In this document: piece after piece, positions 1 through 64,000 of the stretch | Position numbering within the stretch: the stretch's first letter is position 1 | Layout: each line of letters starts with the position of its first letter | NCBI GenBank assembly: GCA_964016885.1 | Contig: OZ024743.1 | Span: forward strand, 325,810,001-325,874,000 | Origin: Eledone cirrhosa | Lineage: Eukaryota | Length of the DNA: 64,000 bases | Direction: 5' to 3' | Program-made: the position numbers and the translations under genes | Notes under the pieces: generated by a model | What the model was told of the DNA's origin: nothing | The model's input: only the letters and a program-made list of their open reading frames with translations | Database searches by the model: none

Positions 1-2470
1 CACCCATTTTATTTGTGGTCTTTGTTCCACTGGGATTTCTTGGCACTTCTTCACCCAGCAGTCATCTTCCATGCACATCACATAGCCATACCAATGCAGT
101 CTTCTCTCCTGCACACTACAGTTTATTCCTCTTATACACAGTTTCACTCTCACCTCATCCATGCTTAGTTGTTCATGCACATTGACATTGCACATCCATG
201 CTTGCTTCATTTCTCTCCAGCTGTCGTATGCAGCATCATGCATCTCACAACTGATCTTTCATTTGTAGGGAGAAACCCTTTGTTGTCAACAGAGGAAGCA
301 GCTCCCTAAACTTCTTCCATCCTGTCCTTATTCTAGATACTATGGCCTCAGAGCATCCTGCTCCCTTGCTCATCTGATCACCTAGATATCGGAAGCTATC
401 AACCACCTCTTTAGATCCTACCTGCATTTGAAAAATGTGCCTATCACTGACACTTCTACTATCAAATTTCCCTGAACATCTACTACATATGAAGTTTTCC
501 CTTCCTATTAGTTTGCCTGCTATCCCACTACACCTCTTGTGTACTCAAGATCTGCATTGTGTACATTCTATAGAGCTTATACCAATTCCTTTTCTACATG
601 AACTCCTCACTAAACTCCATTCCTACTCTCACTTTACTGACAGCTCCTCTGTACATAACTTGCACTGTCCTCACAGGCCATTCCTCTACACCTAGTTGCC
701 TTAGGGACCACCAGATGACAGATCAGGGTACTCTATGAAAGGCCTTCTCTAGTCAACAAAAACTAAATATAGTGCCTTATTCTTCTCTAAGACCCTCTCT
801 TGTAGTTGTCTGACTAAGATGTGGGCATCTGTTGTACTTTTCCCAGGCACAAAGCCAAACTGCATCTCATCTAATTTGACTATTTCTCTAATTAGTTGTG
901 CTAGCCCTCTGTCTTTCATAACCTGATCCATCAGTTTTATGCCCCTATAATTGCTCCTCGCCAGAGAGTTCCCTTTACCTTTGTAGCAATACTGCTGCAT
1001 CAGTCTTTGGATATGACTCCACCATACATAGCTTGATTGACTATGCGTGCAACCAGTTTAGTTCCTACTTCTGAAGTCTTCAACATCTCAGCGACTATCC
1101 CTGACAGACCAATGGCCTTACCACTTTTCATTTCCTTAATTGCCTCATTGACCCTATGATCGTCAATCTGAATAGTTGATATCTGTTGGGGGCTAGTTTC
1201 TCTCTTTCCCATTCATTCTCAATATTCATCAGTGTCTCGTAGTGTAATTTCCAGGCGTCCTTTTTCTGAGCATGTGACGCTAAGTGAACCCGCATAATTT
1301 CAGACACATTTATCTCCAACAACATCCTGATTTACACTGACACTGCTTTGCAATGTGGAACACCTCACGTCTCTGATCCTCTCATCGCAGAATATTGGCA
1401 TACTCCTACTCTTAGCTTCTCTGTGTGCTAAGTATACCCGACATCTAGCCTCTCTTTTAGTGGATGAGTATCGGTCTCCACTTCCCCCATTTTTCCAACC
1501 CTTCCATGCTTGTCTTTTGTCTTTAATGGCTCTACTGTACTGTTCCACCACCAATCACCCTCTGTCTGGTTGAAGCTTTGCTCTAGCCACAAGTCTCTTC
1601 AGTTGCTTGCTGTAGGTTGTCACATAAGAACTTCCAGTTATCTTCTATGTCATACAATTCTAATTCGTCTTCTTTCTCATCATACACATCTTGAAAGGCT
1701 TTCCTAAAGTTATATTTAAGTGAAAGGTCTTTTAGCTTCCAGACCTTTCTGTGTCTCTCATTCTGTCTCCTGCTTATTGAGATGTCACTAACGACTAACC
1801 TATGTTAGGGGGGGGGGTAAAACATTCTTCCCTAGGGCATGCATTAGTATTCAAAACTATCTGCCTGTCTCGTTGCCTAACTAGAAAGAAGTCAATCTGG
1901 CTTATGTGTTCGCCTGATTAGTAGGTTATTAGGTGGTTGGCAAGTTTCCTGAAATTAGTGTTGCAAATGGTGAGTTCACTTGCATTACAAAATTACAGAA
2001 GCCTCACTCCTTCGTTTCTTGAGCCATATCCATCCTGGAGCTGTCCAACATGACCATTGAAGTCACCTACTAGTATAACTAGGTCCCTGTCTTCTGTCAC
2101 TATGGTTGTCTCTAGAAGTTGCTCATAAAAGCAGTCCTCTTCTTTACCTAGGGCCGCTTGGGAGTATAGGTAGAGGTAATTGTCAGCAGTCTATTGTCTA
2201 CAACTAATCTAATCTTAATGATTTTATTACTTTAACTGCCTCTATTGTCTTGCTAATCCACTTCTCGTCCAGTAAAATGCCTACCCCACCTAACCCATCA
2301 TCATTTCCTACCCAGAGAAGCTTATAGCAAAGCTGTTTGCTTGCAATAAGTCTTGCTGAGGCACCTCTTGCACGCATCCACATGTCTTTTCTCTAGCATC
2401 TCCACTATCTCACCAGATCTACTTCTCAGGGTGTCAACATTAAGTGTGGCAACCCTGAGATGTGTCATCT
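1..2470 (-). mobile_element. Degenerate RTE-clade LINE (APE endonuclease to RT and C-terminus)
   Basis: Broken ORFs: LRVATLNVDTL (APE start), [32 protein letters not shown]; many stops and frameshifts. Confidence 0.9.
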
Positions 2471-2918
2471 TTTGTTGATTTTTCCTTTTCTGCAAAGAAA
2501 AATATTTAGAATCATTATCCTCATTATTACTGTTGTTGTGTGATTGCTTGATGACAGGCAGGATGGGGGGTGTTCTCGCACATGGCTGCATTAGTCACCC
2601 CACTACCGTGCGCAGCCCTAACATGGTTAGTGTTATTGTTTACACAGCTATTGTTATACTTGTTAGTTGTGTTTGTAATTTTTTTTGGCATTAATATACT
2701 GGTTGGCTGCTCTTCCTATCACCAGCACCACTTTACAGCATGGACTGGGTGTTTTTATTTGTGCCATCAGCACAAGGGAAGTCATCTTACTGGACTTAGG
2801 AGGGGGCTTCGCCACCCCACACCATTTTATTTGGAGTGGCAGCTCTCCTAGACGGGTTGCCTACACTACAGCTTATGGAGCCACTGTCCTGCTCTGAGCA
2901 AACCTGGGCCACTGTGTA

Positions 2919-2941
2919 CATATATACACACACACACACAC

Positions 2942-2987
<46 letters not shown>

Positions 2988-3188
2988 TAATATAATATAT
3001 ATAATATAATATATATAATATAATATATATAATATAATATATATAATATAATATATATAATATAATATATATAATATAATATATATAATATAATATATAT
3101 AATATAATATATATAATATAATATAATATATATAATATAATATATATAATATAATATATATAATATATATATATAATATATATATATA

Positions 3189-3235
<47 letters not shown>

Positions 3236-3327
3236 TATAATATATATAATATATATATATATAATATATATATATAATATATATATATAATATATATATA
3301 TAATATATATATATAATATATATATAT

Positions 3328-3410
<83 letters not shown>
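2919..3410. repeat. Compound (CA)n/(TA)n/(TATAA)n microsatellite
   Basis: About 480 nt of nearly pure A/T short repeats; source of the spurious YI-rich ORFs. Confidence 0.98.
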
Positions 3411-3412
<2 letters not shown>

Positions 3413-3547
3413 AAGATTCATAGTATCTGCCTACCAAATTTAGCTCAAAACTATATCAAAATCATAAGAACCCATGACCACATGGTTGCAATATCAACTT
3501 AACCACTGGCATGCCTGCACCTACACAAGAGAGATATGCAGACACAA

Positions 3548-3586
<39 letters not shown>

Positions 3587-5626
3587 TCTTCTCTATGCCA
3601 GCAAGGGTTGGACGAGTCATTACTATTGACCTCTCGGATGGGCCAAGTGGAGGATGAGGCTTACATCTACTTCCGTATACAACAGAATGTGCCAGCACTA
3701 GGAGGGTTGTCAAGTCTTTGACACAGCTGATGAGTCTTTTGTTTGGCACATTTTCTACAGTTGGATGCCCTTCCTATCATGAATCACTTTACAGAGGGTG
3801 GTGGATGCATTTTTAACATGTCAACAATACTAGAGGGCTTGTCATTCCCTTGACACAAATGAAGAGTCCTCTCAACCCTTTTTGGTTGAGTTTCTACAGC
3901 TGGATATCCTTCCGATCACCAACTGCCATACCGTGAACTCCTTAACCAGTCTTACCGGCACCTATACAAGAGATATGCATACACATGTAATGTAATGTAA
4001 TGGATAAAATACAAAAAGAACTGAAGAAATGTGTTAAGAGTTTATTGAAATATTTTATTATAAATTAAAATTGGCAGCTTTACTACAAATGGTTGAAACA
4101 AAACAAAAAAAAAAATAAAACAAATTTAGTCATTCTTACCTCTTAACATCCTGTAATGATTAAGCAGAAAATATCTAAAATGGGTTTGTTAATCCAAATG
4201 TTTATAGTACCTTTACTAGTGATCAGATCCTTGTAAAAATTAATATTAGAATATGTGATGCAGTTATAATGCTGTCCTGTATTTTCCAAGAATGTTTTGC
4301 TAAATGTGGTTTCATGTGGTTTGTTAATTAAATATATCTTTGTTGTAGATAGACTGTTGTGAAAATCTGTGGTATTAAGACCTTTAATTTCTAATGTGAT
4401 GCAGTCATAGTGCTGTATTGTACATAAGAATGCCTTCCTAATGCTGATACAGGATGTTAAAAGTTCCAGTCTATAATTTTAGAATTTCATATCTTTTATA
4501 TATGCATATATATATTTTTACATTTGATAAAATAAATTCATATTTAATAGTCATAATAATAATTGTCTGCATATGCAGAAAATGTTTGGTTATTTTTCTG
4601 CATAAGGGGAGCATCGTTTATTTAATAAACTCCCAGTACTTAACTGGTACTTATTTTATTGACCCTGGATGAAAAGCAAAAACCAACTTCCATCAGAATT
4701 TGAACTGAAAACAAGGAGACATAACTAAATATCCAAGACATTTGTTTCAGTATTCTACCAATTCTGCCATTCATCAACTTATTGGTTTCTAATTTTGGCA
4801 CAAGGCCACCAATTTTTATGGGGGAAGTGAAAGTCAATTATAACAACCCTGGTACTTAATTAGTACTTATTTTATCAACTTCAGAATGATGAAAAGCAAA
4901 GTTAACCATGGCAGGATTTGAACTCAGAATGTAAAGAGTCAGAACAAATACTCTTAGGTATTTGTCAGGCACTCTAACAACTCTGCCAATCCAGCTCCAT
5001 ATTAGTAAGAATGGCTGACATATGCACAATATTTTTTTTTTTCAAAGAAGGAGGTATGGTCAATTAATCAAACCAGCATATTACATCTAGGTGTCTTTAT
5101 TAACCCAAGAGGGATGGAGAGAAACTTAGACACGGGTGGGATTTGAACTTGGAGGGAATGCAAGCAGCAATCTTGAAAGTAAAATAAATTAAATTTTGAT
5201 ATTGATTTGTCACTAATAACAAAAATGATAATTTTATATTCAATAAGAAATCATAAAAAAGAAATTGTGATTATTTTGGAGGCTGGTTAAAATCAGTGAA
5301 ATGTATCACAATATCAAATATGATAGCAAAATAGCACAGAATATGACAAGTGTTGTAGACATTGCAGATATAGGGGCAGGAAATATGTATCAATTTCTGA
5401 AATAACATATACACACATTCATATTCATATAATATATATAGATATATAGAGAAAGAGAAAGAGAAAGAGAGAGAGACTGTACAAAGGGATTTTCTGTTTG
5501 TTGGCTTAATTTTAATTAACAGTAATTGTATTAGTATGGTGTGTTTTGGCTAGTTTAGGCTAGCTGTATTTTGTTGTTGGGTAAAATTGTGTAAGGAAAA
5601 ACTATATATATATATATATATATGCA

Positions 5627-5669
<43 letters not shown>

Positions 5670-5883
5670 ATATATACTTGCATAAAACCACATAAAAACC
5701 CATACACATATGAAACTAGACACATTCATCATCCTTTTTATGTCCGTGTAAACTACCAAAATATATGAAGAACATTAATTGTCAAAAATGTCATGCTACA
5801 GATAATTTATAGTCTTTTTTTAGGCGTTGGTCATAAAAGCATAAATAACATAGTACCAACCGACACTTCAGTTTAGGTTTTTT

Positions 5884-6022
5884 TTAAGTAAAATCTCTGT
5901 TTCGCAATATAATTGGTGCAACCAAGGTCCACACATATAAAGCCAAAGCAAGCCAACAAGAAATCATTTTCACCCACATCGATGCAAAGTTGGCATTTAA
6001 TGTTTTCAGGTCTGAGCTTGGT
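5884..6022 (-). CDS. SERINC: SERINC last coding exon (RPSSDLK...WVKMISCW...[15 protein letters not shown])
   Basis: tttctAG acceptor, TAA stop at 5884-5886, conserved family C-terminus. Confidence 0.96.
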
Positions 6023-9000
6023 CTAGAAATAGAAACAAACAAACAATATATATATATTTATATGATAATAAAAGTTTCTGTATTTTCATTACACAGATAA
6101 CAGAGAGTAGGATACATATAATACAAAAACAGAAATGCTATACATATATGTATATGAATGAGCATGTACTCACATACATGAAGAACACATATTATAGAAA
6201 AGATCTGCCAACTAGTACAAGTATTGCAACAATAAAAGTAAAGAGACCAGAGACTACAGCGTTTGGCCTTCAAAATTCAACAAAGACAATATAGTTTGAG
6301 AGGTCTTCAGTTTGATGTAACTTATCACAACCTCTTAAGAGATGGTGCCCCAATAAAATACACCCAGTTCACCCTGTAAAGTTGTGGTGCTGGCATCAGG
6401 AAATGAGACGAGTACAGCCTGTAAGGTGGTTGGCATTACAAAGGACATCCAGCCATAGGTTCCATGCCAAATATGGAATGTAATGAACAAGATTGGTCAT
6501 TGAATGGTCTGGTTTGGGACCCTTTCCTCTCTGGCATGGGTGATCAACCCATGCCACAAAGGAAGGGAGACAAAATGACGATATATACATATATATAAAC
6601 AAATTCTCATCACAATAATATTATTATCATTATAACTTCATATCTTATTTTCCATGATATCATGGCATGAACAGGTTGTTATAGTCCATATTTGAATTTA
6701 GTGTTCTCCAACATAGGTCTATAGCCACATCTTATTCATAGCTTACATTTTTGGTAAGCATTCTACAGCTGGTTGACCTGTCATAACCAGCTACTTTACA
6801 GAATGTACTAGGTGCATTTTATGACACCAGCAATGTAGAGAAGTTGTAATGGCCTCTGCATGACTAAACAATCCCTATTAGTCTCCTTTTGTTAGTTCAC
6901 CAGCACTAAATACTGTCCAAATTTACTCCTCCCTTGATATTGTACAGTTGGGATGGGTTTTAAAAGATTTAGATATTTACAAATATATTAGAATAAGTGC
7001 TTCTCAAATAGTTTTCCTATGACAATACTCAGCCAAAATAATGGCCACATTATTAAGTTCATCATCATCATCACCGTTTTACGTCCGTTTTTCCACGCTA
7101 GCATGGGTTAGACGAGTTGTCCTGTTGTGGGCAGTGTCTGGTCGGCTGACCTTGTCTTGCTCATACAGGAACTGATTTTGGCTTGATTTCTACAGTTGGA
7201 TGCCCTTCCTAACACCAACCTCATTTACAGTGAGTACTGGGTGCTTTTTCCGTGGCACTGCATGTCCACTTTACAGTGTGGGCTGGGTGCTTTTTTGCCG
7301 TGGCACCTCCACGACCACCTTGCAGTGGGAGGGTGTGGAGGCATATTGTCTATATGCTTCAGCTTGTACCCATGGGAGGTCGGTAGTCTGTATTACTGCG
7401 TGACGCCAGAAGTCACGGTTGTCTAATATAATTTAAAAAATCCCACACTAGCTGTAGTAAAGTTTTGAGCTTATGACTAATAAGATCAGTAGTGAGCCTG
7501 GAATATTTAACACCCTGTACCACATGAAGCAGCCTTAGCAAGTCATTCTTGGAAAGTACAAAACAACACTATACCATTATCATTATCATTTTATTTCTAT
7601 TTTTCCATACTGGCATTAAAAATTAAAGTATATAGTTTCATACAGCAAATTTTCACAATGATCTATCCACTAGTAAAGACACTATAAGCATTTTAATTAA
7701 CAAACCAATTTATAAATATGTTCTGCTAAATCATTGCAGGATGTTAAGAGTTAATACTGTCAATTTTCACAGTGATCTGTTCAATAGCAAAGATACTACA
7801 AAACTTTGAATTAAACCCATTTTCAGATATTTTCTGCTAAATAATTACAGGAGTTAAACTGTAGCAGCAACATGTTACCAAGTAAATGAATAAATAAATA
7901 GTATACTAACCTAAACCAATTGGTGAGGGTCATCATAACATATAGTGAGGCCAGGCAGAACATGAAGTGAAAGAAAGAATAGCTGTAAGCAACCTCTTCA
8001 TCTTCATTATCCCAGACATTTTGCCCCGTTTTACCAGCTTCACCATCTTCAGATTTAGTGGAACCTAGCAACAAAAATAAAAGATATATTTATTTTTACA
8101 AAAATAACTGAAAAGAGACATGAAAGTGATATATATATACAATGTGTCTTGCGCATTTGAAACCCTGGTGGGGCCCATCCCTCCCCAGGTCTGAACATAG
8201 TTAACTTTAGAGAGGGGGGGTAGAGAGAGAGAGAGAATTAATGCCAGTACTTTATCAACATTGAAAAGATGGAAGGCAAAGTTAACCACAGTAGGATTTG
8301 AACTCCAAGTGCAGAGAGCCAGAACAATTACTGCAAGAAAATATCCAATGTTCCAATGGCTCTGCTAATTTGTCACCTTAATAACCATTGTACGAAATGA
8401 AAAGAAAAAAAAAGGCATTATCAACTTGCAAATACATAGGCTGTATAGATTGATAAAACAAATGAACCATTTCCTTATCAGTTTCAGAATACATTGGGGA
8501 CAGTTACATTTGTAAGTTGTTGCCATTTTAATCAAACACTGCAACATTTCAATTTTTCATACCACAAAATAAATACCATGCTTCAACATAACTACATTTA
8601 ATAGACATTTTCTTTTTCAAAAATACATTATTTATTTATTTAATCATCATCATCATCATCATCATCATCGTTTAACGTCCATCTTCCACGCTAGCATGGG
8701 TTTGTTAGTAATATAAATTGTTACTAATATAAATTCTGCCATCCAATAACAAAAAAATGTTAAAATTTAATAAAGAAAAAATTAGAATTAATCCCAAATT
8801 TTAGGAATGCAATATTAATTTATAATTGACTTGATAAATCAATATCTTTCTGTGTTTAAAGGATTAAAGGATTATAAAATTTGAAACTAAATAGTATTTC
8901 TAGAGAAATCACCATTAACATTGAACACATATTGCAATAATTATAATATTTTATTTATATTTTCAAATCCAAAAAACTAGTTAAAATGAAAATTCGGAAT

Positions 9001-9203
9001 CAGTGCAGTTTATAGAAGAGTTAAAACATGGTGTGTGAATATAATTCAAGAGAAGGAGGAGCAGCAGCACAGCTTTGTGAAATAAGGAGTAAAACCAAAT
9101 GAAGTCAGTAGAATCAAAGCATGCAGATTTTACGTGCCAATTCAAATCAAAGTAGTTAATTAAGCTTTGTGCATTTCTCTATATACACACACACACACAA
9201 TAA

Positions 9204-9235
<32 letters not shown>

Positions 9236-12200
9236 TTGATTATTTAGTAGCTAAGTGATTAAAGAGTTCACTTCACAACCAGTTGGTTCTGGGTTTAATC
9301 CTGCTGTATTGCACCTTAAGCAAGTGTCTTCTACTATAAATTTAGGTTGATCAATACTTTGAGTGGAATTTGGTAGGCAGAAACTGCAGATCCCTGTTGT
9401 GAATATATGTATGTGTGTCCTTGTGTTTATGTACTTTGACAAAAAAGAGATTGATGAATTAAGTACCAGACTTGTAAAAATAAATACTGAAGTTGATGTG
9501 ATTTAACTAAGTGAAGGCAGTGCCCCAGCATGGTCTCAGTCTGACAGAAACAAGTAAAAGAATATCCAACTGATATTCATTTCATGGTCACTAGAAATAG
9601 CAGCAGTCATATTTTGCACTTCTTTATACAGCTGTCATCCTCCATATACATCAAATGCCTATACCTGCCCAATCATTTAACGTCTATCTTCCACGCTAGC
9701 ATGGGTTTAGACTGCATCCTATCTCTATTACACCCACTTTAACTCTCCGCTCATTAATGCTTTGTTGTATTTAGATGTACACTTATTACACACACATCAG
9801 AGCTTGCTTGTTTCATCTCTTTCCAGTCTTTGCAAATCTTCTGCATTCAAGACCTAAGTCTTGCTTTGCACTTTGCACACAAGCATCATACAACCTATCC
9901 TTCGCTCTGGGAGAGAAACATTTTGGAGCCAACAAAGATATTAGCTCGCTGAACTTTTTGCAACAAGTTCTTACTCTAGGTGCTGTACTTTCAGAACATC
10001 TATCCCCACTGCTAATTAAAGCTGTCAGCTACTTCTAGGGAACAATCCTGGCATTTGATAGAGTCTATTTCATGTGCACTACCACTGCTGCTTACTATAC
10101 CTGTGCATCTGCTACACCTCTTGTGTACTCATAGTTGAAATTGTGTAAACTGTGGGATTCCTATCTACTCCTTTTCTGCATACTGAGCATAACCATTACC
10201 CTGGTGGTATCAGGGGCCTGTTTTCTATTTACTTGAATTTTCGGTCTTGGCTAAATTTATATTTAGGCCTTTCAATTCCAAGTTTTCCATGCTTGAAATT
10301 TCTCTAATTCTATGACAGGTTCAGCTACAAGAAGTAGGTCATGATTGTGTAGGAGTTCCTACAGACAGCCAGACTTAAATTCTTCTTATAGCCTTGAGAA
10401 TGCGATAAAGAGAAGGGGGCTGAGGACTGAGCTCCAGTAGACTCCTATCTGCATGCTAACTTCACTAATTGTTAATTCTCATCTTGCTAACTAAATATAT
10501 CAATACTATTGATACCAGAATTAAGATTTATATGTTTGAGTAGGGATCATAGTGTTTTTGTTAGTTTGTATGTAACTAACTTTCACTCCCCCACACATAT
10601 ACATACCACATATACATACAATATCTACTGGAATCTGATGGTAGAGTGACTACTAATAGTGTTCATGTCTCCCACTATCACCACAATTGGAATAAAGTAG
10701 TGGCATACATCCACGCCACCACCAGTTTACATCTAGCAAAACCCAGGTCACTCCACTGACCACACATGGATATATTTTAAAATAAATAAATGCCTGTATT
10801 GCATTAGAAATATATTACATAAACGTATTACCTAAGATGCTGTCTGAAGAAGTCATGTTGGTAGCATTACACAGAAACATGTATTACAGTGAATTTCATA
10901 AAATGAATTATGTATATTTAGCCATTGCAATTTTCATCATTATTACATATGTTTGAATAAATCTTCACAAATGTCAAACAATTTATATATTTTAAGTTAG
11001 CAACAACCAAGCATTAACTAACAACGATAGTGCCACAATAAATTACTCTTGATAAGTTAGTAAACTGTAATGTTAGTTTTAGAAAATTATTATCTAAAGG
11101 GAAACTATTCTTCACAATTGTGATATTAACTATAATAATACACCATGTGTTTTTGTAGATATATATATATATATCCAGCTGTAACTCAAAAATTTACTTT
11201 CACAAACATGCACACAATGCATTTCCCATCTCAGTCATATTGCTACAATAATAAGTTTGCTTTCCAATCAAAGTCTTGAGTGCTAATCCTATATTTGTCT
11301 CTGCAAATAGTTATTTCCCAAAGTTACTCATACATTTAATCCTGTATATCATTTATTCTAGTACATATATGCTGAACATTTATGTAACTATATCCTAGAA
11401 ATAGATTAAAATATCATTCCTATCTTTAATCACTTCCACGTGTCAGTAATTAACATAAACTATAGGGCTTTCTTATGCAAATTGTTGATTTATCAAAAAG
11501 CAAATTTCATAGTATGTATGATTATATATTCGATAATCCTGGTATATGTGGCATACTAGTCCTTGACACATTATTAATGACACAGGTTCATTAATTTACT
11601 ATAAAATAAAAACTCATGGCACACAATGAATAAAACAAATATTTTTACACTTTTAACCCTAAATAGAAAATAATGTACAATTGTGTTACAGAATTAAATA
11701 CGAATTAATGCAACTAGCTTGTAAGAAAGTTTGAAGACAGTTAATACACGCAAGTGACATTTGAAAGCATTAGACATGAACTGAATTTATGGTTTATAGG
11801 TGGGGAGCATGCATTTCAATACTGCTATTAAGGTAAGCTTGTATATATTTATATATTTGGTTATGGATTACAATTTTCTGAAGGGTCAGTGGGTCAAGTG
11901 GGCTGAGTGATACAAGTGTAAGATTGAACAATACAATAATAACGATTTCTTTATTGGCCACAAGGGCTGACATCAAGAAAAACATTATAATAATAATAAT
12001 AATATTTAAAAAAAAAAAATAATGATTTCTAATAGGCACAAAGTAATTTATATTGGTGGGTGGTGTAGTTGATTAAATTGACTTCCCAACTGTACTAGCA
12101 CTATTTTATCTACCCAGCTTTTGAACTCAAGATATAACTAAATATAGGAAGCATTTTATTTGTACTCTATAATTTCTCTACACAAAAAGATTGTATCAAA

Positions 12201-15200
12201 ATTTCAACGTAATACCTTTCTTTGAATATTTTCAGAGATTGACAAACATTTATTTTTTTTAATTACAAAAGTAAAATATATCTCAATAACATAAGAAACT
12301 TACAACTTTGAATAAAGTATAAGATGAAAAAAAATTATATAATGAAAAAAGGGAGAAGGGGAGAGGGAATGGCAAACTCTATACATCTGTTTAGGCAGTA
12401 TATCTCAGCTGTGCCCCAGTAACAAGATGTTGAGAACATTACCACAGAGAATAGACATCAACACTCACTGCATCGGACATTCCATCACATAGGGCTTCTT
12501 CCTCAGGAAGGATGCATGCCTCATGATTTTGGAGGAAAATGGCAATCCAGAGACTGAGGATATCAGAGCTCTCAATGGTGACTGGCACAAAAAATGATCG
12601 GTCAAGACCCAATATTTGGATATCTTTTCCTACTCGTTCCTATTTATTATTTTAAATACATTCATCATTGTATACTTCTGTTCTTTAATATTGTATGACA
12701 TAGTTGTTATTTAACAATATTTCATGTGTACTTTTTCTGATCTAATTCTAACAGGAATTGTAATGTTCCCTAACAATATTTCTGTTCTTATAAGGAATAG
12801 GAAAACATTGTAACAATACTTCCTTTTACTATACATTATGTAATGAAACACTAATTTTTTAAAAATCATTTGTTACAATATTTCTAATGAAACACACTGT
12901 ATTCTAGTTAATTAAAGAATCCATAAAGATTTACTAAAGTTGTTAATTATTTCATTATTAAGATGTTATATGTAACATAACTAAACAAAAAGTTCCTATA
13001 TGGGTAAATATTTTTTTTTTTTTTACTTGATGTGCATATCATTTTCAACAGCATTGGAAGCCTAAATCAACTGAAATGTCTTTAATCATGAATTTAAACC
13101 AGTCCAAAGCTTCAGTCTGCCTGGCACTTTACTTCTTGCAGAATAACCCTTATAAATAATTACTCTTCAAATTTATGAGATTTTAGAAAATCTTTCAATG
13201 AACCAAATGAATAAACCAACAAGAGAATATCTAAATGGTTACTCAAAAGGCACAATGTAGCATTCACATTTCTTTTAGTATTTAGGTTCTAACTTTTAAC
13301 ATCTCCTACCACAGGAAACCATATTAACAAGACATTCGGGAGAAAGAATAAACCAGTACTATGGCTGTATACTGCAGATTTTCATCAACAAACATTAATA
13401 AAGGCATATATGAAATTAAACATTTGAATTAAACCCATCTTTAGACATTTTCTACTAAATCATAAGATGTTTAAATTTAAGACAACATATCCATATTGAA
13501 AACAGAATAGTCTGAAAGACTAATATATTACAAATCTTTACATATCTCAGTACCAAACATAGCTGACTTGGCCTACATCATCATCGTATAATACATATTC
13601 ATAACAATTGATAGAAAAAATAAAATGATAGAAAGAGACAGAATTTCCCTCAACTAAATTATACTATTAAAATTGATGCACCACAGACAGAGCCAGCACA
13701 AGAAACTTAACTCTTAATGTCCGGTACTGCATGAATCTGCATTAGCAAAGATTTTCTTGAAAAAGTATATAACAGAATTTACATTACATTAAAAATGAAA
13801 GTCATTCTATTACAAATCTTCACAATCTGCCTACTAGTAAAGATATAACAAATATTTGAATTAAATCTATTTTTAGGTATTTCCAGTTAAATAATTACTG
13901 AACATTAGAGTTAAGTTTTAATTCACTAATCTACTGTTATTATGCATTTAAATATTTTGTTATCAAGGTAAAACTTCCAAAATCTATATTTTTTAATGTA
14001 ATTAAATTTTTATCTGATCAGTGAACAAATAAACTCCCCTCTCATGTTATATTTGATATATTCTAATTATTTGTGCAAGTTTGAGGAGAAAACTATCAAA
14101 TAATATATATACTATTCCTTATACAAAATGCTACACTTAACAACACTTAGTGACCAACATGACCGACTGCATATCAGATATTGTCATTAAGTATATGACC
14201 ATTACCTCCATAAAAAGAATTTCCAAGTTTTTCTGTAAAAATTAAAAACACCAGAATATGAAGCCAATTACGATAAAGATAGATTTTTTAAATAAAGAAA
14301 AACAAAAACAAAAGTGATAGAACTAAAACAGTAAACAAAATTGAATTGTGTTAGTGTCAAGAATCAAATGAAGAAAACAGATGAAAATATAAAATAAAAT
14401 GAAGACAGCAGTTGATGAATACAACATGATATCAAGTTAATATAGTACAATGTAATTCTAAGTGAGGAGATATCAGTTCAAAGTGAGGCCATGTCAATTC
14501 AAGTGAGATTAAGAATTTCAAAATGAGATTAACACAAAAAGATTGACTATGGTGTTTTGAGAGATAAGCAGAGCATTAAATAACATCATTCGTAATGTCA
14601 ACTATGTGAACTAGCCTGGTTTATTAGAAGTGTTTTATCAAACCAGTAATAAGACAATCATATGGTTGTAATATTTTCCAAAAGGCGGTGGATTGGCAGT
14701 ATCAGTAGAGCGTCGGACAGCATGTTTTGCAGCATAGAGTTATGGCCCTTTGTATTCTAAGTTCAAATCCCACTATGGTTAACTTCGCTTTTCATCCTTA
14801 CGGAGTCGATAAAATAAATCACCAGCAATGCACTGGGATAATTGCTGGCCTTGTGCCAAAAGTAGAAACAATATTTTCTAAGTGTAAAGTATGGCAACAG
14901 CATCAATATACGATCATAGAAGTCTATGAGTTAACTGCAAGCAATGTTAGACATTTGTGTCTACTTTGTGCTGTTTGTCTAGGTATTACAAAAACACTGT
15001 TCAATGAATAAGCAATTTAACTCTTAACCCTTCAGCATTTAAACCGGTCATATCCAGCCAGAATTCTCTCATCTCTTTCTGTTCAAACCAACCGTAACTA
15101 GCTGCTTATGTGAATGGAGCTCCTTATGAAATCGCTTTTCTCACTTTGAAGTGTTATCTAGTCCTTTTGAAATCGTTATTCTCAGTTTGATCTGACATGA

Positions 15201-17610
15201 GCTCACTTTGAAATCATTTTCTTAATTTGAACCGATATATTCTCACTTAGAATTACAAAAACGCTATGACATACAAGAGCAACAATCGAACTGTGGTAAG
15301 TACTGTGCAAGCAAAAAGCAATAAGAAGTGCAGCTGACATACCAGTGTCATTTAGAAGTATGGCCTCTGTGGCTACAAGGGCAGCAGGTAAGAAAGAAAA
15401 ATTTCAGTTAAACATCCACACAACTTTGAAGAGATTGTTGTGTATTGTCATTAGGCAAATCTAACTTTCCAGGTATCACCAATCACATTGTCCTGGAGAT
15501 AGGAGACACGCACAAACATGTTTAATTAGCAGTAGCATTAATACAGCACGATTCATAACAGGAGCATATATAAAAGTATATACAATATGTTTATGCATAA
15601 TTAACATACCTAAGACTTGCTATGAGTATTTTAAGCATTTCAGTAGCAATGTGATGAAAATATATATGGTTTAGCATATTATTGCTTCAATAATAAACAT
15701 CACTGCAGATGGATAAACATCCTGAAACAGTTTCATATAGCCACTGATCACATATTGTATATGTTTCTATACACGCCTCTAATATGCATGTGCGTTTAGA
15801 GATAGCCCCACAGGTCAATTCCAGTATTTATATATGACAACATTACTATCAGAATAGGCAAACGCATTCAGTTCAGTATATAACTCAGGACAATGTTAGA
15901 ATTTGTGTACAATAATATTATTAGCCCATTTCTGACAAGCTTTCTGCAAAGTAATACGAATAATTAGTATCATGTCAGAAACATTAATAGTCATCAAATG
16001 CTTACCTGATCACCATCATTGTTTTTATATCCACTTTTCTATGCTAAAATGGGTTTGGAAGGGGTGGTTTGAGAATGTTTTACAACCAGATTCTTTTCCT
16101 GATGCCAACCCTTTCAGTTGCTTCTTACAACACACAGAAACACAGTGTGCCTATTCTTAAAACCAGGATACACACAGCATATACATATCTTTTAAACTAC
16201 CCTAACCTTCTCATTCAGTATCACCACACCTTCACCCCTCTTTCTGTGATATATACCTCATCCCACTCGCCCAAACTCAACTTACATTCTTAGTGCGCTA
16301 CACACAACCACTCACACCCATCTGGCCACTTCCTGAAATAGTAGACAACTGACTGCTACATACCATTCCATCATATATTTTTATCACAGTTCTAGATTTT
16401 ACATATATCTTCTAATTTGGTACATACATGCACGCATGCAGATAGTCATACAAGCTTAACAAACATTCTCACACACAAACTAATAATCGCATAAATTCAC
16501 TCAAACATACACACAAAAAAATACATTAAAAATTCAGACACCCATATTCACACACTAAACACTCATACATAAACATACACACGTGTCAATGATACACAAA
16601 GCACGCACACACTCAAAAGAGAAATGCGCATCCATGAAATATACTGTCTGGAGACATAACAATACAAATGATATACCTGGACTCTCCACCTCGGCCCCCA
16701 CCCCATACTCTGGACTACTCACCTACTCTCCTCACCCATCTTAAAAAAAGTAAGTTTTTCCTCTTCAACCTTCTAACCTCCTCTCTCTCTCCTGATGAAG
16801 GACTTATGTCTGATACATTTATTTACTTCTTTCTTCTTTATCTTCATTTCCAAGTGTGAACCTAATAAGACTGTTTTTGTATCTCCGTGTTCACCTTGTT
16901 TATTCTTTATATATATAGGTAAGTTATTCCGGGTTGAATCGGAGGTTACCACAGTAAGTAAGGTACTCAATACATAGCAGAGTATAAAAGTTTTAATATA
17001 GTTGAGATTCTACAGGACTAGAACCGTTTCATTCTTTAGAAATCATCAGGAATCTGGCTTTCCAAAAATAAATGTAGTGGTATTTATATCTTTTCAGGTG
17101 GTAGGAGAGGGTGGGGAATTCATTAAAAGCTAATTCTTTAAGTCTATAGTTTATATTTAGAGTGACAAAGGCAGAAAGGATTTTATAAACAGGTTCAGAA
17201 TGGAGTGCCACTCCTTATTTTTAAGTTTCTCTTAAGCTAACAATGCCTATATTTCAGGTGTCTATAAGGTGGTTGTGGGTTGGTCATGGTTGATGGATTT
17301 AAAATATTGGGTGTCTATCATTATTGTCATAGCTTAAGAGAAATATGACAATAATGATAGACACCCAATATTTTGAACTGGTTTATAGAATTCTCTTGGC
17401 CTTTGTCACTCTAAGTAGAGCTTTAAAGAATTAGCTTTTAAAGAATTTCCCTTTTCTTTCAACCAATGACCTCCACCCATCCCACTCCCCACCCTCTCCT
17501 ACCACCTGAAAAGCTATAAATACCACTACATTTATTTTTGGAAAGCCAGATTCCTGATGATTTCTAAAGAATGAAACAGTTCTAGTCCTGTAGAATCTCA
17601 TCTATATTAA

Positions 17611-17650
<40 letters not shown>

Positions 17651-20600
17651 TGAAAGCATTGACAGTCACTAGAATGAGTACTCAATGCCATAAGAGAGAT
17701 TAATATTTTCTGTGTTAAGGACAGGTTTGATTCTTGTTGTTCTGATGCTTCTCCTGTATATCCACAGGGTCATTGCCCAGATTGTGTGAATGTGTATATA
17801 AATTCATAGTATACTTCAGTTGCTTAATACAGAATCTAATGTATGCACATGTGTATGTGTGTGAATATTTACATGTATGTGAATGTCTGTGTGTATATGT
17901 ATTATAATAGAATATGTATATTTAACTTCATTATTTACAACATTTTCTACTGAATATTTTAATTTACAATCTTTAATTAGTAGGCTAATGAAATTCAAAT
18001 AGAGCTATAACTGCAAGAAGCCCTTCTTACAGCAATGGCATGACTATAATGTCTGAAAATTTATGTCAATCATACTGGATGACCTGCAACATCTAGATAA
18101 GAACATTCCTAGATGTTTCATTTATTACATATCATTAGGATGAGCGTCAACCACAAAAACCATGCCAAAATGGAACGTATGAGTGAGAGACAGTCATCTG
18201 GTCTGTTTAATCTCTGAACATGACAAACCTACATAACCCATGAAAGCATGTAAAATAAACATAAAACAATGATGATGATGTCTATATCTACATGAATAAA
18301 TTCTGATGATTTAAGAAGTTGCTTATAATATTACACCTCAATATAGACTACAAAATGCTATTAAAAAAAGGCAGAAGAAATCAGAGTTTTTAGACAGAAG
18401 ATGCCAGAAGTAAAATAGATCAGTGGATCTCTATCGGTTTCAACAATAAGTGTTCCAGTTGTTTGATCAACGGAACAGCCTGCTCATGAAACCAACCTGT
18501 AAGCAGCTAAGCATTCCACAGATATGTAGCTTTAACATAATTCTCAAGGAGATTTAGTATAACAATGTTTTGACCTAATAATGGTAAAGTGAACCTCTTA
18601 ACTATTCAGCCTTGCTGTCCACAAGAAAAGTAGAATATCATAATAGAAAGAAAGAATCATGAAGAGCCAAGGAGAGAACAAGGTGGAGAGGTAAAATATA
18701 TGATGTGAAAGGATGACCTTGCAATGCTTAAACTGAATTGGATGTTGCGTGCAAGAGAGAAGAGTGCACTGGTACAAACGTGATGCATATGAATGATGAT
18801 TGTTGAGTTTAGAAGTTCTAGGAGTTACAAGTGGAAGGAAGATGTAGTAGTCTAAAGACAACCTGAACAGACATAATGAAAGCCTATCTCAAGAAGCTGA
18901 ACCTCACAAAGGAGATGGCAAAGAAAAGGGGCATAAAAACGATGATGAAAAAAAATGTTATGTTTCTATTACCATATATACTTGAATATATGATGATCCA
19001 AATATAAGCTGACCCTCTATTTTATACCTAAGAAATGGGCAAAAACCCAAACCCTGTGCATAAGCTGAGCCAGCTAATGAACACATTATTTAGTTGGCAC
19101 AGTTTTGAAATTCCACATGACCACTTTACAGTGTGAACTGGGTGCTTCTTGTTATGACACCAGCACAGGACCGAAATCTCTAGCGTTATGCAGTAATACA
19201 GACGACCCACTTTCTCATGAGCACAGGCTGAAGCATAGATATATTATGCACCACCTTCAAAAGCACCCAGTACACACTGTACATGTGGTTGGCGTTAGGA
19301 AGGCCATCCTGCTGTGGTAACCAAGCCAAAATCAGTTCTGTATGAGCAAGACATGATCACCTGAATCCAGATCCCCCTAGTTGCAAAGCAAACAACACAT
19401 CCATGCTCACATTAATGTGGATGGTTTGAAGGGTATTCATGATATCAGTACTGATTGATAAAATATCATTGACAAGAAAGAAAATGAAAAGCACAACACA
19501 TGACATTTTCCTCCCACAATAAAAATTTGCTCAATCATTCTTGCCCAGAACAGTACATCCCTTCCCTCTGTAGAACATGTTAAGATAAGGCACAGTAGCC
19601 AGTAATCACATTAAATCTAGGTAGTTAGTTTAGAACATTAACCATATAAAAGGAATGTGTGTCACAACGCAAATGACTATAATAATAGTTGAGAAAATCT
19701 GCTAAGTGACGGAAAAAAAAAAAACAGTAGCATCTGCAATACATTGGTCTGCAATTTTCTCAAATATTTATAGTGATCTACTATTATTATGATCAATTGC
19801 ATTGTGACGTACACATTTCAAATTTTCCCAAGGAGTCATAAGTCAATTGTTTTGTTTATATAAAAGATTGATAATGAAAATAAAAATCTAGGTTCATAAC
19901 AATTGAAATAATGAGTTACAAAGACTCATAAAAACAAATTCACTTAATGCATGTGAATATTCTAGTCTATTGTGAACTACTGATGAAACTTAACAAACAG
20001 AAGATGCCCTGGAGTTGGAACAGCATAGTGGACAGTAAGAGACAGGTATGAAATGACTGTGAAAATGTGGGTAGCAGATAACAGTATCAGATACCTAAGA
20101 AAGAAGTTATGAATACAACAAGTATACATAGCATGGAAAGAGGCTGAAAGAAAAATGTTTGCGATGTGATGATCAGAGACGTGAGGTGTTCCGTATTGCA
20201 AGGCAGTGTGTATTGGGATGCTGTAGGGGAAAAAATATATTTGCAATGACACTGATGCACTTTGATACTCAAAGGAAAGAGGCCAAGAAATGCTATGAGA
20301 AGCTGTTGAATCTGGAGAATGGATGAAAGAGAGATTACCCCACCAGCTGATCCAACAGAAGAACCAGCTATCGAAATTAAGAGTTCTAGGGTCAATGAAG
20401 CAATCAAGAAGATGAAAACTAGTAAAGCTGCAGGTCCATTAGAGATAGTCGCTGAGATGCTAAAAGCATCAGAAGTAGAACTAGTAACCAGCACACTCAA
20501 TCAGGTAATACATATCCAGTGACGAGCACAACAGTACAATCATAAATTACTACAAGGCCAAAAGTGATGCTCTAGAAAGGTTGCAACAACAGAGGAACAA

Positions 20601-23600
20601 AACCAATGGACCAAATTAAAAAAGTGATGGAAAAAGCACAGCTAATTAGGGAAAAAGTCAAATTAGATGAGATGCAGTTCGGTTTTGTAACTGGGAGAAG
20701 TACTGCAGTACTACTTCCTAGTGAGACAACTACAAGAGAAGTTCCTAGTCAAGAATAAGCTACTATATTTAGCTTTTGTTGATCTAGAAAAGACCTTTGA
20801 CAGAGTACCTCGATCTGTCATCTAGTGATCCTTAAGAAACTAGGAGTAGAAGAATGAATTGTGATAGCAGTACAAGCCATGTACAGAGGAGCTGTTAGTA
20901 AAGTGAGAGTAGAAAAGGAGTTTAGTGAGGAATTCAAGGTACAGGTAGTTCATCAGGATTTGGTTCTCAGTTCACTTCTGTTCATTATAATTTTCCAAGC
21001 CATAACAGGGGAGTTTAAAATTGACTGCCCATGGAAACTTCTTTATGTTGATAATCTGGCTCTTATAGCTGAATCCATAGAAAAACTAGAAAATATGTTC
21101 CAGCTGTGGAAACAGAATTTTCAATCAAAAGGGCTAAGAAAAAACTAAAGTGTTAGTAAGTTGGAAAGAAGACAGGTCCCTGATCCCACCAAGGAAGTGG
21201 CCCTGTTGGATATGCAGAAATCTTTTATGATGCACATCATGCAAATCTTGAGTAGACAAGGTATAGTGGAATAGCAAGCAGATGTACAAGAAAGGAAGAC
21301 TTCATATGTAATAGATATATAGAGGTAATCAATAGTAAGAGGGGCAGAGATATAATCCTTCTCCAATCATACAAGGGCTCCATAGAAGTGGTTGATAGCT
21401 TTTGTTACCTAGGTTTTCTAATTAGCAGAAGAGGCAGGTGTGTCTAAAGCATAAAAGCTAAAATAAGGATATGATGGAAGAGTTTAGAGAGCTACTGCCT
21501 CTGTTAACAACAAAAGGTTTCTCCCTATGAATAAAAGGATGGTTGTATGGTGCCTGTGTGTGAAGTGTGATGTTGCATGGTAGTGAAACATGGACTGTGG
21601 CTACAGAAGAATTGCGTAGGGTGGGAGTAATGAAGCATGTATGCTTTGTTGGATGTGCAATGTTAATGTGATAGAACAACAGAGCTTGGATGAACTGAGA
21701 AAAAACTGGATTTAAGAAGTATCAGTGTGCGAGAGAGAAGATTACGTTTGTATGGACATGTGATGTGTGTGGATGATGATCGCTGGGTGAAGAAGTGCCA
21801 GGAAATCCTAGTAGAAGGCAGTTGCAGTAAAGGAAGAGCAGGGAAGACCGAGGAAGAGATGCTGTGCTGAAAGGGACCCGTCCAACCCATGCAAGCATGG
21901 AAAAGTGGACACAAAAACGATGATGAAGCTAAATTATAAAGCAAATTCAAAGAAACAAACCAAATTTGAATTTTGTTAATAGTTAGGGAAAATGATTAAA
22001 CTAAAAAAAATACATATAAAATTAAATCAATTTACAAACAGCAAATAAAAATATAAAACAGAAAATAAGTTATTGGTGCAGTAATGAGTGGTTCAAACTA
22101 ATAATTCCACAGAAATGTGTATTAAAAAGCAGTATTCCTTCATGAAATGATTAGAAGTTTTTTAGACATGCAGTAATAATATAAATCATAAAACTTGTGT
22201 AAATTACTGTAAATCTGAGATGAGATTATTTATTTTTTAATTGAAGTGAAATTGAATGGTATGGGCCTCCCTCAGTTCCAATGGTACAGTTGTTCAATGA
22301 ATGGACCAAGCTGCTCATGAAATTAACATGTAAGTGGCTGAGCATTCCACAGACGTGTATGTGTATACTTAACGAGATTCTCATGGATATTCAGAACAAA
22401 TACTACAAAAGACTGTTCAAAAATCACATTGGGAAGGTAGAGGGGAGCAAAAGGCTATATATATATACTAACTTTCACACAGTTTCCACTCATAAAATGT
22501 ATTAATGAACAAGATGCTATGGTAGAAGATACTTGCCCAAGGTGCCATGCAGTGGGATTGAATCTGAAAACCCGGAGTTGCAAAGTAAACTTCTTAACCA
22601 CACATCCATCAAAGCTTTTTTTATGGACCATTCAGGGGGTGGTAGGGCAGCACCTAACTCAATGGCAATATGTGCTTCACTCCTGATCCACCAGAAACAG
22701 GCATGTGATTGAAACTATCTTCTGGAGCATGGCATAGTTGGTAATTCAGATCCCTTGCCAAAAGGATCTCCCCAAATTTTGCAATATCCTCTTTTCCTTC
22801 ATTCTTCAATCATGATGATTCTGTGAGCAATACTCCCATGGAAAAAGCCTCCACCCTCATTGCCCATTCTGCATCTAAACCCACTGTACATATTTGATTA
22901 ATCTCTTTGAAACCTATCCTCATCCCCTCCACCAGTTTCACCACCCACCATACATACATGCCAAGTACAAAGTACCTCCAGTCACTTTAAACCAACAAGG
23001 CCACTATAGCCCTGACAATGTCCCTTATAACACTCTCCAACAATGCACCAGAGTTAGCCCCTATATTCTCTAAATTCTTCAATATCTCCCTTATTATTGA
23101 AAACATGTTACAGTGTGTCATATTCCTAAGAAGGGCAACCCCTCTCACCTTGCCAAATATCATCCTATCTGACTCACTCCAATATTTCACAGGTAATACA
23201 GACATCCATTAACAATGACATTATCCAACACCTTAAATATTTCTTCCACCTTAATGACCACCAATACAGTTTCTCTAAAGCCAGATCTACTGAAGACCAA
23301 CTCTCCTAAGTCACTCAATGCTTTTGCTCTTGATATCAGCAAAGCTTTCAAACATGTCTGGCATGCAAATCTCCTCTGCATACCAGTGACTTTTTCTATC
23401 TCATTTCTTGCACTATTGTGATGTCTGCTTCCCCTGTCCTGCACTCCCATGTGTGCTACAGGGTTCAGTTTAGTCCTCAATACACTTCCTTTTCTCCATC
23501 AATGAACTACTAGCAATCACATCCAACAATGCCAACTCTTATGCAGTCGATACCGCTCTTCATTCTTCCATAACCTTTCACTACCAAACGTCATCCAAAT

Positions 23601-26600
23601 GCACTTTTGATACCTGCACTGATTCTATGAATAGAGACCATGAAAGTATCCTCCAAAGTATTCTTGCCTCCCAGTAGAGGAAGACAAAGGAAAACCTGGA
23701 CAGAAGGTGATTAGAGCCAATTTCAAAATGCTGAAATTCACAGAAGAAATGATAAAGAAATGCAACAATTTGAGACAGGTTGTGCTGGAGGGGATCTGTC
23801 CAACCTATGCAATTGGACATAGAATGATGATGAAAATAATAATGAAGTTGATACTTTACTACCATCTCACAGAACCTCATGTCCATACCAACAGTTGTTT
23901 TCCTTACAATCAACACTAACGAACATCCAATAGTACCTACTCTTGGGTCCCAAATAATGAGGGGTGGGCTGGAAAATCAGTAACTTTTCAGGTTGTCTCC
24001 GTTGATTTAAAAAAACAAAACAAAATGAGTCGTTTACTTTACAGAGAACCCATCCAATTTATTTTAACATATGGGATTTCTCGTCATGTACTTGTTTGGT
24101 GATGTGTTTTTTAATGTATAAAGAAAATTAATTTTCACAGGAATGCTACCAATTAAAATAAAATTTCACTGGAGATAGATTAGCAAAATTTAATAAGTGG
24201 TGGTGGGGAATCTGAAAAATGAATAAGCGGGAGGGGGGTGACGATTATTCGAGAACCGAGAGTAACTAAAGATAACTAATGTCACCAACCAAACAGCAAA
24301 ATAGTTTTTTCTGTATCAAGTAAAAATCACTACTCACATACAGCCACTTAAGAAATATACTTTTTACTAATGACAAATATTTCCAAACCATGCCAAAAGA
24401 GTTGAGAGAACTCTCTAGTAATGGTGCCATGAAAAATGCCCTGTAAGGTGCTTGGTGATAGTAAGAGCATCCAGTCTTATACCTGCCAAATAAAGAGTCA
24501 GGACTGTTGCAGTTGTGTCAAAGGTATGACAATCTCCCAAGTGTTGGTGTCATGTTAAAATGCAACCAATGCACACTTTAGAGAGTGGGAATGTATATAA
24601 GTGAGATGTACACAACTAGTTAGATACAGTTGTGATAAAATCCCACAACTAGTTAGATACAATTAAGATAGGAGCCCACAAGTTACATTTAGTCAGTTAA
24701 GATAAATACTAATACTAGCTACATACAGCTGTGATAAGATCTCAAGATACTAATAATAGTAACATACAGTTGTGATGATCCCAATACTAGCAACATAAAT
24801 TTGTATTAAGATCTCAGTAATATCTAGTGATAAAATACTAGAACTATTTATACAGTTGTGATTACATTGTATGGAGTTGAATCCTGAACTCAATCTGATT
24901 AGCCACTCAGTTATTACACTTTACATATAACTTCTACCTATAAGGCTGGTGAAACTCTGTAGCTCGGAAAGGCATAAACTCTGCAAGGTTGGCATAGTTC
25001 TTCAACACACTACCTGAAGAGAAGCTTTCATTAAAACCCCAAATTACCATTAAGTATACAGAAAATGTTCATACAAACAGTTAACAACACAAATTCTTAG
25101 ATTGCTATTGGAATAAAATAAATATGTAAGTCTTACCTGTATCCAACTGCAGAATAGTTCTCTCAGACATGGTAATCTTGCCCATTTGACTGTTGCTTGA
25201 AGTACGAATACTGAAAGACAAACAGCAAACACTTCACTACATTTATTTTTTTATGCTTTTTACATTGTTTCTAATGGTAATTAATGAGAGTGGTTAACAC
25301 ACTCACCGAGCATCTAAGACATGCAGGGTTCAATTCCTTATAAGCACAGCTGTCCACTTTTTTCCACCTCCAGGTGTACTCTACCTGATTTTCTCAACTA
25401 TTATCTATAGTGATTGACTATAGTTATAGACATAACAAGAATTATAATAAAAACTGAATTGCTGTCCATGATCACATTTTCTCAGTTGGTTACCTCATTG
25501 TAAATGGGAAATATTTCCAACATCATTATAAAGAACAAATAAATTCATAATTTTAATGTAGACAACATTTTGATAATGTATGGGGTAGACATTCTTTTAT
25601 TGCAGTCAATATCTAAAGATTAAACAGACACAAGTCTATTTCAATTTATATTCACAAATTCCTAAGACAACGAAGGAATATGAAACATCATCATCACCAT
25701 GTCCATTTTTCCATACTAGTATGGATTAGACAAGTCAGATCAGACAACCGTGTCTTACTCATATAGAACTGTTTCTTAGTTGGTTTCTATGATTGGACAC
25801 CTTAAAACTAGCCACATTTACAGCATCGGCTAGGTGCTTTTTATCATGGCACCAACACAACCACTTCACTGGTGCTTTTTGTCATGTCGCCAACACAATC
25901 ACATTACAGGGCAGACTGTAGATTTAATTTCACTGATAAAAAAAGAATGAATATGAAATAATTAGAGAGAGAAAGGAAATGAAATTAGTATTACCTTGAA
26001 TAGAGAACTGCAAATAGCCACAGAACCAGAGCAATAATACTCTGCCAATCAAACATTCCTAACTTGGCAAAGTCTCCATGTTCATTGGGACAAACCTTTT
26101 GGGGATTACAGGCACAATCTGGAACAGTAAGAAATCATGATGAACAATCAATACACAAGGAGACAATAATATTGAAACTAATTTTTTTAAGTGTAAACAA
26201 AATGAGTGACTAAATAATAGTTGAGAAAATCAGGTAAAGTACTTCTAGAGACAAAAAAGTCAACATTTGTGATTCAAATGACAAGCCTCATCACTATGTC
26301 ATACCGAACCTCATCATCATCATCATCATTTTACACCTGTTGTTCTATAGTTGCATGGGTTAGCCGGGTCCTTCAGTACAGCATTTCTCCATTTGTCACG
26401 TTCCTCTGTCACCCAATTCATTAGATCAGCTCTCACCACTTCCATCGAAGTCTACCTCTATTGCAGCCTCCCTCCACTGGGATTACTTGGCATTTCTTCA
26501 CTCAGTGCACATCACATGTCCATACCAATGGAATCTCCTCTCCTGCACACTACTTTTGATTTCTCTTACATCTAGTTTCTCCCACAGTTCATCCATGCTT

Positions 26601-29600
26601 TGTTGTTCTCACATTATCATTGCACCTCCATCGAAGCATGTTTGCCTCATTGAGAATTACATCAAGGGTAAACGTGTCAGTGGAATGGCCAGCCAGATGC
26701 ATGTTAATTTTACAAGCAGGCTGTTCCATTGATCAAACATCTGGAATGCATGTCATTGGAACCAATGGAAGTCCAATACACAACATGATTGAATCAAGCA
26801 ACTATACATGATGGATTAAAAGTAAGCTTACCTGGATTATTAGTCATGGCAGACCAAGTCAAATACATAGTATAAAAAGTAATTACTGAAGCCTGAAGGA
26901 GACCAGATCTTGGTTGAACTGAAAAACAATTGTGAGAACATTAAGAAAATATTAATAATTTCTATGGAGGTTCTTTAGTATTATTTTTGTGTTTGTTAGT
27001 GTCAATTTTGAATGACAAATTGTCTATGTGTGTTGTATTATAGTGATATGCCTGTATGCCAATGAAATAGAGACAATGTTGGGTTTGAGAGGACTTTTTA
27101 GTTTGGCCTGGCATGTGACAACCTCAAATGCTGGCGTCACAATAAAATGCACCCAGTACATGTAAAGTATGTTGGTGCCATGATAATGCACCCAGTCCAC
27201 TAACCTTCAACATGCTTTAACTCTTAATACCAAACTGATCCTAGTTTTATCCTAAGCTGTTTATTTATTGCTTATATTTATCTAAAAAATTTCCGTTATA
27301 ATTTTATGTAGCAATCTTTAAGCTAAGCTCAAAATACCAACTAAATAATGAGAAAGCTAATTATATTACAAAATCCTTCCAAATTCTTGATATTTCAGAA
27401 TTATATGCAGTGTCTTTCATTAGATATATAGTAATAAATAAGGTAAATATAAAAGTGAAATGATATCCCAGTTATAATCATCATCATTTTAAATCTATTT
27501 TTTCATACTTGTAAGCATCAGGCAATATATTAAAAATAGATACAAATAAGCTATGAAGCATTCAAAACTGATATGATATTTAATCATAAAAAGTACTGTA
27601 ATGTAATATCTAAAATAAATATAAAATATGTCTAAAATATAGATAAACTATGAAATGTAATACATAAAATGTTTCACTGTAAAATCAGTTGACGCCTCAG
27701 TTTTAGTTAAATGGTTTTCACTTATATATACAGTAGGTAGTTCAGTTGAAGACAACTAGAATACTTATCAAAACCAACAAAGGATCTATTTTTTTACAAG
27801 TAATTATGTATATGTAAATATATATTTTAACAAATTGGATGTATTCATCAAAAATTTCTCTAATTCAATTGGACTTCCTTCCAATGTAAATGTGAGACTC
27901 CAGATAACATTTGCCAGCAACTGCTAATATATTAAATTAATTTTTTTTTTATTGCATGCTGAAATTCTCTTAAATTTGCTACATTTAGTTTGACCCTTTC
28001 AATACCAACCCATTCAAAACTGCTTTTGGATTTGATAAAACAAAATCACTTGAATTAGAATCCTCAAACATAATTTGATATAAGAACCTTTTGTTATATC
28101 ATATTACCAATACCATCTTCGCAATGAAATAATTTAAGTAAATTACTCTAAATTCTTTAATTCAAATATGTATTTCATTGGGAGTATGGTAACAAAAGGG
28201 CTAAATGATTTTCATACGCACAAAAATCATTACCTGTTAATATTAATTTCATTAAAGACAAAGATCACTATCATGAACCTATGTGTGTGAGTATATGTTT
28301 TGTGGTGGAGAATGGGTTAGCTCTTAGCAAATGAAGCTCCACTGATAATTTAAAATATGATTTAAGGGAAGTGGATTTTGGCACCAATAATGAACATGAA
28401 GATGAAAGAAGAAAAAGAAGAAAAAAACCCTACCTTCCTGCACTTTTGGTAAGACAGAAATAACAGACACGATGATGCAAAGAATCAAATTAAAGCTGAT
28501 AAAGAATTTATGGGCAACACACTCCGAATCCTGAAGAGAGAAACAAAAACAAAAATACAAATGTTAATTTGCTATCAATATTCACAGAAATTGCTCTGAA
28601 AGTACAGTAGCCAGAGTCAGAACGGGATGGAAAAAGTTCAGAGAGCTTATACCACTATTGGCCGCTAAAGGTTTCTCCCTGAAAATGAAAGGCAGACTGT
28701 ATGATGCCTGCATACAAACAGCAATGTTACATGGCAGTGAGACATGGGCATTGTATGCCTGAGGATCTGCGCAGACTGGAGAGAACGAAGCTTGCATGCT
28801 CCGTTGGATGTGTAATAGTAATATACGTGAACGGCAAAGCATAAATGAACTAAGTGAGAAATTAGGAATAAGAGGGATCAGACTACGTTGGTATGGTCAC
28901 GTGATGCGCATGAAAGACAACAGTTGTATAAAAAAGTGCAGGGCGATCAAAATAGATGGAAGCTACGGAGTAGGCAGATCCAGAAAAACCTAGGATGATT
29001 TGATAAATTCCGACCTTACACACACCTCTCCAAGACAATGTCACTGGACCGAGATCTTTGGTGTTACGCAGTAATACAGAAGACCCGCCTTGCCTAAGTA
29101 CAAAGCGAAACCTACAGTCAGTAGGCACCTCTTAACCAAAAATACACCCCATTCCACTACTCCTACCCCCACCCCATCTACAACACCCCTTTCTCTGTAA
29201 AGTTATGGTGGTGCCACAACATCCAGTCCTAAATAAATGAGGCCGTGTAGGTGTCACAGCAAAAAAACACACAGTCCACGTTGTAATGTGGCCGTGTAGG
29301 TAACACGGTAAAAACCTCCCAGTCCACACTGTAAACGTGGTTGGTGTTAGGAAGGGCATCAAGCCGTAGAAAACCCGCCAGACAGTCCTATACGAGCAAG
29401 ACAACCAATCTTGCCTCAAGTGGGAAAACTCCCGTCCAAACCCATGTTAGCGTGGAAGATAGACGTTAATAAAAGGAACATTTTTATTAGTAGAAATTTC
29501 TTTATTATTAATTTTTAAGGCAGTATCGGTATAGTGTCGAACACACTGCTTCATGGCTTAGAGTTACGACCCTTTATGTTCTGAGTTCAAATCCCGCCAA

Positions 29601-32600
29601 GGTTAGCTTTGCCTTTCATCCTTACAGGGTTGATAAAATAAAGTACCAGCTACACACTGGGGTTGATTTAATTGACTTTCCGCTCCCCACAAATTGCTGG
29701 CCTTGCGCCTAAATCAGAAATCATTTTTAATTTTGAAGGCAAAATTTAACTGAAACGGTAGCATGAAACCACCAGAGTAATGACTACCTAGAAATTAATG
29801 AACTCTGTCAGCTACTGATTTTCTCTTGATTTTCATAACTGTTTTACATCTATTTTCTATACTTGCAATAGGTTACACAGGTCATCACATTCTGAGGCTA
29901 AATAAGATAGATGACTGTGCTCCACACGATTCATTCTGAAATGGTTTCTACAGGTGAATAGTAGAAAAGAGAGTTGAATGGACCTCCACTGGTTTCGATG
30001 ATGAATGTTCTAGTTGTTCAATCAATGGGACAGGCTGCTTGGCCACTTTATATGTTAATTTCATGAGCAGTCTGTTCTACTGATTGAACAACACCCATTG
30101 TCAAAACCAATGAAGGTTTGTACAACTCATTGTTGCCATTCACTCACTCTCACTTCTTGTACTCCCCTTCACCTCTCATGTTGTATATGCTGTTTTCTAT
30201 TGAATCTCCTTAACAATAATCTAGTAGATCAATATACTATATCTACTAATAGCCTCAGTCATTAACATGTGACAACCTCTCTAGTGACAGTGCCATGAAA
30301 AAACACACCCAGTCTGCCCTGTAAGGTAGTTGGCATTAGGAGGGCATCCAACCATGCATGAGCAAAATTGGTCATTCAGACCCATCAGCCAGCATAGAAA
30401 TTGGACATAAAATGTTGATGATTAAAATTAGCTGATTGCAATGTACCAACTAATTAACTATTTTATATGAAATAATTTACTGACCGCAGCATAGAAGATG
30501 TAGAAGACCACCACAGCCGCAAGGGAAAGGACGTAAAAGAGTGCAGTAAAGAACAACAATCCTGGAATAAAAAGTGGAAAGACATGAGATATAACAACTA
30601 TTAAAAACGACAAAATTAGAATAAATTAAAAAGTTCACATTAACTCATAACAGGAAGTATCTAAAACAGGTTTGTTAATTCAAATATTTATAGAATCTTT
30701 ACTAGTGGACAAATCTTTGTCTTTAATATTAAAATAAAGACTAATGCAGTTGAGTTAAACACACACTGGCAGTGACTCAAATTGGATAAGGGTATTAGCA
30801 TGGTCAATTAACAAAGAGTGAAAAATAGTGAATGGAAACTGAATTTGTTGAATGGAATAGATTAAGAATTAAAAAAATAGTAGCTCTAAAAGCAGGCAAT
30901 TATTCTCAACAGAAATCTATTTTTACACTAACCAGTGGAAAATAATTTATTTACATTATGTATTGTCAATCAACAGGAAATATCAGACCTAAGCTTCACT
31001 GATGAGGTGATCAGACTGAAACATGTCCAGTATTGTCTCCTGCACTTGTCAAAAGTATTAAAATAACAAATCACTATCTAATATTGTTTTTCATCACTAC
31101 ACAATTCTAGTAAGTTTTCTAACACTTAATGCATTAAATGATTTTTCTTCTAAATTTTTTAAGTCAGTCTCCAGCCTAGGGACTCATCAGGCCAGAGTTT
31201 GTCTCAGTTTCACTGATGTTAAGCAACTGAGAGGAAAAGATGCCTCCACTAAGACAGGATGTCGGTGTACCACAACCAGTATGTATTTTCTGCTGAGTTA
31301 ACTGGAACAATGAGAAATGAAAAGTTTTGCTCAAGAACACTATGCCGCTGAGTCCAGGAATCCAATGCACATGACACTACAATCGTGAGGACAACACTGT
31401 AACCACAGAGCTATGCACTGTCACTTTTTTAATGCTCCATACATTAACTCTTATCATCCTATAATGATTTAGCAGAAATATCTAAAAACGGACTTGTTAA
31501 TTCAAATGTTTATAGTATCTTTACTACTGGACAGATCTTTGTAAAAATTTGCAGTAAACTAAAGATCTGAATTTGTAATGTAATGCAGTCATATTGCTGC
31601 TTTGTATTTTTCAAGACTGCCTTACTATTGCAGTGTCAGGTGGTACAAGTCGTTAATTAAATATAATAACACTAACTTGATTAATGTTTTTCATGCAAAT
31701 GGTTCTCTGAATTATTTATAAAATATTCCAAACTTCTTGCCCGTCACACCTACATCAACACTTCAAATACTACGATTACCTAAGGAAAAGTTTGTCTAGC
31801 AAAATAAAACCTGTTGACATAAAATAGGTTCGAGACACATGGAGTGGACTTGTTCCAGTTGTTCGATCAACAAAACAGCCAACTCCTGAATTAACAAATA
31901 AGTGACTGAACATTCCACAGACACATGTACCCTTAATGTAATTTTCTGTGAGATTCAGCAAGGTAGCATGCGACAAGGGTGGCTCTCAAGTACACTTCTA
32001 TGTTGTTGATGGAACAATTAGGAAGTGTGCATATATTACTGGATGTGGACCAATCTCCACAAGGAGAGTCCTGGCTGTGCCAGTCGTATATTCAGTCCCT
32101 CCCTATGGATGGCTTGTCTGATGACAGCTGTGATCTTATTGAAATGTGGTAGCTTTAGGTAGCATATATTATTCTTAGGGGCATGTGTCCTTGTTCTTTT
32201 AAGTGATGTCCCTCTGGCATTTCAGTGTTTGCTGAGAGAAGTAGGGTAGTCGTTTTCAGAGAGAACTCTTTGGAATTCCACCATGTTAGTAGTCTATAAG
32301 ATGACGTGCAAAAAATGTAGCTCTTTATACATCGGAAGAACCATATGGAACACATGACAATGAGAGCCTCTCGACAGATGCTGCAACCAAGACATAAGGT
32401 CACCATAGAGGTGACTGAAAGGAATATGGGAAATTTAAGGATTAAGGAGATAAATAGGTCAGAAATGCACGAGGCAGAATTGTTACTGCAGCAACCCCGC
32501 ACATACGCATGTGTTTTACAAACCCAGACCAGTTAGGGAAAAAAACTGATTGCTTGTTTGTTTTGTCTTGGACTGTTTCAGTTTCGCGTCTGAAAAGAGG

Positions 32601-35600
32601 GTAATAGCCCTGAAATATCATGCTAAAATACACTGGGTAAAGCATTACTTTGTTTGGTTTCATTTGTCATTATTTGCTCTTCGTATTTTTCTATCACATT
32701 ATACCAGCTTTTTAAAAAGGTTTGCTAGTCTTTTACTATATATCTCAATGCTTTCTATTAACTACACTACTTTCTCTCTATATATAATACTGTGTGTGTG
32801 TGTGTATCTCAATGCTTTCTATTAACTACACTACTTTCTCTATATATAATACTGTGTATGTGTGTGTGTGTGTGTATGTATGTATGTGTGCCTGAGTTTG
32901 AATCCCTAAAACTCGAGAAGTACCCAACCGATTTTTTTCAAACTTTACATGTTTCAGGGAGTGTTATGCACATAAAAAATTCAACTTTTTGATCCCCTAG
33001 AGCCTGCATTAGGTGAAAAACTTTTTAGGGATTTTTGAGGCAGCTTTCAGATTTTCCCAAAATTTCAAGGCATATTATGCACATAAAAAAAATTCATTTT
33101 CTTGATCCCTAGGGCCCGCATTAAGTGAAAACCTGCATTTTTCCTGCTTCATCGAGGAAAATCTTTAAAATGATCCAGCCATCAGAGTATTCTGTTTATT
33201 TTCTTTACATATTGTCCAGGCATGCAGTTTTTCCACGATTAGGTCTGTTGGCGGCCCGCGTTCCAAAATACCTTATCCCGTGCAACGTCGGGTACCACTG
33301 CTAGTATATATATATGAAAGAATAATGAAAGAATGTTTGTCATACCAAAGTAATAGCATTTGGATTCTGTTTCTTCATATTTCTCAACCCAGCTTTCATT
33401 CCACCCATGAGCGAAGTCAACCAAGAGGATCAGTTGAATGAGGATGAAGAGCAAACCTCCAGCCATACCAATTCCCATCCAAGCTGCCAAACAGAATTAA
33501 GAATCAGAAATTGCTATTTTTATAAACAAAACAGTTGGCTTAAGAAAAATTGAAATTCAAAATGTGTGCACCCTAATGCAAATGACCATAATAATCAGTC
33601 ACTATAAATAGATGAGGAAATCAGATAAAGTACTCTTGGAGATGCCTCTGTCCTCTTTTTTCCATCTCCTAGGGTACTTTACTTGATTTATATAGTGATC
33701 AACTGTTTTTATGGTTATATTCATTAGGCTACACACATTTCAAATTACTATGTTTGTGTTTTTGAGAGTTTTTTTTTTCAATTTAAAAGTTTATGCTGAT
33801 CTGAGAAAAAAAAATTAAAATCTAAAAAAACTTACCCTGACCAAAGGCCCCACGAGGAATGAAAAAAGCACCAACTACAAGTCCTATCAAGATAAGGTAT
33901 TTGAAGAACCAAAACCTGGATAGACAATAAACACAAGATATTACTCAATTTTCAGCCACACACACAATGTCATTTTCTACATCTTAACATTGTACAACAA
34001 GTGTTTTAAAGCCATCTTTCCTACTGAAGGAGTTAGCTTTGCAGGCCCTATGACAACCTTTTCTATTCTTCCGTATTAACATCCCTCCTCACCACCCTCT
34101 TGGCTTTCATTTCCTCCTCCATTTTTAGTAATGTCTTTCTTGGTCTTCCACTTCCTCTACTTCCTTCCACATTAATTTCCATCACTACACTCACCCAGTC
34201 ACTTTTATGACCCAGCCATTCCATTTCTCTTCACAACATTTATAACTGGCTCTATTCTCATCATCCTCTCACCCAATGACTTTCATCCTTCTTCAATATA
34301 TGACCCAACCATCTCATTCCATTTCTCTTCACAACATTCATAACTGATACTAGTCCCATCATCCTCTGCAATTCATTGTTTTTCTTTCCCACAGAGATAC
34401 TCATCCACTAGACCATTCTCATTTCTGTTATTTCCAACCTTCACTGCTGCTCCACATTCATCACTCATGTGTCGTTCCCATAAATCCTCACACTTCTCGC
34501 ATATGCAGTATACACCTTTCCCTTCAATTTCAACAGCATTCTCCTCCTCATTAACACACCATTCAGTTCCTGGAACTTCATTCATATACATCTCACTCTA
34601 GATACTGTCACAGAATCTATCAACCCTCTCCATTCAATATGCAAGTACTGTCATCATCATTGTTTAACATCTATTTTCCACGCTAACATGGGTTAAACGG
34701 GTTGTCTCATTTGAGGCAAGTCAGGTGAACGTGTCTTGCTCATACAGAACTTTATCTGGCTTGGTCTCTACGGCTGGATGCCCTTCTTAACGCTAACCAC
34801 ATTTACAGTGTGTGCTAGGTGCTTTTTGTTGTGACACCTACACAACCACTTTACAATGTGGGCTGGGTGCTTTTCGTCAAGGCACCAAAACGACCACTTT
34901 ACAGTGTGAACTAAGGACTGGGGCAAGGGTTGTAATTTCAAGAAATTATATGAACAAAAAAAAAAAAAAAACTCAAACTACTCAAACATACCCATTTTGA
35001 ATTCCAGATCTTGGATCACGTGATGATTTTACATTTATCATAATAAGGCTGAATAAGAAGAAGAACGCAGTTGTGGCAAAGCAAACTCTATAGACAGCTA
35101 AATAACCAACAACATCATCACAAAACATTGTTTGGTTTACTGGATGAAGTGAATGATCACCAAAGAAGTTTTTACAAAGACCAGGTATCTGAAAATATGG
35201 ACAACAAAAGATAATTATATTTTAAGGGGGCCACCCTATATATATTTGGTCCAAAATTCATCATCTGACATAATACTGATCTAACACAAAATGAACTTAC
35301 CTTGTCAAGATCTGATCGTAAGCCTGGTATAAGCATAATGCTTGCAACAATTGTACTGAATAAGAGCATGACTGCATAGCCAATCCGACTTGCAGTAGAG
35401 CTCTTGCAACCTGGGCATGCTGAACAACAAAGGGAACATGCAGCACTGGTACAGCAACAGGCCAACTGAAAAATAAAATGGAATAATAATAGAAATTTTT
35501 TCAGGGATCTTGCAGATTTTGTTTTAAATACTAGTTAATCCCTTCAATAATAATCTGTCTGAGACCATCACTGATTCTATAATTAAAGCATAATTATATA

Positions 35601-38600
35601 TAAAAACCTTTTAAGTTATATTCCAAAGATCAGCTTAATAATGATAAATTTATTTTACTAAATACCTCCTAATTCTTGATATTTTTTTTTCCATTTTCAT
35701 CCTTAACTTTTTATCAGAACAGATCAGTTCTAAAAATAGTTTGTTGCGAGAACTAAGATATGTAAAATTGGTTTTAAAAAAAGATTTGAGCACTGTAGTA
35801 AAGTTTATCTCGGTATTTAAAAATGTGTTATGTTTGTATATAAAGAGCACATAATGTATCTATAATGAAACAAAGCACGAAAAAAAAAAAAAAAAAAAAA
35901 AAAAAATCACCTGATAGCAGCATGAATTAAGTAAATATGTTAGTGATAAATAAAACCTTTATTTTACATTCTTGGTTTCAGAGATACGTCTACATAGTTA
36001 CCTCATCTTCTCTATTTAGCAACCAAAATCTCCAACATTTACTCTAACATCTTTAAAATACAGACCACATTTAAAAAAATATTAAATCTTTAAATAGAAT
36101 GCCCAAAATAAAAATAGTGAAAACAATTGAAGAGTTAGTTTCACTGAAGTTTATATACAGGGTATCAGGTGTTATATACATTTTTCTGCAGGTAAGATGA
36201 ATGAAAGTTCCTGATACTAGTCATTGCTCTATGGTGAAAAACCTTTTGTTTTATAATGTTTGTATTTCAATTTAAACCATCCTTCATAATTTCATGTTAG
36301 AACATTTGTTATGATGAAAAAAAAAACAAGTTAATAATGAGAAAATTAGTTATATTACTAAATCTCTTCAAATTCTTGATTGTTTTCCAAATTATTTGAA
36401 ACACAGGCACTTTTTTCATTAAAAATATACAATTCATATGAACCTTCATTTTTTTTTTTATTATGAAGCAAGACCAATACATTATTTTGATGGTGCACTT
36501 ATTTTTTACCAAAGTCTTCTAGTTGTTTTATCAAAGAAACTAGCTACCAATTGTATTATAGTTTTAAATATTCTACAGACACTTGTTCCTTTAACATAAG
36601 ACTTAGATAGATTCAGTATGATACTGCTTAAGACAAGGCTGAGCCCTCAAATCAGATATAATCCACCTGATTTCCCCTACTCTCTACTGAAATTGGCTAT
36701 GTCAAGGAGCCAAGAAAGAAGCTTTCCTTAAACCTATCAACACCATTTTGAGGACACAAGTAAGAAAGAAATCCATCCAACATGTTTCTGTAGTTTCCAT
36801 CAAACCAAGTTCACTCATGAAGCTTGAGTTGAGCCAAGACTATGGTTGAAAACTCTTACACAAATATCTACTGCATGGCAGAATCAAACACAGAACTATA
36901 GCTATATATATCTGATTCTTCTAGCTAGTAGTAGCTCCCTCAGATAGCAGAGAGTGGAAAGGACAGAATAACTTCGTTTTTAGAACATGAAGACTCAGGC
37001 ACATAGTTCAGTAACTGGTCAACTACAGGCAGCTTTAATATGAAAGAGGTATGAACAAAATGAAAATAATTGTTTCTACTTTAGGCACAAGGCCAGCAAT
37101 TACCCAGTGCATTACTGGTACTTAATTTTATCGACCCCGTAAGGATGAAAGGCAAAGTCAACCTCGACGTGATTTGAACTCAGATCGTAAAGGGACATAA
37201 CTATGCTGGAAAGCATGGCGTCCGACCCTCTACCGATACTGCCAATCCACGAAAATAATAATCATCAGTTGTAACCCCTTTTTTTGCCAGTGTATAGGTT
37301 CAGTGAGCATAGAATCACAATCCTGCAACACCTTAAATGAGATAGCTAATTTTCAAGAATTACTTCTTGATATACCATATATTCTGCACATCCACACTAC
37401 ATGTCCACAACACTGAAGTCAATAGGGGAACATCTTCAGTTACTCAACCTTCTAGAAATAGCAGCAAATTTTCACTCAAATCACATGCTACTATCTTTAA
37501 AAGACGGACATAGATGGTGTAAGATACATTTTCTGAGAAAAGATGGTTGGAATTCTTTTGATTATAGGTTGGGACTCACTTGGGGAAAAATTAGCAACAA
37601 CATTAAGTCACCTTGCTAGAATATATCAGCTGATAATATTGCTGCGCGAGTGATTTTCTCAATAAGGGTCAAGAAGACTCTTCATGTTACCAACATGATA
37701 AAACACACCTAATACACTGTAAAATGGTTAGTGATAGGAAGGACATCCAGCTATAAAACAACTTGCCAAACAAAGGGTCACTAGGGTTCTTCTGTTATGT
37801 TAAAGACATGACTACCTCCTTAGTGCTGGTGTCATAATAAAATGCACTAGGTTGGCCTGAGATATCAGGATCTCCAATGAAATCCTGACTTTGTGACAAC
37901 CCATACAAACTCTTGCTAGCAGGGAAAATGTTAAATGAAGACGATTTATGCTCACAAAATAGCAATTTCATGTAACAACTGGGAAGTACTTTTTCTTCCA
38001 ACTCCAATGGATTTTATTCTCCACAAATTATTTATAAAAACAAATGTGTAGCATATGATAATATCTTTGCTAGAGTATCATGTCTGACATGATACTCTGG
38101 CAAAGCTCCTTGCATATAGATCAGTCAAGTAGTCCAGTTGCTCCAATAATAATATAGTCTGTTTGTGAAATTAACATACCAGTGGCTGAACATTCTAGAC
38201 ATGTGTACCCTCAGTGAGATTCGGTATAACAATGTGTGACAAGGCTTATACAATTACATTATTTAATGCAAGGCGGTGGATTGGCAGTATCGGTAGAGGG
38301 TCGGACACCATGCTTTGCAGCATAGAGTTACGGCCCTTGCCATTCTGAGTTCAAATCCCACCGAGATTAACTTGTAATGCACTGGGTAATTGCTGGCCTT
38401 GTGCCAAAAGTAGAAAAAATTATTTAATGCAGGGATCCCTAACGTGGTTGATATCAGCCTTCTGGGGCTTGACGTCACTACACAGAGGGTTGATTGAAAT
38501 TTTGAGTCAAAACCTGACTTTTGTATAAGAAATGGAAATACACAAATAATACAAAAGAAAACTTGTTTATACCAGTTTCTGATTTATATATAACTAGTAA

Positions 38601-41600
38601 TTATTTTCTATATATTTTATGGCTTGTTTACTGATTTATATATTTTTGTAGATGCCTGGAGTCAATGAGAGATCACAGATTACATGAAAGATTCATGGTT
38701 TTAAATAAGTATAGTCTTAAAATATTATATATTGTTTATTGATTTATTTTTGTACAGATCTTGGGTGGATAAACTAAAAAGTTTGGGACTCCCTGGTCAA
38801 ATATTTTCCTGTTATATGGTGTGATAGAAATTCAGCTGCTATTTCTAGCAGGTCTATTGACCATGTAGGGACTTTCACGCAGTCCAATTAGAAAAGTACT
38901 GACAGCAGCTATTTACACAAAGAAAGGTAAAACGAAATAAATTTAAAGAAAGACTACTGCTTCTGATGTAGTTAGTAGTCACATGTGAGTAAGTGAGAGA
39001 GACTATAAATAGATGCTTTTTTAACACACTACTGTAGATGTGAGTCACAGGAAAAATATATCACATTGATAACTACCAGAGGAGAGGACCTCCATCAGTT
39101 TCGACAATGTGATTTCCAGTTGGTGAAATTAATGTGTAAATGACTGAGCATTCCACAGATATGTGCCCTTAACGTAATTCTTAGGGACATTCAGCATGAC
39201 ATATAGGTTTGCTTAATCAGAGCTGACATGGAGACAAACAAGTTCACCCAGACTTAGAACGTGACAACCTAATTCATGCAAGCATGGAAAATAGACATTA
39301 AATGACGATGATGATGATGACAACCATGACAAGTATGTGTGATAAGGCTGGCCCTTTGAATTATAGGTAGTCAACTCGACAGGCTTCCAAACTATTTCAC
39401 TTACAAGGCATGGGTCAACCCAAAGATATGGGAAATGACACTTGTCCAAGATGCTAGCCATACAGTGGGATCAAACCCAGGACCTAATAATTACAAAGTG
39501 AACTTAACTATTTGGTCATATTACGTCATAGAACTATTGTTACACCTAAAACAAAGTCTATCCTCTCCAGAACAAATGTTAAACCCCAGAAAGAACAGTT
39601 TGGTTGTCTTGTTTTATCTTAAGAACTACCAGCAGAATCTACTCGTATTTAACACCTGGGCTACAATTTTGTTGTTAGTTTTTTTTTGTATTTGTAGTAT
39701 TTAAAACCAGAATATTAAATATATTGATAATGCACACAGCAGAATCGTGCTAAATAAAAAAAAAATTAATGTAAAAATGACGTTATATATAGATATAAAT
39801 GAAAACGTTATCTAAACAAAAATGTCAGTTTATATATATGTGTGTGTGTGTGTTTATACAATCACGTCTGTGAAGCCGTGTGGAGTTGTGTCCTTGAGCA
39901 AGACATTTTATCTCAGGTTGCGCCAGTTCAATCAACACTTGGCAAATGCATAAACAGCATCAACTTCTATTGGGCCATCTCTGAGGATCAAAACAACTGA
40001 GCTTCTACTTAATCATTCTATCAGCTAGAAGTAGTAAAAAATTTGCTTAAATCTTATCCTTTGGAGCACACACACATACTGGGGTACCAAAAAGTTCCTG
40101 GCTTTGGGAAAAAGAAAATACAGGAAGATCAGTTAATTATGATATTATTTAACCCATGTCTAACCCATGCTAGCGTGGAAGATGGACGTTAAACGATGAT
40201 GATGACGACTCCCCTCTCACATTGACACTTATTGCAGTGGTCCTATTTCCCCTGTGAAGGTAACAGCTCTACCCTTTCACGACACCCTTAAGCCAGGAAC
40301 TTCTCAGCATCCCAGTATATATATATATATATATATATTCGCAATCCCCACACAAGCCAGGTTACTGACTACCCCAAGGAATGCGCAGAGCTCATTACTG
40401 AATGGTAAGCAGGCATTTTCACTATTGAAGACCAGAATGTACGATCTCCACCACCTATGACACCGGACTCTATTACAACCATGGAATTTACACTTGCAAT
40501 GCTGCGACGTCACCTAAAAAATAAACGCAACCGTGTCTCTCCTGGTCTTGATGGTGTTACGTACCTGCTTCTTAAACGTGGTGAGTACTTCCTTCTGCAC
40601 CAGTTATCACGCTTCTTCCAATTCTGTCTGAACAACGGTGCTACTCCAGAAGAGTGGAAACTGCCAGTGTCATTCCTCTGTTCAAAAAGGGTGACCGCAC
40701 ATCACCTGTGAACTATCGTCCAGTCAGTCTTACTAGCTGCATTGCCAAACTGATGGAATCCTGTGTCAGAGAAACACTTTGGAACTTCTGGAGCTCTCAC
40801 AGTCTTATCCGGCCCTCGCAATTTGGATTTATCCCCAACTCCAGCTGCTGTGATCAACTTATCGACTTTCTTGAGGACATCACCCGGATCACTGATGGCG
40901 GCTCATGGGTGGATGTTGTTTACCTTGACTTTGCAAAAGCCTTCAATTCTGTGCCACACAAAAGGCTTATGGCAAAACTCTCTGCAATGGGTGTGAAGGA
41001 TGATCTTTTTAACTGGTTGAAGTCCTTCATTCTCACTCGAAGAGAGGTAGTCACGGTTCTGGGACAGCATATGGGATGGCATCTGGTGTACCACAGGGAT
41101 CTGTTCTTGGCCCCCTTTTGTTTGTGGCATATATTAATGACATAGATGCCAACTTAAAGAATGTCACAGTACTAAAGTATGCAGATGACATCAAGCTGTA
41201 CCTTGAGATAAAAAGGGCAGATCCTGAACACTATAGATCTTGCTTGCAGTCTGACCTGGACACAATGCAACAATGGATCTCAGACTGGCAACTCAAGCTA
41301 GCTGTGGACAAGTGCACCACCATGCATTTTGGGAGTAAAAACCCAGCGTCAACATACTCCCTCCACAGCACTAATATCAAGAAGTCTTCTTGTGAACGTG
41401 ACCTGGGCATTACGGTCAGCAGCGATTTGCATTGGACGAAGCACGTCTCTAAAATTGTCAAGAGGGCCGAGGGTGTCTTAGCATCACTCAGCAATACCTT
41501 TGTCAGCCGCTCTCCAGATATCTATTTAAGGTTGTACATGGCTATGGTGCGAGCACACTTAGAATTTGCATCACCAGTCTGGAACCCCTATCTTGCTCAG

Positions 41601-44600
41601 AACATTGACCGCCTGGAAACTGTTCAGAGACGTGCAACCAAGCGAATACCCTCCATCAGGCATCTACCATACTCTGAGCGCCTTGCTTCCCTGGGTATGG
41701 ATACATTGAAGCTCCGACGCCTGGCAACTGACTTGGTAAACACCCACAAAATTGTTAAACATCTTGCCAACAACAACCCTGAGTACCTTTTTGATTTCCA
41801 TGTGTCTAACACACGTGGACATGCCCACAAAGTCAGAAAACAGCACAGCTCCCATGACTTTCGGAAACATTTTTTCATGCTCAGAGTTGCTGAAGCATGG
41901 AACAAACTACCTGCATCAGTTGTTAGCTGTCGAGACATTGCATCCTTTAAGGCCTCCATGCTTCCCGAGATCCGCCAACACTACAGCTAATGTTCCCCCT
42001 CCATACACATACACACGTATACCATCACTCATACACTATTCACTTCTCTGACATTTGTGTATTATTCTATGTACTATACATACACCTTTGACGAGTTGTA
42101 GTGCACCTGAGCACTTTACACAATAATTTCATTATTATATATATATATATATAAATGGTTATTGTTGGAATGATTTTCATGATGGATCTGCTTAACGCTG
42201 ACTTGGGGATAAACAGGTTCTTTAAGACATGTAAAATAATAGCTGTGTGTGTGTGTATGTAGTCTGTTGCTGCTCAGTTTCTTGATGGATGCACTCTCTC
42301 AGGAGTTAAGTCAAGAAATATACTCAACATGTATTGAGTACTATTTGTCTCATTTGCTAAATAACACACACAATGTTCATGAATAATTATATACATTAAG
42401 TTGTGCATTAAGCAGCCAAAGTATATAATAAATTTATATCTGTATATTCAGTAAAGAAGTAACCAAGATATATAAAAATAAAAAACTAACTACCAAGATG
42501 AGTGCTAATAATAGGTAAATTCATACACGTTTCCTTGTGGTTTAGATGATATACACACCTTCTGATGAGAACCCAAAAAAGGTTCAAAGATCGATTCAAG
42601 ATATTTATCATTTTTTTCAATTTAGAGAAATACATAAAATTTCACATGTTTACATGTCTATATACTCATGGGTAATTTTATATACACATTTACAATCTCA
42701 GTTACCTCTGTATTGAATATATACAGATATAATTTTCTTTTAATTAATAATCACATACACATTCTCTAACAAGGAAATTAGATAGTGTTAACAATATAAT
42801 GAATTTGATTTACTTGGACAATGATTGTCACAATAACATTAAGTGATAATCTACAAAATTATGTTATGTTGCAATGTAAAATAGACTACAGCAATGCAGC
42901 AGTCTAATAGATGCACAGTTATTGACTGCATCACCATTTCACACACTATCGCGCCATTAAAAAAACTGATAAGTCTATCAGCTATTCTCATTCATTATCT
43001 GTTTTATATTCATTGTACTGCCAACACCATACACTCCCTCTAACCACCCTGTCAAATTCCAACATTCTTGTCATACACACTACATACTCTCCCTATATCA
43101 TTCCATTTTGAACTCCACCACATATATCATGCACCCATGACACTATACTTGTCATCCTTCCCTCTTACCTGTCACCAATCCTATCGCCTTCTACCTGGTC
43201 ATATCCTCCTAGATAGGATCATCCTTCAGTCATGATATATCAACCTCACTCAGATTAGTGTAAGGAAAAAAAAAAATGCATTCTGAACATGCTGTAAGGG
43301 GTTGGTGATAAGAAGAGCATCCAGCTGTTGAAACCATGCCAAAAAGGGATGAGAAAACTCCTCAGTTGTGTCAATGGTGCAATAAACTTTCTACTGTTGG
43401 TATGGACTTGATAAAACACACCCAGTACATTCTGAAAGTGATTGGTGATAAGAAGGACATTCAGTCATCAGTTGTGTCAAAGACATGACAACCTCCCTAG
43501 TGCATACCTGCCCAACTTTTGCTATCAGGGAAAACAGACATTAAATGAATATGATCTGCCAATGGCTATTTTAAAATTAGATTGTTATTATTAGGAATGT
43601 GAAGCAATGTGTTAATTCTATTCATTCTTTAAACTTGAATTAATGTTTAGCCCCCTGATCAAGTAGACTTATGATCAAAGTTTCCAGTCGATTCCATCCT
43701 GTCTTTTTTGTTTATCACAATAATATTGTCCAATGTGTCTTTCCTATTTTTAAAACATCAAGGTTTGACATGGGAAATTTGGCTGCTACTTTCTGTATAT
43801 CAAACGATTATATATATGTTCCCTCTTACTAAGAATGCAAAGAGGGGGAATGAAATAGGTTTTATAGTTTTTCTCATGTACACATGGGGTTTTTATAGTT
43901 TTTCTTGTGAACACAAGGGAGTGTAGAGTTTGTCTAACCCCCCTTTCCCTTTCTTTTGTTGTTGAATTTCTTTTTCTTCTATTCTTCATTTCCTTATTGC
44001 TTTATATAAATACTTCTGTAAATAAATGTATAATATTTCCCAAAGTGCAAATTGTACCGGACTAACAGAGCTACCAAACCACCAAATGCTTCCCATATGT
44101 ATATATGCACACATCTTCACCATCATCATCATCATCGCTTAACGTCCATGTTCCACACTTGCATGGGTTTGGACGGGAGTTTTCCCACTTGAGGCAAGAG
44201 TGGTTGTCTTGCTCGCATAGGACTGTCTGGCGGGTTTTCTACAGCTGGATGCCCTTCCTAACACCAACCACATTTACAGTGTGGGACTGGGAGGTTTTTA
44301 CCGTGTTACCTACACGGCCACATTACAGCGTGGACTGTGTGTTTTTAGTCGTGACACCTACACGATCTCATTTGTTTCGGCCTGGATGTTGTGGCACCAA
44401 CATAACTTTACATTGAAAGGGGCGGTGTGGATGGGTGGGGGTGGTGGGATGGGGGTGTATTTTGTTAGAGGTGCCTACTGACTGTAGTAGGTTTTACTTT
44501 GTATTTAGGTAAGGCGGGTCTTCTCTATTACTGAGTACCGCCAAAGATCTCGGTCCAGTGACATTATCTTGGAGAGGTGTAAGTGTGTGAGGTCGGAATT

Positions 44601-47600
44601 TATCAGGTCGTCCCAGGTTTTTCTGGGTCTGCCTACTCCGTGGCTACCGTCTATCTTTATTGCCCTGCACTTTGTTATACAGCTGTCGTCTTTCATGCGC
44701 ATCACGTGACCATACCAACGTAGCCTTCTCTCGAGTAAACAACATCTGATCCGTCTTATTTCTAATTTTTCCCTTAGTTCGTTTATGCTTTGCCGTTCAC
44801 GTATATTACTATTACACATCCAGCGGAGCATGCAAGCTTCGTTCCTCTCTAGTCTGCGTATATCCTCTGCACACAATGCCCAGGTCTCACTGCCATGCAA
44901 CATTGCTGTTCGTATGCAGGCATCATACAACCTGCCTTTCATTTTTAGGGAGAACCCTTTAGCGGCTAATAGTGGTATAAGCTCTCTGAACTTTTTCCAT
45001 CCAGTTCTGACTCTAGCTACTGTACTTTCAGAGCACCCTCCCCCACTGCTGATTTTGTCACCCAGGTAACAGAAGCTGTCCACTATTTCTATAGAACCCT
45101 CTGCGCAATTGAAAGAGCTAGTATTTTGTGGGCACTTGCTGCTACTTATTGCACCAGAGCACCGGCCACATGTAAAATCTATGTTCTTAGTTAGCTTACC
45201 TGTGATCCCACTACATCTTTTATGCACCCATACTTTGCATTTGGGACATAAAATGGAGTTTCTACCTACGCCTTTCCTACACACTGAGCATGGCCATTTC
45301 ACGGAAGGGACCGACGCCTTATTTTCTTTATATAAAGAAATCATTATTGTTAATTAATCATTATTAACAATAGTATTATTATTAAAGCTGTTATAGCTGA
45401 GAGAGAGAGTGGTGACGAATTTTCTTTTTTTTTCTTAAGCTATGCAAAAGATACTGTTTATCTTTAAATCATAAATTTGGTGGTTTCAGTCATTTGTTAA
45501 ATGATTTATTCTCATGTTGTATATATGTAATTAAGTACTGTATGTATGTGTATATATATATAAACTTAATAAAGAAATCGCTATTATTAATCAAGAAATT
45601 ATCAAATTTTCAATCTGACTTTTGTATTATGTTATTGCCCCTACATTTCATCATCATCATCATCATCACCGTCTTACGTCCGTTCTTCCACGCTAGCATG
45701 GGTTAGACGGGTTGTCCTGTTGTGGGCAGTGTCTGGTCGGCTGAACATGCCTTGCTCATACAGGAACTGATCTGGCTTGATTTCTACAGTTGGATGCCCT
45801 TCCTAACACCAACCTCATTTACAGTGAGTGCTGGGTGCTTTTTCGTGGCGCCTACACGTCCACTTTACAGTGTGGGCTGGGTGCTTTTTTTTGCTGTGGC
45901 ACCTCCACGACCACCTTGCGGTGGGGGGTGTGGGGGCATATTGTCTATATGCTTCAGCTTGTACCCATGGGAGGTCGGGTACTCTGTATTACTGCGTGAC
46001 GCCAGAAGTCACGGTCGTGTGTCATTGTCTTTGAGAGGTGCAATTGGGTAAGGTCACCTTTTATCACCTCATCCCAGGTCATCTTGGGTCTCCCCACTCC
46101 GCGGTTTCCATCAACTTCTAGTGCTCTGCACCTTTTTATGCAGCTGTCATCCTTCATACGCATCACATGTCCATACCAGCGCAACCGCCTCTCCTGCACA
46201 CAGCATTTGGTTCCTCTTATGCTCAGTCTCTCTCTCAATTCATTTATGCTTTGTCATTCACGTATATTACTGTTACACATCCATCGGAGCATACAGGCTT
46301 CGTTTCTCTCTAATCTACGTAAGTCTTCCACCTTCAGCGCCCAGGTCTTACTACCATGCAACATCGCTGTTCGGATACACGCATCATACAGTCTGCCTTT
46401 CATTCTGAGGGAGAAGCCTTTTGCAGCTAGCAGTGGTAGTAGTTCCCTAAACTTCTTCCATCCCGTTCTTACCCTAGTTATTGTACTTTCTGAACACCCA
46501 CCTCCGCTGCTAATTCGGTCACCTAGGTAGAAGAAGCTGTCTACTGTTTCTACAGGGCCCTCCCAGAGATTGGTGGTACTTGTTTCCTGTGGCTGTTTGC
46601 TGTATCAGCACAGCTGCTGCATGTGAATCCTACATTCTTAATTAAGCTTCCTGAGATCCCGCTACATCTCTTGTGTACCCATTGTTTGCATTTGGGGCAG
46701 AGAATGGAGTTCCTACCTACACCTTTCCTACATACTGAGCAAGGCCATTTCCCTGAGGGGATCTGGGTTCTGTTTTCTCGTCTTCTTACAAGGACCTTAG
46801 TCTTTGTCATGTTGACTTTGAGACCCTTTCTTTCTAATCGCTGCTTCCAAGTTTAGAATTTCTTCTCTAGTTCTACCATAGATTCAGCTATAAGTGCGAG
46901 GTCATCTGCATACAGGAGTTTCCATAGGCATCCGGTCTTAAACTCCTCCGTTATTGCCTGCAGGACTATGATAAACAGGAGGGGGCTAAGAACAGAGCCC
47001 TGGTGGACCCCAACCTATACGCTAAATTCCTCGCTATACTCATTGCTAATCCTAACTTTGCTGACTGCTCCCCTATACATGGCTTGTACCGCTTTCACAA
47101 ACCATTCATCTACTCCTAGTTTTCTAAGAGCCCACCAGATTACAGAACGTGGAACTCTGTCAAAGGCTTTCTCAAGATCGACAAATGCCAAGTAGAGTGG
47201 CTTACTTTTAGCTAGGTACTTTTCCTGTAATTGCCTCACAAGGAAGAGGGCATCAGTGGTGCCTCTCCCTGGTACAAACCCAAATTGCATCTCGTCTATT
47301 TTCACCCGGTCCCTAATCAGCTGTGCTATAACTCTTTCTGTTACTTTCATGACCTGGTCCATCAACTTTATACCTCTATAGTTTCCTCTATCTAGTGCAT
47401 CGCCTTTACCTTTGTAGCAGTTGACAATGATGCTACTGCACCAATCTTTTGGTATGGCACCTTCTAGTATTACCTGGTTAACGATACATGTGGTTATAGT
47501 GTGACCTACAGACCCAGATGCCTTCAGCATCTCGGCAGCTATACCTGATGGACTGGTTGCCTTCCCCATCTTCATATCTTTGATTGCCTTACTTACTACG

Positions 47601-49557
47601 CTGCTGCTGACTTGTACTGTTGGTCCCTCTATAGGGTCTACTTGGGGTAAGGTCTCTTCTGCCCATGCATTCTCCTCATTTAGTAATCTATCATAATGAC
47701 TCTTCCATGCATCTTTCTTCTCAGCACTTGTGAGAGTAAGCTCACCTTTATCATTCTGGATATACTTCTCTCCAATGACATCACAACTATCTCTGACACA
47801 CTGCTTCGCAATCTTGAATACCTCCTGTTTCTGGTCCTCACGTTGCAAGACATGCTTGAATTTTCTATCCTCTGCTTCCCTCCTAGCTAAGTATACTTGT
47901 CGCCTAGCTTCCCTCTTGGTCTCTATGTAATGTACCCTGCTCCCCCCCGTTCTTCCATTCTTTCCATGCCTGTCTCTTGGCCTTAACTGCTTCATCTACC
48001 TTATTGTTCCACCACCAAGTCACTCTCCTCCTGCTTGAGGTCTTACTCCAACCACAGACCTCATCCGTCGCCTCTAGTAAATTATTTTTTAGGAACTCCC
48101 AGTTCTCTTCTACATTAAATATCTATCTGTTCTTCTTTACTGTCATAGGCGTTGAGTAAAATATCTTTAAATCTGTTACTGGTTGAGGGGACTTTCAGCT
48201 TCCAGATCTTTCTTCTCCAGGTTGGCCTCTGTTTCCGGGTTTGTCTAGTTCTGACCGTGAGGTCACTGACAACTAAGCTATGTTGGGATATACATTCGTT
48301 TAATATAACTTTGTAACATCTAAGTTTACACCGTATATGAGCAACCACTTGTGACTAAAGAAATCATTATTATTTTATTATAATATAGGACAGTAGTCAA
48401 TAAATTGCGATGTGAATTATAAATTGTCAGTTAAGCTACTTAGGAGTGGGCAACAAAAACACCTGCAAGACGGGTTTGCTGTTTACTTAGTATATCCAAA
48501 CACTTACGCATACATGTATGTCTCAGTGAATAATATTATTCCAAATGCTAGGAAGTAAAAGAAGAATAGCAACATTTTGATTCCTGAAATAATTGAACTC
48601 CAGAAGACAAACAGAGACTAATAAGAAACTGAATAACTGTACAGCCTTTTTGTCTGTCTGCCACATGGGCACTATAATCTGTTGAAAATGTTCTAAAATT
48701 CTATGCAGAAGTCATGGAATATGAAGTTAAGGCAAAAAAAGAAGGGGTGGGTGGGTTATATGTCTCTCTCTCTCTATATATATATATTATATATATATAT
48801 ATATATAATCATCATCATCATCCATCATTTCATTTTACGTCCACTTTTTCCCTGCTTGCAAGGGTGGGACGGGAACTGATTCTGGCTTGATTTCTACAGC
48901 TGGATGCCCTTTCTAACACCAACCTCATTTACAGTGAGTGCTGGGTGCTTTTTGCCGTGGCACCTACACGTCCACTTTACAGTGTGGGCTGGGTCCTTTT
49001 TCGCCGTAGCACCTCCACGACCACTTTGCAGTGGAATGATATGGGCCCCAGTCCCTATCATCTCTTTTCTACAGCTGAGTAAACTGGAGCAATGTGAAAT
49101 AAAGTGTCTTGTTCAAGGAAACAACACATCACCCGGTCTGAGAATTGAACTCACAACCTTTCGATTGCAAGGCCAATGCTGTAACCACTAAGCCATGTGC
49201 CTCCACATATCTATATATATATCTGTGTGTTAAAGAGTGAGATTTAAGTTTAACATGTTTTATTATTCATAATCCCATGTTTCGCAAATGACCAGATTGA
49301 AGCCTTAATCTATTACAATCAGCTTCAACTCTGGGATTGATTTCATCATCAGATGCAATGGAAGATGTTCATGATTATGAATAAAATATATTAAACTGAA
49401 ACTTTCATCTCTCATTCTTAATATAAACACTCTGCATATTACACCAATATCAACCAGATATCAGTGTTAATACACACTTTTAATACTGAATATCCAATTC
49501 ACATAAAAGTTCCAACAGGTGCCACCTATAGTAATATATTATTATCCACCAACTGGC

Positions 49558-49588
<31 letters not shown>

Positions 49589-50613
49589 TTGCGAGGTTTT
49601 TGATATGAAATTGTGTGTCAAAACAAATATTGTTATACTTGAGGAGGGTCATATTTGTGTAATATTGCCAGAATTAATAACAGAACACACTCACTGTTTG
49701 GTTGGTTTTCGCTTTTCGCTTCTGTGTCTTTTATATCGGTTAATTTAATTTATTCGCTCCTCAATGCTGCCATTGACTGACCAACGGTAAAAAATACAGA
49801 TACAATATAGACACAAACACATATATATAGTTTATCAAAGTTCTTTTGTTGCACATCTGCAACATCGTCAGTGGTGCTATTGTTTCCTCCCGGTGCATTG
49901 TATTTTCTACGCCATCTTTATTTAGTCTGTTTATATATTTTTTTTTTTTCTTTGCGCATGCGTTTGCGTGTGTGTTCATGATTGGGTGACTATGTATTGG
50001 TTAATGTATTCTATCTTTACTAGTGTGTGTTTATATGTGTTTGTTGTTATTGTGCTTGTGAAAAAATGAATGGAATAACACCCAAACAAACAACACTGAC
50101 CTAAGAGAAGTATAAATAAATAAATAAATAGATAGATAAATAAATAAATAAATACATACACAAGCACAATAACAACAAACACATAAACACACACTAGTAA
50201 AGATAGAATACATTAACCAATACATAGTCACCCAATCACGAACACACATCAAACAAAACACTATACACACATGCAAACGCATGCGCAAAGAAGACAAAAA
50301 AAAATATATATATATATATAAACAGACTAAATAAAGATGGCGTAGAAAATACAATGCAATGGGAGGAAACAATAGCACCACTGACGATGTTGCAGATGTG
50401 CAACGAAAGAACTTTGATAAACTATATGTCTTTGTGTCTATATTGTATCTGTATTTTTGACCGTTGGTCAGTCAATGGCAACATTGAGGAGCGAATAAAT
50501 TAAATTAACCGATATAAAAGACACAGAAGCGAAATGCGAAAACCAACCAAACAGTGAGTGTGTTCTGTTATTAATTCTGGCAATATTACACAAATATGAC
50601 CCTCCCCAAGTAT

Positions 50614-50651
<38 letters not shown>

Positions 50652-53600
50652 TAGAGCCTAGTTATATCCCATAGATTAAAGTGCATTTGTTGATGTACTT
50701 TAATGTATGGAATATTATAACCTTTGGCCTATAGAACAAAACCACCACAACATAATTCTGTAAATCAATGTCACTTCCAGGGGAAGATAGTAGAAACAAT
50801 TGGAAACTTTGTTACTTGTGTCAGGAGAAAACAAATGAAAAGTTAATTGAATTATATGGTAGTGGTTATGTTACTATTGCAACCAACATTCCTGAATTTT
50901 ACACTGAGAATGCAATACCCATACCATTTGATTTCAATAGGCTACATGAAGTAAAATATGAATAATATATGCTGAATTTTAAAACCCTAATTAATAATGC
51001 TAAACATAAACACAATTGTTTTATTCTTTTACTGGTTTTAATCACTAGATTGTGGCCATGCCGAGGCACTGCTTTGATTTAATTGATCATATCAACCCAA
51101 GCACTTGGACAATTGCCCAAGGTGCTGTGCAGCTGGATTGAACTCAGAACAACTAGTGCCTATTAGTAGAACAAACTATTATTATGTTCTATGTCATTAT
51201 AATAGGTAAACATTAACAACAATATACCACAGTATTTTTTTGTATTCTTTAGTACATCAAATCACTCAAACTTTGACACTAATTTTGACAACTCCACAAA
51301 ATATTACAAATCTACTTAATATTTATATTTACAACTTATACTCTCTGCATCTTCCATCATTACTTTCCTAGCCTTTTCGAAGATACAAATAATGTCCTAG
51401 TGTCGTAATGTGGTAGTTTGATGTCACAATAAAATACTCCCAGTTCCCACAGTAAAGTAATAGTGTTGGTCCCATAATAAAATGTTTCTAATACACACTA
51501 TAATATGGTTTGTTAGGAAGGGCATCCAGCTGAGGAAACTAGCCCAAAATGGAATGCAAGTTAGACATGGTCAAGGGAAAATGATGTTAAATGGCAATGA
51601 TGAAGATAAATTTTAGTGTTTCATGTTTTCATTTAAAAGTAGACACTTTGAACTACAATGTGACCAAGTATGATTATCTTGGCATTAATAGTAAAACAAA
51701 TTATGAAGGTTTAAATGTCACAAAACTTTGATCACAATTTTCCATTAAGTTTGACGTAGGCACTTAGGGCTGGTGACACCACTGAGATGATGTAATCATA
51801 ATTTAAGTGTCAAAGAATACTTCTGCATAGTCAAATTAGTCAGAATAAATGCATTGTTCCATGTGGCAATAACTTATGAACCAGAAATATTATTATTAAT
51901 AGCTTTGCTGGCCATTTTGTAACCATATTGATAAAATCTGGATTTAATTAACAGAAAAACCCCCAAAAAAACCCACACTTGTAGAATATAAATATTTCCA
52001 AAATATAACAATTTTGTCACCATCTTGGCATATATATAGGTGGCTGAGTGTTGATTTTGATTTACAGAGATATTGTTAGTTTTCATAACAAATTTCTTGC
52101 TTGTGTCACAATTTTCTCACTATCCTGCCCCACTACATATGCAGAAGTCTAAACAGCACTACTTACAGAACTAACTCATCATCAACATGTTATACCTATT
52201 TTCCATCCTTGCATGGGTTTGATAGGTTGTCACATTCTGAGGCTTGACAAGTCAGATGACTGCGTCTCATTCAGAAGTTCCATTCTAGCATGGTTTCTAC
52301 AGCTTGATGCTTTTCCTAATGCCAACCACTTCATAGCGTGTACTAAGTGCTGCCACCTGTCAAGGTAGACTAGGTGCTCTTTATCATGGCACCAGCATTA
52401 GCACTTTACAGAATCAGCACAAACACTAATTAAGTCAATTGTTACCATTTAATGTATATGTGAATGTAACATTTCAATGAATTGCAAGTTTTGTTTGTAT
52501 TTAACACAACAATTTGACACCTGATAGAAACAGCATCCAACTCTCACTTACCACAATCTAGTGTGTGTGCGTATGCGTGTGTATATATATACACACACAC
52601 ACACATATAATCCAGCAATGGAAGCTTTGCAGTCACCTATAATGGACACTGAGTGATCACACAAACTGGTATACATGGCACCAAAATCTCCCACAAATCA
52701 CAACTTAGTCTTACAGAAGTACAAATTGGACAACAGTCTCCAATATCAAGGAACATATGATCACAGCTGGAACATCTTTTATCATAAGTTGACTTAATCA
52801 TACTTAACTGATTATAGCATATTGTAAATATCTTTTATATTCAAATGTTTTCCATTCAGATTTCCTTATATACAGTGCATGTGTGAGGGGTGAAATCAAA
52901 CAGGAAAAAAAAAGTGAATTTAAAAGTGAATCACCATTATTGGTTTAGACTAAAAAAATATTGGGAAAATTTGAAATGTAATCATTCCAATGTAAGTGAT
53001 CACATCATCAATCATTATAAATAATTGTTTCTACGTTAGGCACAAGGCCAGCAATTAACCAGTGTATTACTGGTACTTTATTTTATCGACCCCGTAAGGA
53101 TGAGAGGCAAAGTTAACCTCGAGTTTAGAAAATCTGATAAAGTACCCATATAACTACTTTTTTTTGTCTTCAGAGGTACCTTAACCAATTTTTCAACTAT
53201 TTCTAGTGATCAACTATCATTTTCCAGCATAGTTACGTCCCTTTACAATCCGAGTTCAAATCCCGCCGAGGTCGACTTGCATCCTTACGGGGTCGATAAA
53301 ATAAAGTACCAGTAATGCACTGGGTGATTGCTGGCCTTGTGCCTAAAGTAGAAACAATTATACTAATTTGCATTAGGACGACTACATTTCAAATTATTAT
53401 CACAATTAATATTAATCCTCGTTTCACTCGAAGAAGAAATCAGGGAGAAGAGGGAAGTGCTGCCTTCCAACTAATTTGTTGAAAGGTGGATGAGAGTGGC
53501 AAGTATGGTCCAAGTAACCAGGCCCACTCTGAACATGCACCTGTAGATTGGAGTGGACACTTTCCCTACCGATCAGGGTCACTGTGGCTTTTTATGGAGT

Positions 53601-55147
53601 TTCTTTACAAGTGATCATCAAAAACCTTCCCCCTATTGGGGAATTTTCTTTGTTTAAATTTTTTTACATGTTTATTGTTTTTTAACATTTTTTACACACA
53701 AAATCCTACATTGTATCATTCTGTTCCATCTTTTCTTGATGTAAACCCTGCGTGGCTGATAAAGAAATTATTATCAATCCTCTTCTTCCCACTTGGAAAA
53801 TAAGACATCACTATTTTATGTTAACTAGGCAGGTTTTAGATGCATTTTTCTTAGTTTAGCTTCAACTGGTGTTCTTTGACTGTTCAGGCTTTTGCTCTAT
53901 GTCACGTCTTCCTTAATGTGACTTTTAAATATCTGGTCTTGGGCCATGTTGAGTGTATGTCGTAGCCACCTGAGCTGCCAGAATTTTCTTTTCAAGGATC
54001 ACACTATTGCAAATAACTTTGCATTACAGCTCTAAATTTGACACTATTGAACCAAAAGATGCAGTAAATTTTCGCCAGGTATCCGTTGTGGAAAACCCTG
54101 AGTTATCAGGCAAACGATCACAAAATCTAAATCCTCAATAGTCGCCTGTTCGTGTATTAACCACCGTAAGTATGTCTGCTATTTCGCCCTGTGTACTTTG
54201 ACACATCACCCAGTGATAGACCATCAAGAAAAATATCCCAGCACTAGAATAAATGCTATTATTATAGAACACCTCCCACATCGATTTCAGTGAAAAATAA
54301 TTGTCTTTTTTTTTTTTTTTTTTTTTTTGTATTTCGAGTGCTATCAACTAATAGGACCTCCGATACTGTAAAGCACTTTTCCCCAGGGAAAGGGAGGGAG
54401 AAGTGTGGGTGTGGAAGGACTGGAACTTCCCCCCCACCCCCACTTCCGAAATTTTCTTTTTCGTGTGTTAACTGTACCTCACGACAAATGTCGTTAGGGC
54501 TAGCGTGTTTGGAGGTCAGATTCGTCGATAACACGAGGAAAAATAAAAACATTTATTACCAAACGCGAGGAGAATGAAGAACTGCGAAACTCCACAAGTC
54601 AGAATGAACTGCGCAAAACACCAGGTTACTAGAGTGAGCCCACTACTTCATACAAATAAAAAAACTATACATGTATTTTGTCACTTGCAGCTCTATACGT
54701 ATGTCTGTATAGTATGCATATACACATCATTGTTGTATCTACACTTTCTTTAAATATGGAATACTAGATTTAACTAGTAACATATCTTTATATATGTGTG
54801 TAAACATACATATGCACACACACACATATATATATAAAACGAAATTATATGCAGTAAGCGAGACTGCGTAAACAGACATGTAAACATGTTTAATTTTACG
54901 TACTTGCTTATAAATTGGAAGATTACAGGATATACGAAAAATGTGACATATATATATATCATTTATATATATATATATATATATATTTTTGCAATTTCGA
55001 TTACTTCTATATTATATATAGGTATAAATTTATAGTTAACTTGGGCTGCTTAGCGCACAACTTAATACATAATACGAGGGCATATAAATATAAGGTAAAT
55101 AAAAGTATACTTACGCTGCCCGTGAGGCCACCTAGAATACAACCCAT
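5884..55147 (-). CDS. SERINC: Serine incorporator (SERINC/TDE family) multi-pass membrane protein, whole gene span; 12 coding exons, 454 aa
   Basis: Exons join in frame with GT-AG boundaries (33+165+197+80+138+77+97+87+124+74+154+139=1365 nt). Family motifs: Cys-rich N-terminus, [79 protein letters not shown]. The paralog cannot be assigned. Confidence 0.95.
7059..7423 (-). mobile_element. 5'-truncated RTE 3' UTR copy (or SINE sharing the RTE tail) ending in (GAT)n
   Basis: Nearly the same as 45648-46020; related copies near 34654-34915 and 48810-49035. Confidence 0.85.
7911..8064 (-). CDS. SERINC: SERINC exon 11 (GSTKSEDGE...[33 protein letters not shown])
   Basis: AG acceptor, GTTAGT donor, 154 nt, phase 1-2. 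Confidence 0.96.
9790..10480 (-). mobile_element. Highly decayed RTE fragment
   Basis: Resembles the RT/C-terminal part of the 45648-48330 element (e.g. aagcatcatacaacct, agaagggggctgaggactga). Confidence 0.7.
10832..10843 (-). CDS. Candidate 12-nt microexon of SERINC (DSIL)
   Basis: cttcttcAG ACAGCATCTTAG GTAATA; phase 1-1, in frame; short enough to occur by chance. Confidence 0.3.
   Translation of the reverse strand, partial: TAS
14451..15257. mobile_element. Degenerate TIR element with subrepeat-rich arms (TGTAATTCTAAGTGAG...CTCACTTAGAATTACA), interrupted by a SINE
   Basis: 14451-14535 is an imperfect reverse complement of about 15130-15257; internal TTCAAAGTGAG subrepeats. Confidence 0.6.
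14684..14870 (+). mobile_element. tRNA-type SINE family (GGCGGTGGATTGGCAG...GTTCAAATCC...GGCCTTGTGCC). Other copies at about 29519-29720(+), 37068-37250(-), 38271-38417(+), 53022-53121(-), 53226-53360(+), 63179-63345(+), 63755-63965(-)
   Basis: Multiple dispersed similar copies with a B-box-like GTTCAAATCC. Confidence 0.85.
15343..15372 (-). CDS. Candidate 30-nt alternative microexon of SERINC ([10 protein letters not shown])
   Basis: Pyrimidine tract ttttctttcttacctgctgcccttgtAG, then CC ACA GAG GCC ATA CTT CTA AAT GAC ACT G, then GTATGT. Symmetric phase 1-1 with no stop. Confidence 0.6.
16917..17614. mobile_element. Nested foldback element with a hammerhead-like core in each arm, flanked by (TA)n
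   Basis: Arms 16989-17117 and 17486-17614 are near-perfect reverse complements; inner perfect 31-bp hairpin at 17301-17374; shares sequence with 61094-61282. Confidence 0.85.
19980..21930 (+). mobile_element. Degenerate RTE-clade LINE (RT and C-terminus, GAT tail)
   Basis: Fragments [39 protein letters not shown]; many stops. Confidence 0.88.
22800..23640 (+). mobile_element. Ancient CR1/Jockey-group LINE RT remnant
   Basis: [16 protein letters not shown] and [17 protein letters not shown] motifs in broken frames. Confidence 0.7.
23938..24264. mobile_element. MITE with about 21-bp TIRs and TA ends (Tc1/mariner-type)
   Basis: TACTCTTGGGTCCCAAATAAT ... ATTATTCGAGAACCGAGAGTA (4 mismatches). 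Confidence 0.65.
24611..24862. repeat. Degenerate ~33-bp minisatellite
   Basis: Repeated actag...atacagttgtgataa units. Confidence 0.75.
25137..25210 (-). CDS. SERINC: SERINC exon 10 ([24 protein letters not shown])
   Basis: tttcAG acceptor, GTAAGA donor, 74 nt, phase 2-1. Confidence 0.93.
25995..26118 (-). CDS. SERINC: SERINC exon 9 (DCACNPQ...[18 protein letters not shown])
   Basis: AG acceptor, GTAATA donor, 124 nt, phase 1-2. Confidence 0.93.
26832..26918 (-). CDS. SERINC: SERINC exon 8 ([29 protein letters not shown])
   Basis: AG acceptor, GTAAGC donor, 87 nt, phase 1-1. Confidence 0.95.
28434..28530 (-). CDS. SERINC: SERINC exon 7 ([18 protein letters not shown]...LPKVQE)
   Basis: AG acceptor, GTAGGG donor, 97 nt, phase 0-1. 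Confidence 0.95.
28592..29468 (+). mobile_element. 5'-truncated RTE LINE 3' end plus 3' UTR
   Basis: [11 protein letters not shown] motif; inverted near-copy of about 44135-45030. Confidence 0.92.
30485..30561 (-). CDS. SERINC: SERINC exon 6 ([26 protein letters not shown])
   Basis: ttccAG acceptor, GTCAGT donor, 77 nt, phase 1-0, hydrophobic TM helix. Confidence 0.9.
30999..31027 (+). ncRNA. Minimal hammerhead-like motif (Penelope type)
   Basis: CTGATGA-GGT(gatcag)ACT-GAAAC-AT-GTC with palindromic ACATGT; proximal stem I is poor. Confidence 0.55.
31165..31420 (-). mobile_element. tRNA-derived SINE (same family as 60298-60580)
   Basis: Reverse complement shows gtgttcttgagcaaaac and the ...ggcctgatgag 3' part. 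Confidence 0.7.
32020..32700 (+). mobile_element. Penelope-like element remnant (GIY-YIG endonuclease followed by a hammerhead-like motif)
   Basis: 32289-32342 encodes [18 protein letters not shown]; 32586-32623 reads GCGT-CTGAAAA-G-AGGG(taatag)CCCT-GAAATATC-ATGC. Confidence 0.8.
32837..33304 (+). mobile_element. Non-autonomous Helitron
   Basis: 5' TC(TC)TATATATAA start with a GT microsatellite; 3' hairpin CCCGTGCAACGTCGGG then CTAG|T; internal ~115-bp tandem duplication. Confidence 0.8.
33346..33483 (-). CDS. SERINC: SERINC exon 5 ([30 protein letters not shown]...YYF)
   Basis: AG acceptor, GTATGA donor, 138 nt, phase 1-1; overlaps ORF 33239..33490. Confidence 0.95.
33836..33915 (-). CDS. 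SERINC: SERINC exon 4 ([26 protein letters not shown])
   Basis: AG acceptor, GTAAGT donor, 80 nt, phase 2-1. Confidence 0.95.
34060..34640 (-). mobile_element. Decayed LINE (RTE-like) C-terminal fragment
   Basis: Minus strand reads [10 protein letters not shown], the RTE C-terminal GRP motif. Confidence 0.55.
34992..35188 (-). CDS. SERINC: SERINC exon 3 (IPGLC...[11 protein letters not shown]...DPRSGIQNG)
   Basis: AG acceptor, GTATGT donor, 197 nt, phase 0-2. Confidence 0.95.
35301..35465 (-). CDS. SERINC: SERINC exon 2 ([14 protein letters not shown]...RSDLDK)
   Basis: ttttcAG acceptor, GTAAGT donor, 165 nt, phase 0-0. Confidence 0.95.
40337..42137 (+). mobile_element. CR1-clade LINE, 5'-truncated, RT domain with few frameshifts
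   Basis: [48 protein letters not shown]...WNKLP; (ATT)n tail; bounded by (TA)n on both sides. Confidence 0.95.
42559..42600 (+). ncRNA. Hammerhead-like motif lacking G12, inside a decayed inverted repeat (42431-42469 / 42695-42734)
   Basis: CTT-CTGATGA-GAACC(caaaaaa)GGTTC-AAAG-ATCGAT-TC-AAG. Confidence 0.55.
44120..45310 (-). mobile_element. 5'-truncated RTE LINE with an open C-terminal ORF (Cys-rich PHD-like insert) plus 3' UTR
   Basis: 279-aa ORF 44505-45344: CSVC...CPKC...HKRC...[26 protein letters not shown]; (GAT)n tail. Confidence 0.95.
45648..48330 (-). mobile_element. RTE LINE with RT domain (ORF 47015-47995), frameshifted
   Basis: [44 protein letters not shown]; (GAT)n tail at 45648. 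Confidence 0.96.
49232..49419 (-). mobile_element. Small foldback element enclosing a hammerhead-like core with a long stem II (49279-49352)
   Basis: Arms about 49232-49274 / 49373-49419; minus strand CTGATGA...CCAGAGTTGAAGC...GCTTCAATCTGG...GAAAC; cleavage triplet lost. Confidence 0.6.
49628..50620. mobile_element. ~1-kb palindromic (foldback) element between (TA)n tracts, with a hammerhead core in each arm
   Basis: Arms 49628-50060 and 50159-50620 are highly similar reverse complements; 98-nt spacer. Confidence 0.93.
50377..50418 (+). ncRNA. Minimal hammerhead ribozyme motif
   Basis: ACCA-CTGACGA-T-GTTGCA(gatg)TGCAAC-GAAAG-AA-CTT-TGAT: intact core, perfect 6-bp stem II, 3 of 4 pairs in stem I. 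Confidence 0.7.
55115..55147 (-). CDS. SERINC: SERINC coding exon 1 ([11 protein letters not shown])
   Basis: ATG GGT TGT ... GGC AGC followed by a GTAAGT donor, phase 0 matching exon 2. The MG start is typical of the family, and promoter motifs lie just upstream. Confidence 0.85.
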
Positions 55148-55277
55148 TCCTTTGGGGCTAGTGAATGTTACAGAAAAACAGTAGTTGTATCTTGATGTGA
55201 TGTACGGTTAAATAATGAAATATGTTAGGTGTACTATATTAAACGACGAAAATAAAAACAAACTATCAACACTTCCT

Positions 55278-55326
55278 CAATATGGCGGCGATATCTGTTT
55301 TTCTTCTAATTTCTGTGACGTCACAG
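55278..55326 (-). promoter_or_regulatory. Putative SERINC core promoter: YY1-like motif (CCGCCATATT on the minus strand) and CRE palindrome TGACGTCA (55316-55323)
   Basis: Motifs lie 130-180 nt upstream of the ATG; the CRE sits in a perfect 14-bp palindrome CTGTGACGTCACAG. Confidence 0.5.
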
Positions 55327-55378
55327 TCACCTGACTTGGGTCATGTGCTACTGTAGTGGTTTGTTTAGCATTCAGAGA

Positions 55379-55700
55379 AGGTGCGTGGCTTAGCGGTGAG
55401 GGTGTTCGGTTCATGGCTGCAAAGGTTATGAGTTCGATTCCCAGCCCGGGTGATGCGTTGTGTTCTTGAGAAAGATATTCTACTTCTAGTTGCTTTAGTC
55501 CACTCAGCTATCAAATATGAGTTGTACCTGTAAATTCAAAGGGCTAGTCCTATCACATACTGTGACATGCTGAATATCTCCGAGAACTAATTAAGAGTAA
55601 ATGTGATTGTAAAAGGCTTCGCCACTTTCTCGTAAATTTTACGAGCTGCTTTTCCTGTTGTTCTAACAACTGGAACATTCGTCGGAACCAACGGAGGTCA
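55379..55700 (+). mobile_element. tRNA-derived SINE
   Basis: A-box-like TGGCTTAGCGG and B-box GTTCGATTCC followed by a SINE body also seen at 60298 and 62800. Confidence 0.8.
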
Positions 55701-56239
55701 AAAACACAAAACACATAACCTACTTATTAAACAAGAATAGTTTTGTTTTATTGAAACTTTAATAAATTCTGTGCAATTATTACAAAATGTTGATGATAAA
55801 TGGCACAGAAACTATTTGATAGAGGTGGAGAGAAAGGGAGAAAGACAGATCGACACAATCGAGAGAGAGACAAAGAAACAAACGAAAGCAGCAACAACTG
55901 GCAGTAAACAATAGTGTTAGAAGCTTTTGTAGAGCGAGATAGTGGGTGAGAGAGGGGAAGAGAAAGAGAGGGACTGATTTAGTGAGCAACTAAGGAGGAA
56001 GAGGAGGTGAGCGCTATAACGGGAAGATAGATAGATAGATAGATAGAGAGCGAGAGAGAGAGAGAAAGAGAGAGATTTGATGACAGGCAGTGATGGGGAG
56101 GAAGGAGAGCTACAGCAGGGAGAGAGAAATATAAAAAAATAAAACGTTTAGCAGTCATTCTTTGTCTACACGTTGGGTTGCAGTCCATATGCTTTCTCTT
56201 TTTCTATTTCTTCCTTTCTATATATTATTTTCTGGATCA

Positions 56240-58050
56240 CTGCCATGCACAGTAGCCGCACCTGCTCTAGGGTCAAGGTGAACGGCTACCTCTCGGAGCC
56301 GTTCGAAATCGCGCAGTCCATCCGACAAGGGTGCTCTCCCTTCTGTATGTAATGACTCTAAAGCCACTGCTGCGGAAATGGGAGTTGTTGCAAGGCATCC
56401 CGTTGGAACCGGGATTGCGGAAAGCGGTGTCGCCCTACGCCGATGACGTAACAGTAATGGTGTCGACGGCCTCGGAAATCGGGGCGATCGGCACCTTACT
56501 GGAGGAGTACGAAAGGTTTACAGGGGCTAAGCTGAACCGGGACAAGGCGATCGGTCTGCAACTTGGCACGTGGGGGGGGGGGGGGGGAAGATCGCTGCCC
56601 TCCGATGGCGTCGTCGGGCGCTGGACGGAGGGCCCGGTGAAGTTGCTCGGGGTCTGGTTCGGACCAGACCTCCAGGAGGAGAAGAATTGGGGTGAGGTAA
56701 CGAACAGGGTGTTTGCACTGACCCAGAAGTGGGCCGAGTGCAAACTGTCCCTGAAAGGTCGGGCGGAGGTGGCGATATAGCGTCCGTCATCTACTACCGC
56801 CAAAATGGAGTGCGCACTCTTCCAATCCCTTTGGAAAAAGCGGGCTCCTATGGTGAGGAGATCCATCTGCTGTCAACACGCTTCGAAAGGAGGGCTGGGG
56901 ATGCCGTGGCTATTGATACGTAAACACGCATTAAGGCTACGGCACCTCCAGGTATTCCTCACCGGTCAACCGGTGTGGGCTCCGTTTGTGAGGCGAGCCT
57001 TTCCCAGACTCGTCTCGCTCACCGAGCTGCAATCCTGGGTCAAGCAAAGACCGAGAAAACTGGGCGCCTGGCACACCGAGTGTGCCCAGGCGCTCACGGC
57101 TCTCTGGCAGGCGGACCCGGCTGTCAGTGGAGAATCCACCTCGTCATTCTATAGAGGGTTGGTGGTTAGCAGGTGCGACGACGCCCTCGGAGAAGCCCTA
57201 GGCATGGAGGAAGACGAACTAGCCAACCTGTTCGGTAGGACATTCAGCCCGGGACCCATGGATAACTTCCAGAGGTCCCTGGCCTGGCAGTGCTACCGAG
57301 GGGCTCTGCCCGTTCGAGAAAGGCTCTACAGACACGGGCGCCCGGGTAGGGACCCCTCGAAAAAGATCTGTCCCAGATGCGTGTGCAACGAGGAAACCGT
57401 TGCACACGCATTGGTACACTACTCGGGCATTGCCGATCTGTGGGGCTATGTCGAACAACTGCTGTCAAGGGTGGGACCGATCTGGTTGACCACCGAGTCT
57501 ATTGTAACGATCAAGCCGCCTCCCCTCTTCAAAAACGAAGGAGAGGCGGTGTTTCTGTGCGTAATAGCCATGGCGAAAGAGGTTGTATGGTGGACGCGTC
57601 TGAAAGGACTGAGGTCAGACACCTTTCTCTCTGGCCAACAACTGGTCCGTTTCTTCCGATAACATTTCGGAAGAAGGATCAGGATGGAAAGAGAGGTGCT
57701 GCACCCCAGCCGTTTTTATGAAAGATGGGTGAAAGTGGCGAGAATGGCCCGTGTGAATGGGCCTTAACTCTACATCAGACTATAGGTGAGGAAGATGAAA
57801 GATCAAGGGAGCACCCCCTCTCTGTGCTCCTGAGGAGAAGGGTTGCACACTTTTTCCGGGGGTGTGTGCGACCCCCCAAGGCGCCTCCTCCCTATTGAGG
57901 ATTTTGTTATTAAATTTATTTTTGTTATATTTTATTTTATTTTTATATCTTGTTATTGCCTCCTCCTTATTGAGGACGCCTTTTTATGTAAACTCCCCCC
58001 CATTGTACTTGTCCCACTTTTTGATGCCCTGGTGGCAAATAAAAAGAAAG
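56240..58050 (+). mobile_element. L1/Tx1-like LINE 3' portion (RT YADD to zinc-knuckle C-terminus), GC-rich
   Basis: SPYADDVTV, VKLLGVWFG, KGGLGMP, CPRC...ETVAHAL; ends with AATAAA and an A-rich tail. Confidence 0.9.
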
Positions 58051-58089
58051 TTATATATTATTTTCTCTTGTTAAGTCTTCGCAAAACCA

Positions 58090-59021
58090 TTCAATGTGAG
58101 AGTTGGACTCCGCCAAGGGTGCGTTCTGTCACCTCTCCTGTTCATTATTTTCATGCACAAGGATGACATGCGCAGTCGGGTTGGAAATGATATCACGAAC
58201 GGCGGGTGTAAAATCAGACGGCTGGAATTTGCAGACGACATGGTGTTACTTAACTCGACAGAAGATGAGCTCCGATTTGCAGTTGATAGTTTTGATGCCT
58301 AGTGCTGCATAGCTGGAATGAAAATCAGTGCTGCGAAATCTGAGACACTCGTCCTCTCAAGGAAGCTTGTGCAGTGCACACTATACGTGAACGGAGTTCC
58401 ACTGAAGCAGGTAGAGCAGTTCAAGGGCCGTGCTCACGCGTGATGGAAAGCAGGAGGCTGAATTAAGTGCAAGAATTTCAGAAGCTGGTGCAGTAATGCG
58501 CTAGCTTCAGCATTCGGTCATCAGAATAAGAGAGGTAGGTGTAAAAGCCAAACTCGCTATCTTCAGTTCGGTATTCGTGCCAACCTTTACCTATGGTCAT
58601 GAATGTTGGGTAAAGACCGAAAGAATAAGATCGCGAATACAAGCGACCGAAATGGGGTTCCTGCTAAGGATCTTTAGCGTAACGTTACTCGATAGAGTGC
58701 TTATCTCGGAGATTAGAGAGTCACTTCAGGTAGAGCCACTACTTCTCTGAATTGAGAGATCACCGCTCCGATACTTTGGGCATGTGGTTAGAATGTCTCA
58801 AGAAAGAATCGCTGGGCAGATTTTACGGGCAAAACCAACCGGCAGCAGACCCAGTAGTTGACACCGAGCAAGATGGTTGGATAACATCAATGAGCTTGGC
58901 TGGTCTAGCTTGGGGATCCAGCCGGATCAGTTAGGGACGAGACCCGCTGGAGGGAGGGTTTGAGGACTCTTCCCCCTCGACCCTCTCCGGAATAAGTGGG
59001 CAAAGAAGAAGAAGAAGAAGA
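58090..59021 (+). mobile_element. RTE-group LINE (distinct family) RT and 3' end with (GAA)n tail
   Basis: [24 protein letters not shown]; a short 3'-end copy lies at about 63428-63543. Confidence 0.88.
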
Positions 59022-59119
59022 CAAAAGATATGACTTATCAAGTGCGTGTGTACGTTAGCGTTCTCTCTGTTTCACTCACTGCTTCCGTCTTTCTCACTCG
59101 CTCCATCTCTCATTATTAT

Positions 59120-59480
59120 ATGCAACTGGGAGCTCCCGTGCTGGCCGCCTCGCGGTCCCGGTGGACAGAATAGAGAAGGTGTTTCCCCGGGGGAAGTGAG
59201 GGAGATACGTTGGAAGAGCCATACCAGCTCACGAGGCTCACGCCTGCGGGTAGCCAACTCCGTATCGATAGTGGTGAGAAGGGAGGTGGTCCTAGGGCCA
59301 AGGACACCAAAAGTCTCCACTGCTACGGGCTCGACCACAAACTTGTCGGCGGACAACCGATATTTAGAGTGTTTACCCTCCTCGGCCCGAAGTGCAGCAG
59401 AACCTTGATTATTCGCAGACTGCACCAGGTTGCCGCTGGAGAATGTCTGGCTGCATGTTGCATCCCAGATGATGGGTTTC
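59120..59480 (-). mobile_element. CRE-like non-LTR retrotransposon, restriction-like endonuclease C-terminus
   Basis: IIWDATC...AALRAEEGKHSKY...PVAVETFGVLG...LFQRISL. Confidence 0.8.
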
Positions 59481-60297
59481 CTAAACATAGCCAATATGTG
59501 TGTGTGGCGAAATCCGACACTAAAGGAACATGTTTAGTGTTAGGAAATAACGACCTATCACCTCAATGAATTCAACAATAGATAATAATTTCCGTTGACT
59601 ATTTTGACTTCGTACCTGTCTTTCGAGAGAGACCTTATATATAGGAAAATTTGAGGTTCTCACAGAACACTCACTGGCAGACTACAATAGACACTCTCAG
59701 ACTCGCACTCTAACAGGGACACTAATTTACTGGCGTTTACCAGCGTCCGCTGGCAAGGGCCAAATTTCATTGAAAGTTAATTCATTCAGAATTTCTACAT
59801 TCATTGAGATACAGACCGGCCAACCTCTAAAAACCCAAACGAGGAGTACCATGAAAAAAAAAATGCCCCAAAACAGGGAGAAATGAGCCAAAATGGGGAA
59901 ATTTTACATAGTGAAAGCTATACCCATTTTCACAAGAGAAATGGGTGGGAGTTTTCCCCGTCGGACGAGGAGAGTTGACAGGTCTGGAGATATATGTGTG
60001 TGTGTGTTGAATTTTGACAGCTATGACATTTGGGATTGTAATTTCATTGTCAGCATATTTGTTAGGGGGAAAATGTGAACTTTGCTCTTATTGTAATTTT
60101 ATGTACATTGTTTATATTGATATAAACAAAAACATTCAAGTAATTATTTATTTCAAACACATTTTAACGACGCTTGCTGCACGCCGTTTCACCATACGAT
60201 CCACAACACACATTATTTTCTTATTCCTTCAAAATACTTTGTTGTTTCTCATTCATCCGTGGTTTCATTGTAAACCATGTGAACAAATAAAAATATT

Positions 60298-60580
60298 AAT
60301 TTAGCGGTTTGTGGTAAGAGCGTTGGATTTACGGTCATGATGTCGTGGGTCCGATTCTTGAGTTGGGTTGTGTGTTATGTTCTTGAGCAAAACACTTCAT
60401 TCATTTCACGTTGCTCTACTATACTCAACTGAACATGAGTACCAGTAATATCTGGGAATTTAACCCTGCGATAGCCTGGTGTCCTGTCTAGAGGGGAGTC
60501 ATATATCTCTGTCGCTTCAAGCCACGGAAACCGGGATAAGCACCGGCCTGATGAGCTTCCGGGCTCCAGACAGACTCTTT
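60298..60580 (+). mobile_element. tRNA-derived SINE
   Basis: tRNA-like head (gtggtaagagcg...ggtccgattc), conserved body, 3' gaaaccgggataagcaccggcctgatgag. Confidence 0.8.
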
Positions 60581-61037
60581 AGACACTTCATAGCAAAATA
60601 ATTGAGGAAAATCTTCTTCCTCGCGGCAATATCACATCAATCAACAATTGGTTTCATCGACTATAGCAATACATCATAGCTATTCTCTCGACTTCAGCAA
60701 TACATCATAGCTATTCTCTCGACTCACTGAGACTCACTTCCCATGAACTCGACCAACAAACCACTCATCTCACAACTCCTACTATACCTCTACAAATGAA
60801 CCAAACAAACTACCCAGTATCACTCCCGCGATATATATATATATATATATATGAATGGACCTGCTATTTTTCTCTAAAACATTTTTTTTCAGATTCCGCC
60901 CTGCCTGTCCCCTCAATCTTTCTAATGGTGAAGGACTAGCGTCCAAAACGTTAAGACCCTCTTCCTGCTATTTCAATCATTAAACTAATATATTCTTTCC
61001 ATATACTGTACCGTCTGTTTTGTTATTTCTGTTTACC

Positions 61038-61092
<55 letters not shown>

Positions 61093-61093
61093 A

Positions 61094-61282
61094 GTTTATC
61101 CTGGGTTCAATCGGGGGTAACCACAGTAAGTAAAGTACTCAATACAAAGCAGAGTATAAATATTTCTCCCGAATGAAACAGTTCTAGTCCTGTAGAAGCC
61201 TTTCTATATTAAATATTTATAATCTGCTTTGTATTGAGTACCTTACTTACTGTGGTTGCTCCCGATTGAACCCGAGATAAAC
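61094..61282. mobile_element. Miniature foldback element, same family as 16917-17614
   Basis: 72-bp arms 61094-61165 / 61211-61282; spacer contains gaatgaaacagttctagtcctgtagaa identical to 17569-17595; (TA)n on both sides. Confidence 0.88.
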
Positions 61283-61296
61283 ATATATATATATAT

Positions 61297-61682
61297 ATGA
61301 ATGTATGTATAGCATATTTGGCAATATACCGTATGTTTAATTAAAAACATTTTGAAGACCTTGCGCTATCATTTTAAAGAAGTGACTACGTCACTTCTTT
61401 TTTCGGCAAAGGAAGGGAGACGGCAATCGCTCTGTATAATCAGTTCCTGATTATTACTGGAATTCTATAAGAATCCAGTCTCTATAATTTTCGGCAAAGT
61501 CGGGACTACGTTTCTCTGAAGAACACCAACAGTGTGAAACAGAATGTCAGCTTGTCTCCCTTCCTTTGCCGAAAAAAGAAGTAAGTGACGTAGTCACTAC
61601 TTTAAAGCGATAGCGTAAGGTCTTCAAAATGTTTTTAATTAAACATACGGTATATTGCCAAATATACTATACATACATTCAT
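61297..61682. mobile_element. Foldback element with a hammerhead core in its spacer
   Basis: Arms 61297-61421 / 61554-61682; 61516-61548 reads CTGAAGA-ACAC(caaca)GTGT-GAAACA(gaa)TGTC. Confidence 0.85.
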
Positions 61683-62030
61683 GTATACATCGATATTTCA
61701 GAGCACGAATCCTAATTTATATATACATATATATGCATTTGTGGTAAATGATGGTATCCTAGTTGGATTGTTTATCGACATAGACGTGAGGGAAGGTCCC
61801 TCGTCTATTTACCATTTTTGTAAGTGAGAATTATAACAAGTGAGTGGGTGTGTGCGTAAACAAGACAATAACCATAACGAGAGTTATATTCAACAAATGT
61901 AAATAATGGTGATGTTTATTTTGTTTATATGTGTTTATTATATTACAAATGGAACATACCAAATATAGACGTGGTCAGTTGTGGTGAAGGAATGTGTTAC
62001 AATTACAAAGGTATTGTGGCGTTTGGTGTT

Positions 62031-62236
62031 CCCGTGGCTGTTTTCTGTGGCTTGTATGCTATCTGCTTTCCCGTGGCTGTTTTCTGTGGCTTGTATGCTA
62101 TCTGCTTTCCCGTGGCTGTTTTCTGTGGCTTGTATGCTATCTGCTTTCCCGTAGCTGTTTTCTGTGGCTTGTATGCTATCTGCTTTCCCGTGGCTGTTTT
62201 CTGTGGCTTGTATGCTATCTGCTTTCCCGTGGCTGT
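62031..62236. repeat. 39-bp minisatellite, about 5.3 near-identical copies
   Basis: Unit CCCGTGGCTGTTTTCTGTGGCTTGTATGCTATCTGCTTT, one substitution in copy 4, no spacers. Confidence 0.97.
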
Positions 62237-64000
62237 CTGCTGCTTACCTAGGTGTTCTCCACCAGGGGGAGACAACTAGGCCTGGTCCAGGGGGTGTAAG
62301 GCGTCTTACTACACATTTAAAAGAAAGCTTAAATGTGTTGATACAACTCAAAGCTCTAATGTAATTTTATTATCTACATAAAGATTGCTGAAAAGTTCCT
62401 GGCTTTGAGTATAAGAAAATAACTCATCGGACGAGTAATGTTAGTATTTATTTCGATTTACAAAACAGTAATTTTTATTAAATTCTATTCTATTTATTTT
62501 CCGTATAAAAACAATATTGAAATTTTGTTTTGGAATTGTCTCTGTTTTTCCAATCTGTTGAGAAGGATAGAGATGATGAGAGTGGAAAAGAGAGTGTGAG
62601 AAAAAAGAAAGAGAGAGTAAGGAGACCGTGCATAGAACCAGTGGTCCCCAGATGTCCGCAAAAATATTTTAAATATTTTTAACGACCAATAACATTCATT
62701 CCACTTTTTCAGTTGTCATGCAGAGTATCCTCCCTTTAATTGTATAAAACCATAATTAATTTCTAATATTTTTTTTTTTTTATTTAAGAATGGATCTATG
62801 TCGGTTTCGACAATTAGTATTCCAGTTGTTCGATCACCGAAAAGACGCTCATGAATTGAACGTATAAATGCATGAGCATTCCACAGACACGTGTACCCTG
62901 AACATAATTCTCAAGGAGACTCAGTATGGCTCGGTGCATGACAAAGCTGGCCCTTTTAATTACAAGTACAGTCCATCCAGCAGGCTTCCAAACAGTTACC
63001 GCCAACCTAGTTTCACACACAAAGTTTCCAGGATGCCACGGAATTGGATCAAACCAAGGACCTGGTGATTACGAAGCGAACCTCTTAACCATTTAGTCGG
63101 GTTTTAAAAAAAAATGGAACTACATATTTCCCCACCAAAATCTAAAATGCAGTTGTTTTGAAATTCTCTGTTCTTTAGGTGCAGCGATTTAGCAGAGTCG
63201 TTAGAACATTGGATAGAATGCATTTCGGGATTTGTTCGGGCTCTTTGCGTTCACTTGGTTCAAATCCCGCTGGAGTCAATTGAGCCTCTCATACTGCCGA
63301 TGTAAATAAAAAAAAAAAAAAGTACCAGTCCAGTACTAGGATCAATTCTCCCCCTAGCCCTCTACTTTTCTGAAAGAAATTGGTTGTGTTCAAACCTGCA
63401 AAAATTATGGGCTCCACCAGGTTTAAATGCTTGGGGATCCAGCCAGATCAGTTGGTTGCTTCTAACATGACTCGCTGGAGGGGATGTTTGAGGACTCTGT
63501 TGCTCCCATGACGCGCTCAGGAATAAGTGCGCGAAGAAGAAGCGCCCCTTCGATTCTATCAGGAGTTATGGGGGGGGGGGGTCCATACATGCTCAGTTTT
63601 TTTTAATCCTGTTTAGTTTATTTTGTCTATGTGCAATTTTATCTCAGTATGTTTAACTATATACCCATTTTCACAAGAGACATCTCTCACCCACCCCAAA
63701 GTGGGTGGGAGATCTCCCCGTCGGACGGGGAGAGTTGACAGGTCAGAATAACGGTTTTTGATTTAGGCACAAGGCCAACAATTTTGGGAGAGAGAAAAGT
63801 CGATTAAATCGACCCAGTGTGTTACTGGTACTTTATTTTATCGACCCCGTAAGGATGAAATGCAAACCTAACATCGGTGAGATTTGAACTCAGAACATAA
63901 AGGGTCGTAACTCTATACCGCGAAACATGGTGCCCGACGCTCTACGATACTACCAATTCACCACCCTCTTAATGGGTTCTGATTTAGATACAAGACCAAC

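What the first reader, a model, noticed from the sequence alone, without database searches (positions are those of the whole stretch)
16917..61682. Recurrent class of miniature foldback elements each carrying a minimal hammerhead ribozyme core
Seen: at least six inverted-repeat elements (16917-17614, 42431-42734, 49232-49419, 49628-50620, 61094-61282, 61297-61682). Most are unrelated in sequence, yet each contains CUGAnGA-[pairing stem II]-GAAA or part of it. Stem II differs every time but still pairs (GTTGCA/TGCAAC, ACAC/GTGT, GAACC/GGTTC, TTC/GAA), and most elements abut (TA)n. Known: Penelope-like elements carry minimal hammerheads in their pLTRs and often have an inverted pLTR at the 5' end. 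Inference: these are non-coding, non-autonomous Penelope-derived palindromic elements that would be misannotated as MITEs or missed, possibly a retrozyme-like system that is abundant in this genome.
Basis: partly seen in the sequence, partly recalled or inferred. Interest (0 to 1): 0.85.

Follow-up and report, generated by a model that had tools for sequence, protein, structure and literature searches.

The report
Head-to-head Penelope and retrozyme insertion scars
These hairpin-like elements are two short end pieces of a hammerhead-bearing repeat joined head to head in TA microsatellites; three of the six come from protein-coding Penelope-type jumping genes and at least one from a short non-coding repeat that those genes likely move, so they are likely by-products of a known insertion process, not a new palindromic element.

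Summary
The observation largely holds. Four inverted repeats are clear and two are degenerate. All six carry a hammerhead core or part of one, from five high-copy families. In 36 random 10-kb stretches full motifs number 21 against 0.25 in shuffles and are enriched in foldbacks (10 of 22 elements, p=3e-5).

The 'non-autonomous palindromic class' reading fails. E1/E5 (family A) and E4 (family B) are truncated ends of autonomous RT+GIY-YIG Penelope-like elements (Hydra-like; Neptune/Nematis-like), and E4 holds the ORF's last 17 codons. E6 (family C) is a 317-nt non-coding tandem unit of retrozyme type; E2 probably is too; E3 is unresolved. Junctions differ between copies, so the foldbacks were likely made afresh at each insertion: both 3' ends face outward, a tail is on one side, and the arms usually share one donor. 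Families A and C have canonical, not minimal, hammerheads.

The layout is published for Penelope-like elements. Of some interest: retrozyme units carry the same insertion signature, a 222-nt tandem arose from family A's parent, and one junction joins unit C to another element's ORF. The scan noted similar things before, in this genome and others.

The parts
16917..16988 (-). E1 one-sided 72-nt tail (family A); in parent copies it continues into the start of the RT ORF
16989..17289 (-). E1 left arm: 5'-truncated 3' end (pLTR) of the family A Hydra-like PLE
17005..17055 (-). Complete type I hammerhead motif, left arm of E1; predicted cut after GUA at 17011
   Evidence: cleavage predicted only
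17298..17377 (.). Small palindrome at the E1 head-to-head junction
17323..17614 (+). E1 right arm without tail, apparently lacking one internal repeat (about 190 nt); followed by (TA)18 at 17614-17649
17548..17598 (+). Complete type I hammerhead: stem I 6 bp, stem II 3 bp with a U-U at its base, stem III 4 bp with an 8-nt loop; predicted cut after GUA at 17592
   Evidence: cleavage predicted only
42388..42466 (-). E2 tail plus short inverted arm (family D, old, 75-80% to relatives)
42484..42736 (+). E2 long arm (family D) with a broken core at about 42562-42601 (G12 lost); relatives show tandem periods of about 350 nt in 2 of 25 loci
49232..49365 (-). E3 long arm (family E) with a core at about 49280-49352, long stem II and degenerate stem III
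49370..49557 (+). E3 short arm and tail-like extension ending in the (TA)14 shared with E4
   Evidence: the extent of the tail is inferred
49586..49626 (-).
49627..50060 (-). E4 left arm: 3' UTR of the family B PLE, core with G12 lost
50060..50621 (+). E4 right arm without tail, followed by a TA run at 50618-50650
50062..50115 (+). Last 17 codons and stop of the family B RT+GIY-YIG ORF
50381..50408 (+). Hammerhead core with stem II that covaries with a sister family; stem I weak (one mismatch in 4 bp)
61094..61160 (-). E5 left arm: family A tail only
61162..61282 (+). E5 right arm: 3' half of the family A hammerhead, end and tail
61297..61420 (-). E6 short arm (unit positions 191-317 of the 317-nt family C unit)
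61421..61682 (+). E6 long arm (unit positions 53-317), core at 61516-61539 with stem I eroded in this copy
61683..61721 (+). E6 tail = first 39 nt of the next family C unit

Best explanation
Each foldback is two 5'-truncated copies of a hammerhead-bearing repeat end joined head to head, usually in (TA)n, and was likely made once, at insertion, by a Penelope-like reverse transcriptase/endonuclease. Shown: both 3' ends face outward; 3' ends fall at two fixed sites per family, so one arm often has a tail; junctions vary and often overlap by a few bases; both arms usually carry the same subfamily variants; families A and B are ends of RT+GIY-YIG elements; family C is a 317-nt non-coding tandem unit. 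Inferred: the protein nicks both strands of a TA run, each 3'-OH primes cDNA at one of two internal start sites on RNA from one donor (a tandem, multimeric or circular transcript), both cDNAs stop early, and they are end-joined. Also inferred: family C, and probably D, are retrozymes moved in trans by the same machinery. The hammerhead is a passenger of the 3' end. It would cut multimeric RNA but does not set the ends of the insertion.
For: ORF linkage, family A: 9 of 13 tail-continuing matches run into a PLE RT; pLTR-ORF-pLTR copies with GIY-YIG in L303 and L304. Family B: ORF directly upstream in many of 30 loci, full pLTR-ORF-pLTR in L306, and the tail runs into the ORF 5' region in L025. 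Family C: of 22 tail-continuing places, 17 run through a whole non-coding unit, 1 is a deleted unit, 4 stop early, and none runs into an ORF. Two 3' ends: family A has 43 ends at the tail end and 16 at 72 nt inside; family C has a cluster at the tail end and 16 at 33 nt inside. Junctions: E6's junction occurs in 0 of 29 other loci. Same donor: both arms carry the minor allele in 43 of 60 (C), 7 of 12 (A) and 4 of 6 (B) informative comparisons, against 13-19% in random pairs. The tail lies only on the arm with the shorter 5' reach in E1, E4 and 4 of 15 simple family C foldbacks, which a copy of the longer arm cannot give. TA at an end in 23 of 45 short foldbacks against 10.9% of random spans. 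Published: inverted 5'-truncated copy and one-sided tail (PMC8557442 passages; PMC3846280 passages); both strands nicked and extended, two internal start sites giving the tail, predicted dimer (PMC11167929 parts 1-2).
Against: The twin-priming step itself is not observed. Shared variants between arms could also come from later gene conversion. Two family C junction pairs recur (208/35 in L064 and L073; 180/66 in L069 and L076), with tails placed differently, and L078/L079 share one as near neighbours. Only 10 of 63 random inverted-repeat spans hold a full motif and 17 a core, so most foldbacks here do not carry one. No parent or partner ORF was found for families C, D or E. Families D and E rest on 25 old loci each; tandem evidence is 2 of 25 for D and none for E. 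E1's own arms disagree at 5 of 6 diagnostic sites (L031), possibly through misalignment across an internal repeat. Minimum-energy folds of the isolated window motifs did not give the three-stem hammerhead fold.
Confidence: 0.85

Rival explanations
1. A distinct class of palindromic, non-autonomous elements that move as whole foldbacks.
For: Foldbacks are frequent and enriched for hammerheads. Sixteen other loci align along nearly all of E6. Two junction pairs recur.
Against: Those full-length alignments have different breakpoints, and none matches E6's. Many family members are single arms, tandems or ORF-linked copies.
Confidence: 0.04
2. The second arm arises by fold-back self-priming or template switching onto the first cDNA (self-priming idea in PMC3846280), not by a second target-primed event.
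For: Arms usually share a donor; junctions often overlap by 1-11 nt; E1 has a junction palindrome.
Against: A fold-back copy is a sub-sequence of the longer arm, yet E1, E4 and 4 of 15 simple family C foldbacks have the tail only on the arm with the shorter 5' reach. One junction joins two unrelated RNAs (L277).
Confidence: 0.12
3. Family C (and D) spread without Penelope proteins, e.g. as minisatellites or through LINE machinery, and resemble PLE insertions by coincidence.
For: No similarity between unit C and 18 PLE-containing loci. LINE remnants are abundant in the window.
Against: C shows the two-site 3' end with a 34-41-nt tail, head-to-head inversion, partial tandems and TA targets like A and B, and no poly(A) end. 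One C copy is fused flush to a Hydra-like ORF.
Confidence: 0.08
4. MITEs of DNA transposons that picked up chance hammerhead-like words.
For: Terminal inverted repeats in TA context.
Against: Arm lengths vary and are asymmetric, tails are one-sided, ORFs are RT+GIY-YIG, and motifs are about 80-fold above shuffles with stems that vary across families.
Confidence: 0.01

Closest known systems
Inverted 5'-truncated pLTR insertions with optional tail of EN+ Penelope-like elements (Craig et al. 2021, PMC8557442; PMC3846280; Frangieh et al. 2024, PMC11167929)
   Same: Head-to-head layout, one-sided tail that is the start of the next unit, partial tandems, microsatellite targets, hammerhead near the 3' end.
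   Different: Here both arms are often so short that only the pLTR remains. Tails are 34-72 nt against the 30-40 nt quoted. Family A truncations pile up at an internal TG/TA tract.
Hydra-clade PLEs, including Hydra-1_Obim of Octopus bimaculoides (PMC8557442 section 11 and supplement)
   Same: Family A parent: DKT, CxCx5C linker, CxH motif, C-terminal GIY-YIG, ORF under 3 kb, (TA)n targets, canonical hammerhead.
   Different: A different family; RWK reads RWR/RCR; compared by eye only, no tree.
Neptune/Nematis-type PLEs
   Same: Family B parent: RT, CX4CxxC linker, GIY-YIG with two internal cysteines, Asn-rich insert, (TA)n targets.
   Different: Its hammerhead has an extra base before stem II and a weak stem I; the clade was not resolved by a tree.
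Metazoan non-LTR retrozymes (Cervera and de la Pena 2020, PMC7229834; review PMC7761336; Li et al. 2026, 10.64898/2026.07.22.740005)
   Same: Family C: about 300-nt AT-rich non-coding unit, one type I hammerhead per unit, monomers and tandems.
   Different: Carries the PLE tail and head-to-head inversion. The word 'inverted' does not occur in the main text of PMC7229834. Circular RNA and cleavage are untested here.

Membership tests
EN+ Penelope-like element (families A, B) | Single ORF with PLE RT and C-terminal GIY-YIG | tested here: met
   Motifs and ORF order. Pfam RVT_1 (E 0.0014-0.0036) and GIY-YIG (E 0.0013) are below the curated cut-offs, and family A's RT piece had no Pfam hit.
EN+ Penelope-like element (families A, B) | pLTR formed by a partial tandem; tail continues into the ORF | tested here: met
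   L303, L304, L306
EN+ Penelope-like element (families A, B) | Hammerhead in the pLTR | tested here: met
   Complete in A; core with covarying stem II in B and its sister family
Hydra clade (family A parent) | [quoted passage not shown] | tested here: met
   against the list; RWK reads RWR/RCR; my CxxC..E pattern missed, though CDLC lies before E in the printed sequence
Hydra clade (family A parent) | Groups with Hydra RTs in a phylogeny | not tested
   only a by-eye comparison with the Hydra-1_Obim excerpt
Neptune/Nematis (family B parent) | CX2-5CxxC linker and CCHH in the endonuclease | tested here: met
   which of the two clades was not resolved
Non-LTR retrozyme (family C) | Non-coding unit of about 300 nt in tandem with a type I hammerhead per unit | tested here: met
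Non-LTR retrozyme (family C) | Self-cleavage and circular RNA | not testable with these tools
   needs RNA data or bench work
Non-LTR retrozyme (families D, E) | Tandem non-coding unit | tested here: inconclusive
   D: period about 350 in 2 of 25 loci; E: 0 of 25; PLE ORF hits in 5 of these 50 loci, of which the 3 viewed are separated from the element by TA runs
MITE | Fixed-length terminal inverted repeats and uniform copies | tested here: not met
   variable asymmetric arms and junctions
Palindromic element mobile as a unit | Same junction in dispersed copies | tested here: not met
   0 of 29 loci share E6's junction; for E1 and E4 only one arm was used as query

The most novel reading that the evidence does not exclude
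This genome preserves direct sequence evidence that retrozymes are born from and moved by Penelope-like elements through priming on both target strands. Non-coding units carry the PLE tail and head-to-head signature; a 222-nt four-copy tandem arose by joining the first 72 nt of family A's ORF to its hammerhead (L242/L243); and one insertion fuses a retrozyme arm to a Hydra-like ORF arm (L277), naming a candidate helper. The hammerhead load would be of the order of 170,000-250,000 motifs, above the 126,247 reported for axolotl.
Probability: 0.55. Interest if true: 0.55.

Novelty: new member of a known kind. Interest (0 to 1): 0.33.

Why it matters
Practically, short foldbacks in TA runs of such genomes should be filed as Penelope or retrozyme insertion scars, not MITEs or miRNA hairpins (Rfam's best hits here were miRNA families). 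Mechanistically, how PLEs form inverted ends and which enzyme moves animal retrozymes are stated as open in the papers read. The tail-side asymmetry, the shared-donor arms, the 222-nt derivative and the chimeric junction give specific RNA and protein pairs with which to test both in vitro. The elements themselves are ordinary.

Tried and rejected
Rfam scan: no hammerhead family; miRNA hits reflect hairpins. Pfam accession PF26215 (recalled) is not in the search library. Walking inward along family A ended in TA/CA tracts in all 30 loci and 23 pattern matches, with unrelated repeats beyond. I first read this as a non-coding unit and rejected that once the tail led into an ORF. A tandem test for family A found 0 of 58 before the script timed out. 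RNA: no RNA holder listed; two runs of unknown kind laid as contigs say nothing on expression or cut sites. Arm-versus-arm identity was not informative. Family B's junction list was swamped by TA matches and is not used. The stem I pair counts across 37 clusters come from a scanner that required pairing, so they show variety, not an unbiased covariation test; the shuffle control and the B versus sister-family stem II change are the real tests. I labelled CxCx5C ORFs 'Nematis-like' from recall until the paper showed this is the Hydra motif. Literature: six searches listed no paper on cephalopod retrozymes or on retrozymes with PLE tails and inversions; Cervera 2014 and Lunse 2017 were seen only as cited.
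Full report
Setting. The window lies on contig C4 of a 3.0-Gb genome and is 37% G+C. The best named relative of a retroelement protein from this genome is from Octopus vulgaris at 65%, so the host is likely an octopod cephalopod (inference).

Observation. Self-BLAST shows clear inverted repeats at E1, E4, E5 and E6. E2 and E3 are degenerate but score above about 98% of random windows. The cores and stem II pairings are as described. Rfam found no hammerhead family, so I wrote a scanner for core, stems I-III and the NUH site. In 36 stretches of 10 kb taken at round coordinates it found 21 full motifs against 0.25 in dinucleotide shuffles, and 26 cores against 2.4. With stem II up to about 90 nt there are 30 motifs, 18 of them in inverted-repeat spans that cover 10.5% of the bases. 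Counting each span once gives 10 of 22 elements, p=3e-5. The converse is weaker: 10 of 63 spans hold a full motif and 17 a core. Short spans touch a TA run in 23 of 45 cases against 10.9% of random spans. Extrapolated, this is 58-83 motifs per Mb, a rough figure from 360 kb.

Five families. First-look candidates (not copy numbers) were 3651 for A (E1, E5), 1078 for B (E4), 2552 for C (E6), 1195 for D (E2) and 143 for E (E3). In every element the hammerhead strand points outward, so the arms are joined at their 5' ends. The 3' ends fall at two fixed places per family: 43 at the tail end and 16 at 72 nt inside for A, and two clusters about 33-41 nt apart for C. This is the published PLE tail (PMC8557442 passages; PMC3846280 passages), which PMC11167929 traced to two internal start sites of reverse transcription (parts 1-2 of 4 read).

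Family B is an autonomous element. Many of 30 loci run straight from an RT+GIY-YIG ORF into the E4 arm. E4 itself holds the last 17 codons at 50062-50115. L306 has pLTR-ORF-pLTR. The linker CX4CxxC and a CCHH-type endonuclease place it with Neptune/Nematis. Its core lies about 250 nt after the stop. A sister family (about 56% protein identity) has a different stem II that still pairs and a 4-bp stem I, whereas B's own stem I has a mismatch.

Family A is also autonomous. Walking inward ended in a TG/TA tract with nested unrelated repeats, but a search for tails not followed by TA gave 13 matches with one shared continuation among the 30 loci returned. Nine run into a PLE RT, two belong to one 222-nt tandem, one jumps back to the hammerhead and one stops after 40 nt. 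L302-L304 show the endonuclease, and L303 and L304 a second copy of the family A sequence downstream. DKT, CxCx5C and CxH motifs fit the Hydra clade (section 11 of PMC8557442), of which an Octopus bimaculoides family with (TA)n preference and a hammerhead is already listed (supplement). The family A hammerhead is canonical, with a 4-bp stem III.

Family C is non-coding. Its copies are pieces of one 317-nt unit in single, tandem and inverted arrangements, and the tail is simply the start of the next unit. The same tail test gave 22 distinct places among the 30 loci returned of 202 matches: 17 continue through a whole unit, 1 through a deleted unit, 4 stop early, and none enters an ORF. PLE ORF pieces occur in three of these loci, two beyond TA runs and one on the opposite strand. 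A related 311-nt unit forms a six-copy array with an internal inversion (L175). This matches non-LTR retrozymes (PMC7229834 passages; PMC7761336 passages; bioRxiv 2026.07.22.740005 parts 1-3 of 5). Family D is old; 2 of 25 loci show a period near 350 nt. Family E shows none in 25.

Not mobile as palindromes. The whole E6 sequence retrieved 29 other loci; none has its junction. Among the head-to-head junctions of family C only three pairs recur, one of them between neighbours 4.5 kb apart. Family A junctions also differ among loci. Many copies have one arm only.

How the foldback forms. Arms of one insertion share subfamily variants far more often than random pairs (C 43 of 60, A 7 of 12, B 4 of 6; random 13-19%; tandems 15 of 18), so they usually come from one donor; gene conversion is not excluded, and some pairs may be counted twice through overlapping loci. 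An earlier scan note (e1-9539494) suggested different parents for the two halves of an element in another genome; here that is the exception. One of 128 head-to-head junction contexts among ten library entries joins two families: unit C fused flush to a Hydra-like ORF end, each arm ending in a tail and TA (L277). Fold-back copying would make the short arm a subset of the long arm, but in E1, E4 and 4 of 15 simple family C foldbacks (L061-L073, L076, L077) the tail is only on the arm with the shorter 5' reach; 8 have it on the longer arm, 1 on both and 2 on neither. The simplest reading is two target-primed cDNAs, one from each nicked strand. The anole protein nicks and extends both strands and is predicted to be a dimer. 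This step is inferred. The predicted cut sites lie well inside the insertions, so cleavage does not define the ends, in line with that paper's finding that hammerhead mutants still insert.

What is and is not new. The layout, the tail, TA targeting and hammerheads are published for PLEs, and the PLE origin of retrozymes is proposed from phylogeny. In six searches I found no paper on cephalopod retrozymes or on retrozymes bearing the PLE tail and inversion; the library lacks most subscription papers, and bioRxiv supplements were not seen. The O. vulgaris repeat paper (part 1 and passages) does not mention hammerheads in its main text and lists 65 recent MITE families with 65 insertions, which one-off foldbacks would explain (untested). 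PMC8969392 was seen as passages. Earlier scan notes reached similar readings in this and other genomes; they are unchecked leads, and the Hydra suggestion and PMC7229834 came from them.

Verdict. Real and non-random, but ordinary in kind: new families of known elements. Interest 0.33, carried by the sequence evidence on twin priming and on retrozyme birth and trans-mobilisation.

Noticed in passing
L242/L243 (G000:C1:67880700-67881600): Four-copy 222-nt tandem made of family A's hammerhead region, tail and first 72 nt of the ORF: a retrozyme-like unit born by internal deletion. L260 shows a similar jump.
   Followed up: partly
L277:1512-2580: Family C arm fused head to head, without spacer, to the 3' part of a different Hydra-like ORF; each arm ends in its tail and TA. 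Candidate helper element; a single case.
   Followed up: partly
L175:5980-8053: Six-copy array of a 311-nt hammerhead unit related to family C, with a strand switch inside, next to a family B sister element.
   Followed up: partly
window 30999-31021 (+) and 31144-31190 (-): Two further hammerhead-like cores facing each other; the first has a palindromic stem III but no clear stem I; no copy in the 36 random stretches.
   Followed up: partly
   Followed up: partly
L218-L240; window 49558-49585 and 61283-61296: TA tracts inside or beside one element are re-used by other families, giving nested clusters; E3/E4 and E5/E6 share a TA run.
   Followed up: partly
L095:2867-4225; L306: Family B ORF has a long Asn-rich insert, as described for rotifer Penelope elements.
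   Followed up: no
L152-L187: 9 of 36 random 10-kb stretches hold PLE ORF pieces; 37 hammerhead clusters among the loci then in hand, 17 with palindromic stem III and several with very long stem II.
   Followed up: partly
window 40585-41990, 44505-48138, 56271-57662: Broken LINE-type reverse transcriptase ORFs of about three kinds (by eye, no family scan).
   Followed up: no
window 62029-62236: 39-bp tandem, 5.3 copies, 98% matches.
   Followed up: no
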